A stretch of 64,000 nt of DNA from Ginglymostoma cirratum (Eukaryota): the NCBI GenBank assembly GCA_024137785.1, contig JAHRHZ010000066.1:4962601-5026600 (forward strand), in the 5' to 3' direction. The notes beneath the pieces were generated by a model, which saw only the letters and a program-made list of their open reading frames with translations, ran no database searches and was not told the origin of the DNA. Of the stretch, positions 1-64,000 are shown piece by piece. Made by a program: the position numbers and the translations under genes. Every line of letters begins with the position of its first letter. Position 1 is the stretch's first letter.

Positions 1-295
1 GTCATATTCATGTAATCTGTAAATAGTTGCATAATGCAATAAAATTCACATTGTTTAATCAAAAGTACACTTCTAGTTAGATGTGAGAGGTGGATGTCGT
101 AATCTATATTAGATTACTTCAAGCATGAAGGAACCCACACATAATAACCACCAACTGTTATTGCCCCTTTAATTTTTCTTCTGGATTGCGCTGCATCTTG
201 GAAGTTTAATTCCTGTAGTCTCAAGATGAATTTGGCAACTCTAGCCCAGCCACTGTGGCAGTTCTCATGGAGCTGCATAGTTTAGTTACTAGAAA

Positions 296-375
296 CTAGT
301 TTAGTTTGGGAAACATGGTCAACATGGACGATTTGGACTGAAGGGCCTGTTGCTGTGCTGTACAACTCAATGAAT
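296..375 (+). mobile_element. CR1 LINE 3' UTR remnant
   Basis: ggtcaacatggacgatttggactgaagggcctgttgctgtgctgtacaactcaatga matches the CR1 3' tails at 43225-43285 and 55030-55090. Confidence 0.55.
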
Positions 376-959
376 GTATAAATGCTGACAGATGCCAACA
401 TTCCAAGAAAAGATAAGAACTTGTCACCAAGGTTAAATACTGGTATCTGAAAGGCCCTTACCTAATAATATTTTAACTTCACAGTCAGGTAAGTGAGTGA
501 TATGAATAAGGGTGGGCAATAAGTAGGCATATTAGGGGCAATTTTAACTATGTTACACTCAATTTTACTCTCCCTTGAAGTTGACAAACCCAGTATTTGC
601 AAGAGAGCAAACTGACCGCACACCTAATCCCATAGGTGATCAGTAAGGTTAAAATTATTCTGTATATTTTTACATTAGATAGTTATAGATTGTTGATTGG
701 ATTTTATGATAACTGGCAAACATATACAGATCAACCCTCTGCTCCCTTTGTATGCAACAAAGGAACTCCTCTTGTCTGACAGGAGCTACTTTCATTATGT
801 CCCTTGTAGCACAGAAGTGTCGGGGTGAGACAAACCACGCCCCCCCCTTTTTCACAGCAGTCAGCAGCCTTATTCGGAAATTTAAAGCTCAAGATTCAGA
901 CTGCCACTTTGACAGCTGCTGCCAATTGGTATGTATATAAGGCAACTGTGAGATTAGGA

Positions 960-1560
960 TACCAGGAGGGTAGGGTCCAAGGTGGGTAGGGGGCCAGAAA
1001 AGTGGAGAGTTTAAGGTGGGTCATGGTAGGGGGGGAGGTTTTAGGTGGGTCCTGTGGAAGTGTGGAGGGGGGGTTGGTCAGGTCCCAGCGGAGAGGGATA
1101 TTGATGTTGGGTCCTGAGGACAGGGCAATGGGCAAGAGGGTATTCTGTTGGTAGCGAGGCAGGGATGTTGGCTCCTGAAATAGAAAAGATCAGCTCTGGT
1201 GGCAGGAGAATTAGGTGTCAGATCCAGAGCAGAAAAGGGCGGGTCACATCTGGAGAATGGGAAAGGTGGGGTGGATCAAATCTGGAACATGGGAAGGGGT
1301 TTCGGTCCCATGGGGGTTGCTGTTGGTATCCTGTAGCAGTGGTAGGGTGTGAGTCAGGTTCACCAATGTGTCAGCTCCGCTGACAGGGCCAATTGGTGAG
1401 TCGGCAGGTTGTGGAGTGTGGGGGGGCTGTCCTTCCTGTGGTGAGGGTCCCAGAGTGGGCATCAGGTCAGGGTGTAGGGAGCATTGGGGGCATTCTGAGG
1501 AATGTGTAAGTTGAGGTGTGTGACCTAATCTGAGGGGTGGGGTGGGGGTGTGTGGGGAGA
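960..1560. repeat. G-rich low-complexity tract, probably the interior of a decayed non-autonomous element
   Basis: Dense G runs on the + strand (e.g. gtagggggggagg, ggagggggggttgg, gaggggtggggtgggggtg) in otherwise AT-rich DNA. Confidence 0.6.
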
Positions 1561-2751
1561 CAGTGTATCTGTTTAATAAATTGTCTGGAGTTAGGCTAGG
1601 TATTTAAAGTCCGATGTTGTCCATGTATCTACTGACTGAACTCCAGTGAAACCTTTTAAATTCTCTGAGTTAGATGGATAGTTTCAAAGGGTTTCAACAA
1701 TAAATATCCAGTGGAATCTTCAATTTCCAGGACAGGTTCTTTGGAGTCTGCTATGATGGTGATTCCACAGATTCCCCATGCACAACACCATCTACAACTG
1801 TCTGGCCATGGGAAAATCCAGGCTTATATTGTTTTATTGAATCTCTACATATATCATTAACTCTGAGTCAAGGTGCATTCCATAGTCAATAAATGTGTAA
1901 ACAAAAGTTAGAAGAAATAAATCATTAGCTTATAACTTGTTGTCACTGCTCCCTTTGTCAGCAACAATGTGATAACAAGATGTCCTTGACTGAAATTTAT
2001 TTATTGCAGTAAACGCAGAATGCTAGCTGTGATTTATCCAGTGTAATACAGATTTTTAACCAGAATCAATAATTGCACTTCTAATGTAATTACATTTTAG
2101 ACGTAACCCTTTCCCAGCTGTCTTTTACTACTTCCAACTACTTTATTTTACCTGAAATTGCTGGAGATATTTTAAATCCCAACACCTCCCAGGAGACCAT
2201 GTCGAATTAAGGTTGAGGTGGTGGGGGATGGTTAAAGTCGCAGAACATGAGATTTGTCTAGTCCTGCCCTACCTCTCACCACCATTACTTATTGAGTTTG
2301 AATCCTGGGACTGGAAGTCTGCCCTTCCTGAATGAACAAGACCTACCTTAAATGGCAAAGTAGAATTCCAAAGTCACAGGGACACACATGCCATTTTAAC
2401 ACCGGCCAGTCTTGATGCACACAGTCTCAAACCTGCTAACAAAATCTGAAAGCAGTCAGGACACAGGTCACCAGTTCCTTGCTCCAAAAAGATCTACTCA
2501 CCCTACATCCTAAGTTTTCCCCCAGATTCCAATACCCAAGCACAGATTCTGTCAGTCCTCCCCCATCCCTTACGTACCTTGTGGTTGTCAGACCTAATCT
2601 ATCAATTTTGAGTTTCACCTACCACTGGTAAAATGCTTCCCCCAAGTACTGTTTGGAAAGTGATGATGAGGTCCTGGAGTTAAATCTTCCACATTACCAC
2701 ACTACTCTCTGTGGCCTTGTCCAAACTCAGGTTAATGTCAATTCTTAGGAC

Positions 2752-2985
2752 CTATATGGACAAAGAATGACAGCAGGCCACTCGGCCTTTCATGGCTGCT
2801 CCACCATTCAATAAGATCATGGCTGATCTGATTTTAACTTCAACTCTACATTCCTGCTTATTCCTGATAATCTTTCACCCCTTGGTAATCAAGAATCTAT
2901 CTATCTCTGACCTAAAAATATTTAAAGTTCCTGCATCTGCTGCCTTTTGAAGAAGAGAATTCACAACTTCTGACAGAAAAAAACT
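2752..2985 (-). mobile_element. CR1 LINE 3' end fragment
   Basis: gcaggccactcggcc...ccaccattcaataagatcatggctgatctg is a reverse-strand CR1 tail, similar to 3785-3850. Confidence 0.6.
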
Positions 2986-3681
2986 CTCGCTAAACAAATT
3001 TACATAATGCGCCAACATTCTAAACATTAAATGTTCTTTCAACTCAAACATTACATTTTTAGGTCATATTATATGCCTTAATGTCAAAAGTCCTTCAACT
3101 GTTTTTTGCCTCAATTTAAAGTGTTCTCTGTCCTTCCACTGACAAACTTTTTTGTGGTTTAAAGTAGTTTTCCATAAAAGCTCTCTGGTAAAGATATTTA
3201 TAGGTTCAATTTCCTCTTTGCTTTAACGAATTGTAGATAGAAATCTTTGTAGAGGAAATTAAACCCTCTTAGTTGATTTGGAAATACTGGTGTGAGGTAA
3301 AGGCCCTGTGATATTTTCCCTTGCAATCAATACAGTGGGAGAGACAATTATTGTCATAACAACCGGAAGTAATTAATTATTAGTTTGATTTTCTCCATTC
3401 ATCTCTGATTGATCTTGGTCCTACTGTAAATCTGGGGAATAGTTGGGCAAAGAAAGTCAGGTTTAGGCTCATAACTCGATTATAGTTTTTAGCATGTCCT
3501 ATGAAGCTTACAATGCAACAAAGATCATTAAGTAATAACGAGTTTAGAGGATTTAACAGATTGCACTTTAGGTAAAATTTTCATTTAAAAGGAAGGAAGT
3601 ATATCAAAAGCTATTTTAGTGTTGAGCAGTTATAACAAAATAAACATACTAATTGTTTTAAAAATAAAGTTAAACTTGCTG

Positions 3682-3771
3682 TAATCTTACCAGACCACAG
3701 CACTGCTCTCATTACAGAGAGTTGATGGTGGTGGTTTAACCTGACGGCCAACCCACCTCAGGTGAGGGAAC
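3682..3771 (-). mobile_element. SINE fragment (same family as 44288-44496 and 57885-58078)
   Basis: ccagaccacagcactgctctcattacagaga...ggtggtttaacctga...cctcagg aligns by eye with 44310-44395. Confidence 0.5.
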
Positions 3772-4125
3772 AAAGGAACATAGGAACAGGAGGCTATTCA
3801 GTCCCCTCAAGCCTGTTCCACCATTTGATGAAATCATGGCTGATCTGTGGCCTAACTCCATATACTTGCCTTTGGCCCATATCTCCTAATACCTTTGCTT
3901 AACAAAAATTTATCAACCTCAGATTTAAAATTAACAACTGATACTGCATCCAATGCCATTTTTGGAGTTCCAAATATCTACTAACCTTTGTAAATAGGAG
4001 TGCTCCCAACATCTTTCCCTGAATAGTCTGGCTTTGATTTTCAGACTATGTCCCCTAACTTTAGAATCTCCAATCAGTGGAAATAGTTTATCTGTATCTA
4101 CTCTGCCCTTTCCTATTAATATCAA
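3772..4125 (-). mobile_element. CR1 LINE 3' end fragment
   Basis: Minus ORF 3931-4125 GRVDTDKLFPLIGDSKVRGHSLKIKAR...QRLVDIWNS is the CR1 ORF2 C-terminus (TRGH motif); ggaacataggaac tail repeats. Confidence 0.75.
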
Positions 4126-6605
4126 AGAAACAGAAGGAGGCCATTCAACCCATCATGTCTGTCCTGGCTCCCGATAGGGCTGGAGAATAGGACTAACTGG
4201 GTAGCTCTATCTCCGTAGCCCTCGACAATTAATTACTATCAAATATATATCCAGCTATCTTTTGAAACCTTGTGTGGAATCTGCATCCATCACTCTAGCA
4301 GGCAATGCATTCCAATTCTAGCAACTCTCGGAGTTTCTCCTTATCTTATTCCTAGCTGTCTTGTTGATAATCGGAAATTGTGAACCCTATTTATTGACAT
4401 ATTCACCAGTGGAAACAAAACATACTTCTTTCCTACCAAAATATTCTTATTACCAAAATGGGTAATAATTTTGAATATCTCAATAAAGTCACCTCTTAAT
4501 CTTCTGTTCTCCAAGGAGAAAAATAAGAATTTTTCTCATATCTGTTGGTATCTAAGATTCCTTATTCCAGTAAACTTCCTTTCCACTCTCTCCATGGCTT
4601 TAACACCCTTCCTTAAATAAGGTGCTCAAAACTGAACATAATACTGTAAACGTGGTCTGGCTACTGATTTGTAGACGTTATAGAGGCATAGAGATGTCCA
4701 ACTCGTCCATGCCCACCAGATATCTGAAATTAATCTTGTCCCACTTGTCAGCATTTGACCCATATCCCTCTAAACCCTTCCTATTCGTATTCGAAAGATG
4801 CCTTTCAAATTGTAATTGTAATTGTATCAGCCTTCACCACTTCCTCCGGCAGCTCATTCCATACACGCACCACCCTCTGCATGAAAAAGTTGCCCATTAG
4901 GTCCCTTTTAAATCTTTCCCCCTCACTTTAAACCTATGCCCTCTACTTTTGGACTCCCCCACCCCAGGGAAAAGACCTTGAATATTCACCGTATCTATGC
5001 CCCTCATGATGTTCTAAACCTCTATAAGGCCACCCCTCAGTCTCTCATGCTCCAGTGAAAACAGCCCCAGCCTTATTGAGGCTCTTCCTATAGTTCAAAT
5101 CTTCCAACCCTGGCAACACCTTTGTAAGTCTTTTCTGAACCCTTTCAAGTTTCACAACATCTTTCCTATAGCAGGGAGACCAGAAATGAACACAGTTTCC
5201 AAAAGTGGCATAACCAAAACTATATGTATAGCTGCTATACTCAACTCTAATTTCCCAACGCCTATACTCAGTGTACTGACCAATAAAGGCAAGGAAATAT
5301 AAACTGCACTCCAAGATCTCTTTGTTCGGCAATACTCCCCAGTTACCACTAAGTGTATAAGTCCTGCCCTGATTTTCCCTACCAAAATGCAGCACCTCTG
5401 TGGTATCACTTTTTTGCTTTTATACTCCATGCTTCTATTTATAAACCCAAAGCCTTCTTAACAATGTAACTTGTCTGGCTACTTTCAGAGAATTAGGCAT
5501 AAGACTTAGGCATGTATCTCATTGCTCCTATACTCTCCTCAAAGTTGCACCATTTAGCCTATGTTGTCTCCTTATGTTTCTTCTATCATAAAACATTACC
5601 TCACATTTCTTTGCATTGACCCTATCTGCCAGGTCCCTATCTAACCTGTCAATGTCCCTCTGAATTTGCATAGCGCCATCCTCACATTACACTATTCTTC
5701 CTTGTTTAGTATCATCTTCACATTTAGAGATTTTGCCCACCCGGCTCCAAATGGTTTATGTAAATCAGAAAAAGCAAGCGTCCCAACACCAATCCCAAGG
5801 GAACACCAGCTCCAGTCTGAGAAATGTATACCTACCCTCTGTACCTATCTTTTAGCCAACTTATGATCTATGCTGCCAAGGACACATCAATCCCAAATAT
5901 TTCCAATTTGCTAACTAACTTACCATGTAGCACAGAATCAAAAGCTTTCTGCAGACATACAATTTTCCCAGCACTACCCTCATCCACTACCCGTGTCACC
6001 TTGTCAAAAAACTCATTTAACTTTGTCAGACATGACCTGCCCTTGACAAAGACGTGTTGACTATGTAGTATTAACTTATTTTTCTATCAGTGTATATTTA
6101 CCTTATCCCGTATTATGACCTCCATCAGATTTTCTATTGATATCAAGCTAGCAGGTCTTTTGCCCCTTTCTTAAACAACGATATCATATTTGCGATCCTC
6201 TAGTTCCTTCAGGACTGTGTTTAGAGAGGCCTGGAAAATTCCTGTCAATGACTCTGTGATTTGTTTCCTTACCTCTCTCCGCAGCCTAGGATCCACCCCA
6301 TCCATGCCTGGTGACTTCACTACCTGGAATGCTGCCAGCCTTTTTAGCACCTCTTTATCACTACACTGCTCAGTTACTTGTTTACTATTTATATATTTGA
6401 AGAACATTTTTACAATTTGTTTTAGCGTATCCTGCCATCCTCTCCTCATGCTTCCTCTTAGCCTTCCTTATTCCTACATTTGAGATACTCCTCCTGATTT
6501 CAATTGCTATTGTTGCTCGGGGTGCATTGTATGCCTCCCTTTTCTTCCTTATTTTCTCATCAATATCCTTTCATCCAGGGTAGTCTAGCTTTAGATATCC
6601 CTGTG
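4126..6605 (-). mobile_element. Old degenerate CR1 LINE (ORF2), interrupted by a younger CR1
   Basis: Minus ORF 6171-6449 FFKYINSK...KSPGMDGVDPRLRRE is the CR1 ORF2 region upstream of RT; RT and 3' tail remnants continue at 5400-6100 and 4126-4677. Confidence 0.7.
4678..5398 (-). mobile_element. Younger CR1 LINE 3' fragment nested in the older CR1
   Basis: Minus ORF 5045-5395 LHFGRENQGRTYTL...CVHFWSPCYRKDVVKLERVQKR is typical of the CR1 ORF2 C-terminal region; tail at 4680-4760. Confidence 0.85.
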
Positions 6606-8207
6606 GTAAATAACTCTGAGAGAAATTTAACAACCGCCCTCCTGTCACCACCAGCATCTTTGCAGGCAATGGGTGACCAATAATGAAGAATGGTTGAACA
6701 GCCTACAGCCTCCATGCCCACCCCTGAACTGTCCTCTATAATGTAGTAGATGGATAAAGCAGCTGCCAACCCGCTCACCCTTAGCACCTTTGTGACCCTT
6801 TACTGATCAATTACTGACTAATTAAAAGAGCCTGTTTGCATCATTGCCACAATAATATGTAAGGCTAAAGAAGGCAGGCCAGTCCACTGTTTTATTAACG
6901 TGGACTGAAAGGCAGGAAAAAAGGATGGACACCTCCATTGGGGGATGGTCCATTCTTACTGAGAATGCCAACCCCTTCCGTCACACATATTTTGTGCCTC
7001 CTTGCCCAACCCCAGCCTCCAGAACCGAAACCCCACACTCTTGTCCCTCCCCTACTCCTGTCCCTCCCCCACTCATCCCTTAACCATCATCTCCTCCCAG
7101 ACTGTCATCCATTTCTTCTCCTCAGGACTGTTGGCAGTCCCAGAGATGGACAGCACTGCCCAGTCAGATTGGCTGGCAGCTGTCAATGGCAAGGCTTCCT
7201 GTCCCTGAGGGGTGGAAATCCCAACCTCAACATGTCAAAGTTGTCGCAGTGTGTTATTCCTGCGAGGCATCCATTTTTAAAGTCGGTCAGCTCAAGGCCA
7301 ACTTTGCTGCCAGAAGAGAGAGTAAGGATGAGCAAAATATTCCTCTACTCCATAAAATTCACTCCCATTCTTCAGGAGAATACGGGGAAAAACACGTTGA
7401 ATGTTAAATCTTCAAAATGACGAGAAGAACATGTTTAAAAAAATGCAGCAATGGCCTTAATGATAGGATCGTTTCTCCTCCACCATCTGTTTGTGTAAAC
7501 AAATCTGGTGAATGAATGAATGCATCCCTAATCATTCACTACCACTGGAAAATTCCTCACAAACAATTTTACAAAATCCCTGTGGCTGAGATGTACCACA
7601 GTCTCCAGCCCTCAACAAGTTAAAATTCATTGCCTTGTCGCAGGATCCTTTTTCTTTATCACAAGCAATGCTTTTTCACTCAAATGGTGTTTGACAAAGT
7701 AAATGCGCAGGAACAGTATTTAATTGCAATAAATATAGTACCCATGGATTGAAATCGTTATCAAGTAATTTTAGTGAGAAATTGGAAGCGCAGGATGAGC
7801 AGTATTTCACTCACAGCCATTTTTTGTTCATTTAAGCAAAGGCTGTGGCCTCTCTATGAACTCTTACAGACCCTCCCTTTTCTATTTATTCCTTTCTCTC
7901 CCCAAAATGAACCCTCTTTACGTAAGTTATTTTGCTATGAACTGCTGAGGCAGATTTAATAAGTTTAGATTGTTTACAAAATAGGTCCATTCTTCCTCAG
8001 CTGAACAATATCGTGTGTTCTTTAACTGATTCCAAAATCAGCGAATGGTCAATTTTCCAGTTGTTGAAATTACAAGGACAAACGTATAAAAGAATGCAGA
8101 ATTTGCAGTAAGTATGATTCTTAGATGGATTTTTTATGTTGAAATTCACCATTCAACTGTAACTTTCAATGAACTGCTGTGTGGTGCCCATTACTTAGTG
8201 CAATACT

Positions 8208-8537
8208 TTAGAATCATAAAATCCCTACAATGTGGAAGAAGGCCATTTGGCCCATCGAGTTCAAACCGAAATTCCAAAAAGCTTCCCATCCAGATCCACA
8301 CACCTACCCTATCACCCTGCATTTCCCATGGCTAATCTACCGAGCCTGCACATCTCTGGACACTGGGCAATTGGGTCAAATGTCAATTGAGCATAGCCAA
8401 TCCATCTAACCTATACTTTAGGCTGTGGGAAGTACAAAGAGAATGTGCAAACTCCACACAGACAGTCACCCAAGGCTGGAATCAAACCTGGGTCCCTGGC
8501 GCAGTGACACTGCAGTGCTAGCCACTCTGCCATCCCC
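8208..8537 (-). mobile_element. HE1-like tRNA-derived SINE with CR1-derived tail
   Basis: Minus strand starts ggcagagtggctagcactgc...caggtttgattccagcc (A/B-box-like), has body gtctgtgtggagtttgcacattctc and a CR1-like tail; similar to 42890-43218. Confidence 0.75.
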
Positions 8538-9478
8538 AAATGAAAGGGCATCGAATGGGTACTTGAATGGGTATTGAAGTAACAATGGAAAAAGTACTGA
8601 TGAGAATATCAGTTCCATCACTTTCTAAACTGGCATTATTCAAAACATACAATTCATAATAATTTAAAATCAATTACACCAAGTTAAAAGATGCTACTAA
8701 CCAAAATCCAGTGGATATTCATGAAGCAGTGTGAATGACTTTAGATAAAAGGGATAACACACATATTATTGTTCCTAGAACAATGTTGACTTCCGACTAA
8801 CATTTCTGATTTAGATACAAAGACCATTGGGATAATTCTAACTCAGAGAGGGAATTATGACGTTGATGTATAGGTCACATTTCATCCCTGACCACAATCC
8901 CCTGACAGTCTGACCAAAGAGGATTTAATTCCCAGTCTTCCCTTACATTTCGCACCGGGGACCTCTGCCCAAAGCCATTGGTAGAATGGCAGAAATGCCA
9001 TCAGGCAAAGGTCTGAATTATTGTGGTAGGCAGGCTGTCACCGGGGACTCCTCAGCAGTTTTAGTACAGACTGGACGGCACGGGCCTGGCTGATGGGCTG
9101 TGAAGTGCCAATGAGCAAGTCTGCGAGCACAGAGGGAATAATACCATGGAAGGCGAAGATCAAGGTTTCCTTGTGGGATGCTGAGGAGCACCTTTTTACC
9201 TCCTAGTTTATAAGGAATAAATTAGTTAACATTCTGTGGCCTGCTGCCACCAGGTTGTACTGGGAGTTAGAAACATGTGGGTCTTAATCAGACCCCAGTA
9301 GAATGAGTACCTACACCCGGTGTTATCATTTGGACACAACGCAATCAACACAAGCTTCCTTTGCCCTTGTCAGGCTTTGTTTGGTACTGGTTCTCTGGCC
9401 ACATGGCTTTTTTTTCTTGGTGGTGGAAATATTGAATAAAATTATCTGCACGACGGTGTCTTCAGTGAGTCCCTACAC

Positions 9479-9480
<2 letters not shown>

Positions 9481-9524
<44 letters not shown>
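9481..9524. repeat. (CA)n microsatellite
   Basis: Perfect AC dinucleotide run of about 22 units. Confidence 0.98.
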
Positions 9525-9526
<2 letters not shown>

Positions 9527-9917
9527 CACGGGAAAAAAATACAAGGAATTTAGAATCACCTCAAAAAAAAATGAAGCTGCCTCTTCTGGACCACCTGAGG
9601 CAATGGTATATATGTGTGGTATATATATATATATAATGGTGGTAGACGGGTGTCAAGTGGAAATACTAAGTTAGCAACACTGAGGTTGTGTTAATGACAC
9701 CGCTCCCTCATTCCATTTCCCTCAGGCAAAGAACTATAAAACATAACTGATTTGTTGGCAGCACACAGGAATTCTCAGCATAATGTCAAGTCCATTTGTT
9801 GTAAGGTCTTTAACCTACTATATTAGAGTGTTAGATTAGGACCTAGTTTGGCCATTATACTGTTAATTCCGTATTATTCCAAAATTAAAACACAACCTGA
9901 CAGTACAATTTGACCAA

Positions 9918-12900
9918 TAGAGCTGAATCTCACCAAACTTCAGCAAAATGTCATTTTTATTTAGAAGGTTTCTCTCCATTGGGCCTCAGGATGTTTCCTG
10001 TTTGATTATCTCAAACCTTTCCACTCAGCCTGAGTAAATGCCACCGTCTTCCATCTGCTACCTCACACTCACTCCATCTCTGCTACCGCACCCATTGTCC
10101 ATAAAAAAAAACTCATGCTCTAGCATTCATACCACTTCATGTAATATCTCCCCTTTCTTACTTTAACCAGGCTCCCCCTGATATTCCCACACCTTGCCCA
10201 CATCACCATCACCACCATCACCACCAGTAACCCTCCATGGATTCGGCACTGCCAAGTTACTCACGCAGATACCTCACCACCTTTTCCCCAGCTGCACTGG
10301 CAAGAACAGTTGTGCCAACCACTTCCAATCCCTCCCTTTCTCTTAGTTTAGGAGAATATTGGGCCAAACAGATGGCCTGCCTGACATTCAGCTCCCCCTC
10401 TTCCCTAAAAGAAGAGAATGGTGTCCCTTGCAGGTGAAGACTAGGACCACCTCTTTGGAGATGTGGAAACATCCTTTTGCCCTGACCAATTTCCATGCTT
10501 CTGCATCTATTGTTAGCAATCACAAATTCTATCCCTTGATTATGACATTCTCCCTTTTGCTTCTCAAAGGTAAAATTGAAATGTCCACGCTGGCCACAGT
10601 AAGGAGGTCTGTCCCACAAGACATCTCCTCTTCTACCCCTGAGGAAGTGAGCATGATAACCTCAGAGAGAGCACCCTACTCCAGCTCGGACACTGATACC
10701 TCGCAGCTATGTTCGCTGGATTAGAATTGGGAGCACTACTTGATAAGCACATACCATCACGTGATCTGCATCTGAGTGAGGGAGAAACAGCCCAGGTCTC
10801 TGATACCTGAAGGAGTACTGGAGACCAAGATGTGCTCAGCCTCAGGCAGGGGAAGTCCCCACGATGCCAATCACTCATGACTTCATACAAACACATAACA
10901 GACACAGGAACAGCTGGCAGGTTGTCAGTGGCACTGGGCAACACAACACTGAGGCTGCAGGAATGAAGCAATACAGCAGCCTCCATGGACAGGTTGGCAG
11001 CTGCCAAGCAGAGCTAGATCCAACAATCACAGTGTCTGATAGATATGCACACCATCAATCCAACCACTGGTCCTCAGCACCAACAGCATGGTGTGAGAGG
11101 TACGACAGTCTTTGACCTCACTCCAGGTGCCCCTTCCTTCCAAGGAGGTAGGGCAGTGCCAGTAGGAGCAGGACCCACACTGAGGTCACTCAGAGGTCTC
11201 CTCTGAGAGCAGTCCACACATGGCCCTACCATCCACCTGCACTCTGTGCACCACAATTACCCCTGCGGGAGACCAAGCCGAAGCACTCACCTCAGGAAAG
11301 GCCATAGTTAGGCTTTCTGGGCCCTCAAAATACAAGCATTCCCATTCCCTGGTCACCCAACCAAACCTCCAAATCCAAAGGCCTCCAAAGTAGGTCAGGC
11401 TGACTCCATCCCAGTTGCCAAACAGGGGGTCTTCGCTGAAACTTGGTGCTAGGGAAAGAATGAAGAAAAACCTTCTGAGGGCACATAGCTCTGAGAACCA
11501 ACGTATGATGTGAGCAGTTTGGGCAATGAGCAAATCATGGTTATCTGCAACTTTCACAATTCGATTCCATCTCTCTAGCTTGCTGTCACATCCATGCAGT
11601 AGTGGGGTTCAATCACTATCCTGCAATGAAATGGTCAGAAGAGCTTTGGGCATGGAGTTGTACTCCACAGAGCAGCTTACCAGAAATGTAGCTCTCAGGG
11701 CTCTGTAGGAGCTTCAGCAGGATGGGTAAGTGTCAAATGATGTTGCCCTTTCAAGGACTTCACCTTGCTCAAACTTGCAGCCCCCTCTGTCACAGGACAA
11801 AGCACTCAACCCACTCAGCATGTGGCTGCAGCTACTTTCATCTCCATTGCACACTCATTATTTACAGCACGATGGAAGACATCAGCAGCTACTGCTCGAA
11901 CAGCAAGTCTCAGACACTGTCTTTTCCTATAGGTGATCCTCCAAAGATGAACATTTCCCTGTCAACCCAATAGACTTCATGCACCCCCAAGCCTCCACCC
12001 AAACCGTCTAAGTCTACACCTGCCATTTTAAACCCCCGCCTTCCCCGCCCCAACCCTCCAGGGGTATCAGGCGAACATGAAAAGCCTGGCACTACACTGT
12101 GCCCCTCTGGAAGCCAGTGTGTTCCTCATTATCAACAACAACTCTCACATGAACCCTTTCCCTCCTATTGTCTATCATCCCCCTCCTTTAAACTATCAGT
12201 TGCCTCCCTTCAGCCTCCCCTTGTGCATCGCTGGTCCTCTGATACCTCCTCGACCATTAATGTATGAACACCCCAGTCTGACCAAAGTGCACCCCCCTCA
12301 GCAGCTGCTCCATAACTTTCATGGCCAGTTCAATGAGCCTTTAAACTATGACTGAGGGGCAAAGCACTAAATGCAGCGCAAGGCCAGAAATGTCAAGACG
12401 GGGATGCTGTGAACATCCAAGTAGGTGCAAAGTGAGTCTGCGCCAAGAGATCAAGTGAGCAACCATGGAATGAAACTTGATCGAATCCATGAACTGGGTA
12501 TCTATCCATGTGCATAAAGTGTCCTGGCAGCAGCATTGCAATGAGAGATGCTGCAAAGTGCAGCAGGGCAGTGCAGAAGGTTTCTGTAAGTGGAACAGAG
12601 ATGTGCCATGAAGGTGGGCACAGGCTGGCACATGTTGGATGCCAATATGCGTGGACGTGGACATGGAGTGCATGCGGCCACTTCCCAAGGAGGGTACTCT
12701 GAAATTTTTGCTGGGTATCTAAGATGGAGGTCCAAGTGGCAAGGCTGGGTTTGCCTGGTAGCTGCTCCTATTGCCACGTTGGGAATACTCAGCATCTAGT
12801 TTCCATCTAGTGGATAATAGAATAGGAAACACTGCTTTAATGTGGTGAGATCAAGCAATAATGAGCGTCACCATGAGTGATAACTCCCTGAGCGTGCCTC

Positions 12901-13020
12901 TGATAAGTGAGAATTGTGTTTCAATATCCAGAACTCTGTTGTAAAATGCTACTTGTCACTCCCAATGTTTAAGAAAGACCTAACTGGACTTCTCTCCTGA
13001 TTCTCACAGAAAATCCTCTC
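9918..13020. mobile_element. Decayed PIF/Harbinger DNA transposon (transposase and Myb/SANT partner relics)
   Basis: Minus frames QFMDSIKFHSMVAHLIS and LCSISHCNAAARTLYA (12340-12700) and NRCRSMEIGQGKRMFPHLQRGG (10420-10540) resemble HARBI1-type transposase segments; the S/T/E-rich plus-strand frame near 10620-10860 resembles the partner-gene tail; degenerate TIR-like ends gagctgaatctc / gaaaatcctctc. Confidence 0.45.
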
Positions 13021-13787
13021 TATAGCACAAGTTGTTCAGGGCTTGACAAGGTTTCACTGACGGAATTAAAGACTACTGCTCTGAGACTATAGCTGAGATA
13101 TCACTGTTGCAGTTAACCTTTGGCATGTCATTTTGGACATCACAACACATTTTTCTGCAAATCCTGTAGTTAGTATCTGCTAAAACCGTTGTTGATATTT
13201 GTAAACTATTTCTGGATAAGGTCATGTTGTTGTAGTACTGCAAGGGTTAGCAGCAACTGCGTATCTGAGGAAAAACGTACCTGTGCTGTCCACTCCAGAT
13301 CTTGCCCTGCAGTTGACTAGCTTGTTCCTAACCTGATTTCATTGAGCCATTGATATCGTTACCTAAGTTGTGAATATTCCAACCAGAACCCACAAGGGAC
13401 TGAACATGTCTAACTGGAAATGTGAGAAAACTTGAAATCCGCCACTAACAGCCACCCACACCCACCATCTTTTGGTATGTAAAGAATGTTCCTTGGAGAC
13501 ACTTTGAAAAAATGTAACTAAAATAATAATTTTAGATAAAACAAAAAAGGCAAACCTAGACATGCTAACATTAAATGCCTGCGACTGTTAAGGACTTGCT
13601 TAGAATGATGAAACACTGGAAATACGACAGCAAGAATGGAAATATAAAACAACATCGTATCGTTACTGCTGAAATCAAATGGGTTGGAAGTGAGTTTCAA
13701 CAACAGCAGCATTTTTCAGTTAAACGTGAATTAAACAAGTACTGAAAGCCGTAAATACCACTGAGAAATAGATTATTGTTTAAGTGT

Positions 13788-13945
13788 AGATAACAAGGTG
13801 TAGACCCTTTTCTGATTTCTGAAGAAGGGTCTAGGCCCAAAACATCAGTTTTCCTGCTCCTCTGATGCTGCTTGGCCTGCTGTGTTCATCCAGCTCTAGA
13901 CCTGGTTATCTCAGATTCTCCAGCATCTGCAGTTCCTGCTATCTC
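13788..13945 (+). mobile_element. Mini Penelope-like element (pseudo-LTR with short inverted 5' piece), perfect 14-bp TSD
   Basis: tattgtttaagtgt at 13774-13787 and 13946-13959; body matches the pLTR at 32831-32960; 5' agataacaaggtgtaga is inverted relative to tctagacctggttatct. Confidence 0.85.
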
Positions 13946-14504
13946 TATTGTTTAAGTGTGTTGCTTTCGATTAGCATAAACTTGCCAAAGTTTGTCAATG
14001 CTGTCATTTCAACTCTGAAACAATTTTATGGGTTGAAGCTCTATTGAATTTGAAACAAAGAAACCACTAAAAAGAGATTTTCTTTGGGAATTAGGGATAA
14101 AAGTGAGATTGGTAATAATTTACTTGCTCTTATTTTGTTCTTAATGGATTTGGCCAAGGGAATGGGGAGAGATCAACATTTACAAAGGTTTTCAATTCTA
14201 TGTCTCATACAATATTCATTTCATCCAATCCACACAAAGGTTTCCTTTCTTTGATTCATTCAATTCACACTGAAATATTTTTTAAACTTTGCAAAATACA
14301 TTCCTTCAATTCAGCAAATGGTTCTTTGTTAACAAGAGGCTGCCCTCTTGCCCTGCAAGTCTAGAATTAGGTCGTGAACTTTGTCAGTGTCAATGATAAG
14401 TGCAGAGTATGCATTCAGTTATCATAAGCCTTCACCTCAACTCCAGTCACTGACACTTTCATGTTGCAATGGGTGTGCAGCTAAATTAAACCTTCAAATG
14501 ACTG

Positions 14505-15095
14505 CAAGTTTTAGCGTGTCCCTCAGCACATAGTCCTGGATCTTCAAATGTGCTAGACTGCACCACTCGGTCAAGGTCAACCCTTTGCTCTGGAAGACCA
14601 ACAAGTTTCAGGCAGACTTAAGGGCACCTTTCACCGAGTTGTTGGTCCTCCAGGCAGAGCCTGTGTTTGTCTCAGTGTGCGTCCCGGCGAACACACCGTA
14701 GAGAACAGAGTCCTGCATCATGGAGCTGCTCAGGATGTACCTTTAGTGGCACAGAGAGTCCGGGCATACAAAAGAGATCTCACAGGTAATGTCCTTCTCA
14801 CTGCCAGCCAAGCGATGTGTAACTGCTGCCAAGGCACAGTGGGGAAAGACCACTGTCTAAGGTCTTTTGCCAAAATTAACTGGGGACTGTTCAGCTATTG
14901 GACGCCTCCAGTGCTTCAAATATATGTAAATATAATCTTGGACAAGTAAGTAATACCTTTGGTTTGTTTGCTGGATAGCGTCAAACTCCAGTGTTTGTTT
15001 CTTCATATGCTGCCATACCGAACAGAAATGCTTCAGTGGCTATATATGTACATGAAGATATTTATGAATAAAGTATATTTTTGAAATTGAAGAAA
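14505..15095 (+). mobile_element. Tx1/L1-like LINE 3' end with 5' inversion
   Basis: 14505-14820 is the reverse complement of the ORF2 C-terminus seen at 27990-28275; 14822 onward resumes in sense (TAAKAQWGKTTV*) and ends with aataaa and an A-rich tail. Confidence 0.7.
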
Positions 15096-16087
15096 ACCTG
15101 AAAGTAACCGCTCATGAGCCAGCTGGACACTTGGTCAAAATAATATAGGCCTGTTGTCACCGTCCTCATGTTAGTTTGGGATCTCTTAAAGCCTTGCTTT
15201 GTTTAGTGTATTAGAGCAATGCATTAGGTTATCTGCCAAGGAGATACAGTCGCATTAAACATCTTAAACTAAGACGTAGTTTAAAGCATGATAGTAAACA
15301 GGTACAAGCTGTACTGGTATGATTGACATGGTTACAAAGACTATGAGGAGTACAAGAGGGTAGGCCTGTCTTGTTTGAGATCCAGAATTGTTCTGTCATT
15401 CCTCTTCCGTCCTTATGACACCTTCAAATTAGGTGAAGCATTACCCCTTTTAGGATTATTGATTTGTACAATATCACTCCCCAATGTTTTTCCCCACAAC
15501 CAACATTTGCACATTCAAGTATATAATTACATTTAATACTACCCCTTCTAACAATTCCTCCCACCCAAACTTCTGACTTTTCAAATTCCAAAATGTGGTC
15601 TCTTCAGATTTGGAAGACTGGTAGTTTTTTTTTGGCTTGAAGACTGCTGACCTTGATTTTGTTCTTGACCCTGTGAGGTCTGTAAAATCTCCCCACTGCA
15701 GGATCTTTTGTCTGTTGAATGTTCTTCATGGAGGATGTTGTTTCTGCTGAAGCAGGCAATTGGTCCATTGCCTCCTCTGGGGGACCCTTTGCCTTTGCCG
15801 AGGAACTTGTCCCTGTCTCATTTCCTCATCGAGAGACCTTTAATATCATTAATGTGTTTCCTGCAAGATGGTTGCTCTGTTGCAATAGGTAGTTACTTCC
15901 TTTCAGAGTCCTGGACCTCTAAGTCAAGCAATTTCCTCTTGACCAGTCCTGAACTTGTGAAGGTTGGTTCAGCATTAACCCTTTCAGAACAATTTCCTCA
16001 AACAACACCTCATTTACTTCCTCTTTTAACCTCAACTTCTCCAATATTTTCCCCATTAGTTTCAGAGCTTCAGCCTTCAAAAAATTC

Positions 16088-16844
16088 CCCAATGTCAGCA
16101 AAACTAAAAAATTGATCATTGACATCAGGAAGAAAGGAGGAGGACACAGCCCAATCTACATCCTTGGAACTGAGATGGAGAGGTTCAGGAGTGTCAAGTT
16201 CCAAGGAGTGACAATAACCAACAATCTGTCCTGGGCTTCCCACATAGACACAAAGGTCAAGAAGACACAACAAAGCCTCTTCTTCCTCAGAAGGTTTAGG
16301 AAAATTGCCATATTCGTAAGGACCCTCACCAACTTATACCATTGCATCTTAGAAAGCATACTATCCGGGTGCATAACAGTTTGGTACAGCAACTGCTCTG
16401 TCCAGAAGCTTAAGACACTACAGAAAGTTGTGTAAATAGCCCAGACCATCGAGCAAGACAACCTCCCATCCACGAATTCCATCTATGCTTCTTGTTGCCA
16501 TGGAAAGGTTGCCAACATCATTAAAGCTCCCTCCCACCCCAATAATAATGTCTTCCAACAGGTAGAAGATATAGAAGCTTAAATACACATACCAACAGGT
16601 TGAAGAACAGCTGCTTCCCCACCTATATTAGAGTGCTGAAAGGACTTCTTTAATTTAAAATCTAATGTTGATCTTGCTTTTGTGTACCTCCTGCGCAGCG
16701 TAATCTTGAACGCCTTGCTCTGTCTAAACATCCGATGAACTATATGTCTTTGTATGCTATGGTCTGCCGGTACTATACACAAAACAAAACTTTTCATTGT
16801 ACTTAGGTACACGTGACATCAATAAATCATATCAAATCAAATCA
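16088..16844 (+). mobile_element. Rex1/Babar-type LINE 3' fragment
   Basis: NVSKTKKLIIDIRKKGGGHSPIYI...VKFQGVTITNNLSWASHID.KVKKTQQSLFFLRRFRK...ILESILSGCITVWY; tail aataaatc(atatc/aaatc)n. Confidence 0.85.
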
Positions 16845-18849
16845 CTGCAATAAATCCCACTTACCATAGACATCTCCCTTGCCAACTCCGTTAGATCCCC
16901 GCCTTCTAATGAATAATCTTCAAAATTTTCATCATCCAGGACTTCACTCCAATTCCTCCATACTACCGCTCATGTTCCTGTACACCTGAACTAGTGTCTG
17001 TCACCACACTTCTCCCATCTTCCAACCTATTTCTGAGGTTTCTGTTTATATCTTTCCACCTTACCAATTTCTCTCTCCAGTTTCAAAAAAATACTGCTTT
17101 TGAGCATGAGACATGTCAAGTGGACAGTTCACAACAGGTGAGTTAGGAGGTGGTAGTAACATTGTATTTCTGCACAATTTTACTTTTAACCTGCGGGCCT
17201 AAAACAGGTCAGGTGACAGGACAAGTGAATTTGTGCAGTTTGAAGTCCTAAAATGTCAAATGGAGATTGATTGCATTTCTCAATTTTCCCACCAGTGAGA
17301 TCAGTTGAGATGACGTGGGTCTTCAAACTAAAGTGTACTTTGTTAAGTGTGAGACAGTGCAGAAGTGCTCCTCCATGCCTCTCAAAGAAAAATATGGATT
17401 CCCTTCTCCTGACTCCCCATTCCTCATTTCTTCCATTTGTATTCATTAGCAGCTTCCAACCCTCCATTCTTCCTCTCCTACCCTCCAGCCAGCTACCCAC
17501 AGGCAGTCATGCAGATGGGATTGCAAATTAAAGTTCCATTGGCCTCAAACTTAGAGCAGTGGCTGCCTGACATAGACCTCTGTACCTTCTCTGTCCAAAA
17601 TCTACATGGGTTTTAAAATTGGCCTCAATGTTGCGTCTATATGAAGGAACAGTCTAACAGATTTTGTTTCAAGTCTTAGAAAATTTTTTTTAGGATCAGA
17701 GACCTTAAGGGATGAAGATAACCTCATTTGGTTGCAGACTGCGCACACGCTAAAAGGGTCTGCAGTGTTAAATTTCTGCCTTCGCTAATTTTAGTGTCAA
17801 GTTGGAGTGAGCTTAAGTGACACATTTAATTCATGCTGTTCAGAGGAATCACTGAAGACACACCATGAGATTATCTGTTGCTGTCTGCTGGAAAAGCAAC
17901 ATCCACAAACTAGCTCTGTTTCAATTTTCTTACTCTTTTTTTTTGTCCTGTTGAAATTGGCGCACAGCAAGTTCCCCTCATCTCTCATCACACTGTCTTT
18001 CCAAAGAGCACTGCCCTAAGGAGTCTGAATATGCTGCTATTTCCCCTTCCTCCATGGGGAACTGCCTAACCTGCACTCAGTGCTTTAGCTGGGTAACATC
18101 GAAGATTAAGAGTTCACTTATATGGTGTTGAACAAGCACACCACACATCACATCACTTTCTTGTTCCATTTCTGAATCTGAACGTTTTGTAGAGTGAATG
18201 AGAAGTACTAATAGAACAAACGGTAAGATTAAAAAAACAACTGATACAAACCCTGTCAGCAAATTAATCTATTTTTTTCTTTCATAGGTTAATATGGGAA
18301 AAACATACGTGATGAAAATGTGTTTCTCACGTTTTCCATTTCTCATTTGCTTTGAAGGCAGTCCCCAGGATGCAGTTTCATGGGCATTGCAGCTTTCCAG
18401 TGGCCTGTCCAAGTTGCTAATTTACACAGCGCAGACCAACAGAATATTTAATGAATGGAGCATCGCACCAAGCTTCATACCTGTCATCACAATTTGCATT
18501 TTACGACATGAGTTGCAAAAATGAGAATTCTGGCTGATATTTCTCTTCCCTCACATTATGGTACTGAGACCAATTGTTACAATCCAATTGCTGTCTCAAG
18601 ACAGACCAGGATGGAACTGAGACCTCCTGGCCTATATGACAATGTTACTAGATAATGCTTTTACCCATTCAGCTATGGTGGAGTGCTAAGTTAATCTATT
18701 CTTTACCTTTGCTAATTTTCCCCACCCTACTCTGAAAGCATTGACTTCTTGTGAATGTATGGCTACTCAGGAACTATTATCCCTCCATTATTTTGCTAAA
18801 ATGAGCATTCTGCATGTGACCAGCTACAATAAATATTATCAAACAACTT

Positions 18850-21800
18850 ATAGTCATAGAGACACACAACACAGAAAAAAGCCCTTCAACCCATTACATA
18901 CATGCTAGTCAAAAACAACTGCCTAACTATTCTAATCCCACTTTCCAGCATCGCAATTGTTAAATAATTCTTAATGTTATGAGAATTTCTATCTCTACCA
19001 CACTTACAGGCAGTGAGTTCCAGATTCTCACTACCCTCTGGGCAGAAATGTTTTTCCTCATATTCCCTCTCAACCTTCTGCCCCTTAACTTAAATCTATG
19101 CCCCAGCCATTAATCCCTCCATCAATGGGATAAGTTTCTTCTTGTCTCCCCATCTACTCCCCTCATACTTTGCGCATCTCAACCATGACCCTTCTCAATT
19201 TCTTCTGCTCTAAAGAAAACAACCCCAGTCCGTCCAATCTCTCATCATAACTCAAATTCTCCAGCCCAGACAACATCCTAGTAAATGTCCTTTGCACCCT
19301 TTCCAGTGCTACCATATCCCTCCTATAACGTGGATTCCAGAACTGCACACAATTCTCTAGCTGTGGCCTAAACGTTTTATACAGTTCCAGCATAACCCCC
19401 CTGCCCTTAAACTCAATGTTTTGACTAATGAAAGCAGGGATTCCATACTCCTTCTTAATCACTTTATCCATCTGTCCTAATACCTTAAGGGACCAATGTA
19501 CACACACGCTAACGTCCTTCCCAGGGTCATGTATTTCATTGCCTTGTTTGTCCTGCCCACGTGTGTCACTTCACGTTTATCTCGATGCAATTTGGTGCTG
19601 ATCAGTCCACCTGACCAGTCTATCAAATCCTCCTGTAATCTAAGGCTATAATTCTCACTATTTACTATCCCACTAATTTTTGTATCATCTGCGAACTTAC
19701 TGATCAACTTCCCTACATTTATGTCTAAGTCCTTTACATAAACCACAAATGGCATGGGCTCCAACACTGATCCCTATGAGTTAAGGTTAGAGTTAGGGTT
19801 ACGGTTAGACATAGACTTCCAGTTGGAAAACACCCCTCAACCATCACCCTCTGCTTCCTGCCAGTCAGCCAGGTATGGACCCAGTTTTCCAAATTTCCTA
19901 TCGATCTGATAGGTTCTTCGCTATCAATCTCCCATGCTGGACCTTATCAAAAGCCTTGCTGAAGTCCAAGTAGACTACATCAAAAGCATTTTAGGTTCAA
20001 AAATTCAGTTAAGTTGGTCAGACATGACCTCCCCTTAACAAAACCAGGCTGACTGTTTTTGATTAATCCGTTCTTTCCAAATGCAGATTAATTCTGTCCT
20101 TCAGAATTGCTTCCAATTGTTTCCCCAACACTAAGATTAAACTGACAGTTCTATAGATTCTTAGTTTATCTCCTGCTTCCCATGAATAACAGTACCACAT
20201 TGACTGTCCTCCAGTACTTTGCTGCCTCTCCTGTGACAGGGAGGAATTGTAAATGATTGCCAGCACCCCTGCTATTTTCTCCCTTGCCTCACTCAACAGC
20301 CTGGGATACATTTCATTCAGCTCTGTAGATTTATCCACTTTTAAACCTGCCAAACCATTCAGAACATCCTCTCTGTCAGTGCTAAATTGTTTAACTGTAC
20401 ACAGACCTTCTCCCTGATTTCTATACCCATATCAATCCTCCCACAAGTAAACACCAACCTGAAGTATTCATTTTGAACTCTACCAACATCCACTGCCTTC
20501 ACACACAAATTGGTCCTTAATGGGCCCTATTCTTTTCCTCATTATCCTTTTACCCTTAATGTATGTATAAAGAAACTTAGATTTTCTTTTATTCTACCTG
20601 CCAGTATCCTTTCATATCCACTCTTAGGTCTCCTACTGTCACTTTTAAATTCCCTCACACACATTCTATACTTCTCTAGATCTTCTGTTGTTTTGAGCCC
20701 GCCCTTTGCCTCTTAATTCATTGCTGTATATCACTCGATGGCCAAAGTTCGCAGGATTTGATGGTCTTTCACTTTTTCTTCATTAAAGCATATTGGTCCT
20801 GTACTGTCTATGTTTCCTTCTTGAATACATCTCACTTTTCTGAGATAATTTACCTGAAAGTATCTGCCTCCAATCCACTCTGGCCACATCATGTCTGATT
20901 TTATTAAAATTCCTTCCCCCAGTTGAGAAATTTAATGGCAGATCCATTCTTGTCATTTTCCACAACAATCTTGAATCTCAGACTTGTGATCATTGTTCGC
21001 AAATTGCTCCCCCATTGATCCTTCAACCACTCACCCCACTTTATTACTGAAAATAAAGTCCAGTACCATCCCCTGCCTTGTACATACTGAGCCTGTTATC
21101 CTGGAAGCATTTTAAGAGTTCTGCTCCCTCCAAATCTTTTGCATAATGACAACCCCTATTGGGGAAATTGAAATCCCCTGTTATCACCACCCTATTACAT
21201 ATACACTTGTTGAAATTTGCCTACATATCTGCCCTTCTATTTCTCTCAGACTGCTAGCGGCTCTATAGTACACTCTCAGCAACTTGATTGCTCCTTTTTG
21301 GTTTTTACATTCTACCTATACGGCTTCATTTGAGGGACTTTCTAAGGTGTCATCTCTCCTTACTGCTGTAAAAGATTCCCTGATCAAAATTGCAACACCT
21401 CCTCTTCTGCCTTGCCTGAAGACACCATATTCTGAAATATTGAGTTGCCAACCATGCCCCTATCTCAACCATGTCCTAGTGATGGCATTGACATCACATT
21501 CCCAAGTTTTAATGTTTACCGTCAATTCATCCGCTTTTATTGTCAGGCTCCTCACAGTAAAATAAATACCATTCAACCTGGCCAAACTTCTTTGTGCTTT
21601 CACTAACCTATGATCTCTATGCCTTCCTGACTCACTTACTGTCTCTTCTAATTTTGGCCAATCATCCCTCCCTGCTGAACCATCTCTCTGGATCCCACAC
21701 CCCTGCCAAGTTAGTATATACCCTCCCCAACAGCATCAGGAAACCTTCCCGCATTCCAATTCATGTTCAGGTTCAATCCATCTGCCTTGTAAAAGTCCCA

Positions 21801-22620
21801 TTGCCCCCAAACGTGGTTCCAATGTCCCAGAAATTTGAAGACTTCCTCCTGCACCTTCTTTCCAGCTACACATTTACCTGGCCTAACCTCCTATTCCTAT
21901 ACTTAACTGCACGTGGCACCAGAAATAATACAGAGAAGACTACCTCTTGGAATCTGTTCTTTAGTCTGCTTCCTAGCTCCCTATATTCTACTTTCAGGGT
22001 CTCAACCCTTTTTCTACCTATGTCATTGGTACCAATATATATCATAACCTCTGTCTGTTCACCCTCTCTCTTCAGAATATCTTTCAGCTATTTGGTGACA
22101 TCCCTGACCTGGCAGCAGGGAGGCAAAATACCTTCCTGGCATTCCTTCTACTGCAGAAATACTTGTCTTCTGTTTACAATGGAATCCCCTGACACTATAG
22201 CCTTGCCATTCTTTTACCTGCCCTCCTGTGCAACAGACCCACCCATGGTGAAAAGGAGTTGGCTGCCACCAATTTCCCCTGCATATGTATCTCCCCCAGT
22301 AACATCCAAAATGGTCTATCTGTTAGAAAGGGGGATGGCCATAGAGACCTCTGCACTAGCTGCCTTCCTCTTCTCTGCTTGGTGGTTTCCCATGCCTTTC
22401 CAGGCTGTTCAATCTGCACCTGCAGTATGACCACCTCAGTGAACATGCTATCCACAGCTTGCTCACTATCATGGATGCTCCACAGTGAATTCACCTGCAG
22501 CTCCAGCTCCGAAACGCAGCTCACCAGTTCCTTCATCTCCTGCACACATGCTCACCAAGATCAACTGGAACTTCCATGATCTACCACTTAACACGGGAGG
22601 GGCATATTGCCGGCGTGAGG
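18850..22620 (-). mobile_element. Near full-length degenerate CR1 LINE (ORF1 esterase-like + ORF2 EN/RT)
   Basis: Minus frames: ORF1-type ELELQVNSLWSIHDSE...MFTEVV (22195-22545) and an IGTNDIG SGNH-like motif near 22020-22040; ORF2 RT ISKFADDTKI (19477-19767) and RPQLENCVQFWNPRYRRD (19163-19507); tail at 18850-18950. Confidence 0.88.
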
Positions 22621-22959
22621 TCCGCTGCAATGACTTCTTTTAAGATCCTAAGTGACTCTCTTTTCTAAAAAGAAATTATGCCCATCTAAGAATATTGTTA
22701 ACTTACTTCCTTTATGCTAACTGTACTTCCCTCACCTACCTTACTTACTTATATTCCTCAATTATAGTGGCCCTGACTTTCATTTCTCTGTTCCTGTCAT
22801 TTCTCAATTAATCCCTTCATCTGAACAAAAATACACTTTCTTGTAAATTCTGAATCGATCAACATACCACTTTCCTGGGATGTTAGAAGAGCTTACAAAC
22901 TATGAACCAATAAAAAGCAAAAAGCACCTCTTTCCTTTTGCATCAAATTCCCCGCTGCT

Positions 22960-23330
22960 CCAAAATCCCAAAAGTACCTCTCACTCGGCCCGTGCTTCAC
23001 TCCGGATGTGATCTCTCGTTAACGATAATGTGCTTTCTACAGACCCTCTCGTAAATAAGTTTGAGGTGAACTGAGATGACTCACACTAGTTAAGTTCAAT
23101 TGTAATGAATGCCTATGAGGCCATATTTAGGCTTCAGGTAATTGACTGACAACTGTCCCTCTGACAGCTGAGTCAGCCACCTTATTAGCCTTTTAAAAAA
23201 ACTACTGAATTTTAAGTTTTGAAAAAAGAGAAAGAAAAGAGAGCTTTACTCATACAATTCCCATAATGTTCAAAAATCCTAGAAATATACATTCACTCAA
23301 GACTGTGCCTCCCTCCAGATATGATTTTTC
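22960..23330. repeat. Two diverged ~60-bp direct repeats upstream of the CR1 5' end
   Basis: caaaatccc...tcactcggcccgtgcttcactccggatgtgatctctc (22960-23018) vs caaaaatcct...tcactcaagactgtgcctccctccagatatgatttttc (23271-23330). Confidence 0.5.
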
Positions 23331-23659
23331 TTTACTGATCGTCCAAAGCTTAATGAATACAATAGAGGCATTGCAGAGATTGGAAGAATTCAACATTTAA
23401 TGCCATCTTTCCAATGCACTTGGAAATTGTAGTGATAGGCAGAAGAAATTATAGTTCCTTTGAATATTTGAACCTTGATCTGAATGTATTTCTTTTGGTA
23501 ATCCATATCTTGTCAAATATAGAACTGACTTTCCATTATCATATTAGCAGTATTTTTTCTCAAGGCACCACTTCAGGAAATCTTGAGGAAACACCTATAA
23601 TTGTTAATGTTTTCAGTTTGGCATGACTCTTCTTCAAAACATATTGGGTCTTCAGACAC

Positions 23660-24820
23660 AATCTAGGGAATTGTTGTTCTCCAATTGGGTTTAGTAATGG
23701 CTCAAGGTCTCATCCTGCCTGCTCTCCTTGGATGCGCCTACTGTAGTTGTAGAGTTTGCACACAAATCAAATGATTATTGTAATGCATTGCGGTCACCAT
23801 GCATGTGCAGGCATCTGACTGCAACAGGACATGACATTTTGAACACCACTAACCACAGATTGGAAAGACGTGACACAAACTGGGGACCAAGTAGGAGTGG
23901 AACAAAAATCCAGAGTTGCGGGGATTGGGGGTGTGGTGAGGGAGTGGATCTTGGGGTGAAGACCCGCACCAGCCAGCAACAGTGGGTGAGGGGAACATGC
24001 ACTGTGGACAGTGGTAAGCTAAAGGAACTATCGCTCCATCGGCACACTTCCTCACCACTACCATGCTGCCTGCCCCTCTCCAGCGACCACACTGCTTTTC
24101 CCAGAGGTGAGTTGCCATGCTGCCTGATGTTACATCCCTGGGTGAGGAGGTAGGAACAGCAGCAGGTCTGGGAAGGAATGTGTGGCAACTGGAGAGTGCC
24201 AAGAGGTGACGTCTTGAAATTTGAAGGGCAAAATTCCCTTATGCTCTCCTTTGTCAGTTGGGACATCCTTGAGTTCTGGGTCACTTTTGACTGGAACTTC
24301 CAGCAGCACCACCTTGGAGACTGGCTCTGCCACTTTCAGAATTATGTCTGGGCCTCCTCGTGCATTTGTACTGTCAGAGTCTCCTACAGTTGGATCTCAC
24401 AACATTCACAGCCAGTGGCAAAAGTGAAGACAATGAACATTGACAATGTTTCACGAGGGGCAGAAATAACAGGGAACTCACCTGGACTGGAGGCCAAAGT
24501 CTGAGATGCCAGGTGCGTCCTTGCTATAAGCAATCGAGTAAATTGGGGGTTAACTATTACGATTGGGTGGAAGTTATTTGGGAACCTAAGGATAAGTGGA
24601 AGCTAACGCCTGCCAGTTGTGTTATTAATGCAATACCAGTGCTCACACATGAGCTCTTGTCACCTCATTGTGAGGTCAACTTTTGAAGAGGGAGGGCTAT
24701 ATTTCTAAAGTTTATCTTGATGGCAAGAATCTGATTTTTTGACTCTTGCTTGATGAAGTCATCACATTCACCATTATTCTCACCTACTCTGGATTGGTGG
24801 CTAATATACAAATTTTATCT
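23660..24820. mobile_element. Decayed PIF/Harbinger element (divergent Myb/SANT and transposase 5' relics)
   Basis: Minus frame PRDVTSGSMATHLWEKQC...AGSMVVVRKC resembles a Myb/SANT-like domain; plus frame HSQPVAKVKTMNI resembles the transposase LPVAVKVTVALN segment. Confidence 0.4.
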
Positions 24821-26379
24821 AACTAGCACTGATTAGTTTTAAAGAGTGTTTTAACTTTTGATGCCTTTCTATCTCAATAGCCTAAGAACAAACTGGAAAA
24901 AGCAAGCACAGACGTAAGCGTCAATCTGCGCTTGGATTGAATGTGAAAGAGCGAAGGAATTTAAGGCAAGGCTAATGTGGAAGGATTTCATTGTGAAAGA
25001 CCAACTCTTGTCAAAGGGATATCTTTTATTGCCTTGTCTAAACAGCAATTACCAAGAATCAATCAAACCTAACCCACCATTTACAGCACAGTAACAGGCC
25101 CTTTGACTCAACAGGTCTGTGCTAGTGTTTATGCTTTCACAGATGACTCGATTCACTGGACTTCATCTCACCACATCAGCATATCAATCAAACAGAAACA
25201 TAGGAATGTGACCCAATACAGTTTCACTAACTGAGGAAATCAATAATTTCCATTTTATGGCCAAGGAATCCCTCACATTGAGTCAATTTTATAACCTTAC
25301 AATTAATCAGTCAGTGATGACCTGCAATAGCCTCTTTGAAATAGGAATATAAAGTTATATACGACTTGTAATACCCAGCATCGCTAAACAGAAGAGATGT
25401 TGCCTGAGTCCCCAGAGATTTACAGTAATGGATAGCTATGCTGCATGATAGCTCTAAGCAATAGATCCCCAGAAATTCCAAAGTTGCCTATGCATTGCAT
25501 TCTTCACAAGGCTGGCTTACATCTGATTCGAGGGTCTCACACACTCAGCTATGCCCTGAAAATGCTTCTTATGGCCACCAACTTTAGCAAATCTTTGTAA
25601 GTTTACCTTGGATCGCAGCCAATGCATGAGTCCTATTGAAACAATAAAACATCTCTCTAGTCTAAAAAAATCTCTCCGGTTTATGCTGAGTTAGCTAGAG
25701 TCAATTGGGGGTTGTGCTATAATTAGCCTCAACCTCCCTGGTATATGAAGAGACTTGTTCTAAAAGCCTGCATAACATCACTAGCTTAGTCCTGCTTATT
25801 TTGCTCCAGTGTAAAGTGCCTGTCTGACAATATAAGAAAAATAAAGTGTTAGTCAGTTTTCATGAGCTGCCACTTGCTGTCTTTAGCTTAGTTATAAAGC
25901 ATGAAAAAAATGCATAGGGACAAAACATCATTAATGTCCTTCTCCACTTTATCGCACTGAATTCACTATTGAATTCCTGAATACACACACCAGTGCTTAG
26001 AATCTGAGTTTGGTTCGCCGGTAAAACAATTACTTTGCAGCCATGAAGGTTCAAGTTCAAAGATTTCAAGATATGAAGTTATAAATCGAGGTTGTATGGC
26101 ACTATGAAAGGTGTTACCTTTTGAGTGCGACTTTAAAACTCCTTGCATGCCCTTTCTGTCTGAAGAAAGCAAAGTGTTCTTATTTGGTGTTCCAGCCAAA
26201 ATTGTTGTCTCAATCCACTAAAAAAAAACCTCTTAACTAATGTGGCTATGAGAGGATCTGTGGGGTAGTACATTCATAGTAGGTATAAGGGAGTCAATGG
26301 ACACTGGAAGCACTAGCAGATTAAGCTTCATTGTGGTGCGAGAAAGCTAGCACAGCTTTAGATGGGAAAGAATGAGATA

Positions 26380-26470
26380 AAAATGAGAAGCTTATGGAAA
26401 ATTCTCAGCATGTCAGGCAGCATCTGGAGAATGAGAAACGAGGTTGACATTTCAAGTCAATGATGGTTCA
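26380..26470 (-). mobile_element. Degenerate PLE pseudo-LTR 3' fragment
   Basis: ctcagcatgtcaggcagcatctggagaatgagaaacgaggttgacatttcaagtc is the reverse complement of the PLE tail family at 36930-37027 and 47390-47530. Confidence 0.5.
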
Positions 26471-27899
26471 CTGCCTAGGTAAAGTATGGGAAATAAAATC
26501 TGGCAGAGAGGATCACAGTCCCTTACAGAAATATGAACCAAAAATGTAAACAAATAGCCCACTACTAACCCCTCACAACCAGCCCACACCTCCCCATCCC
26601 CTGTCAGCATCAACCACTTCCAGGATCAAGCACACCACAATTAGATGTATCAGATGATGTAAAACCCTTAAGACTCCAATGAAGTGAAGATGTGTGATTC
26701 AAAATTGAAAGATCTCTGAGGAAGCACAACGTTTTTCTTTATCCAAGGGTTAACATTAAACTTTGCCTTATATCACACTAGATACTAACATTACCCTACA
26801 TGGATTTTAACTCACACTACCAAAGAGATTTAACTCAGAACTCAGATCTGAATCTAGAAATTGCAGTTCACAGCAGTCTACTAACAATCCAGGACCTGAA
26901 CCTACTCGGTTCACTCACCATTTCTTGAGCCTGTTTATTGGGAGCCTTTACTCCTGATCAAACAGACTGTCATTTTATTCCCTCAGTCTGGAAAGTTTCT
27001 ATATTCTTCCATTGCCAATTTATTTTTGTCATTCTAGAATTCCTGCCTTCAACATAAAATTTGCTTAGGAATCCATTCCCACGTATGGATCACCTTAGTA
27101 TGAAGAAAAGCAAAGGAGGGGAAGATGAGATAGTTGAAATGGATAACCCAATCCATCTTGATGTTTATCATGTGACATTATGAAAATAAATCTAAGAAAG
27201 AACATTTCTTCCTGTTGCAACTGATGCCTGTCAGTATATTCTGCTGGGAAAATGTGTTTGCAGTATATGGCCTAGAGGAGTGCTGAGTGACTTTAAACTG
27301 GATTTCCTTTCTTATTGATAGTAGACAGAGATTGAAATCTCATTTTGACGTCCTTTCAGGAATTGTCAGCAATGGCTATTTTCAGACTTAACTCTCTGGC
27401 CAAACTGAACGTTTCTTTTGTTTTTCTGAACTGAGGAAAAGCCACATCTATGGATTCCAGCAATTGATATTCCCTAAAGAGCATCTAAAGTTAAAATTCT
27501 TCAATTTATGTTTTGGTCACACTTTCACAAAAATGCAACAAAAATATCTGATCTGGAGGGATGTAAAAAAGGGCATGCCCCTTTAGGTACAGTTCTTGCG
27601 CAGGTTTTAATCAAACAATTGATCTTCTGTGCTTCTAAAGCTTATTTTACTTTTTTTTAACATTACTTAAAGCTCTTTCCTCCACTTTCTGAATACTGGA
27701 ACCATGTTGCATGCAGTTCCACTCATAATTCATATATAAATATGCACAGCAAGGATGATAGTGATGTGTCATCTGTGTGTCATTGTTCAGATGCTCCATG
27801 TTTCTATAAATGGGCTGACTGCGCCCAGTTATACAGGTTGCTTTGTAGGAGAGGCACAGAAAATTTTGTAATATTTAATTCAAAACATTTTATGTATTT

Positions 27900-28400
27900 T
27901 CACAAATTTTATGAATCATGTATACATCTGGGGGAAAAAAGTCAGATAGGCACATGTGATGCAGTCCATCTCTTTATGAAACGTGACTTTGCAAAGAAAA
28001 TCTCAACATAGATGTACTGTTTTTTCCCAAGTTTCATCCCAAGCAGCCCTGTGACACAGGCCTCTGTGTTCTACGGGCTGTCTCCTGGTGGGGGCGGGGA
28101 CACACACCAAAAAATACATCAACTGCACCTGGAGGACCATCAAGTTGATGGACAATGCTCTCTGGTTTACCGAAAACCTGCCAGTCTTCCAATTCAAGAG
28201 TTGTCCTTGATCAAGTGTTGCAGAACTGGCACATTCCAAGATCCAGGGTAATGTGCTGAGGGACATGCTAAAGCTTGGAGCAGCCATTAAGATGCAATGG
28301 GGAAAGTAATATTCGTTAGTCCAATGAGGGAATGGAAACTGCGGAATACCTTGGGATGTGTACTTTACGAAGAATGTACGCTATGAATAAAGGATATTGG
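27900..28400 (+). mobile_element. Tx1/L1-like LINE 3' fragment
   Basis: FIPSSPVTQASVFYGL...INCTWRTI...HSKIQGNVLRDMLKLGAA...QWGK followed by a 3' UTR ending in aataaa; same family as 14505-15095 and 55215-55767. Confidence 0.65.
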
Positions 28401-28829
28401 AAACGCGTTGAAACACCTCAAATTGGAACATAGTGTATAGAGAAATATGTTACATCTGTTGCACATTCTGTAATTTTCAATTTGAAATGTCTTATTCTTA
28501 GTCTCTGTACGTGCCACGGAATGTACTTTGTTAGCCTTAAGACTGATCTAACTGAACTGGAAGAAGTAAGTTTTCTTTCTCTGTCCCACCACTCTATTAG
28601 TCACAACACAAATTTAATTGTGTAGAGACCATTGCTATTTATCTTTAATTTTTCCCATTATTTTGGTTTGGAACTATGAATTGAAGTTAAGAATCAAACT
28701 TCAAACTGCTGTTTTTTTTAAATGAGAAGGGAAGAAAGACAGATGTTGGGTATTATATTGGGAACTGGCCTGGGAAACAAGGACAACTGTAGATGAATTG
28801 GCACTGAGTTGTTGCCACGCTCAGAGCTG

Positions 28830-29050
28830 GCACTCCACAAGGCAATGTGATTCAATGTACTTCACCTTCCATCCTATCACAGACTTTCCCATTCATTCTA
28901 CTTAACCCCCCCACACCAATAGACCCTCCCTCCCCATGACCTGCCCCCACCCCCTCACCGTTTCACTGGCTCTAAAACTATTACATTAACTACCCTCAGT
29001 TCAGATGAAAGGTTTGCAGCCTGAAATGTTAGCCTTGGATTTTTCCAGTC
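28830..29050 (+). mobile_element. Old PLE pseudo-LTR remnant with decayed hammerhead-like motif
   Basis: C-rich spacer followed by ttcagatgaaaggtttgcagcctgaaatgttagcc (29000-29034). Confidence 0.4.
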
Positions 29051-29417
29051 TCAGAAACATATACCATATGGAAAATGAAACCGCGCATTTCACTATTTCG
29101 CGCTGGTAACACGTACTTACATTATTCTTTTTTTGTTTCTGCAGGAATCCCCTGAGATGATGTACCTACCACCAGATAAGTAAGCTAACCAGGATGTAGG
29201 ATTCAGTTCCGTTACATTCACCTTGAGGGAAGCAGATATGGAGAATTTGAGGGGGCCACTTGAATGAGGCACGCAGTGAAATTTCTCAAGGACCATGGCA
29301 GCTGCAGGACATTAGAAATAACTGAATAGAAAGATAGACCAAGCCATCTCAAGCCTCACAGTTTCTAACATGAAGGAAACTGCCTGTAGTGGGGAGCGCA
29401 TCAATAGTATAATAAAA

Positions 29418-29575
29418 ATAAAGATCTGCGGGTGCTGAAGATCTGAAGCAAACAAAAACGGAAATTGCTGATGAAACTCAGCGGGTCTGGAAGTATCTGT
29501 GGAGAGAAAGCAGCTTTAACGTTTCAAGTTTTCTCTCCACAGATGCAGCTGAACCAATTGAGATCCTGCAGCTCA
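29418..29575. mobile_element. PLE-derived fold-back mini element
   Basis: atctgtggagagaaa (29495-29509) is inverted with tttctctccacagat (29530-29544); both arms match the PLE tail family. Confidence 0.65.
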
Positions 29576-30584
29576 TCAATAGTGCCTTCCTACACAGAGG
29601 GGAGCTGTGGGTGGGTGTAATTTGGAGATATCCTGTTCTGAAATCTGACTGTTTAGCTAAAAGAGTTAAGCTGGAAGAAGGCCAATGGACAACTCTACAA
29701 ATATCTGCAGAACTGACTAAATGCATGGATACATTTTCCCTCAGAAGCGTTGTGACTAAAACTGTCAAAACCAAAGGTTTCAATTTACACAATGCTCTCC
29801 CTCCTAGCTTGTGAGGAGGAGGGATGAATTGGGAGAATCTTGGTGGCAAATTCCACATCCAAAGGATTTGTTCTGACCGAGAGCATTGAAGCGTGGCAGA
29901 CTGATTTACAGATGACGTAATTAACCGGCCCGACTAGTCCATGTAAATCCAAATTAGATCCCAGCACCTACCCCGCCTCATAAGTGGATGGTAATCAACA
30001 GAGGGTAGCACAGGGTCCAGTCGCGAGGATCCCATTGAGAAATCAAAAGTTGCTACTGTGCCTGCTCCCGCCCACTGAGGCATCAAGAAATCTCAATATG
30101 CCTACCTGTCAGCTATTCCTTTCATTGCCTCCTTCAAATCATGGACAACTGGAATCCTGAGTCATTGTGGCTCTTTCAAGGTATTGTGCACTTACTTTAT
30201 CCTGTTCCTGTCACCCAAGACCATCAGCTTATTAAAGGATATTAATCAGCATATATTAATATTTATACATCCCCCGGTGCTCAGATGACCAGGCCGTTAA
30301 TAAGGGTCTGCACTTCAAGAAGATCCACAGAGGTGAAGATTCTGCACCTTACTGTATTGATGCCTCCTTCCCACAAGAAAAGTGATTAATCTGTTTCCCC
30401 CAGTAGGGAAGCTGCTCTCATGTTGTTTCTGTTGTGAAAAGATTGATGTGACAAATGTCATAAATGACATGAAGGGTGTCTAACACAAGTCCAACAACTA
30501 ACGGCGGCAGGCTTGGGAAGCCTCAAGGAAGTATCAACCTGGCATTCAATGGTTTGGAATTTTCAGTTATACATTTTTAAACAT

Positions 30585-31665
30585 TATTTTGCAGGATGTG
30601 GGCATTGTTAGCTAAGTCAACATTTGTTTTCTCTGCCAAATACACTCATGAAGGCGGTGGTAAGTTGTCACCTTGAACTGCTGCAGTCTATGCGGTACAC
30701 ATACAGAGCTGCAAGGGAGGGAGTTCCAGCTTTGGGACCTAAAGGCTATGAAGGAATGGTGAGATGCTATATGGCTTGGAAAGGAATTTGCAGGTTTGGT
30801 GTTCACAGGTATCTGCTGCCTTGTTCTTCTCCATGGTAGAGAGTGTAGAAATAGAAAGTGTGGTTGAATGAGCTTTGGTGAGTTACTACAGAGTACCATG
30901 TGGTTGGTACACACAGCTGTCACTGTGCACTGGCGTTGAAGGGAATGAATTCCTAAGCTGTCAGTCAAGCAGGCTGCTTTATCCCAGAAGGTGTCAATCT
31001 TCCTGAGTGATGATTTACAAAGTCAGGAGGTGAGTTACTCACCACAGAATTCTAAGTGTCTGATCTGCGCTTGTAACCACAATTTTATGAGGCTGCTCCG
31101 GTTACATTTTTGGTCCATGTCATGCCATGATGTTGGAAGTCGAATTCAATAGACGTTGTGCTGAAGAATGTTAAGCAGAGATGTTAGACTCCCTCTTGCT
31201 AAAGGTGGACATGGCCAGGTACTTTTGTGGCGCGAATGTTACTTGCTATCTGTCAAAACAAACCTGAACCTAATCTGGGTCTTGTTGCATTTGGGTACAG
31301 ACTACTTCTGCATCTGAGGCGTCACAAATGGTGCTGAACATTGTGCAGTCATCAGCAAAGATCCCCACTTCTGGCCTTTTGGCGGAGGGAAGGACGATAA
31401 TGATGCAACTGAAGATGATTGGGCCAAGAACATTATGCTGAGGAACTCTTGCAGTGCTATCATGGGACTGAAATGATTAACAATCAACAAGTACAACTAT
31501 CTACCTTTGTACGAGGTATTACTTCAACCTGAGAGGGTTTTCCCCGATCCTCATTAACTATTATTTTGCTAGTGCTCTTTGATGCCATGCTCAGTCTAAT
31601 GTTGCCTTGATGACAAGAGCAGTCACTCTCACCTCACCTCAGGAACTCAGCTCTTTTGTTCACAT
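30585..31665 (-). mobile_element. CR1-clade LINE 3' fragment (second family)
   Basis: Minus strand encodes EVGIFADDC (RT motif) near 31345-31372 and RSQSWNSLP near 30720; same tail recurs at 46020-46150 and 59088-59390. Confidence 0.7.
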
Positions 31666-31982
31666 TTGGGCAATTGATCAAATTAGCCACAGGAAGAGTT
31701 ACTTTTGTAGTTTCTATTTACATACGTTTTGTGACACCGTAGCATGGAATATTTAGTATTGTTAACTCTCCAGGATACTCCTCAATTCTCCAGAATTTAG
31801 ACGAAGGAAGTTTTTTTTTGGAAGGGTGAAAACAGACTCTAAATGGATACAGTGTTGCTAACACATTGCTGGCTCAAAGTCTGAGCTTAGCGCACAATTT
31901 TTGTTCTGATTATTGAGTGTCGTCATTTGAAATTGCCTTGTGGTGCCGAACCAGGAACTAGACACAATTTCTGTGAAAACAA

Positions 31983-32382
31983 NNNNNNNNNNNNNNNNNN
32001 NNNNNNNNNNNNNNNNNNNNNNNNNNNNNNNNNNNNNNNNNNNNNNNNNNNNNNNNNNNNNNNNNNNNNNNNNNNNNNNNNNNNNNNNNNNNNNNNNNNN
32101 NNNNNNNNNNNNNNNNNNNNNNNNNNNNNNNNNNNNNNNNNNNNNNNNNNNNNNNNNNNNNNNNNNNNNNNNNNNNNNNNNNNNNNNNNNNNNNNNNNNN
32201 NNNNNNNNNNNNNNNNNNNNNNNNNNNNNNNNNNNNNNNNNNNNNNNNNNNNNNNNNNNNNNNNNNNNNNNNNNNNNNNNNNNNNNNNNNNNNNNNNNNN
32301 NNNNNNNNNNNNNNNNNNNNNNNNNNNNNNNNNNNNNNNNNNNNNNNNNNNNNNNNNNNNNNNNNNNNNNNNNNNNNNNNNN
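31983..32382. other. Assembly gap (400 N)
   Basis: Run of N. Confidence 1.
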
Positions 32383-32960
32383 CTACATCGGGGAAACCAA
32401 GCGGAGGCTTGGGGACCGCTTTGCAGAACACCTGCGCTCAGTTCGCAACAAACAACTGCACCTCCCAGTCGCGAACCATTTCAACTCCCCCTCCCATTCC
32501 TCAGATGACATGTCCATCCTTGGCCTCCTGCAATGCCACAGTGATGCCACCCGAAGGCTGCAGGAACAGCAAATCATATTCAGCCTGGGAACCCTGCAGC
32601 CCAATGGCATCAATGTGGATTTCACAAGCTTCAAAATCTCCCCTCCCCCAACCGCATCCCTGGACTGACCTATCTCCTCCCTACCCCCCTACCTACACTC
32701 ACCTTTACTGGCTCCATCCCCGCCTCTTCGACTTGTCTGCCTCCTCTCCACCAATCCTCTCCTCTATCCATCCTCTATCCGCCTCCCCCTCTCTCCCTAT
32801 TTATTTCAGAACCCTCTTCCCCTCCCCCATTTCTGATGAAGGGTTTAGGCCCGAAACGTCGAGTTTTCCTGCTCCTATGATGCTGCTTGGCCTGCTGTGT
32901 TCATCCAGCCCCATGCTTGTTATCTTGGATTCTCCAGCATCTGCAGTACCTTTTATCTCT
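32383..32960 (+). mobile_element. Penelope-like element 3' end (GIY-YIG C-terminus + pseudo-LTR); 5' part hidden in the gap
   Basis: YIGETKRRLGDRFAEHLRSV...PVANHFNS...LGTLQPNGIN, near-identical to 40274-40550; 17-bp TSD ga(c/t)acaatttctgtgaa at 31961-31977 and 32961-32977. Confidence 0.92.
32829..32864 (+). ncRNA. Minimal type I hammerhead ribozyme motif in PLE pseudo-LTR
   Basis: attt-CTGATGA-a-GGG tttagg CCC-GAAA-CGTC-gagt: intact core, short helix II, palindromic ACGT helix III (dimeric type), GUC triplet ending at 32860. Confidence 0.7.
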
Positions 32961-33514
32961 GATACAATTTCTGTGAAGCAGTGTTTTTGAGTTCAACACT
33001 GCTTCCGCTGAAAGTATGCAGTGGTTGACATAGTAAGGGTTTTGAGATGGCCCAGGATCTGAGAGGTTACTCTAGTTCTGGGATATAGCTTGAGAGGTCT
33101 TTATGAAGTGGGGAATGATGCCTTACATCTGTAGTGGACAAAGAATCTGCCTCATTCTCCTGACTCTCCTGTTCCTGGCTCCCTTTCTTGCAGTATCTGT
33201 AGCTTTCTTCCTGACCTCATTCCTCCCCTCCAGTTCCTCCAGTAGGCTATGACCACCTTTCTCCTGATGTCTCCTATAAGGTGTACTATAAACTAGAACA
33301 GGACAGCACTCTCTCTCTCTTTGGATGATGCGATCAGAGAAGCTTATTTGGAGTGGGAGGTCATGTGGTGAATGTTTGAAGGGAGTAGGGGAGAAGTGGA
33401 ATCCAGCATTGTCACACATACAAATTTCCAGATGGGAATACAATACAACTGCCTACAAATGGGTAACTAGTGACACCAAGCAAAGGAAATAAATATGTTG
33501 GATACCAAATGTGC

Positions 33515-33715
33515 CTCATTGGTAGCACTTCCATTTCTGAGTTGTAGGGATCTGAATTCAAGATCTCCTCCAGGACTTGCTCTCAAAAATCAAAGTTGAC
33601 ACTCCAGTGCAGTGCTGAGAGGGTACTGTATTATCAGAGGTGGTATCTTTCAGATCAGACAGTACACCTCGGCCCCAGCTGCCTGCTCGGGTGAACATGA
33701 AGGAACCCATGGCTA
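33515..33715 (+). mobile_element. Deu-domain tRNA-derived SINE (SacSINE1-like) fragment
   Basis: gacactccagtgcagtgctgagagggtactgtattatcagaggtggtatctttcagat...cccatggc resembles the DeuSINE central domain, preceded by a decayed tRNA-like head. Confidence 0.55.
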
Positions 33716-34924
33716 ACATTCTCTCTAAGCTGCTCCAAGGTTCTGCGCACATGCCAACACTTTGATTTTTGGTTTCGGAAGTCAATACCATGCATGACAA
33801 TAAATACAAGACTTTTGCATTCTCTTCTGTTTGTACCTCACAATATCAATGACAACAGCTCTCCCTCAATTCAAAAATGACATCTACTCAAGGTCATGAA
33901 TCTATACATCCCTGGTCTGAAGGTGTTGGCAGATTTAACATTTAAATAAATGACTTCTCCATTAACATGGACTACAGTAAGCGAAGCAACCTGTTAAAAA
34001 TCAGGTTTCTTTTGTAAACTTGGTGCTGAGACTTTGCACCTCCAATCTGAGATGGTTTCTTGTAGTACTCTGAAGACAACACCAGCCTATCAGAAAGGTA
34101 ACTGGTGTCACTGGTGGGTATATGGAGCAAGTGAAGGTTTCTCCTACCGCAGATCTGTTCCCAAAAACCTTGCTATGGATTTTCTGGTTTGGATCTTTAT
34201 CTTAAATCATCCCCTTTTTTAATTAATTGATAAGATAACTTATGAATGACATTTAGTACAGTGTCAGCAAACACCTGGAAATTAGAAATTTAGTCAGTTC
34301 CAATTAACTTTGAAAAAAAACTCTAATTAAACTTTGGCTCCTTTGATTAAGTTACTAACTTGATGATTAATTGAGTTTCAGACAAAGTTCTCATGCTGGA
34401 GATTTTATCTCCAATTTAACGGAGCCCTGTTCCAAGCATACTTCTTTGTTAAATTAGTTATTCATTTATCAATATTTAGCTGTAACATGAGCTCTGCTTC
34501 TTTGTCCTGTGAGACCAACTTCTTGAAAAGGGTAAATATATTTGAGTTGATGACGCCACAGTCTCAACTAATTTTATCATTCTTCTGTGCCCCTGGCTGA
34601 AAATGCTACGTGTGGACATCCAATGTTATTCCTCATAGTTAATTATCCCTCCAATACTCACTGTCTAACACAGGGATAGTCATTTGGATTGAGTACCAAA
34701 GTACCCCTGAGAAGCATATCAGTACATTTTGCAGCTCCCATCTTCACATTGCTGCAGGGTCAGTGAATAATCATCAGCTCCAGAAACTTGGGTTCATTTC
34801 TCTGTTTCCCAGTTTGGTAATAGTGTAGCTACTATTCTTCCTAATGAAATCAGGAAATCAACCAGGAATTTGTGATCTTTGTGGCTTGTATTCTAATCTT
34901 GGCCTGTAAAGGACTATTTTTGAA

Positions 34925-35270
34925 GTGCTAATGTAGTGTTGCACTGTCAGTGATGCCTGCAGTAAATATATTGAACTGAGATCCCCACTGGTCTCTCAGA
35001 CAGGTAAAGTAAATCTGACGTCACTACATAAAAAAAAAAGCACAGAAGCTCTCTTCATTAATATTTATCACTCAGCAAGTACAAAGAAAAATGACTGAGT
35101 CACTTATTTTGTTCTCTGACCTGGGACCTTGCTGTGTACAAACTGACAGTTGCATTTCCTTCAGGTCAATGGCACTGACGTTTCAAACGTACTTTATTGG
35201 TTGGGAAGTGATTTAGCATATGCTGATGTTGTGAGAGACATTTTTATAAACATGAGTTCTTTATTTATTT
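34925..35270 (+). mobile_element. Old Deu-domain SINE remnant with L2-like tail
   Basis: gtgttgcactgtcagtgatgcc...gggaccttgctgtgtacaaactg...tactttattggttg...ttataaacatgagttcttt. Confidence 0.45.
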
Positions 35271-36749
35271 CGTTCAGGTTATCATGGTTATCAGTGGAAG
35301 AACGGGGATAAAAATTGTTTTTTTTCCCCAGAAGTATTATTCGGATATTTAATTACCACAATGTCTATAAAGGCACAGCCAATTAAAAGGGCACTTGATC
35401 AGTATAGAAGCAGATACAATATAAAATACGGTAGGACAGGCCCACAAAATGGATTGGCTTAGGGGAAAAGGCCAACTGCTTTCCTTCAACTAATAATTAA
35501 TATGATTTTATGAATATACCTTGTGTTGGCCATTTATTCATTAATGCATTTAGGAGTTTCTGAAGGTATTTTCCATTTTGCTTATTTATTATTATCCTTT
35601 GCTTGAATATTTGACACAATAGTAAATTTGGCTGGAAGCAGCACATTGAATTTTAAAAGTAGATCTGGCATAGAGTGCTTTTTCATCCACAGGAAATCAT
35701 CACCAGGTCACCAAGGTCCATATGTATTTATGATATTGTTATGCAAAGTGACCGAAGCAATTTTTCCCATGTACGCAGGAGACCTGGATATGTTCACATC
35801 TGACATTTACTCAGATTTAACCAGTACACAAAAATAACATGAAAGAACTTACAAAAGGAAGTATAACATTACCAAAATGATGAAAGCTTAGAAAGAATAT
35901 AAAATTGGAAGGAAAATATTTGCAATCCATAATTAAAATAAAATTAACAACTGTTCTATAGCACGGCCTAATCATCTTTCTTTGTTGCAGCCTAAACACT
36001 CCCTTAGGCAAAGTTGGAACGTTGATCAACATTGGACATCACTCACTTTGGACCTGAGACTCATAACAAATTTAATAACAATATATTGTGACTATAACTT
36101 ATCAATGCTTAAGGGAATTACAAAAGAGGTATTCAGGTATTCCTGAAAATAAGGGAATCAATACTTAATTAACTATGGCTTCTCTTGACAGTAATAGGAA
36201 AAGAGACTGCTACATTTATAAAATGCTATGCACGTCTTTGACATTTGTTCAAATATATCTAGGAAGCCAATACAGTGATCAGAATTGCCAGACATATGGA
36301 ACAAAATAAATTATACTTTGGGAAAATAGAAACTCGTAAATACTACAGAAGAAAAAGTGATGCATATGTAATTTTGTCACGGTTGCATTTCAGAGTAATT
36401 CATATGAAGCATTTTAGGACTATTGTCAGATGATAAAGCACTGTGTAAAAGCACATCCTCCTCTCTTTGATGGTTTTATCATACCTACCATATGATCATT
36501 GTTGTGCTCAGTGATTATATTGTCTCTTTAACACCATTAATCTTTCTGTATTAATAAGGAGACAATTCATTCAATTTCTCTAGTCCTTCAGACTGCACTT
36601 ATTGTATTTTATGTTTCAATCCCATTCCTTCAAGCAATTTTTTGACAGACTTTTCTAATTTATTTGGGACTTTATTATGAAATCTTTACCAACTCTTTTT
36701 TTTCCCTGACTTTGCGTCAGTGCACACACACTTCACCCAGTTTATTTGA

Positions 36750-37230
36750 AGATAAATTACTTTATGGACTCATTCCAGCTCGTTATTGATTTGTAGATTA
36801 AAAATCCTATCACAGTAAGCTCCTCCAGTCCAGTGACCCTCTGATTCCAAGATCCTCCAATTCTGGCCTTGAATATCCCGACTTCCTTCACCAATCCATT
36901 GGTAACCAAACCTTCAGCTAAAACCAGTTCTGAAGAAGGGTCACTGGACCCAAAATGCTAACTCTACTTTCTCTCCACAGATGCTATCAGACCTGCTGAG
37001 CTTCTCAAGCAATATCTGTTTTTGTTCTGCATCCTAAGGTGTGGAATTACCTCCTTAAATACCTACACTTCTTCCTCATCTTTAAAAATACTACCCAAAA
37101 TTAAGGTGTTTACTTCTCTTGATGTTGCTTTCTTTGGCTTGATATCATTGTGTTTGTTTGATTACACTCCGATAAAATTGTTTTGGAATGTCTTACCATG
37201 TTAAGGGCGTCATATAAATTCACCCCTGTT
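36750..37230 (+). mobile_element. L2 LINE 3' remnant interrupted by a PLE pLTR fragment (36921-37027)
   Basis: L2 tail similar to 47620-48015; inserted gttctgaagaagggtcactggacccaaaatgctaactc...ctgctgagcttctcaagcaatatctgtttttgttc. Confidence 0.55.
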
Positions 37231-38090
37231 TTTATATTTTACTGAGCATATAACCATATCTAACCATATTAAATATAGTCTATATGCATGTAATTTCAGT
37301 AATTATCACATAGATCCTATTAAAATTCTCTTTTATGTCTATTTCAATCACACAGTTTCCATACCACTGGTTGATCACACCTAAACTATTGATGCAGACA
37401 AAATTTATGTATTTTCATATTATCCATAATCAGTGTTTTGATGTATGAGGGTCATATATTTTCTTATCCTCAAAGGGCATTTTCCCAGTTTAAAAGAATC
37501 CAGCAGCAAGCTTTCACAAATTTAAATATATACAAAATTATTCATGTTCACACACTTGACCTGGAGCTTTAATGTACAATGTTTTGCATATCTTGTTACA
37601 CACACAAAGATTTAAATGAAAGGAGAAAGGCACAGTATGTTTACAAACTGGAATTATTTCAGACTTTCATAGCAGGCTTATATATTCTGAAATAAACCGG
37701 TGTTTCAGTGCAAGTACAGGTCATGTAGAAGTAAAGGATGCTTGTTAATCTTTGAAGCTTCTTATAGTTGAATTGACAAAACATTGGAGTCTTGGGTAGA
37801 CTTGAAGTTGCAAAAGGCTGGAGTGGGATAAGACTCCTTCTTCCAATTTCAAGGTAAAGTTGTTTGTCACTTTGGCTATGTTGTTGTCATATAGCTGGCC
37901 CAGTTACTTTCAGGTGGTATCACTTGATGATATCTGTCTCAGAACAGCTTCTGCTGTCATTTTCAAAAAAACAGGTACCCAATATGTTTCAAAGATAGTA
38001 GGAACTGAGGATGCTGGAGAATCTGAGATAACACGGTGTAGAGCTGGATGAACACAGCAGGCCAAGCAGCATCAGAGGAACAGGAAAGCT

Positions 38091-38118
38091 GATATTTCGG
38101 GCCGAAACCCTTCTTCAG
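38091..38118 (-). ncRNA. Hammerhead-like motif in the inverted pseudo-LTR
   Basis: Minus strand CTGAAGA-a-GGG tttcgg CCC-GAAA-TATC; core intact, helix III palindrome ATAT, AUC triplet. Confidence 0.55.
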
Positions 38119-38450
38119 AAATGGGGGAGGGGAAGGGGGTTCTGAAATAAATAGAGAGGAGGAGGCGGATAGAAGTTGGACAGAGGAGAAGATAGATGGA
38201 GAGGAGACAGACAGGTCAAAGAGGTGGGGATGGAGCCAGTAAAGCTGAGTGTAGGTGGGGAGTTAGGGAGGAGATAGGTCAGTCCAGGGAGGACAGACAG
38301 GTCAAGGGGGCGGGATGAGGTTAATAGGTAGGAGATGGAGGTGGGGCTTGAGGTGGGAGGAGGGGATAGGTGGGAGGAAGGACAGGTCAGGGATGTGGGG
38401 AGGAGGTGGGCTGGTTTTGGGATGCGGTGGGGGAAGGAAGATTTTGAAGC

Positions 38451-40560
38451 TTGAATACCGCTCACGCTTGGCTGTTGAACAGTTTTTCCACCACCTCCGC
38501 CTCCGCGTTTACTTCTTTAACCGTGAGCCTAACCCTCCCCCTACTGACCTCTTCTCCCGCCTCCAACACACCTCCTCCTGGACACCACCCCAAGGCCTCC
38601 TACCCTCCCTCGACCTCTTCATCTCCAACTGCCATTGTGACAGCAATCATCCTCTCCACCCTTCTTACCCACTCCAAGCTCTCCCCCATGGAACGTGCAG
38701 CCCTCCACTCCCTCCGCTCCAATCCCAACCTCACCATAAAACCCGTGGAAAAGGGAGGTGCAGTTGTAGTATGGCGTACTGACCTCTACATCACCGAGGC
38801 CAGGTGCCAACTCTCCGACACCTCCTCCTACCACCCCCTTGATCATGACCCCACCCCGACCACCAAACCATCATCTTCCAAACCATTCACAACCTCATCA
38901 CCTCAGGTGACCTCCCACCCACAGCCTCCAACCTCATCGTTCCTCAACCCTGCACCACCCGCTTCTATCTCTTTCCCAAAATCCACAAACCTGACTGCCC
39001 TGGTTGACCCATTGTCTCCGCCTGCTCCTGCCCCACCGAACTTATCTCGACCAATCTCAACTTTATTTTCTCCCCCTTGGTCCAGGAACTCCCTACCTAC
39101 GCCCGTGACACCACCCACACCCTCCACCTCCTCCAGAACTTCCAATTCCCCGGTGCCCAACACTACATCTTTACCATGCCTTTACCATGGATGTCCAGTC
39201 CCTATACACCCTCATTCTGCCCTCCGCTTCTTCCTGTCCCACAGGCATGACCAGTCCCCCTCCACTGACACCCTCATCCACTTAGCCGAACTCACTCTCA
39301 CCCTCAACAACTTCTCTTTCTCTTCCTCCCACTTCCTACAGACAAAGGGGGTGGCCATGGGTACCCACATGGGCGCAAGATATGCCTGCCTCTTTGTAGG
39401 TTAAGTGGAACAATCCCTCTTCCGTACCTACACTGGCCCTAAAGCCCACCTCTTCCTCCGTTACATTGATGACTGTATCGGCGCTGCCTCGTGCTCCCAT
39501 GAGGAGCTCGAACAGTTCATCCACTTCACCAACACCTTCCACCCCAACCTGAAGTTCACCTGGACCATCACTGATACCTCTCTCTCCTTCCTGGACCTCT
39601 CTGTTTCCATCTCTGGCAACCACCTGGAAACTGATATCCATTTCAAGCCCACCGACTCCCGTAGCTACCTAGAATACACCTCCTCCCATCCACCTTCCTG
39701 CAAAAATGCCATCCCCTATTCCCAATTCCTTTGCCTTCGCTGCATCTGGTGCCTGGATGAGGCATTCCACTCCCGTACATCTCAGATGTCCTCGTTTTTC
39801 ACGGACAGCAACTTCCCCCCCCCCCCACAGTGGTCGAGAACGCCCTTGACTGTGTCTCCCGCATTTCCCGCAACTCATCCGTCACACCCCCTCCCTGCAA
39901 TAACAACCAAAACAGAATCCCCCTTGTCCTCACGTACCACCCCACCAATCTCCGGATCCAATGCATCATCCTCTGACACTTCCGCCATCTGCAATCCGAC
40001 CCCACCACCAAAGACATTTTTCCCTCACCACCCTTATCTGCCTTCCAGAAGGACCACTCTCTCCATGACTCCCTTGTCCGCTCCACACTTGCCCCCCAGC
40101 TCCACCACACCTGGCACATTTCCCTGCAACCGCAGGAAGTGCTACACCTGCCCCCACATCTCCACCTTCACCCCCATCCCAGGCCCCAAGAAGACTTTCC
40201 ACATCAAGCAGATGTTCACCTGCACATCTGCTAATGTGGTATACTGCATCCGCTGTTCCCGTTGTGGCCTACTCTACATCGGGGAAACCAAGTGGAGGCT
40301 TGGGGACCGCTTTGCAGAACACCTGCGCTCAGTTCGCACTAAACAACTGCACCTCCCAGTCGCGAACCATTTCAACTCCCCCTCCCAATCCTCAGATGAC
40401 ATGTCCATCCTGGGCCTCCTGCAGTCCCACAACGATGCCACCCGAAGGTTGCAGGAACAGCAATTCATATTCTGCTTGGGAACCCTGCAGCCCAATGGTA
40501 TCAATGTGGACTTCACAAGCTTCAAAATCTCCCATTCCCCTACTGCATCCCAAAACCAGC
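38451..40560 (+). pseudogene. Disrupted PLE reverse transcriptase / GIY-YIG endonuclease ORF
   Basis: IKPVEKGGAVVV, QTKGVAMGTHMG, FLRYIDD, SFLDLSV, IPYSQFLCLRCI, Cys linker CNRRKCYTC, NVVYCIRCSRCGLLYIGET...RFAEH; in-frame TAA at 39402-39404 and several frameshifts. Confidence 0.92.
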
Positions 40561-41874
40561 CCAGCTCGTCCCCGCCTCCCTTACCTGTCCTTCCTCTCAC
40601 TTATCCCCTCCTCCCACCTCAAGCCCCGCCCCCATCTCCTACCTACTAACCTCATCCTGCCTCCTTGACCTGTCCATCCTCCCTGGACTGACCTATCTCC
40701 TCCCTAACTCCCCACCTACACTCACCTTTACTGGCTCCATCCCCACCTCTTTGACCTGTCTGTCTCCTCTCCAATTATCTTCTCCTCTATCCATCTTCTA
40801 TCCGCCTCCCCCTCTCTCCCTATTTATTTCAGAATCCCCTTCCCCTCCCCCATTTCTGAAGAAGGGAACGTCAACCTTCCTGCTCCTCCGATGCTGCTTG
40901 GCCTGCTGTGTTCATCCAGCTCAGGTATCCAATATGGCGACTTTATCCATGTGACCTGTTACAAGTCTGAACTCCTTTTCTAAATTCGATGTTGTATTAG
41001 GCTGATACTTACTTTGCGTAGTGCATTTTTATATTATGATAACTTGAGATAGCCAATTTTTTTTTGCATGAGAAATCATCCCAATGCAATAAAAGATCGA
41101 TGATATCTATTACATAGATATCTGCCCTTTGAATTTCGATGACTGTGTTGTCCTTTGCAAAGCAGGAAGTCAAAGTGGCTGGCATGTGATGGTTCTGTTA
41201 TTGATGGTCCATCTTAACAATGGAGTATGCGGATTTCACAACGGCTGTGATTTAATTAGGTGTTTACTTAGGTTTCCGGATTGTCCAGAGTTGAATTAGC
41301 CAAAAGTGCATAATATGCTGCCAGCCACCTTAAAAGCTTTTGTGTCCATTCTCAAAAATATAGTTTTTAAATTTGTCAAATCTCCATGCCTGTTTCGGAT
41401 ATGAGACTATATTTACCGATCATTGTTACAGCAGTAGAAAGAGATGACAAGATAAGCCAAAGTAATCTTTGGAGATTCTGGTGAGAAAATGGTTCCGATA
41501 GGCAGTACACAGATTTATCTCAATTCCCTCAGGAGCGGACAGCATACCCAGTTGCTCTCTATACAGCCTGCCCTCCATCTCCAATTGATACTATTGAGGA
41601 ATCTCACATGAACCACATCGGGAGTGCACAGCAGTGTTGTCTCAATGAGTCTCTCCTTGAGGAATCAGTGTAAGTCTGCATAACACTGTTGGAAGAGAAG
41701 GAATGTTCCTGTTCTATGTTTAGAATTAAAGACTAAGAGTGGGTTTAAAATTGTAGTGTGCCTTGTCCGCAGTGTTCTGATTGCAAAAAAAAGGTAGAAT
41801 ATATTGATTTAAAAATTAGAGAAGGCTAAAGGTAGTATAATTTTAATATGAGAAGTTAATTTTCATGTAAACTG

Positions 41875-43290
41875 AGAAAAATTGGCTTGAAGATAGGAGA
41901 CGGACCGTGGTGGGAGAGGGGTGATTTTTGGACTGGAGTATTGTGACCAGCGGTGTACAAGAAGGATCGGTGCACGGTCTCCTGCTTTTCATCATATATT
42001 TAAATGATTTGGATGCGAATATATGAGGAATGGTTAATAGGTTTGCAGATGACACCAAAACTGGTGATGTGGTGGACAGTGAAGAAGGTTATCGCAGAGT
42101 ACAATGGGTACTTGATCAGATAGGGCAATGGGCCGAGGAGTTGCAGATGGATTGTAATTTACATAAATGTGAGGCATTGCATTTTGGTAGAGCAAACCAG
42201 GACAAGACACATACAGTTAATGGTAGGTGCCTGGGGATTGTCGCTAAACAAAGATACCTAGGAGTGCAGGCACATAGTTCCTTGAAAGTGGAGTTGCAGA
42301 TAGATAGAGTGGTGAAGAAGACCTTTGGCACACCAGTCTTCATTGGCCAGTGCATTGAGTATAGAATTGAGACATCATGTTGCAGCTGCACAGGGCATTG
42401 TGGGGGGGAGGCACTTTTAGAGTGTTTTGTTCAATCTGCTCTCCCTGCTATAGGAAGGATGTTGCTAAACTTGAGACAGTTCAGAAAATATTTACAAGGA
42501 TGCTGCTGGGATTGGAGGGTTTGAGTTATTGGGAGAGGCTGAATAGGCTGGGACTATTTTCCCTGGAGCACCGAAGGCTGAGGGGTGACCTTATAGAAGT
42601 TTATAATATCATGAGGAGCATGGATAGGATGAATAGCCAAGGTATTTTTCCCAGGATTGGGGAGTCAAAAACTAGAGGGCATGGGTTTAAGGTGAGAGGG
42701 GAAAGATTTTAAAATGATCTGAGGGGTAGCTTTTTCACACAGAGGTCGGTGGGTGTATGGAATGAGATGCCAGAGAAGGTGGTGGAAGCTGGTATAATTA
42801 CAATATTTAAAAGGCATCTAGATTGGTACATGAATGGGAAGGGTTTAGAGGGATTTGGGCCAAATGACACTAGATCAGTCTAGACTTTATTATAGAATTG
42901 CTACAGTGTGGAAACAGGACATTTGACCCACCAAGTCCACACCAACACTCCAAACAGCATCCAACCCAGATCCATCTCATCCCTGCATTTCCCATGGCTA
43001 ATCCACTTAGCCTGCACACTACACGCAATTTAGCATGGCCAATCCACCTAACCTGCACATCTTTGGACAGTGGGAGGAAACTGGAGCACCTAGAGGAAAC
43101 CCATGCAGACATGGAGAGAATATGCAAACTCCACACAGAAAGTCGCCTGGGGGTGGAATTGAACCTAAGTTCCTGGCGCTGTGAGATAGCAGTGCTAACC
43201 ACTGAGCCACCACGCCACCCATATCTGGCTGGAATGGAGGGGTTGGACGAAGGGGACTGTTTCCATGCTGTGTAACTCTTTGACCCTATA
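41875..43290 (+). mobile_element. CR1 LINE 3' fragment (RT to tail)
   Basis: NRFADDTKTG...KCEALHFGRAN; SPCYRKDVAKLETVQK...RRLRGDLIEVY...TRGHGFKVRGERF; tail split by a SINE. Confidence 0.9.
42890..43218 (-). mobile_element. HE1-like tRNA-derived SINE inserted in the CR1 tail
   Basis: Minus strand ggcgtggtggctcagtggttagcactgctatctcacagcgccaggaacttaggttcaattcc (A and B boxes), conserved body, CR1-like tail. Confidence 0.85.
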
Positions 43291-44287
43291 AGAGTGGAGT
43301 AGCTGAAGTCAGGAAAGTAGTGAACATGCTGCATTGAAGATAGTTGAGTACAGAGTCCTGAAGCAACCAGAAAGTAGGTGATTTTGTGCCAAACCAGATT
43401 CAGCTCATAATCCAGCCGTAATGGGACATTTATCTAATAGCGATCAGAATGTGATCTAATTCAATGGTAGGTTTGAAAAGAAGAAACATTACCATCTTAC
43501 TTTAGAAAGCTAACATGGGACAGAGAATGGTAATAGCAAAGTGGACATAACTATTTTTAGGTAAACCTATGGACAGTATCAGGTGTTCAGAAAATAGCTC
43601 AATACAAGATCATTATATATCGCCTGGGATCAAGAATTCTACTCACCAAATTAAACACTCAAGGTCAGTAAAAGAGCTGAGACATACCATGAAACCAAAT
43701 AGAAGTGAGTACAAAAGTGCAAAGAACTGTGTGGATCCTGAATGATTGAAAAATAAACAACATCATAGGAAGATGAAAAAAGGTAATAACTGCCTAATAG
43801 AATAGGAATTTAAACTTGAGAGGAATATCAAGATTATCACAAGAAGTTTTTACAAGCATGTTGATTTAAAAAGTCATAGTCAAAGTTTATTGGGAGGCCC
43901 CCAAAGACCAAATGTAGATAATATTGGAAACCAGAATAAAAGATAGACAGAGTGATTCCTTTTGATCTGCATTTGATCATACAATGGACAGCATCGAGAG
44001 CAGTGAACACAGTATACTGAATTGAAAGAAGCAAGGTAAATCACTGTTTAATGACAAGGGAGTGTTTCAGTCCCTAGGCAGTGGGAGGGGAAAAAAATGT
44101 AGCAGGCTCTGAATTTCCAGAAGCATTATCATTACCAGAAGCACTGGTATGGGTGGTGTCATTGTCAGAACTCAGACAAAGGAGTTGGAAAAGCTGGGAA
44201 AATGGAACTTTGTCTGTACAGGAAGCAAGGTGTGAGGAATTATCATCAAGGTGGCTGGGAAAATCAGTGGACCTAGAAAGGATACAA

Positions 44288-44496
44288 AGTAAGTAAAGTT
44301 GTTATAGTCCTAGTAGACCACTGGGGAGCTCTCCCATTGGAGAGAAAGAGACAACCATTGGTGGTTTAACCAGAGGGTTAGCATGCCTCAGAACTAGGGA
44401 GAAGTTGAGAAGAAGAGTCCTTCATGGTGACCTCAGCCAATGTCAGAATTGAACCCATGAGGTTGGCAAACTAATCAACTAAGCTAACTGACCCCC
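44288..44496 (-). mobile_element. tRNA-derived SINE
   Basis: Minus strand ggggtcagttagcttagttg...gggttcaattc head, (actt)n tail; similar to 57885-58078. Confidence 0.6.
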
Positions 44497-46399
44497 TAAA
44501 AGCATGTACTGAATTGATCATGGAAGGGGTTGTAGTTCAGCAGACCATAATGAGTCTTGACTGATGTTTTATGATTTTAAAATAAGTCAATACGGTAGAT
44601 AGAGGGGATTTTTTTTCCTCTAAAAGGGAATCTAGGATATAGGAATGTGATATTAAAGCCAGGGCCAAACCTTTCAGAAGCTAACATCAGAAACATCAGA
44701 TTCCTTGAAAGGATTTCTCAATTTACCTGGCTGATTTTCTATTATTTAAATGGTAAGTGAAACTTATAAAAATCCATTTGTTGTTTAAATGATAGACTTT
44801 TTCAGCTCAAACTGGTCAAGGTCACTAAGTTTCTTTTACCTTCTCCTTCAACAGTGGTCCTTCACAAACCAACTCCTGCAACGATTCCCACTCCATTTGC
44901 TCTGTACATTTATGACTTTCCCTCTGCCCTCAGTACAAAAACACACGCTGAGAACCCATCTGCCACCTGCTTCCTCACACCATCATTCATTGTCCCCAAG
45001 CACACTGTTCCCAGCAGCCTGTGACTTCCATCTCCTCCTCCCTTTCTGACATCTCTTGATGTCCCCACCCACTTTCCATACCTCTGCCCAACCCATTGTT
45101 CTCAACTCTATGTGTGTCATTCTTCCCTGTCTGTTCCCTGCTGGTCACTCATACCTCAGACTTACATTTGCCACTTGTCAATTTGTCTGCATCAAACCAA
45201 TGTTTTTTCAGAGACAGCCTGCAACCCAGTTTTCACATCCCTCAGAGTTTTCAGAACTCTGACATGCAGTAATTCCCCTTCTCAATATTGTCACATCTCA
45301 ATACCTCCAATTTCATGGATCTACACCCCAACTCTCCCTTTCCATCATTATCAACTGTCACCATTACTTTCCAATGTTTACACCATAAAGAATTCACAAA
45401 CCTTCTAACTCCCTGAAACTGCTTAACTGTAATCGCTGCTTTGAATCACATCAACTTGCCAAAAGCCTCTGCACAACTATCTACCTCTATCCTGGAACAA
45501 TTTTCTTAACAGGTAAGAACTAAGGTTAACTAAGGTACATAAACAGAAACGTAATAATAATAATTAAGGTTATTGATTTACATTTCTGTAACAAATACTC
45601 ACACGGTTTTGGAATTTGACCTAACAGGCTACTAACACTCCCAGAACACTGCAGCATTTATTTGTACATTTAGTTAATAATATACTAGAAAGAACATCAG
45701 AGCTTCAATATATGAATGTATTCATGACCCATTGGACTGACCCTGCTATCAATCGTAGAAACACTTCCAGGTAAGAGGGAACTTCCTGTATTTAACTAGT
45801 TACACTAACATTGGTATATTTAACTGGATACAAAATAAAACTTCAAAATAAATAGCAATAAAACAACGATTATAATTTAAGAGTCAACACTTCCCATCAT
45901 GATTTCTTCCTTATTAATCTTGCTGGTTGCTGATTCATTCTAATGAATCTTTCTTTATCTTGTATGGTTTCTTAGTTGCTCTTCTGTCTCCCTTCCTACC
46001 TTCTCCAAGCTCAATTTCTTATTATTCACTCATTGGATATAGGCATCGCTAGCTCAGCCAGCATTTATTGTCCATTCCTAATTGCACATAAGTTGGTAGT
46101 GACCTCTTGAACTGCTGTAGGCCTTGCATACATGACCTTAAGAAGATAGTTCATGAGATTCATTTCCTGCATGTACAGCCCTATTTCCACAAAACTACAA
46201 ACCATCAAAATTCCATTCCTGGCTGTAATACATGTGCCAGAAATACTGAGCACCTCAGACAGCATCTGTGTAGAGAAACAGACTTAATGATTCAAGTTGA
46301 TGATGCCCTTCATTGTTTGCTTTTACATTAGAGTCACTTTGTGGTTCCTATGTTAATTGATTCAGTTAATGGGCTCTTTCCCTTAGGTATTGTTCTTCT

Positions 46400-48015
46400 A
46401 TTGTTCAAATCTGCTGTCATCAGCCCTCTTCTCAAAGACACCTCAACTTTGCAAACTAGATCCCATTTATGACCTTCTTATCCCCAAAGTCCTTGAATGT
46501 ATTTTCATCTCCCAAGTCCATTCTCATCTTTATGTGGAACTCCGTATCATAGTCCCTCTAATGACTTTACCATCCCACCTTCTCAAAGTTACAAGTGACA
46601 TCCTATATTATTGCTACAAAGTTAACTATCTCTTTGAACCTTTCTTAATCTCTCTGCTGTCCTTGACACAGTTGATTCCACCATTCTCCTCCAAAATCTT
46701 TCCAATATCCAGCTAAGTGGGAGTGTACTCACCAAGATCCAATTTTACCCATCTATTTGTGACTGGAGAACACCTGCAATGGGTTTAATTTTCATTCCCA
46801 TGCTATTACCTTTGGTGTCTTCAAGGACCTATCCTTGATCTCTTCCTACTTCACATCAACATGTAGCACCACCTCAATGTCATCTGAAAGAGGTCAGTTT
46901 CACCACCAAGCTTATTTCATAAATATCTCTCTTCACTCTTCCAATGTCTCTGAATTGTCAGACTTTTTGCTTAACTTCCAGCACTGAATGAATAGTAATT
47001 TTCTCCAAATAAATTTTAAGAAGACCCAACCCGTTGCCTTTCGTCTTCACTGTAATCTTCACTCCCTGAGTCACCAACTCCATTCTCCCCTCTGTTAATT
47101 GTTTCAGTCTGAACCAGTCTTTTCACAACTTTGGTGTCATATTTGACCCTTATTTTGGGATTCCAATCACGTAAACGTGCAATTACTAATCAGCCTGCCT
47201 ATCTCTATCGCCATAACATCAACTGACTCCGAGTTTTCTTCAGTGCATCTTCTGCTTATCTATGCGTTTGCTGTCTCTAGACTTGATTAAATCAATGCAT
47301 TCACAGAAAATGCTAGAGAAACTCAGCAGTCTGGCGCCTTCTGAGAAGAGAAAGCCAATTAACATTTGAGTCCAGTTTTACTCTCCTTCGGAAGAAACTG
47401 GAGAACAGGCATTCTGGACTTGAAACATTAACTCTGTTTATCTCATAGCTGATGCTGTCAGACCTGCTGAGTTCCTTCAGCATTCTCTGTATTTGTTTCA
47501 GATTTCCAGCATTGCAGTAATTTGCTTTCTTTTTCAACACATTTCTGGCTGCTCTCCCATATTGTCATCTCTACAAACTTGGTATCAACCAAAACTCTCA
47601 TGTCTATATTTAAACCCATTTCAAGCTCCACCAGGTTAAACAACACTTGCTTTTAAAAATTCCAGTGTTTGTTTCAAATCCCTCCATGCTCTCATTCCTT
47701 TGTATTTTTGCAATCTCCACCAGCACTACCACCCTCTGAGACAATTCACACATCTAATTCTGCCATCTTGAGCATCCCCAATTTCAATCACTCTCCCATC
47801 GGTAGCTGTGTCATCAGTGGTCTCTACCATTCTACATTTGCTTCCCTCCTTTGAGACATTCCTTAATATCTATCTCTTTAACCAAGCTTTTTTTCATCTA
47901 CCCTAGTATCTCCTTATGTTGCCCAATGCCTATTTGGTTTTATAGTGCTTTCCTGTGAAGTGACTTGGAATGTTTTATGTTAAAAGCACCATATTAATGC
48001 AAGTCATTGTTATTA
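46400..48015 (+). mobile_element. L2 LINE 3' portion, degenerate
   Basis: Decayed RT-like segments (DLS.A.DTVD-like near 46640-46690, GV.QG..L.P-like near 46810-46850, NFGVIFD near 47130) and L2-type tail ...attaatgcaagtcattgttatt. Confidence 0.6.
47302..47533. mobile_element. PLE-derived fold-back mini element inserted in L2
   Basis: tgctagagaaactcagcag / ctgctgagttccttcagca and ttaacatttgagtccag / ctggacttgaaacattaa inverted arms; flanks tcaatgcatt (47292-47301) and tcaacacatt (47534-47543). Confidence 0.7.
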
Positions 48016-49589
48016 TGTACTTTGATAAAATAAGCAGTTATTGTCAATTTGGGTTAGGTAGAAGTATCAAAGGATAAGGAGGTAAGAAAATATCTGGATT
48101 TGAAATATAAATTTAACTAAATGGTTGAGCAGGCTTGAGTTTCTGTATTATATTCCTTTCTGGTTTCATGTGGGAAATAAACTCTATTCAGTGTGGGCAA
48201 AGCGTACTTTTCAGCCTTTCTTACATAATGATTGAATGTATACTTTTGAAGATATTTTCTTTTATTCTGGATTACTTTATATATGATAATTAGATTAATT
48301 TTCAAAATATTTTCAAATGGTTTGCAATTATTTTCCAGCAATTTTCTTTCCAAAATTGTTCTGCTGGAATTTCTCTAAAACACAAACAATGATTATGAGT
48401 TCTCCTTAGATCAGAGCAGAGTTTAACTGTTTCAATTTGAAATCCTGAGAAATAAGCTACAGCAGGTTAACTTTCTTGCATAAGACATGATCCCAGTTCT
48501 TTTTTTTCAGACACATACTAGTACATCCTTTGTCAGTACTGGTTCTTCAGAGATAACATTCTCGATATTCCTCCAAAGCTTTTTATTCGGATATCCTTAT
48601 GTTCAGTCAGCCTTTTTCTTCATGAGTGTAAAGAGGAACAGATATCCCTGATAATTCTGGAGAAAATCAATGTAGTTAATTAGCCATACCAGTAGCTAGG
48701 TGGACACTCGGTGTTTGATATTTTTTTAAAAATCTTAAATATTGCTTCAACTTTTGTATAATTCAGATTTGATCTATCTTCAGAGACAGTGTGGTCTAAT
48801 ATTTCACTTCACATTCCTTGAACTTCACGTTACCCTCATACGGTTTGATGACCATGTTTTGGAATCATTGATTTCTGTTTTGGTCCTGCCTACTTGTACT
48901 GCAGACAAATATATAATTTCTGAGGAGTTAGAGAGTTTTCAAAATACAAGTGCAATCATTTCTGACTTCTATATAATGTTGAAAAGTAAGTCCAATAACT
49001 TGAATCTTTATCTAATCCAACATACCAACACTCATTCTCTGCATCCATAACATGAATAATTTTTGTTTTCAACAGTTTAGGCAGGACTTTAACTGTAATT
49101 CTAAGTGGGTTGTGAAGACTTTGTCAAGTAGTTTGAATGGGTGAGCAAGTGCACTGTGCCATTACTGGCACTGTTCACTATGATCAATCGGGCAGGACAT
49201 TGACTTCTACAAGACATTTCCCTTGAAGAAGCTGCAAATGATTTATAACAAGATGTTTTTGTTTGATAGCCAGAAATAACTTGTAGGCAGGACCTTTGGA
49301 TAATTTTGAGGGGGCAGAGTGTCTTCGACTTCATCTTGACACATCCTGTTGTGAGCTTTGATAAAAGCTTTAAAATCATTACCTTCTCATGCTTCACTGT
49401 CACATTTTATATGTCCTCAAGGTAGGAATATTATTGTACACATCAATAATCATTATCCAGGAAGCAATCATGATGCCATTAGAAAGCATGCTGACTATAA
49501 TTTAGAAGGACCAGAACTACTGAACTAGAAAAGGGAGGCGGGTGAAATAATAATCTTTATTTAAGTGGTTGATAATTCCACTAAGAAAC

Positions 49590-49814
49590 CGAAACAACTG
49601 CACAGAGGCCAGTATCCTGTCCCCAAGTCTCCCCTTATTTACATGTACACAGTTCACTGGCCATGGTCAACCAGCTCTGAGTCAGCACATGAAGTGAGGA
49701 GACTGTGAAGCCCCTGTTTATATCTGTCAGCAAGGGATCCCTGATTGGGCCAGGTTAACAACCCCAATGAGGGAACTTATAGTCAATAAAATCCACCTGG
49801 TTCCAATCACCTCA
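49590..49814 (-). mobile_element. Gypsy solo LTR with 5-bp TSD
   Basis: Similar to the LTR at 60727-60963; ends (c)gaaacaac...aatcacctca; gaaac at 49585-49589 and 49815-49819. Confidence 0.7.
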
Positions 49815-52359
49815 GAAACCTAATACTAAAGGAGAGCTGTAGGCAGGAAGATTGACCCACTTATTTGCTGTTTTATAGCTACTTCTTCCACATGTAATGA
49901 AAGAGTGTTGTTTTGCCTCAGCACAATAAAGGTTATGGGATAAAAGTTAACAGTTGCGCACAATGCTTTAAACTGTTACTCCCACAAAGTTTATAATCTG
50001 TGTTTGCACCTGATAGTTTCAGGAACAATATGTGTAAGAGTAAACAGCACATTTCCATTTGCCTTCTTCTCAATATCAACAGGCTTTGTCCTGTTCTGAA
50101 GTCTGAGCAGTAACCACTGTCAATACAGACAGCTGTTTTTTTTTAGCGGAGAATGATGTTCAATCTTAAAGAGATTTTGTTTGTTTCCTTTATCTGTTGA
50201 TGCATTGCCACAGAGTTTCCAATTCTTCAGTAACAGTGGGCAAGAGAAATTGTGCTTATTCATTCTCCAAGCAAAGGCATCACTTCAAGTGGAAAACTGC
50301 TTGCAAAATTCTTAAGAAATCCTGGTAGCAGGCATATGGTCTGCAACTGTACTGTCACACTTCTATAGCCTGGCCCCCACCTTCCCAGTTGCAATAGTAT
50401 AACCTCTGACCCTCTGGGATGCCACAAAGACCTGCAAATATATTTCATAAAATACCCAAGAAGATTGAGCTGTGATTCAATCAAGTTAGTTCAGGTAACT
50501 GGCTAATATGTTTTAACTGCTCAAAGTACTGTATTATCAGAACTCTGTCCTTCCACTTAACTGAGACTTATTTCACTAGGTATTTTGTGCTCTGAGTAAA
50601 GTTTATTATCAATGAATATTCACACTTGTACAACTTTTTAATATTCTGAGATCTGAAATAATGTGTTGCTGCTATTCTCCACAATGTACAAAAGATCCTA
50701 AATTCAGAAAGTGCTTAGTGATAGCAGAGTTTCAGAAATCCACTGCCCACTTTGGTATTTTGTCCTTTCCCATAGTCTTGACTTTGGATTTATTTTTGCA
50801 ATTCAGGCATCACCCAATTGAAAACTGCCAGGCAACAGCGATTATTTTTATTTTAGCTGGAGCTAATTGTCACTTCCGAGGTATTGTAAATATCCTTAGG
50901 AACCACACAATGAGCTGAATTTCAATTCTCAAAATAGAGAGGAGTTGTCAACAAAACTATCAGTTAGCCAGTGTGAGTGTGATTCATTTTTTCGGGGCGA
51001 TAATTTATTAACCCTAGACAGATACGGCAAACGATATTAGAATTCTTCAAGCATCAGTTTCAAGCTAAAATTGGAATTGACCAACTGTTCTGAATACATT
51101 GTGCAGCTGGCTTGGAGCTCCTAGGGTGCATTATATTTCTGTAACATTCACTTCAATCCATGGTTTGGTTTAGGACCAGTTAATGCTGTAATGACACATT
51201 ATTGAACTCATAATCTTGACTACGGAGGAATGGATCCAATGAGATTTCATTATTTAAGTTGTTACTGGAAGCTAAACAAAATTTCCAAAAGAGTTGCCTT
51301 CTGAAAAATCATTTTTGTTTCTTACTCTTCCTTTTGGAACCATAAGATTTCAATGTACTTGGTTTCTCATTTTTCAGTAACAGACAATAGCCCAGGTTGA
51401 TGGTTGAGTCTTGTTGCAATGTTGATAACTTATGACTTACCCACATTGACATCTTAATAGCTTGATCTACTGAGCCAACAAGGCATGCTTTTGTTTCAGT
51501 TAAGATTGTAGGTTCAAAAGGACAAATACACAAACAAAAAGTTAATTTAAAACTCTGGATTGAAGTACAGCATTGTGTCAAACATTACGATATAGCCTGT
51601 TATCACACTACACAATTGCCTATCTTATTCTCTCTCCCCTTATGATCCATTGGTTTAAATGTTTCTTACTTCAAGATTAAGCAAAGTTTACATGTCCTTT
51701 TGCCTCTCACAACTGAACCCAGTAATAAAGACAGGTCATTTCAGTACTCAGCTTGACTACAAAACCAAGAAAGAGGCTACCATTGTGTACTCGTCAAAAT
51801 AGACATAGTGCTTGCTCTTTCCAGTTCATGCCAGAAATGAAAATTGCAAACTTTTGTGAGCTACAGTTTTCTTTTACATTCGCATTTTAAAAGGATCAAA
51901 TGTTTTACTAAGAGGCCTGTATTGGGCCTCTAGGCAGCCAGGAGACCCTTGACATGGGCACAGTGATAAGTGATCCCTGGTTGATCATTGTGGCCCATTC
52001 ATGGGATATCAATGTCCCTGACATTGCTGGATAGGAGACTAGAAAGATGAATTCCACACATCTGCTCACAGTATTCTGAAAGACCCAGCTCAGTTTGAGG
52101 CTTTGGGTGTCAAGCTGGTATCAGGGTACTGTGGCAAGTTTCAACTCATCTGCTTCCCCTAGCATTATCAATACAAACAGATTTGAATCATCAAGTCTAG
52201 AATCATTCAGCTATCTGATTTTTATATGTGGCTTTAGTGGAATTTACACTGTCTACATAAAGAGAAGACAATCAAATTGAAGAGAACCAAGATATGGCTC
52301 GTGTGAAATCTTCTTTTCACATCCTTTTTATACAGTACAAGCCAACAATCTGTGAATAT

Positions 52360-53307
52360 TGTAACATTCAGGAAACAGGCAGTTTCGAGCGGTTGCTCTA
52401 CCTGACTGTTCCAAAATATCAGCTATTATCAATCCAGCCTATGATCAAGGATAGGCCTTGTTGCAAAGTTTTTAAGAGGTTACTCAGAACAATTCAAAGG
52501 TCACTTACAGTTAGTTTGGTCAGTTAACCAGAAGTAGTCAAAGGAGAAATTGCAATGTTTGAGCTGTCATTCAATCAGGTACTTAGAAGCTAGAAGGTTT
52601 CATCTTAAAAAGGTTCTACAAAACCCTGGGAGTTGTGGAAACTGAGGAAGAAGTTGTAGATTATGAATAATTCATTGTAGCAAGAGTGAGGATGAAGAAA
52701 GCCCACAAGCAATATCTGCTTAGCTTAGCTGAGCAAGAGTAGATCTTGGAGACGCATAGGAACAGTGTGAGCTTGGCGAAGCCAACTGTCTGCCAACAAG
52801 TTGAAATTATGCCTCTGAGAAGATGCGGGGGTACAGTTTCCAGAGACCAGGGAAGTGCAGTCTTGACTGGGAAAGCAAGCTACCAGAATATGAGCCACTG
52901 TTGTGGAAGTCCATGGGAGGGAAGTTTTTGATGGAGTTACAAAGTTGGGTATTTGAAACAGAGGAAGTTGGAATCCCTTATAAATTCTAATGAATTTGGT
53001 GGCCTGTAGTGTCATTAATATCCAGTTGTGCCTTTTAGAAACCTGTGGGATCTGACTTGATGGTATTTTCTATTTGATGTGCTCTATAGAGTGTTCGGCC
53101 ACATGTTAAAATATAAGTTGTATAGGTTATATGTAGTAGATTGTATAACTGTTCTAATCTCCATTACTGTTTGTTCAAAACCTTAGAATCTTGTACTTTT
53201 ATTCTCTTATTAAGCACCTTCAGTGTCAAACTTTGTCTAAGCAAAACGTTTTTGGTCCCGAGCCAGAGGGTAATTTAAATTTGGTGGTCTGGTCCAGGAT
53301 CTTAACA
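52360..53307. mobile_element. Probable solo LTR (~950 bp)
   Basis: Starts tgtaaca, ends gatcttaaca (TG...CA); flanks aatat / aaaat; no ORF. Confidence 0.4.
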
Positions 53308-54544
53308 AAAATCCTTGTCCATTCAACAATTCAATAAGGACTTTAATTTTCAAATCGACTTCTATTTTTCTGAAAGGCCTTTATCCAAAGCATCCCTAAT
53401 ACTTGACGGACCACATTTTCTTATCCATGCTATATCACATGCTTCCATTCAGCAAAGAGCTAAGAGATACCCTATGTCTGAACCAGTGTAAGTTTCAGCC
53501 TGAACCTAAATGTGACTGTGTTACAGGGCACTCGCTTAGGTTGATTGACGGATGTCTGCCTCTGGGGAAAAAAGCTGTCAGCTTCAAATTGGCTATCTCC
53601 AAAGTGACCTAACATAAGGTGACTCTAAAGCTTATGGTTCCAAATCATTTACTCTGATAATTTTTACAGCAGAAAGTAGACCATATCAACTCATCATGAC
53701 CTTAACAATTGAAGCTTTTTTTTTAAACTTTCAAAGTATACCAGAAACAACAATAATCCATCAAACTTTGTCATCACTTAAGCAAAAGGGCAATGAGTGG
53801 CTCAGAATCCATTTCACAGCTGCTGAAGGAAAAGAGTACCTGTTTGATAACTGAGTAAGTCATATCTGAAATACATTTTGCTGTTATGTCTGGATACTAA
53901 TGGACATTATTAGTCAACACAAAAACTAGCCCATTATCAGAATTCATCTTCAAAAGGTTTTCCTTCATAAGGGGACAAAAGTCATTAACTGTACTTTGTA
54001 CATGAAGTAATGTTTTCATCGGGTTTAAGGTTGATCTTGCTGGTTGGGTGTGCAGTTTTGTAGGGAAAGACGTGTTCTCCAGGGCATGTCAGTTACATAT
54101 CACTGACCTGTCATTTCCCATTCTATAATTGAAATGGAATGGGAAGTCATGGGCTGAGGTTATCCAATTAAGCCATATGTCCTTGGCAGGCATTGGAAGA
54201 GTGATAACAGGATGTTTGCCTCTCAATGGCGTATTATTCACATTTCAAAATGTGTAAAATATTCCAAATCTGGACACCATTAACACATAAAGCCAGAAAT
54301 TGCGAGGTTCAGTTTTCAATTTGGGACCTCGTTGTGGCTCATAATTACCATCATGTATGATGCACGTTTGAATCCCTGTGTACTTCAGCTCCCAGCAGTC
54401 AAAAGAGAGGGCCAATGAAAGGCTGTGCTACCTTCTAAGATCACTCTCATGAAGTAGAACTAAGATATGAAGCTCTATGTGCAAATTCATGTTGCTTGGA
54501 GAGTCCACCCATAGCATTCACTTCTGTAAGTTGTTTCATATACA

Positions 54545-55092
54545 TTTGTGAGGCCACTTTTAGAATGCTGTGTTTAATTCTGGTCCCCTGTTATAGGAAA
54601 GATGTTGCTAAACTTGAATGGGTTCAGAAAAAATTTACAAGGTTGTTGCCAGGATTCAGTTATATTGAGAGGCTGAATAGGCTGGGGCTATTTTCCCTGG
54701 AGTATAAGAGGCTGAGGAGTTACCTCATAGAGGTTTATAAAATCATGAGGGGCATGGATAGGGTGAACAGCCAAGGTCTTTTTCCCAGCGTTAGGGAGTC
54801 ACAAGGGCATGGGTTTAAGGTGAGAGGGAAAAGTTTTATAAGGGACCTAAGGGGCAACTTTTTCATGCAGAGGGTGGTGCGTGTATGGAACAAGCTGCTA
54901 GAGGAGGTGATGAAGGCAGGTACAATTACAAAATTTAAAATGAATTTGAATGGGTACATGAATGGGAAGGGTTTAGAGGGATATATGCCAAATGCTGGCA
55001 AATGGGACAGGATCAATTTAGTATATACAGTTGGTGCAGACGAATTGGACCAAAGGGTCTGCTTCCGTGATGTGTATATATCTGACTCTATA
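54545..55092 (+). mobile_element. CR1 LINE 3' fragment
   Basis: PCYRKDVAKLEWVQKKFTRLLPG...LGLFSLEYKRLR...FFMQRVVRVWNKL, followed by the CR1 tail. Confidence 0.9.
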
Positions 55093-55214
55093 TCCTCTGT
55101 CTTGGACCCTGCTGAAATTTGATTCATAAAGCTGTTACCATTTCAAGTTTGAATGGAAAGTCATGTGGTTTGAACAAGTATCAAAGCTACTCACATCATC
55201 CCTCTGGCCATTCA

Positions 55215-55767
55215 TGGGCAAAATCCAACCCCAGTGACTGTGCCTGGAAGACCACCAGCTCGGTGAAAGACACTCTTTGGTCTGCCTGGAACTTGTTGAT
55301 TTTCCAATATAAAGAGTCGACCTCAAATGAGTGTTGCAGACTCACACATTCCAAGGTGCAGGACTACATGTTGAAGGATGCACTATGCAGAATACAGTGT
55401 TACAGCCACAGAAAAGGTGCAGAGAGAGAGAGAGATCAGAATTAACATTTTGAGAGGACCATTCAAATGTCTGACAACAGCAGGGAAGAAACTATTCTTG
55501 AATCTATTAGTATGTGTATTTAAACCTCTATATCTTCTGCAGAGGTCAATTCAGTTATCAGAGTGTCTTGGTGTCTCAAATATATGTGAACATAGTCCTA
55601 TATAAGTAAGAAATGCCTTGAGTTTTTTTTTTGGAAATACAGGGAATGTCAAACTCCAACGTTTGTTTGATCTTGATGTTGCAAAGACCGTACAGAACGG
55701 CTTCAGTAACTGTGTATATATACAAAGATTTATTATAAATAAAGTATATTTTTGCAGTAAAAAAATG
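55215..55767 (+). mobile_element. Tx1/L1-like LINE 3' fragment interrupted by an antisense LINE tail (~55385-55540)
   Basis: CAWKTTSSVKDTLWSAWNLLIFQYKE...ECCRLTHSKVQDYMLKDAL; tail ataaataaagtatatttttgcagtaaaaaaa matches 15065-15095. Confidence 0.7.
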
Positions 55768-55799
55768 AATGTGTAGGTGGCATCTCAACACATCATAAG

Positions 55800-56190
55800 A
55801 CAATAATTTAGAAAGCACCCATGATTCTTTCATTATATGACACCCAAAGGTGCCTGCATTATATGTAGGCATGCTGGTTACTGAGTTATGTAACTTTACT
55901 GAGAAACCCTGAGGCAACAGTGGAATAGGAATACAATGAAACAGATTCCTCAGCTGTACAGGTTTCAGGCACAACATTGATGTGTTTGCAGCAAATGTTC
56001 TGCTGTATGAACCATTCAGGGAAGGTGTAACCTTTAACCCTACGAAGATGTCCTGTGCAATCATGGTCTACAGCATGCATCATACTTAGCAATTCAAAGG
56101 AAACCAATGTACAGCAGAACAAAAAGGAATTTTCCTATGGAGGACCAATGGAGAAGGAACAGATGAAGAACTGGAGAGAGAAATTAAAAA
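55800..56190 (+). pseudogene. Harbinger (HARBI1-like) DDE transposase C-terminal relic
   Basis: Across frames: STHDSFII...VPALY, LRNPEAT...EYNET, QMFCCMNHSG, TKMSCAIMVYSMHH...AIQR, then an acidic tail. Confidence 0.55.
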
Positions 56191-56563
56191 AGTCAAACTG
56201 CGTCCTGTTTTGGCAGGGACATGATCTAACCCCACTCTGGTTGTGTATTGATGGCCAGTAAAATGGTACCAAGTGATGAAAACAGCACTAACTTTAACTG
56301 CTACCTCACACATCCTTCAATCAGCATGAGCCATAAAATGACTTTCCATCAGGAGCACTCCATGCTAAGAAAAAAATAAAGTGCTCAAAAGTATTAGGTG
56401 CTGTCTATTTAATAGTGCACTTCCTTCAATTGCTGTGCTGCCTTTTAGTGACTCTGTTATCTGTGCTTCCTATAATGCCAATCCCACTCTTACTCTCCTG
56501 AGTGACAGGATCAAGTGTTCAGCATTATGTTGAACAGTGCAGCTATTAAATGAAGGAAGGAGA

Positions 56564-57578
56564 AAGTTAACAGAAGAGTTCCTAGGGCTCATGTCTAGTG
56601 GTACAAACCTAATCTTTAAAGAAAACATAATTTGATATGAGTTGCATTATTAGTACTTGCTTCATTTGTTCTAGGACTCATTGATGTGTTAATTGGGGGA
56701 GGTTCATAACGAACTCTAACAAGGCTGTGTCTGCCTGCTGGCATCCATGAGAGGAAGCTCCCTCATATGCCACTTCTTGTTCCATGCCTCAGGTGCAGGG
56801 TATCCCTGCAGGATGCCTTTTGATCTGTGTGAGAGCAGACTGCTGCCAACATGTCCGAAAGCTCCCATAAATATCATTTCAAGCTGTTCCCCAGTCTGTC
56901 ATGTCTAACAGCAACAGATTCCTGAATGTTGAAGCCTGAGGCCTTTATAACACCAGCCATAACGTTTTTGAGAAAAACTGTGGCTGCATTTAGTTCCCCT
57001 GGAGCTCACCTCCAATTACTATACAAAAATTCCTCATGCATTACTGCAGAAGGATTGTATATTTTCATGTATCAGAACTGGCTGCATTGAAAGTATGATT
57101 TACACGACCAAAATCAATTCCGCTGGTTCAGTTGCAAGTATGCATTGCCGCTATGACCTTTGGTGCTAATACACTTGGAGCAGTTACATTCAGGGTCACC
57201 TTGACAACTTGTTCAGCTATTTCAGCATTTCTGCAAGTAACCCCTTCAGACACCAAATGGTGTTAAGTTTCACATGCAATGTCATCTCTCCTCCCAAACA
57301 AACTACCTGGCTCCAAGGAGCATGCTCACCTCCATCTTAAAACCAAATATGGCTGCTCTCCTTTCTAGATAAGTCTCAGCATCACCTCCAGGACATTGTC
57401 TGTAACAGAAGGAGTCTTTCCCCCTTGATGCTTGCTGAACCTTTGAATCACCCTCAGCCAATCCGTTTTAGTGCAGTCCACAAAGGGGACAAGTTAACAG
57501 AAGAGTTTCCAGGGCTCATATCTAGTGGTACGAGCCTAATCTTTAAAAAAGTATAGTTTGATATAAGTTGCTTTATTA
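56564..57578 (+). repeat. ~90-bp direct repeat pair (56564-56652 and 57491-57578) flanking an ~840-bp insert
   Basis: aagttaacagaagagtt...agggctcat(g/a)tctagtggtac...cctaatctttaaa...tttgatat(g/a)agttgc(a/t)ttatta; roughly 85-90% identical by eye. Confidence 0.9.
56700..57070 (+). pseudogene. Highly decayed Harbinger transposase relic
   Basis: PAGIHE, AGYPCR, YNTSHNVFEKNCG, GAHLQ occur in the expected order (cf. PGSxHD, DKGYPL, YNxxH..R.xIExxxG, GGALQ). Confidence 0.35.
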
Positions 57579-57884
57579 CTGCTCTCACGCTTCTGTTAAT
57601 ATTGTGCATGTCTCTTGAAAGCAGTTCTAGAGCTTCTTAAATCTGCAGCTTTGTCTAATATGTGTTCTTTGATCTGTGAGCTCCTACAATATGGTCCATG
57701 TTGTGAACCAGATATTAATGTAACAAAGCAAATTTCTATTTACACTTGTCTTGATCAAATGCCTAAAGACTAGATAGCTTCTTATTTGTGAAGTAATTGC
57801 AAGACTGTCATAATCTAGTAAATATGTTGTACATTCCAGTGCCACATTATTCTCAGTGCAGTACCTTTATTCTCATTATCTATC

Positions 57885-58078
57885 TAATTGGGTGCACACA
57901 GACTCATGGCTGCGTGACTAGCTTGTGACATTGCAACATCATGGGTTTGAATCCCGTACCGGCTGAGATTACCAGGAAGGTCTCACCTTCTCAGCCTCCT
58001 CCCTCATCTCCCTCCTCAGGGTAAGCTCACTACCAGTTGCCGCTCTCTAATGACAGAGCAGCCTATGATCCTTAAGTC
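57885..58078 (+). mobile_element. tRNA-derived SINE (family of 44288-44496)
   Basis: gggtttgaatcccgtaccggctgag (B-box-like) ... ctctctaatgacagagcagcctatg. Confidence 0.55.
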
Positions 58079-58429
58079 ACTAATCCTGCGCAGTGAGTGC
58101 TGCATTCTTTACGCTGAATAATCAACACAATCATAACATGCATCAGGTAGAAAATCACAGTGTACAGCAGGCAGCAAGTCCCTGATGACCAATATATGTC
58201 AACTTATTAGTGGTACAGCAACATAATAATGATGTTACTGAATGAGTAATCTAAAGCCTTCAGTTTATCATCAAGAGACCTAACTTCAAACTCCAAGTGG
58301 AGAAATTAAATTCAATTAGTTCAATAAATTTGAATTTTAAAACATGACTAGTGACAGTATTTGTGGGCAAACTGGCAATTAGTGCTAGCCTTGTTAGCAA
58401 AGGCCTCTGAAAGGCATTGCCAGATATCA

Positions 58430-58780
58430 GGGGAGGCAATGGCCTTGTGTTATCATCACTGGACCGTTAATCCAAGGACCCAGGTAATGTTCTGGGGACC
58501 TGGGTTCGAATCCTGCCGTGGAAGATGGTGGAATTTGAATTCAATAAATATCTGGAATTAGGAATCTAATGATGACCGTGAATCCATTGTCGATTGTTGG
58601 GAAAAAACCCATCTGTTTGGCCAATGTCCTTTAGGGAAGGAAACTGCCATCCTTACCTGGTCTGTCCTACAGTGACTCCAGACCCACTGCAATGTGGTTG
58701 ACTCTTAACTGGCCTCTGATCTAGAAATACTGCCGAGCCAGTATTGCCCTCATCCTGTGAATGAATAAAGGGAAACAAAA
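58430..58780 (+). mobile_element. tRNA-derived SINE with CR1-clade-like tail
   Basis: Head ggaggcaatggccttgtg...gggttcgaatcc (B box), body agggaaggaaactgccatccttacctggtctg...gactccagacccac, tail catcctgtgaatgaataaa; an older copy lies at ~58200-58420. Confidence 0.7.
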
Positions 58781-59087
58781 ATATATCATGGCACCTTCCA
58801 TTACTGTGGTCATGACTAAGCACTGAGATAGCATCACAAGGCCAGGTAGAGGAACTGGGAGTAAAAAATGATTTGGTGCCTGTTCTGAAGGAAATCTAAA
58901 GCTTTCAAGTAATTCTACTGTCAGGAACATTCACCAAGTGGCAATGTTTCCTGGAAAAGAATAGTAAAATTGGTGAATGTTTTTAAATATCATATTGTAA
59001 CCATTGTAATTTCACTTCCTATTCTTCTGAATGCAAACTTTAAACTTCTTGCTTTGGAAGGCGATTTCTAGAGATTTTTGTTTTTAG

Positions 59088-59390
59088 TTTAAATTCATTC
59101 ATGGGATGTGGTCATTAATGGAAAGGTCAACATATCTTACCCATCCCTAATTGCATTTGAGAAGATTATGGTGAGCTGCTTTCTGGGTATAGGTACACCC
59201 GCAGTGCTGTTGAGGAGGGAGATGCAGATTTTGGACAATGAAGGGCCAGCAGTAAGTATTTCGAAGACAGGCCGGTGTGCGATTTGAAGAGGGATTTTGC
59301 AGGTGGTGGTGTACCATCTGCCTGCTGACTTTGTTCTTCTTGGTTGTCGGGATTATGGGGTTGAGAGGTGCTTGGCAAGTTGCTGCAATG
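59088..59390 (-). mobile_element. CR1-clade LINE 3' tail
   Basis: attcattcatgggatgtgg...cccatccctaattgc...gagctgc; similar to 30590-30900. Confidence 0.6.
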
Positions 59391-60288
59391 CCTCTGTGTA
59401 TTTACACACGTAACAAATGTATGATCACCTCTATTATTAGAGATAGATTAAGTGGTTATCAGAGTTTCATGACCATCAGCCCCTCCCCCACTTCTAACTT
59501 TTCATTACAGCACTTCTGCTTAATTGTGCACCAATGTAAAGACTGACAAGTGCTACAACTGACCATAAAACAAGTCTGTATGCATTCAAAAGATTTCATG
59601 CTGGCAAGGAAAATAAATTTGTGAATGTCTTATAATTTTATCATTTTCTCCCTAGCTTACTTGAAGCAGTTCTGTCTGATCTGCGTGCTTGTTTGCTTTA
59701 CATCAAAACTCTGCCTGCACCACCACGTTCACAATGACAGGGCCCAAGGTTTCCATTCATTCTCAGGCCTCAGAAAAATTAAAGCTGATCCTTTAGTCCC
59801 TGTATGATTGTAACTGGTAGAATCAAAAGATCAGTGAGAATTGAAGGGACAGCAATAATTGTAAATGCATTTCAAAAATGTACCTTCCTCAATTACTAGT
59901 CAATTTCCTACGAATGTGCTGTATCCAACTGTATATCAAAAATAAAGAAATGTTGCATCTTGGCTTAAATGCCGTTATAGATCTGCACTGGACAACAGCC
60001 CTTGGTCTAACCAAAGTTCAAAAGATGTCCCACTCCAGAAATCACTATAGCAGGGTTGAACACACCCCTAGCAAGGAGGCTAGAAAGTTAATCTGGAACA
60101 TTCCATGCTAGAAATGGGTACAGAGTCAGTCTCTGGAGGAAATGCTAAAGTCAATTCTTCCCAAACCTTTTCCCATTATGGTCTCATTTGGAAGCCGGAA
60201 GCTTGTTACCATTCCTTGCTGTCAGGGAAGGGAGGAAGGCACAGAGGAGTGGAGGAAGGCCATGAGTTCAGGGTGGGGGCAGACAAGA

Positions 60289-60665
60289 TGTATGTGTGTG
60301 TATGTGTATGTATGTCTAAGTGTTTGTGTTTGAGTACATGTGTGTGCATCTGTATGTGTGTATATGTATGTGTGTATGTGTGTGTGCCTGTGTGTAGCCA
60401 TGTCTATGCGTGTATGTATGTTTGTGTGTGCGTGTGCACGCATGCTTATCTAGGTGTGTCTGTGCATATATGTGTGCATGTTTGTTTGTGTGTATGTGTG
60501 TATACCTGTATGTGTACACATGTTTGTATGTGTGTGTCTACGTTTGTAGGTGTTTGTAGATGTGGGTGTGTCTGTGCATGTGTGTCTGTGTGTGTATGCG
60601 TGTGTGTTTATGTATGTTTTTATGTATGTATGTGTGTGTGCGCGTGTGTATGTGTAGGTGTGTAT
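60289..60665. repeat. Degenerate (TG/TA)n compound microsatellite
   Basis: ~375 bp of alternating purine-pyrimidine sequence (tgtatgtgtgtg...). Confidence 0.95.
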
Positions 60666-60726
60666 AGGTTTCACTCAAATAGGTGATAGGGTCTGGAATG
60701 TACTGCCTGGAAAAGGTGGGAAACCA

Positions 60727-62050
60727 TGAAATAACCCCAAAGGGTCGGTATCCCATCATTAAGTTTCCCTTTATTGACACATGGAGTATCCTTGGCACTG
60801 ATCCAGTTCTCTCAATGTTAACTCTCAGAGTGACCAGAACCTCTGACATTCCCACCATTATATCCATCAGCCAGAGCTCTCTGATTAGAACAGATTAACA
60901 GCCCCAATCAGGCAACTCATATTCTCTGAGGTTTACCTGACTGACCTTGTTACAATCACTACATTCCTCCCGCTCTGAGTCCGAGGATATAAGCCAGGTT
61001 TTTTTTGTATTTCTTCCTCGGGCATTTTAGCACCAGTTCAGGTTCCCCCAACTCTGCCTCTGATACAGGTGATGTGTAATGCACAGTAGCTCACCTCTTG
61101 TGACTGGAGCGATGCGAAAGAAATTCATTCTGACCTTCGGGCAGCAAAGGCATGGAGGTGTCAATGCCCACTGTGTCCATCTCAGATTTCGAGGTATCTT
61201 CAACGAAGGAGAACCCACGGGTTCCAGACAGTCGGAAAAGCTGTCCAGAAGCTGAACACGTTTTGCTCCTGCATTATTTGCAAGTTTGCTGCTTTCTTGT
61301 GGTCTACGTGCTTGTTCAGGACCTTCACACCTACACGAACTATATATGTCACTGGACCTAACGTTGACCATGCTCCTTACCCATGCAGGGCCATTCCTGT
61401 GATTCTTACACCAAACGTCATCCCCTGAAGTAAACTGTCTCTTTTGCTTAACAAAGGCTTGTGCCCAGCATTAGCGTTCCTGATGCCATTTGATCCTCCC
61501 CAGCCCAGGCCTGGGAAGATCAGATTTAGTATGGTGAAAGTCTTCTCCCCATTAGTAATTCTGCTGGAGCTATCCCTGTAGTTGCATGGGAGATGGTCTA
61601 ATAATCAAATAGAAACTGGGACAGTTTGGTATCTAATGAGGCTGTAGCTGTTTCTGTAAGCCTGCCTTCAGAGCTTGGATTGCTCTTTCTGCCAGATCGT
61701 TGGATGATGGATGGTATGGAGCTGTTCGAACATGCCGAATGCTATTCGACTTTAGGGAGGACTCCAATTCCCTGCTGGTAAACGATGGCCCACAATCTGT
61801 GACCATCATTTCCAGGAGGTCATGTGTTGCAAAAGATGCACACAGTTTTTCTATTGTTGTCCTTATGTTTGACAAATGAACACTTTCACATCGAGCCACT
61901 TTGAGTGGATGTCCACAATGACTACGAACAATGAAAGAACCTGCATAGTTAACGTGTAACAGAGTCCAGCATTTACCCAGCCACTCCCATGAATGTGGCA
62001 GAGCTGCTGGCAGTAATTTTTGTCCTTGTTGGCACTCTGGGCACTACCCC
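60727..62050 (-). mobile_element. Gypsy LTR retrotransposon 3' fragment (integrase, PPT, 3' LTR)
   Basis: Minus ORF 61633-61899 MVTDCGPSFTSRE...IRHVRTAPYHPSSNDLAERAIQALK is an rve integrase core; PPT agagcgggaggaa (60964-60976, minus) abuts LTR 60727-60963 (TG...CA, with AATAAA). Confidence 0.88.
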
Positions 62051-62052
62051 AC

Positions 62053-62230
62053 TGATGCGGCTAGGTCTTGCAACCTTTAAGAAGTACCTGAATGGGCACT
62101 TGAAGTGTCATAACATTCAAGGTCATGGGCTTAGTGCAGAAAAGTGGGACTGGAGTAGGTATTTTAGTTTTGCCACTACAGACTCAATGGGCTGAATGGC
62201 CTATTCTATACTGTATGATTCTATGACCAT
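62053..62230 (+). mobile_element. CR1 3' tail (continuation of 60668-60724, split by the Gypsy fragment)
   Basis: gtctggaatgtactgcctggaaaaggtgg (60691-60719) continues as caacctttaagaagtacctg...atgggctgaatggcctattctatactgtatgattctatga. Confidence 0.7.
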
Positions 62231-64000
62231 GAGTGGAAGCAGATACAAAAAAAGGAAAAGGATAACTAAAATTAGCATTGGTTGTCTAGAGGATAAGATT
62301 GAGGAATCGATGGGAGATAATGAGGAAATGGTAGATGAAATAAATGACTATTTTGCTTCTGTCTTCATGTCTTTTGTCTTTGTAACATATATAAACCATG
62401 AAGTAAAAGGAAGAGAGGAACCTAGTGAAATTATAATCACAAGTGAAGTGATTCTGAACAAACTTATGGAGCTGTAGGTTGCTGAGTCTATGAGTCCTAA
62501 CGGACTTCATCCATGGGTCTTCAAAGAAGTGACTGATCAGGTGCTAGATATGTTGGTGTTAACTTTGCAAATTCGTTAGGTTCAGGAAAGATTAATCAGA
62601 TTGGCAAATTGCAAATATAGCCCCTGTATTTAAGAAGGGAGGGAGGCAGAAAACCGGAAACCATAGGCCAGTTAGCTTGGTGTTTGTCCAAGGAAAGCTA
62701 TTATAATTGATTATTACGGAGGTATAACTGGTCACTTGAAAAATCTCAAGGTAATCAGGAAGCTTCCACATGGTTTTGTGAACGGAGAACCACATTGAAC
62801 CAACTTACTGGAATTCCATGCAAGAGTAACACAAGTTGTGGGTAAAGGGCAGCTCACTGACGGACTGTGCTTGGATTCCAAAAAACGTTTGATAATATTA
62901 CACATAAAAGGCTATTGCACAAAGGTCAATCATATAGTGTATGGGTAACATATAAGAATGGAAAGAAGATTAATTGCTGAACAGAAAACAGAGGGTACAC
63001 ATGAATGGGTCTTTTTCAGGTTGGCAGGATTTATTAAGTGAGGTCTGGTGAGGATTTGTGCTGGGCCCTCAGCCCTTTACATTTCTTATCATTAACTTAG
63101 ATGAGAAGATCAAAGGTGTAATGGCTAAATTTTCAGATGACACAAAGATAGGCAGGAAAGAGATTTAGATTTATTGTCACATGTAAAAAATACAGTGAAA
63201 AGTGTTTATTCACATATTGTACGCAAAGTGTCGCCACACTCCACCACCATCTTGAAACACTGCATATAGTGTGAGATTTTACTGCAATGGAGTTCATTTT
63301 TCTCTCTTCTTCTTAGTCCTCCTCTGCTGTTCCTCCTGTCACTGCTTGACATTGGCTGGAGTCTGTGAAATGGGTTCCTGGGTCTCTGTAATGGGCTCTG
63401 GGGTCTTGGTTACAGGCCTCTGCCACTGTCACTCTTGCGACCACAGTATTCGAGCTGAAGCCATGGGCCGGGGGGTGTGCGGAGTCCATACCTCCTGTTC
63501 TCCAACGCTGCATCCAGACAATCCAACGCTCCTCCAGACCACTGCTGCCACTCTGCCGTCTGTCCCTTTTGTCGATGGTTCCGCTCCTTCAGGCTCCCAG
63601 GCCTAGTTACAGACCTGAAGCCTCGGCTCAGCCTGCGAGTCCGGGCTGGGGGAGTCAGCCCAGGGCCTGCTCTTCGTTCGCCTGGGCTGACCCTGGGCTT
63701 GGTTAGAGCTATGCCCGGCTCATCTTGGCATTGCTGCCGCTGCCACAGGAGGCCTCCTCTCTACACATTTACAACAAAATGAAGGTAAACAAGAAGAGCA
63801 AGAAGAGAAAAGAAAACACAAAAGAGACAGAAAGCAGACGGGTGTGGCCGAGCGCCAGGTTCAGCCCTGCTCCTCTGCTGCCATCTTGATCTGTTATCAA
63901 GTTTTGACGATGACATGAGAAGGATGCGTTAAAATAGACGTGTTAAGTGAGTAGGGTAAAATCAGGCAGGATGGAGTATAATATGGGGAAACATGTTGTT
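62231..64000 (+). mobile_element. CR1 LINE ORF2 fragment, interrupted at 63161-63888, continuing past the window end
   Basis: DNEEMVDEINDYFASVF, KKGGRQKTGNHRPVSL, HGFVNG, AKFSDDTKIG; resumes at ~63900. Confidence 0.8.
63161..63888 (-). mobile_element. Non-coding retroposon with YY1-like 5' end and Rex/Babar-like 3' tail
   Basis: Minus strand begins caagatggcagcag; ends cttttcactgtattttttacatgtgacaataaatctaaatct, similar to the Rex tail at 16789-16844. Confidence 0.5.

Follow-up and report, generated by a model that had tools for sequence, protein, structure and literature searches.

The window analysed in this study is a stretch of 64,000 nt from Ginglymostoma cirratum (assembly GCA_024137785.1, contig JAHRHZ010000066.1, positions 4,962,601-5,026,600, forward strand). 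Six short fragments that a sequence-only reading had assigned to the tails of Penelope-like elements (PLEs) are present in it, and all of them match pLTR tails. Positions relative to the hammerhead core are counted from the C of CUGANGA as +1, and the predicted cut lies after +28 in family A and after +30 in family B. The family A stub at 13788-13946 (plus strand) consists of a 27-nt inverted patch (13788-13814) and a sense copy that runs to the long tail end. Its sense arm starts at -4 (A at 13815) with a G just before, it is flanked by an exact 13-bp TSD (13775-13787 and 13947-13959), and its junction is unique in the genome, allowing up to 2 mismatches. The family B solo stub at 36921-37027 (plus strand) begins between -5 and about -20, an uncertain end, since shuffled flanks reach as far in 84% of trials. 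The cores of both stubs are decayed. Two B-like stubs are head-to-head pairs: the arms of the one at 29409-29573 stop at +23 and about +39, with a 10-bp TSD (29399-29408 and 29574-29583), while those of the one at 47302-47533 stop at about -2 and +1, with a probable 10-bp TSD (47292-47301 and 47534-47543) that matches at 8 of 10 positions by eye (2 mismatches). The remaining two are old B-like stubs on the minus strand, at 26380-26455 and 46234-46300, which can be aligned from about +12 and +6 of the core, respectively. A search for empty sites with the flanks of the six fragments returned nothing useful.

Two longer family A copies lie among them on the plus strand. The first, at 32383-32966, comprises the GIY-YIG end, the 3'UTR, the hammerhead and the long tail, and its 5' end is hidden by a gap of 400 N. 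It contains an intact minimal hammerhead (32833-32860), the only intact catalytic core in the window; none of the six fragments retains one, and they are themselves ordinary dead copies. A promoter is predicted from the sequence of its 3'UTR at 32798-32832 (plus strand), with a TATA-like TATTTAT at 32798-32804 and an initiator-like CCATTTC whose A, at 32829, is the position of the genome-wide breakpoint cliff described below. The second copy, at 37987-40921, is a 5'-truncated element with an inverted arm (37987-38453), the remains of an RT/GIY-YIG ORF (38448-40646), the 3'UTR and a core from which helix II was deleted. Its 15-bp TSD (37972-37986 and 40922-40936) matches at 14 of 15 positions.

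At other places in the genome, tails of both families adjoin RT/GIY-YIG ORFs, in agreement with the PLE origin and the at least two pLTR families that had been proposed. The ORFs of families A and B share about 45-57% protein identity, and in 4 of 30 loci a family B tail was connected to a homologous ORF. A tail-linked ORF gave a Pfam match to GIY-YIG (E=3e-4, just under the cut-off) and also carries a YIDD motif, while a comparison of the ORF with solved structures gave no match. Between RT and EN lies a C-x4-C-x2-C Zn-finger-like linker, a feature common to Neptune and Nematis (PMC8557442), and the earlier proposal of mobilisation by an RT/GIY-YIG element is supported, the element here having such a linker. 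Insertions of EN+ PLEs of the Neptune/Nematis type are known to be 5'-truncated, with an inverted 5' arm, a one-sided 30-40-bp tail and a TSD (PMC8557442, PMC3846280). The shark elements resemble them in the RT with a C-terminal GIY-YIG, the Cys-rich linker, the pLTR with a hammerhead and the inverted 5' arm, and likewise have head-to-head arms, a 34-nt tail on one arm, TSDs of 8-15 bp and partial tandems; unlike in those insertions, truncation here is non-random. The window holds 9 tails in 64 kb, a density ordinary for this genome (41 family A tails in 377 kb of untargeted sequence), exact family A cores number 67,185 genome-wide, and about 1,500 copies carry the ORF start. The genome-wide counts of pLTR cores were made with tight sequence patterns.

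A hammerhead descriptor gave 88 hits compared to 1 in the reversed sequence, and 60 compared to 0 when helix II was required to have at least 4 bp, with several compatible variants. The motif has the conserved core, helix II, a palindromic 15.2-16.2 and the NUH site of a minimal type I hammerhead; helix I has only 2-4 bp. It shares with the minimal type I hammerheads of metazoan PLEs (PMC4209133) the CUGANGA and GAAA boxes, the unpaired base before helix II, the G-C closing pair, the palindromic ACGU in place of helix III and the short helix I, as well as the occurrence mostly as single motifs from truncated PLEs, with some opposite-strand pairs. There is no difference in the motif, while the six copies of the window are decayed. 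An Rfam scan gave three low-complexity matches and no hammerhead, which is to be expected of a minimal motif. Single-strand folding of the core was no better than that of shuffles (z -0.81 to 0.33).

The ends of 244 family A copies were then placed relative to CUGANGA. They bear out the earlier claim that breakpoints are non-uniform and tied to the hammerhead region, and the clustering extends beyond the window. Eighty-four ends fell at -8..-1 compared to 5 at -50..-9 (p ~1e-60); in other words, of 135 copies that reach -1, 84 stop within the next 8 nt. About one third of the copies stop in this 8-nt interval, and about 80% are shorter than 140 nt. The stopping rate climbs smoothly toward -4. 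The cliff also appeared in untargeted sequence (16/36) and in family B (37/110), and genome-wide the native base is missing at both -7 and -13 in 22,474 exact cores. A further 79 of the 244 ends lie inside the core. Tails adjoining assembly gaps (36/280), whose apparent ends are mostly in the core, were excluded, and the centres of hairpins are under-assembled in this genome. A splice acceptor was rejected as the cause of the boundary, where family A lacks an AG and the stubs of family B are not preceded by a common exon, and deletion after insertion was rejected because TSDs directly adjoin the stubs. A literature search turned up no published study that places PLE 5' ends at a start site.

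The sequence around the cliff resembles a promoter. In family B the best TATAWAWR-like site begins 31 nt before the A at -4 (8.5/10 copies), and in family A the best site has the same spacing, tied with one at -27 (77 copies). The spacing is common to both families although their upstream sequences differ, and the promoter-like position is conserved in 65 of the 77 family A long copies. The cliff edge reads YYANWYY in both families, which we take to be the initiator consensus. The match comes from two families, and the family A TATA site has two mismatches as well as the tie. Promoters in Penelope pLTRs are already known (PMC2377424, PMC3846280), and an RNA start site at -5/-4 of the pLTR is predicted here.

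Runs of at least four T were found in 33 of 118 stubs compared to 2 of 76 long copies. Before ATTT, a G stood in 13 of 24 non-templated cases (25% expected, p=0.002), and in 8 of 17 when cases with inverted partners were left out (p=0.04; control 16/62). At ORF-to-stub junctions, where the upstream sequence is known, the inserted bases ended in G in 6 of 9 rows, or 6 of 7 after removal of two rows that start in the UTR. An untemplated G at a junction is a sign of a capped RNA 5' end. The extra T's and the untemplated G at the cliff would be as expected for such an end. The G excess comes from small numbers, a templated C is the commonest base before ATTT (49/73), and family B has no evident G excess by eye. 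A literature search found no paper on cap-derived G at retrotransposon junctions. In a polyA RNA run, reads were equal on both strands with no pile-up of beginnings or ends, which indicates mostly stubs inside host transcripts. The polyA library is unsuited to unit-length linear or circular RNA, back-joints being indistinguishable from genomic tandems, and the runs X21 and X22 (the latter matching only 32 and 59 reads) are unable to show starts, cuts or circles. Loose RNA read ends at +33 were an artefact of a subfamily indel.

At the other side of the stubs, 70 of 236 3' ends lay at +92-94 and 75 at +127-131, comparable to the two RT start sites of the anole Poseidon PAc (PMC11167929). TSDs of at least 7 bp flanked 33 of 92 solo stubs but only 12 of 300 controls. 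Head-to-head arrangements made up 97 of 193 stubs; 36 of 51 pairs combined a long and a short arm, and the arms were subfamily-concordant. Either arm may reach further (15 vs 17), and short arms hold sequence absent from the long arms; snap-back copying of one cDNA was rejected on both grounds. Some fold-back junctions are shaped by helix II microhomology (e.g., L184).

The fragments are probably separate TSD-flanked insertions of the hammerhead and tail end of PLEs, the shared edge likely marking the capped 5' end of the RNA, where RT would run off after internal priming at the tail. This explanation brings together the edge, the two 3' ends, the TSDs, the head-to-head pairs, the promoter-like motifs and the extra T and G seen in the insertions. 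A TATA/initiator promoter in the pLTR would start the RNA at -5/-4. The RT/GIY-YIG protein would nick both target strands and prime at +94 or +128, and most cDNAs would reach the cap within 100-135 nt. They would then be trimmed or joined by microhomology, scattering ends through the core, and often be joined to a further cDNA with priming on the opposite strand, giving a long and a short arm head-to-head. A few might switch from the cap end to a different site in the RNA, producing partial tandems. The ends inside the core are explained only through this presumed trimming. With the TATA box and the ORF-start region both outside their limits, the stubs would be dead on arrival. Reverse transcription by the anole Poseidon PAc in vitro likewise starts at two internal sites, which set the extent of the tail; both target strands are extended, and hammerhead cleavage is dispensable. 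Run-off products at the RNA 5' end are not discussed there (PMC11167929). The anole ORF starts inside the hammerhead, unlike here, where the ATG is found about 165 nt 3' of the first base of the core.

The 5' arm of helix I and an ATT motif favoured by the anole endonuclease both fall at the edge, and position alone cannot separate these causes. The sequence-only reading had let the ribozyme fold or its cleavage site set the boundary. An origin of the copied RNA's 5' end in self-cleavage is extremely improbable, and refuted for the bulk: for all the minimal-hammerhead features of the motif and a sharp minor class at +29/+30, the ends are not enriched at +27..+31 (5/244, p=0.86; 4/110 in family B), most stubs contain the uncut core, and the anole Poseidon inserts without cleavage, with no RNA reads ending at the cut (PMC11167929). 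A folded hammerhead, or a protein bound on it, that causes RT to stall, or guides processing, at the 5' foot of helix I would suit a cliff at the 5' arm of that helix in both families, the ends inside the core, and fold-backs such as L184 that use the self-complementary helix II. It is nevertheless unlikely, as a roadblock would stop RT 3' of the fold. The whole motif is instead copied and RT stops behind it, with no step at the 3' side (rate 0.005/nt at +27..+40 vs 0.078 at -8..-1); moreover, helix I is short, folding is no better than that of shuffles, and the TATA spacing, the G and the extra T's are left unexplained. Trimming of longer cDNAs by the endonuclease, nicking its own new DNA copy at the ATT before the core, is highly unlikely. 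The anole Poseidon cuts both strands at 5'-ATT-3' in its own pLTR (PMC11167929) and family A has ATTT at -4, but family B has AGTT there and yet the same cliff, other ATT/TATTT sites at -35..-28 show no peak, and the added G at the head-to-tail ORF-to-stub junctions is more in keeping with a template end.

The stubs might also form a self-propagating non-autonomous family, SINE- or retrozyme-like, with its own masters, which we consider very unlikely. Stubs make up about 80% of tails (193/244), their share differs between subfamilies, two loci with different flanks contain the same fold-back junction, and 44 of 127 ORF-start units lie in short tandems, one of them a trimer. Against this, no variant is private to stubs, the tested junctions had 1, 2 and 2 (same locus) hits genome-wide, none of 44 ORF-to-UTR junctions recurs between different loci, and neither the TATA-like box nor the ORF-start region required in vitro is included in a stub. 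Recurrent ends, junctions and private variants, by which SINE-like masters would be recognised, were thus not found, with one two-copy exception. Non-LTR retrozymes (PMC7229834; bioRxiv 10.64898/2026.07.22.740005) are non-coding and PLE-pLTR-derived with a type I hammerhead, as are the stubs, and are already reported in one cartilaginous fish with a mean consensus of 363 bp. They are head-to-tail units with a hammerhead each and circular RNA, unlike the six fragments, which are solo or head-to-head. The retrozyme-like class suggested earlier is not borne out: the window holds no head-to-tail array in which two or more units have a complete hammerhead, stub-private variants are absent, and the junction at 13788-13946 is found once in the genome. 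Such arrays occur at other loci (e.g., L359), where hammerhead tandems with units of 300-370 nt resemble non-LTR retrozymes. Lacking the TATA box, with variants common to long copies and one-off junctions, the stubs are by-products rather than a retrozyme family.

The stubs may be, tentatively, the PLE counterpart of retroviral strong-stop DNA. RT would prime near the RNA 5' end, reach the cap and have to jump to the RNA 3' end to copy the ORF, and failed jumps would leave stubs. Hammerhead cleavage might generate that 3' end, the core then serving as the shared repeat. Jumps to short transcripts would give the 300-370-nt retrozyme-like tandems, and successful jumps would rebuild the pseudo-LTR, for which there is no obvious mechanism besides tandem formation (PMC2377424). 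Long copies may instead come from read-through or circular RNA. Two findings support the strong-stop comparison: in 23 of 127 cases an ORF-start unit has, head-to-tail behind it, a unit that begins at -4..-7, and five TSD-flanked insertions have the same ORF-to-UTR junction in both of their separately primed arms, with one of these junctions found nowhere else in the genome. The several hundred thousand insertions in this genome amount to a natural 5'-end mapping experiment, which places the likely start site 4-5 nt upstream of the ribozyme and points to uncut RNA as the main template, with the jumps recorded. The edge is a testable clue to the PLE copying mechanism and to the role of the hammerhead. 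It yields nucleotide-level predictions for CAGE and the in vitro PLE assay, and a route by which PLEs could give rise to retrozymes.

A small class of copies starts exactly at the predicted cut site. It comprises 4 of 102 ORF-start-bearing units, which begin at +29/+30 (L325, L337, L327 and L354), and 2 of 55 jumps, which land on a unit starting at +29 (L329 and L373), as also at L110.

All six short fragments marked in the sequence-only reading were found in the window (13788-13946, 26380-26455, 29409-29573, 36921-37027, 46234-46300, and 47302-47533), each aligning with the pseudo-LTR (pLTR) tail of a Penelope-like element (PLE). The C of CUGANGA was numbered +1, which places the family A cut after +28. 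On this scale, the 5' ends or inversion points of the fragments lie, in order, at -4; about +12; +23 and about +39; -5 to about -20, an uncertain end; about +6; and about -2 and +1. None of the six carries an intact hammerhead core. Two are flanked by exact target site duplications (TSDs) of 13 and 10 bp, and a third has a probable TSD. Longer family A copies are located at 32383-32966 and at 37987-40921; the latter contains remnants of RT and GIY-YIG as well as an inverted arm and is flanked by a TSD of 15 bp. The proposal of two PLE families held, since family B tails elsewhere are joined to ORFs 45-57% identical to that of the window. The Cys-rich linker sequence would fit Neptune or Nematis as outlined in the accessible part of PMC8557442, and the minimal hammerhead motif identified in these tails was already described (PMC4209133, in excerpt). 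In that long element, the 3' hammerhead (40850-40880) is without helix II, about 11 nt being missing between the two conserved boxes, which is where a scar would be expected if template transfer had been imprecise. The 24 other long copies viewed were seamless at the corresponding position.

The breakpoints were mapped in the window and 35 untargeted stretches of 10 kb, at 90 loci chosen by their tail patterns, and in 40 further 10-kb stretches around listed tail matches. They gave 281 de-duplicated family A tails, of which one did not fit and 36 adjoining N gaps were left out, so that 244 were scored. The 5' ends fell at -8 to -1 in 84/244 (mode -3), at -50 to -9 in 5, upstream of -50 in 46 (8 censored), at +1 to +26 in 79, and at +32 to +60 in 25. 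The cliff just before CUGANGA exceeds chance (p about 1e-60), as expected from the claim of non-uniform breakpoints near the hammerhead, and the untargeted subset was concordant (16/36). The cleavage site, also proposed as the boundary, showed no enrichment, with 5/244 ends at +27 to +31 (p = 0.86). Among older B-like tails, for which looser scoring over-extends alignments upstream, 37/110 begin at -10 to -1 and 4/110 at +27 to +35. Genome-wide, there were 67,185 exact family A cores and 22,474 exact cores with non-native bases at both -7 and -13. Assembly gaps adjoin PLE tails in the window (31983-32382) and at 36/280 tails in the fetched loci; these gaps probably lie at hairpin centres, and fold-backs would therefore be undercounted.

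Since RT starts at the tail and copies towards the 5' end of the RNA, an edge set by the hammerhead cut should give stubs (short hammerhead-plus-tail copies) that lack the core, and RT meeting a roadblock should halt on the 3' side of it. The main pattern differs from both. Compared with the initiator consensus, the edge is initiator-like in both families (CCATTTC and TCAGTTC), and the best TATA-like site starts 31 nt upstream of the A at -4 in both (8.5 of 10 family B copies; in 77 family A copies this spacing was tied with -27). Polymerases slip on initial T-runs, and lengthened T-runs occurred in 33/118 stubs compared with 2/76 long copies, which reach further upstream. The cap can template one extra base, and G preceded ATTT in 13/24 non-templated stub cases against 25% expected (p = 0.002; control 16/62), or 8/17 without inverted partners (p = 0.04). 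A by-eye count in the genome-wide core listing (non-native -7/-13), partly overlapping the 13/24 set, gave 17/28. Where a stub directly follows ORF sequence, the inserted bases finish in G in 6/9 rows (p = 0.01), and in 6/7 when two rows starting in the UTR are removed. We inferred from these sequence features that transcription would start at the edge. The polyA RNA reads were without begin or end pile-ups, and their depth was equal on both strands. A pLTR promoter is documented for Drosophila Penelope (PMC2377424), and TATA and initiator motifs are reported for rotifer pLTRs (PMC3846280), both according to excerpts. Our literature search found no paper placing PLE 5' ends at a start site, and the accessible text of PMC6155905 has nothing on sharks.

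The 3' ends of the tails clustered at +92-94 (70/236) and +127-131 (75/236), which matches the two internal RT start sites plus tail of anole Poseidon (PMC11167929). In the available sections of that paper, extension takes place on both strands, and the reaction needs the ORF start but not hammerhead cleavage. RT priming 100-135 nt from the cap would yield a stub. A head-to-head partner was present in 97/193 stubs. Long plus short arms made up 36/51 head-to-head pairs, the paired arms were concordant at subfamily columns (e.g., 25/30 and 39/45, and not at two others, 11/22 and 26/45), and which arm extended further varied (15 vs. 17), which argues for two cDNAs trimmed and then joined. TSDs of at least 7 bp accompanied 33/92 solo stubs compared with 12/300 controls.

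Among 127 units bearing the ORF start, 26 were directly followed by a hammerhead-front unit (23 starting at -4 to -7) and in 55 the sequence directly after came from a different part of the element. In 35 of these it started at -44 to -125, which results in units of 300-370 nt that contain the predicted promoter and a hammerhead. The remaining units continued (25), finished in flank (16), or ended in gaps (5), and none of the 44 ORF-to-UTR junctions was repeated across loci. [quoted passage not shown] At five other genomic loci (L327, L331, L334, L341, and L355, at about 1050-2140 in local coordinates), both arms of head-to-head insertions share an identical ORF-start-to-3'UTR junction, that of L341 being absent elsewhere in the genome. 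Such sharing suggests jumps by both RTs from one end of a single RNA to its other end, or else copying from a circle or from a donor since lost. Seven units (L325, L337, L327, L354, L329, L373, and L110) start at +29/+30, the predicted cut site or one base after it, so some templates were probably ribozyme-cut.

The fragments had also been read as a retrozyme-like class of their own. Against this, all tested variants were common to stubs and long copies, with ratios varying by subfamily, and the junction of the first fragment (13788-13946) is unique in the genome. An exception was the pair L096:1367-1539 and L097:1367-1539, 41 kb apart with differing flanks, which share an identical fold-back junction with a 20-nt spacer, its sole two occurrences in the genome. 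Retrozymes are head-to-tail arrays yielding circular RNA (PMC7229834), previously linked to PLE pLTRs and present in one cartilaginous fish (bioRxiv 10.64898/2026.07.22.740005), as far as the accessible parts of both sources go. The head-to-tail trimer L359:1356-2666, with units of about 360 nt (3'UTR, hammerhead, tail, and ORF start), an inverted arm, and a TSD, corresponds to that definition; one unit crosses an N gap that may conceal an assembly duplication. The pattern is real, non-random, and mechanistically informative, and the fragments are a by-product of a known class.

Elsewhere in the window, an integrase-core (rve) fragment on the reverse strand (61633-62043; E = 7e-6, under the Pfam cut-off) is likely an LTR retroelement remnant, and an ALKBH8_N match on the forward strand (15953-16432; E = 1.5e-7) probably belongs to another RT-type repeat. 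Three related decayed repeats (4696-5419, 42027-42866, and 54439-55122) had no Pfam match, and we take their translations to resemble CR1-type LINE 3' ends. Two dispersed repeats of about 200 nt (8321-8532 and 42987-43209), 72-83% alike, are presumably SINE-like. The degenerate TG-rich microsatellite at 60279-60677 accounts for a weak Rfam mir-297 match.
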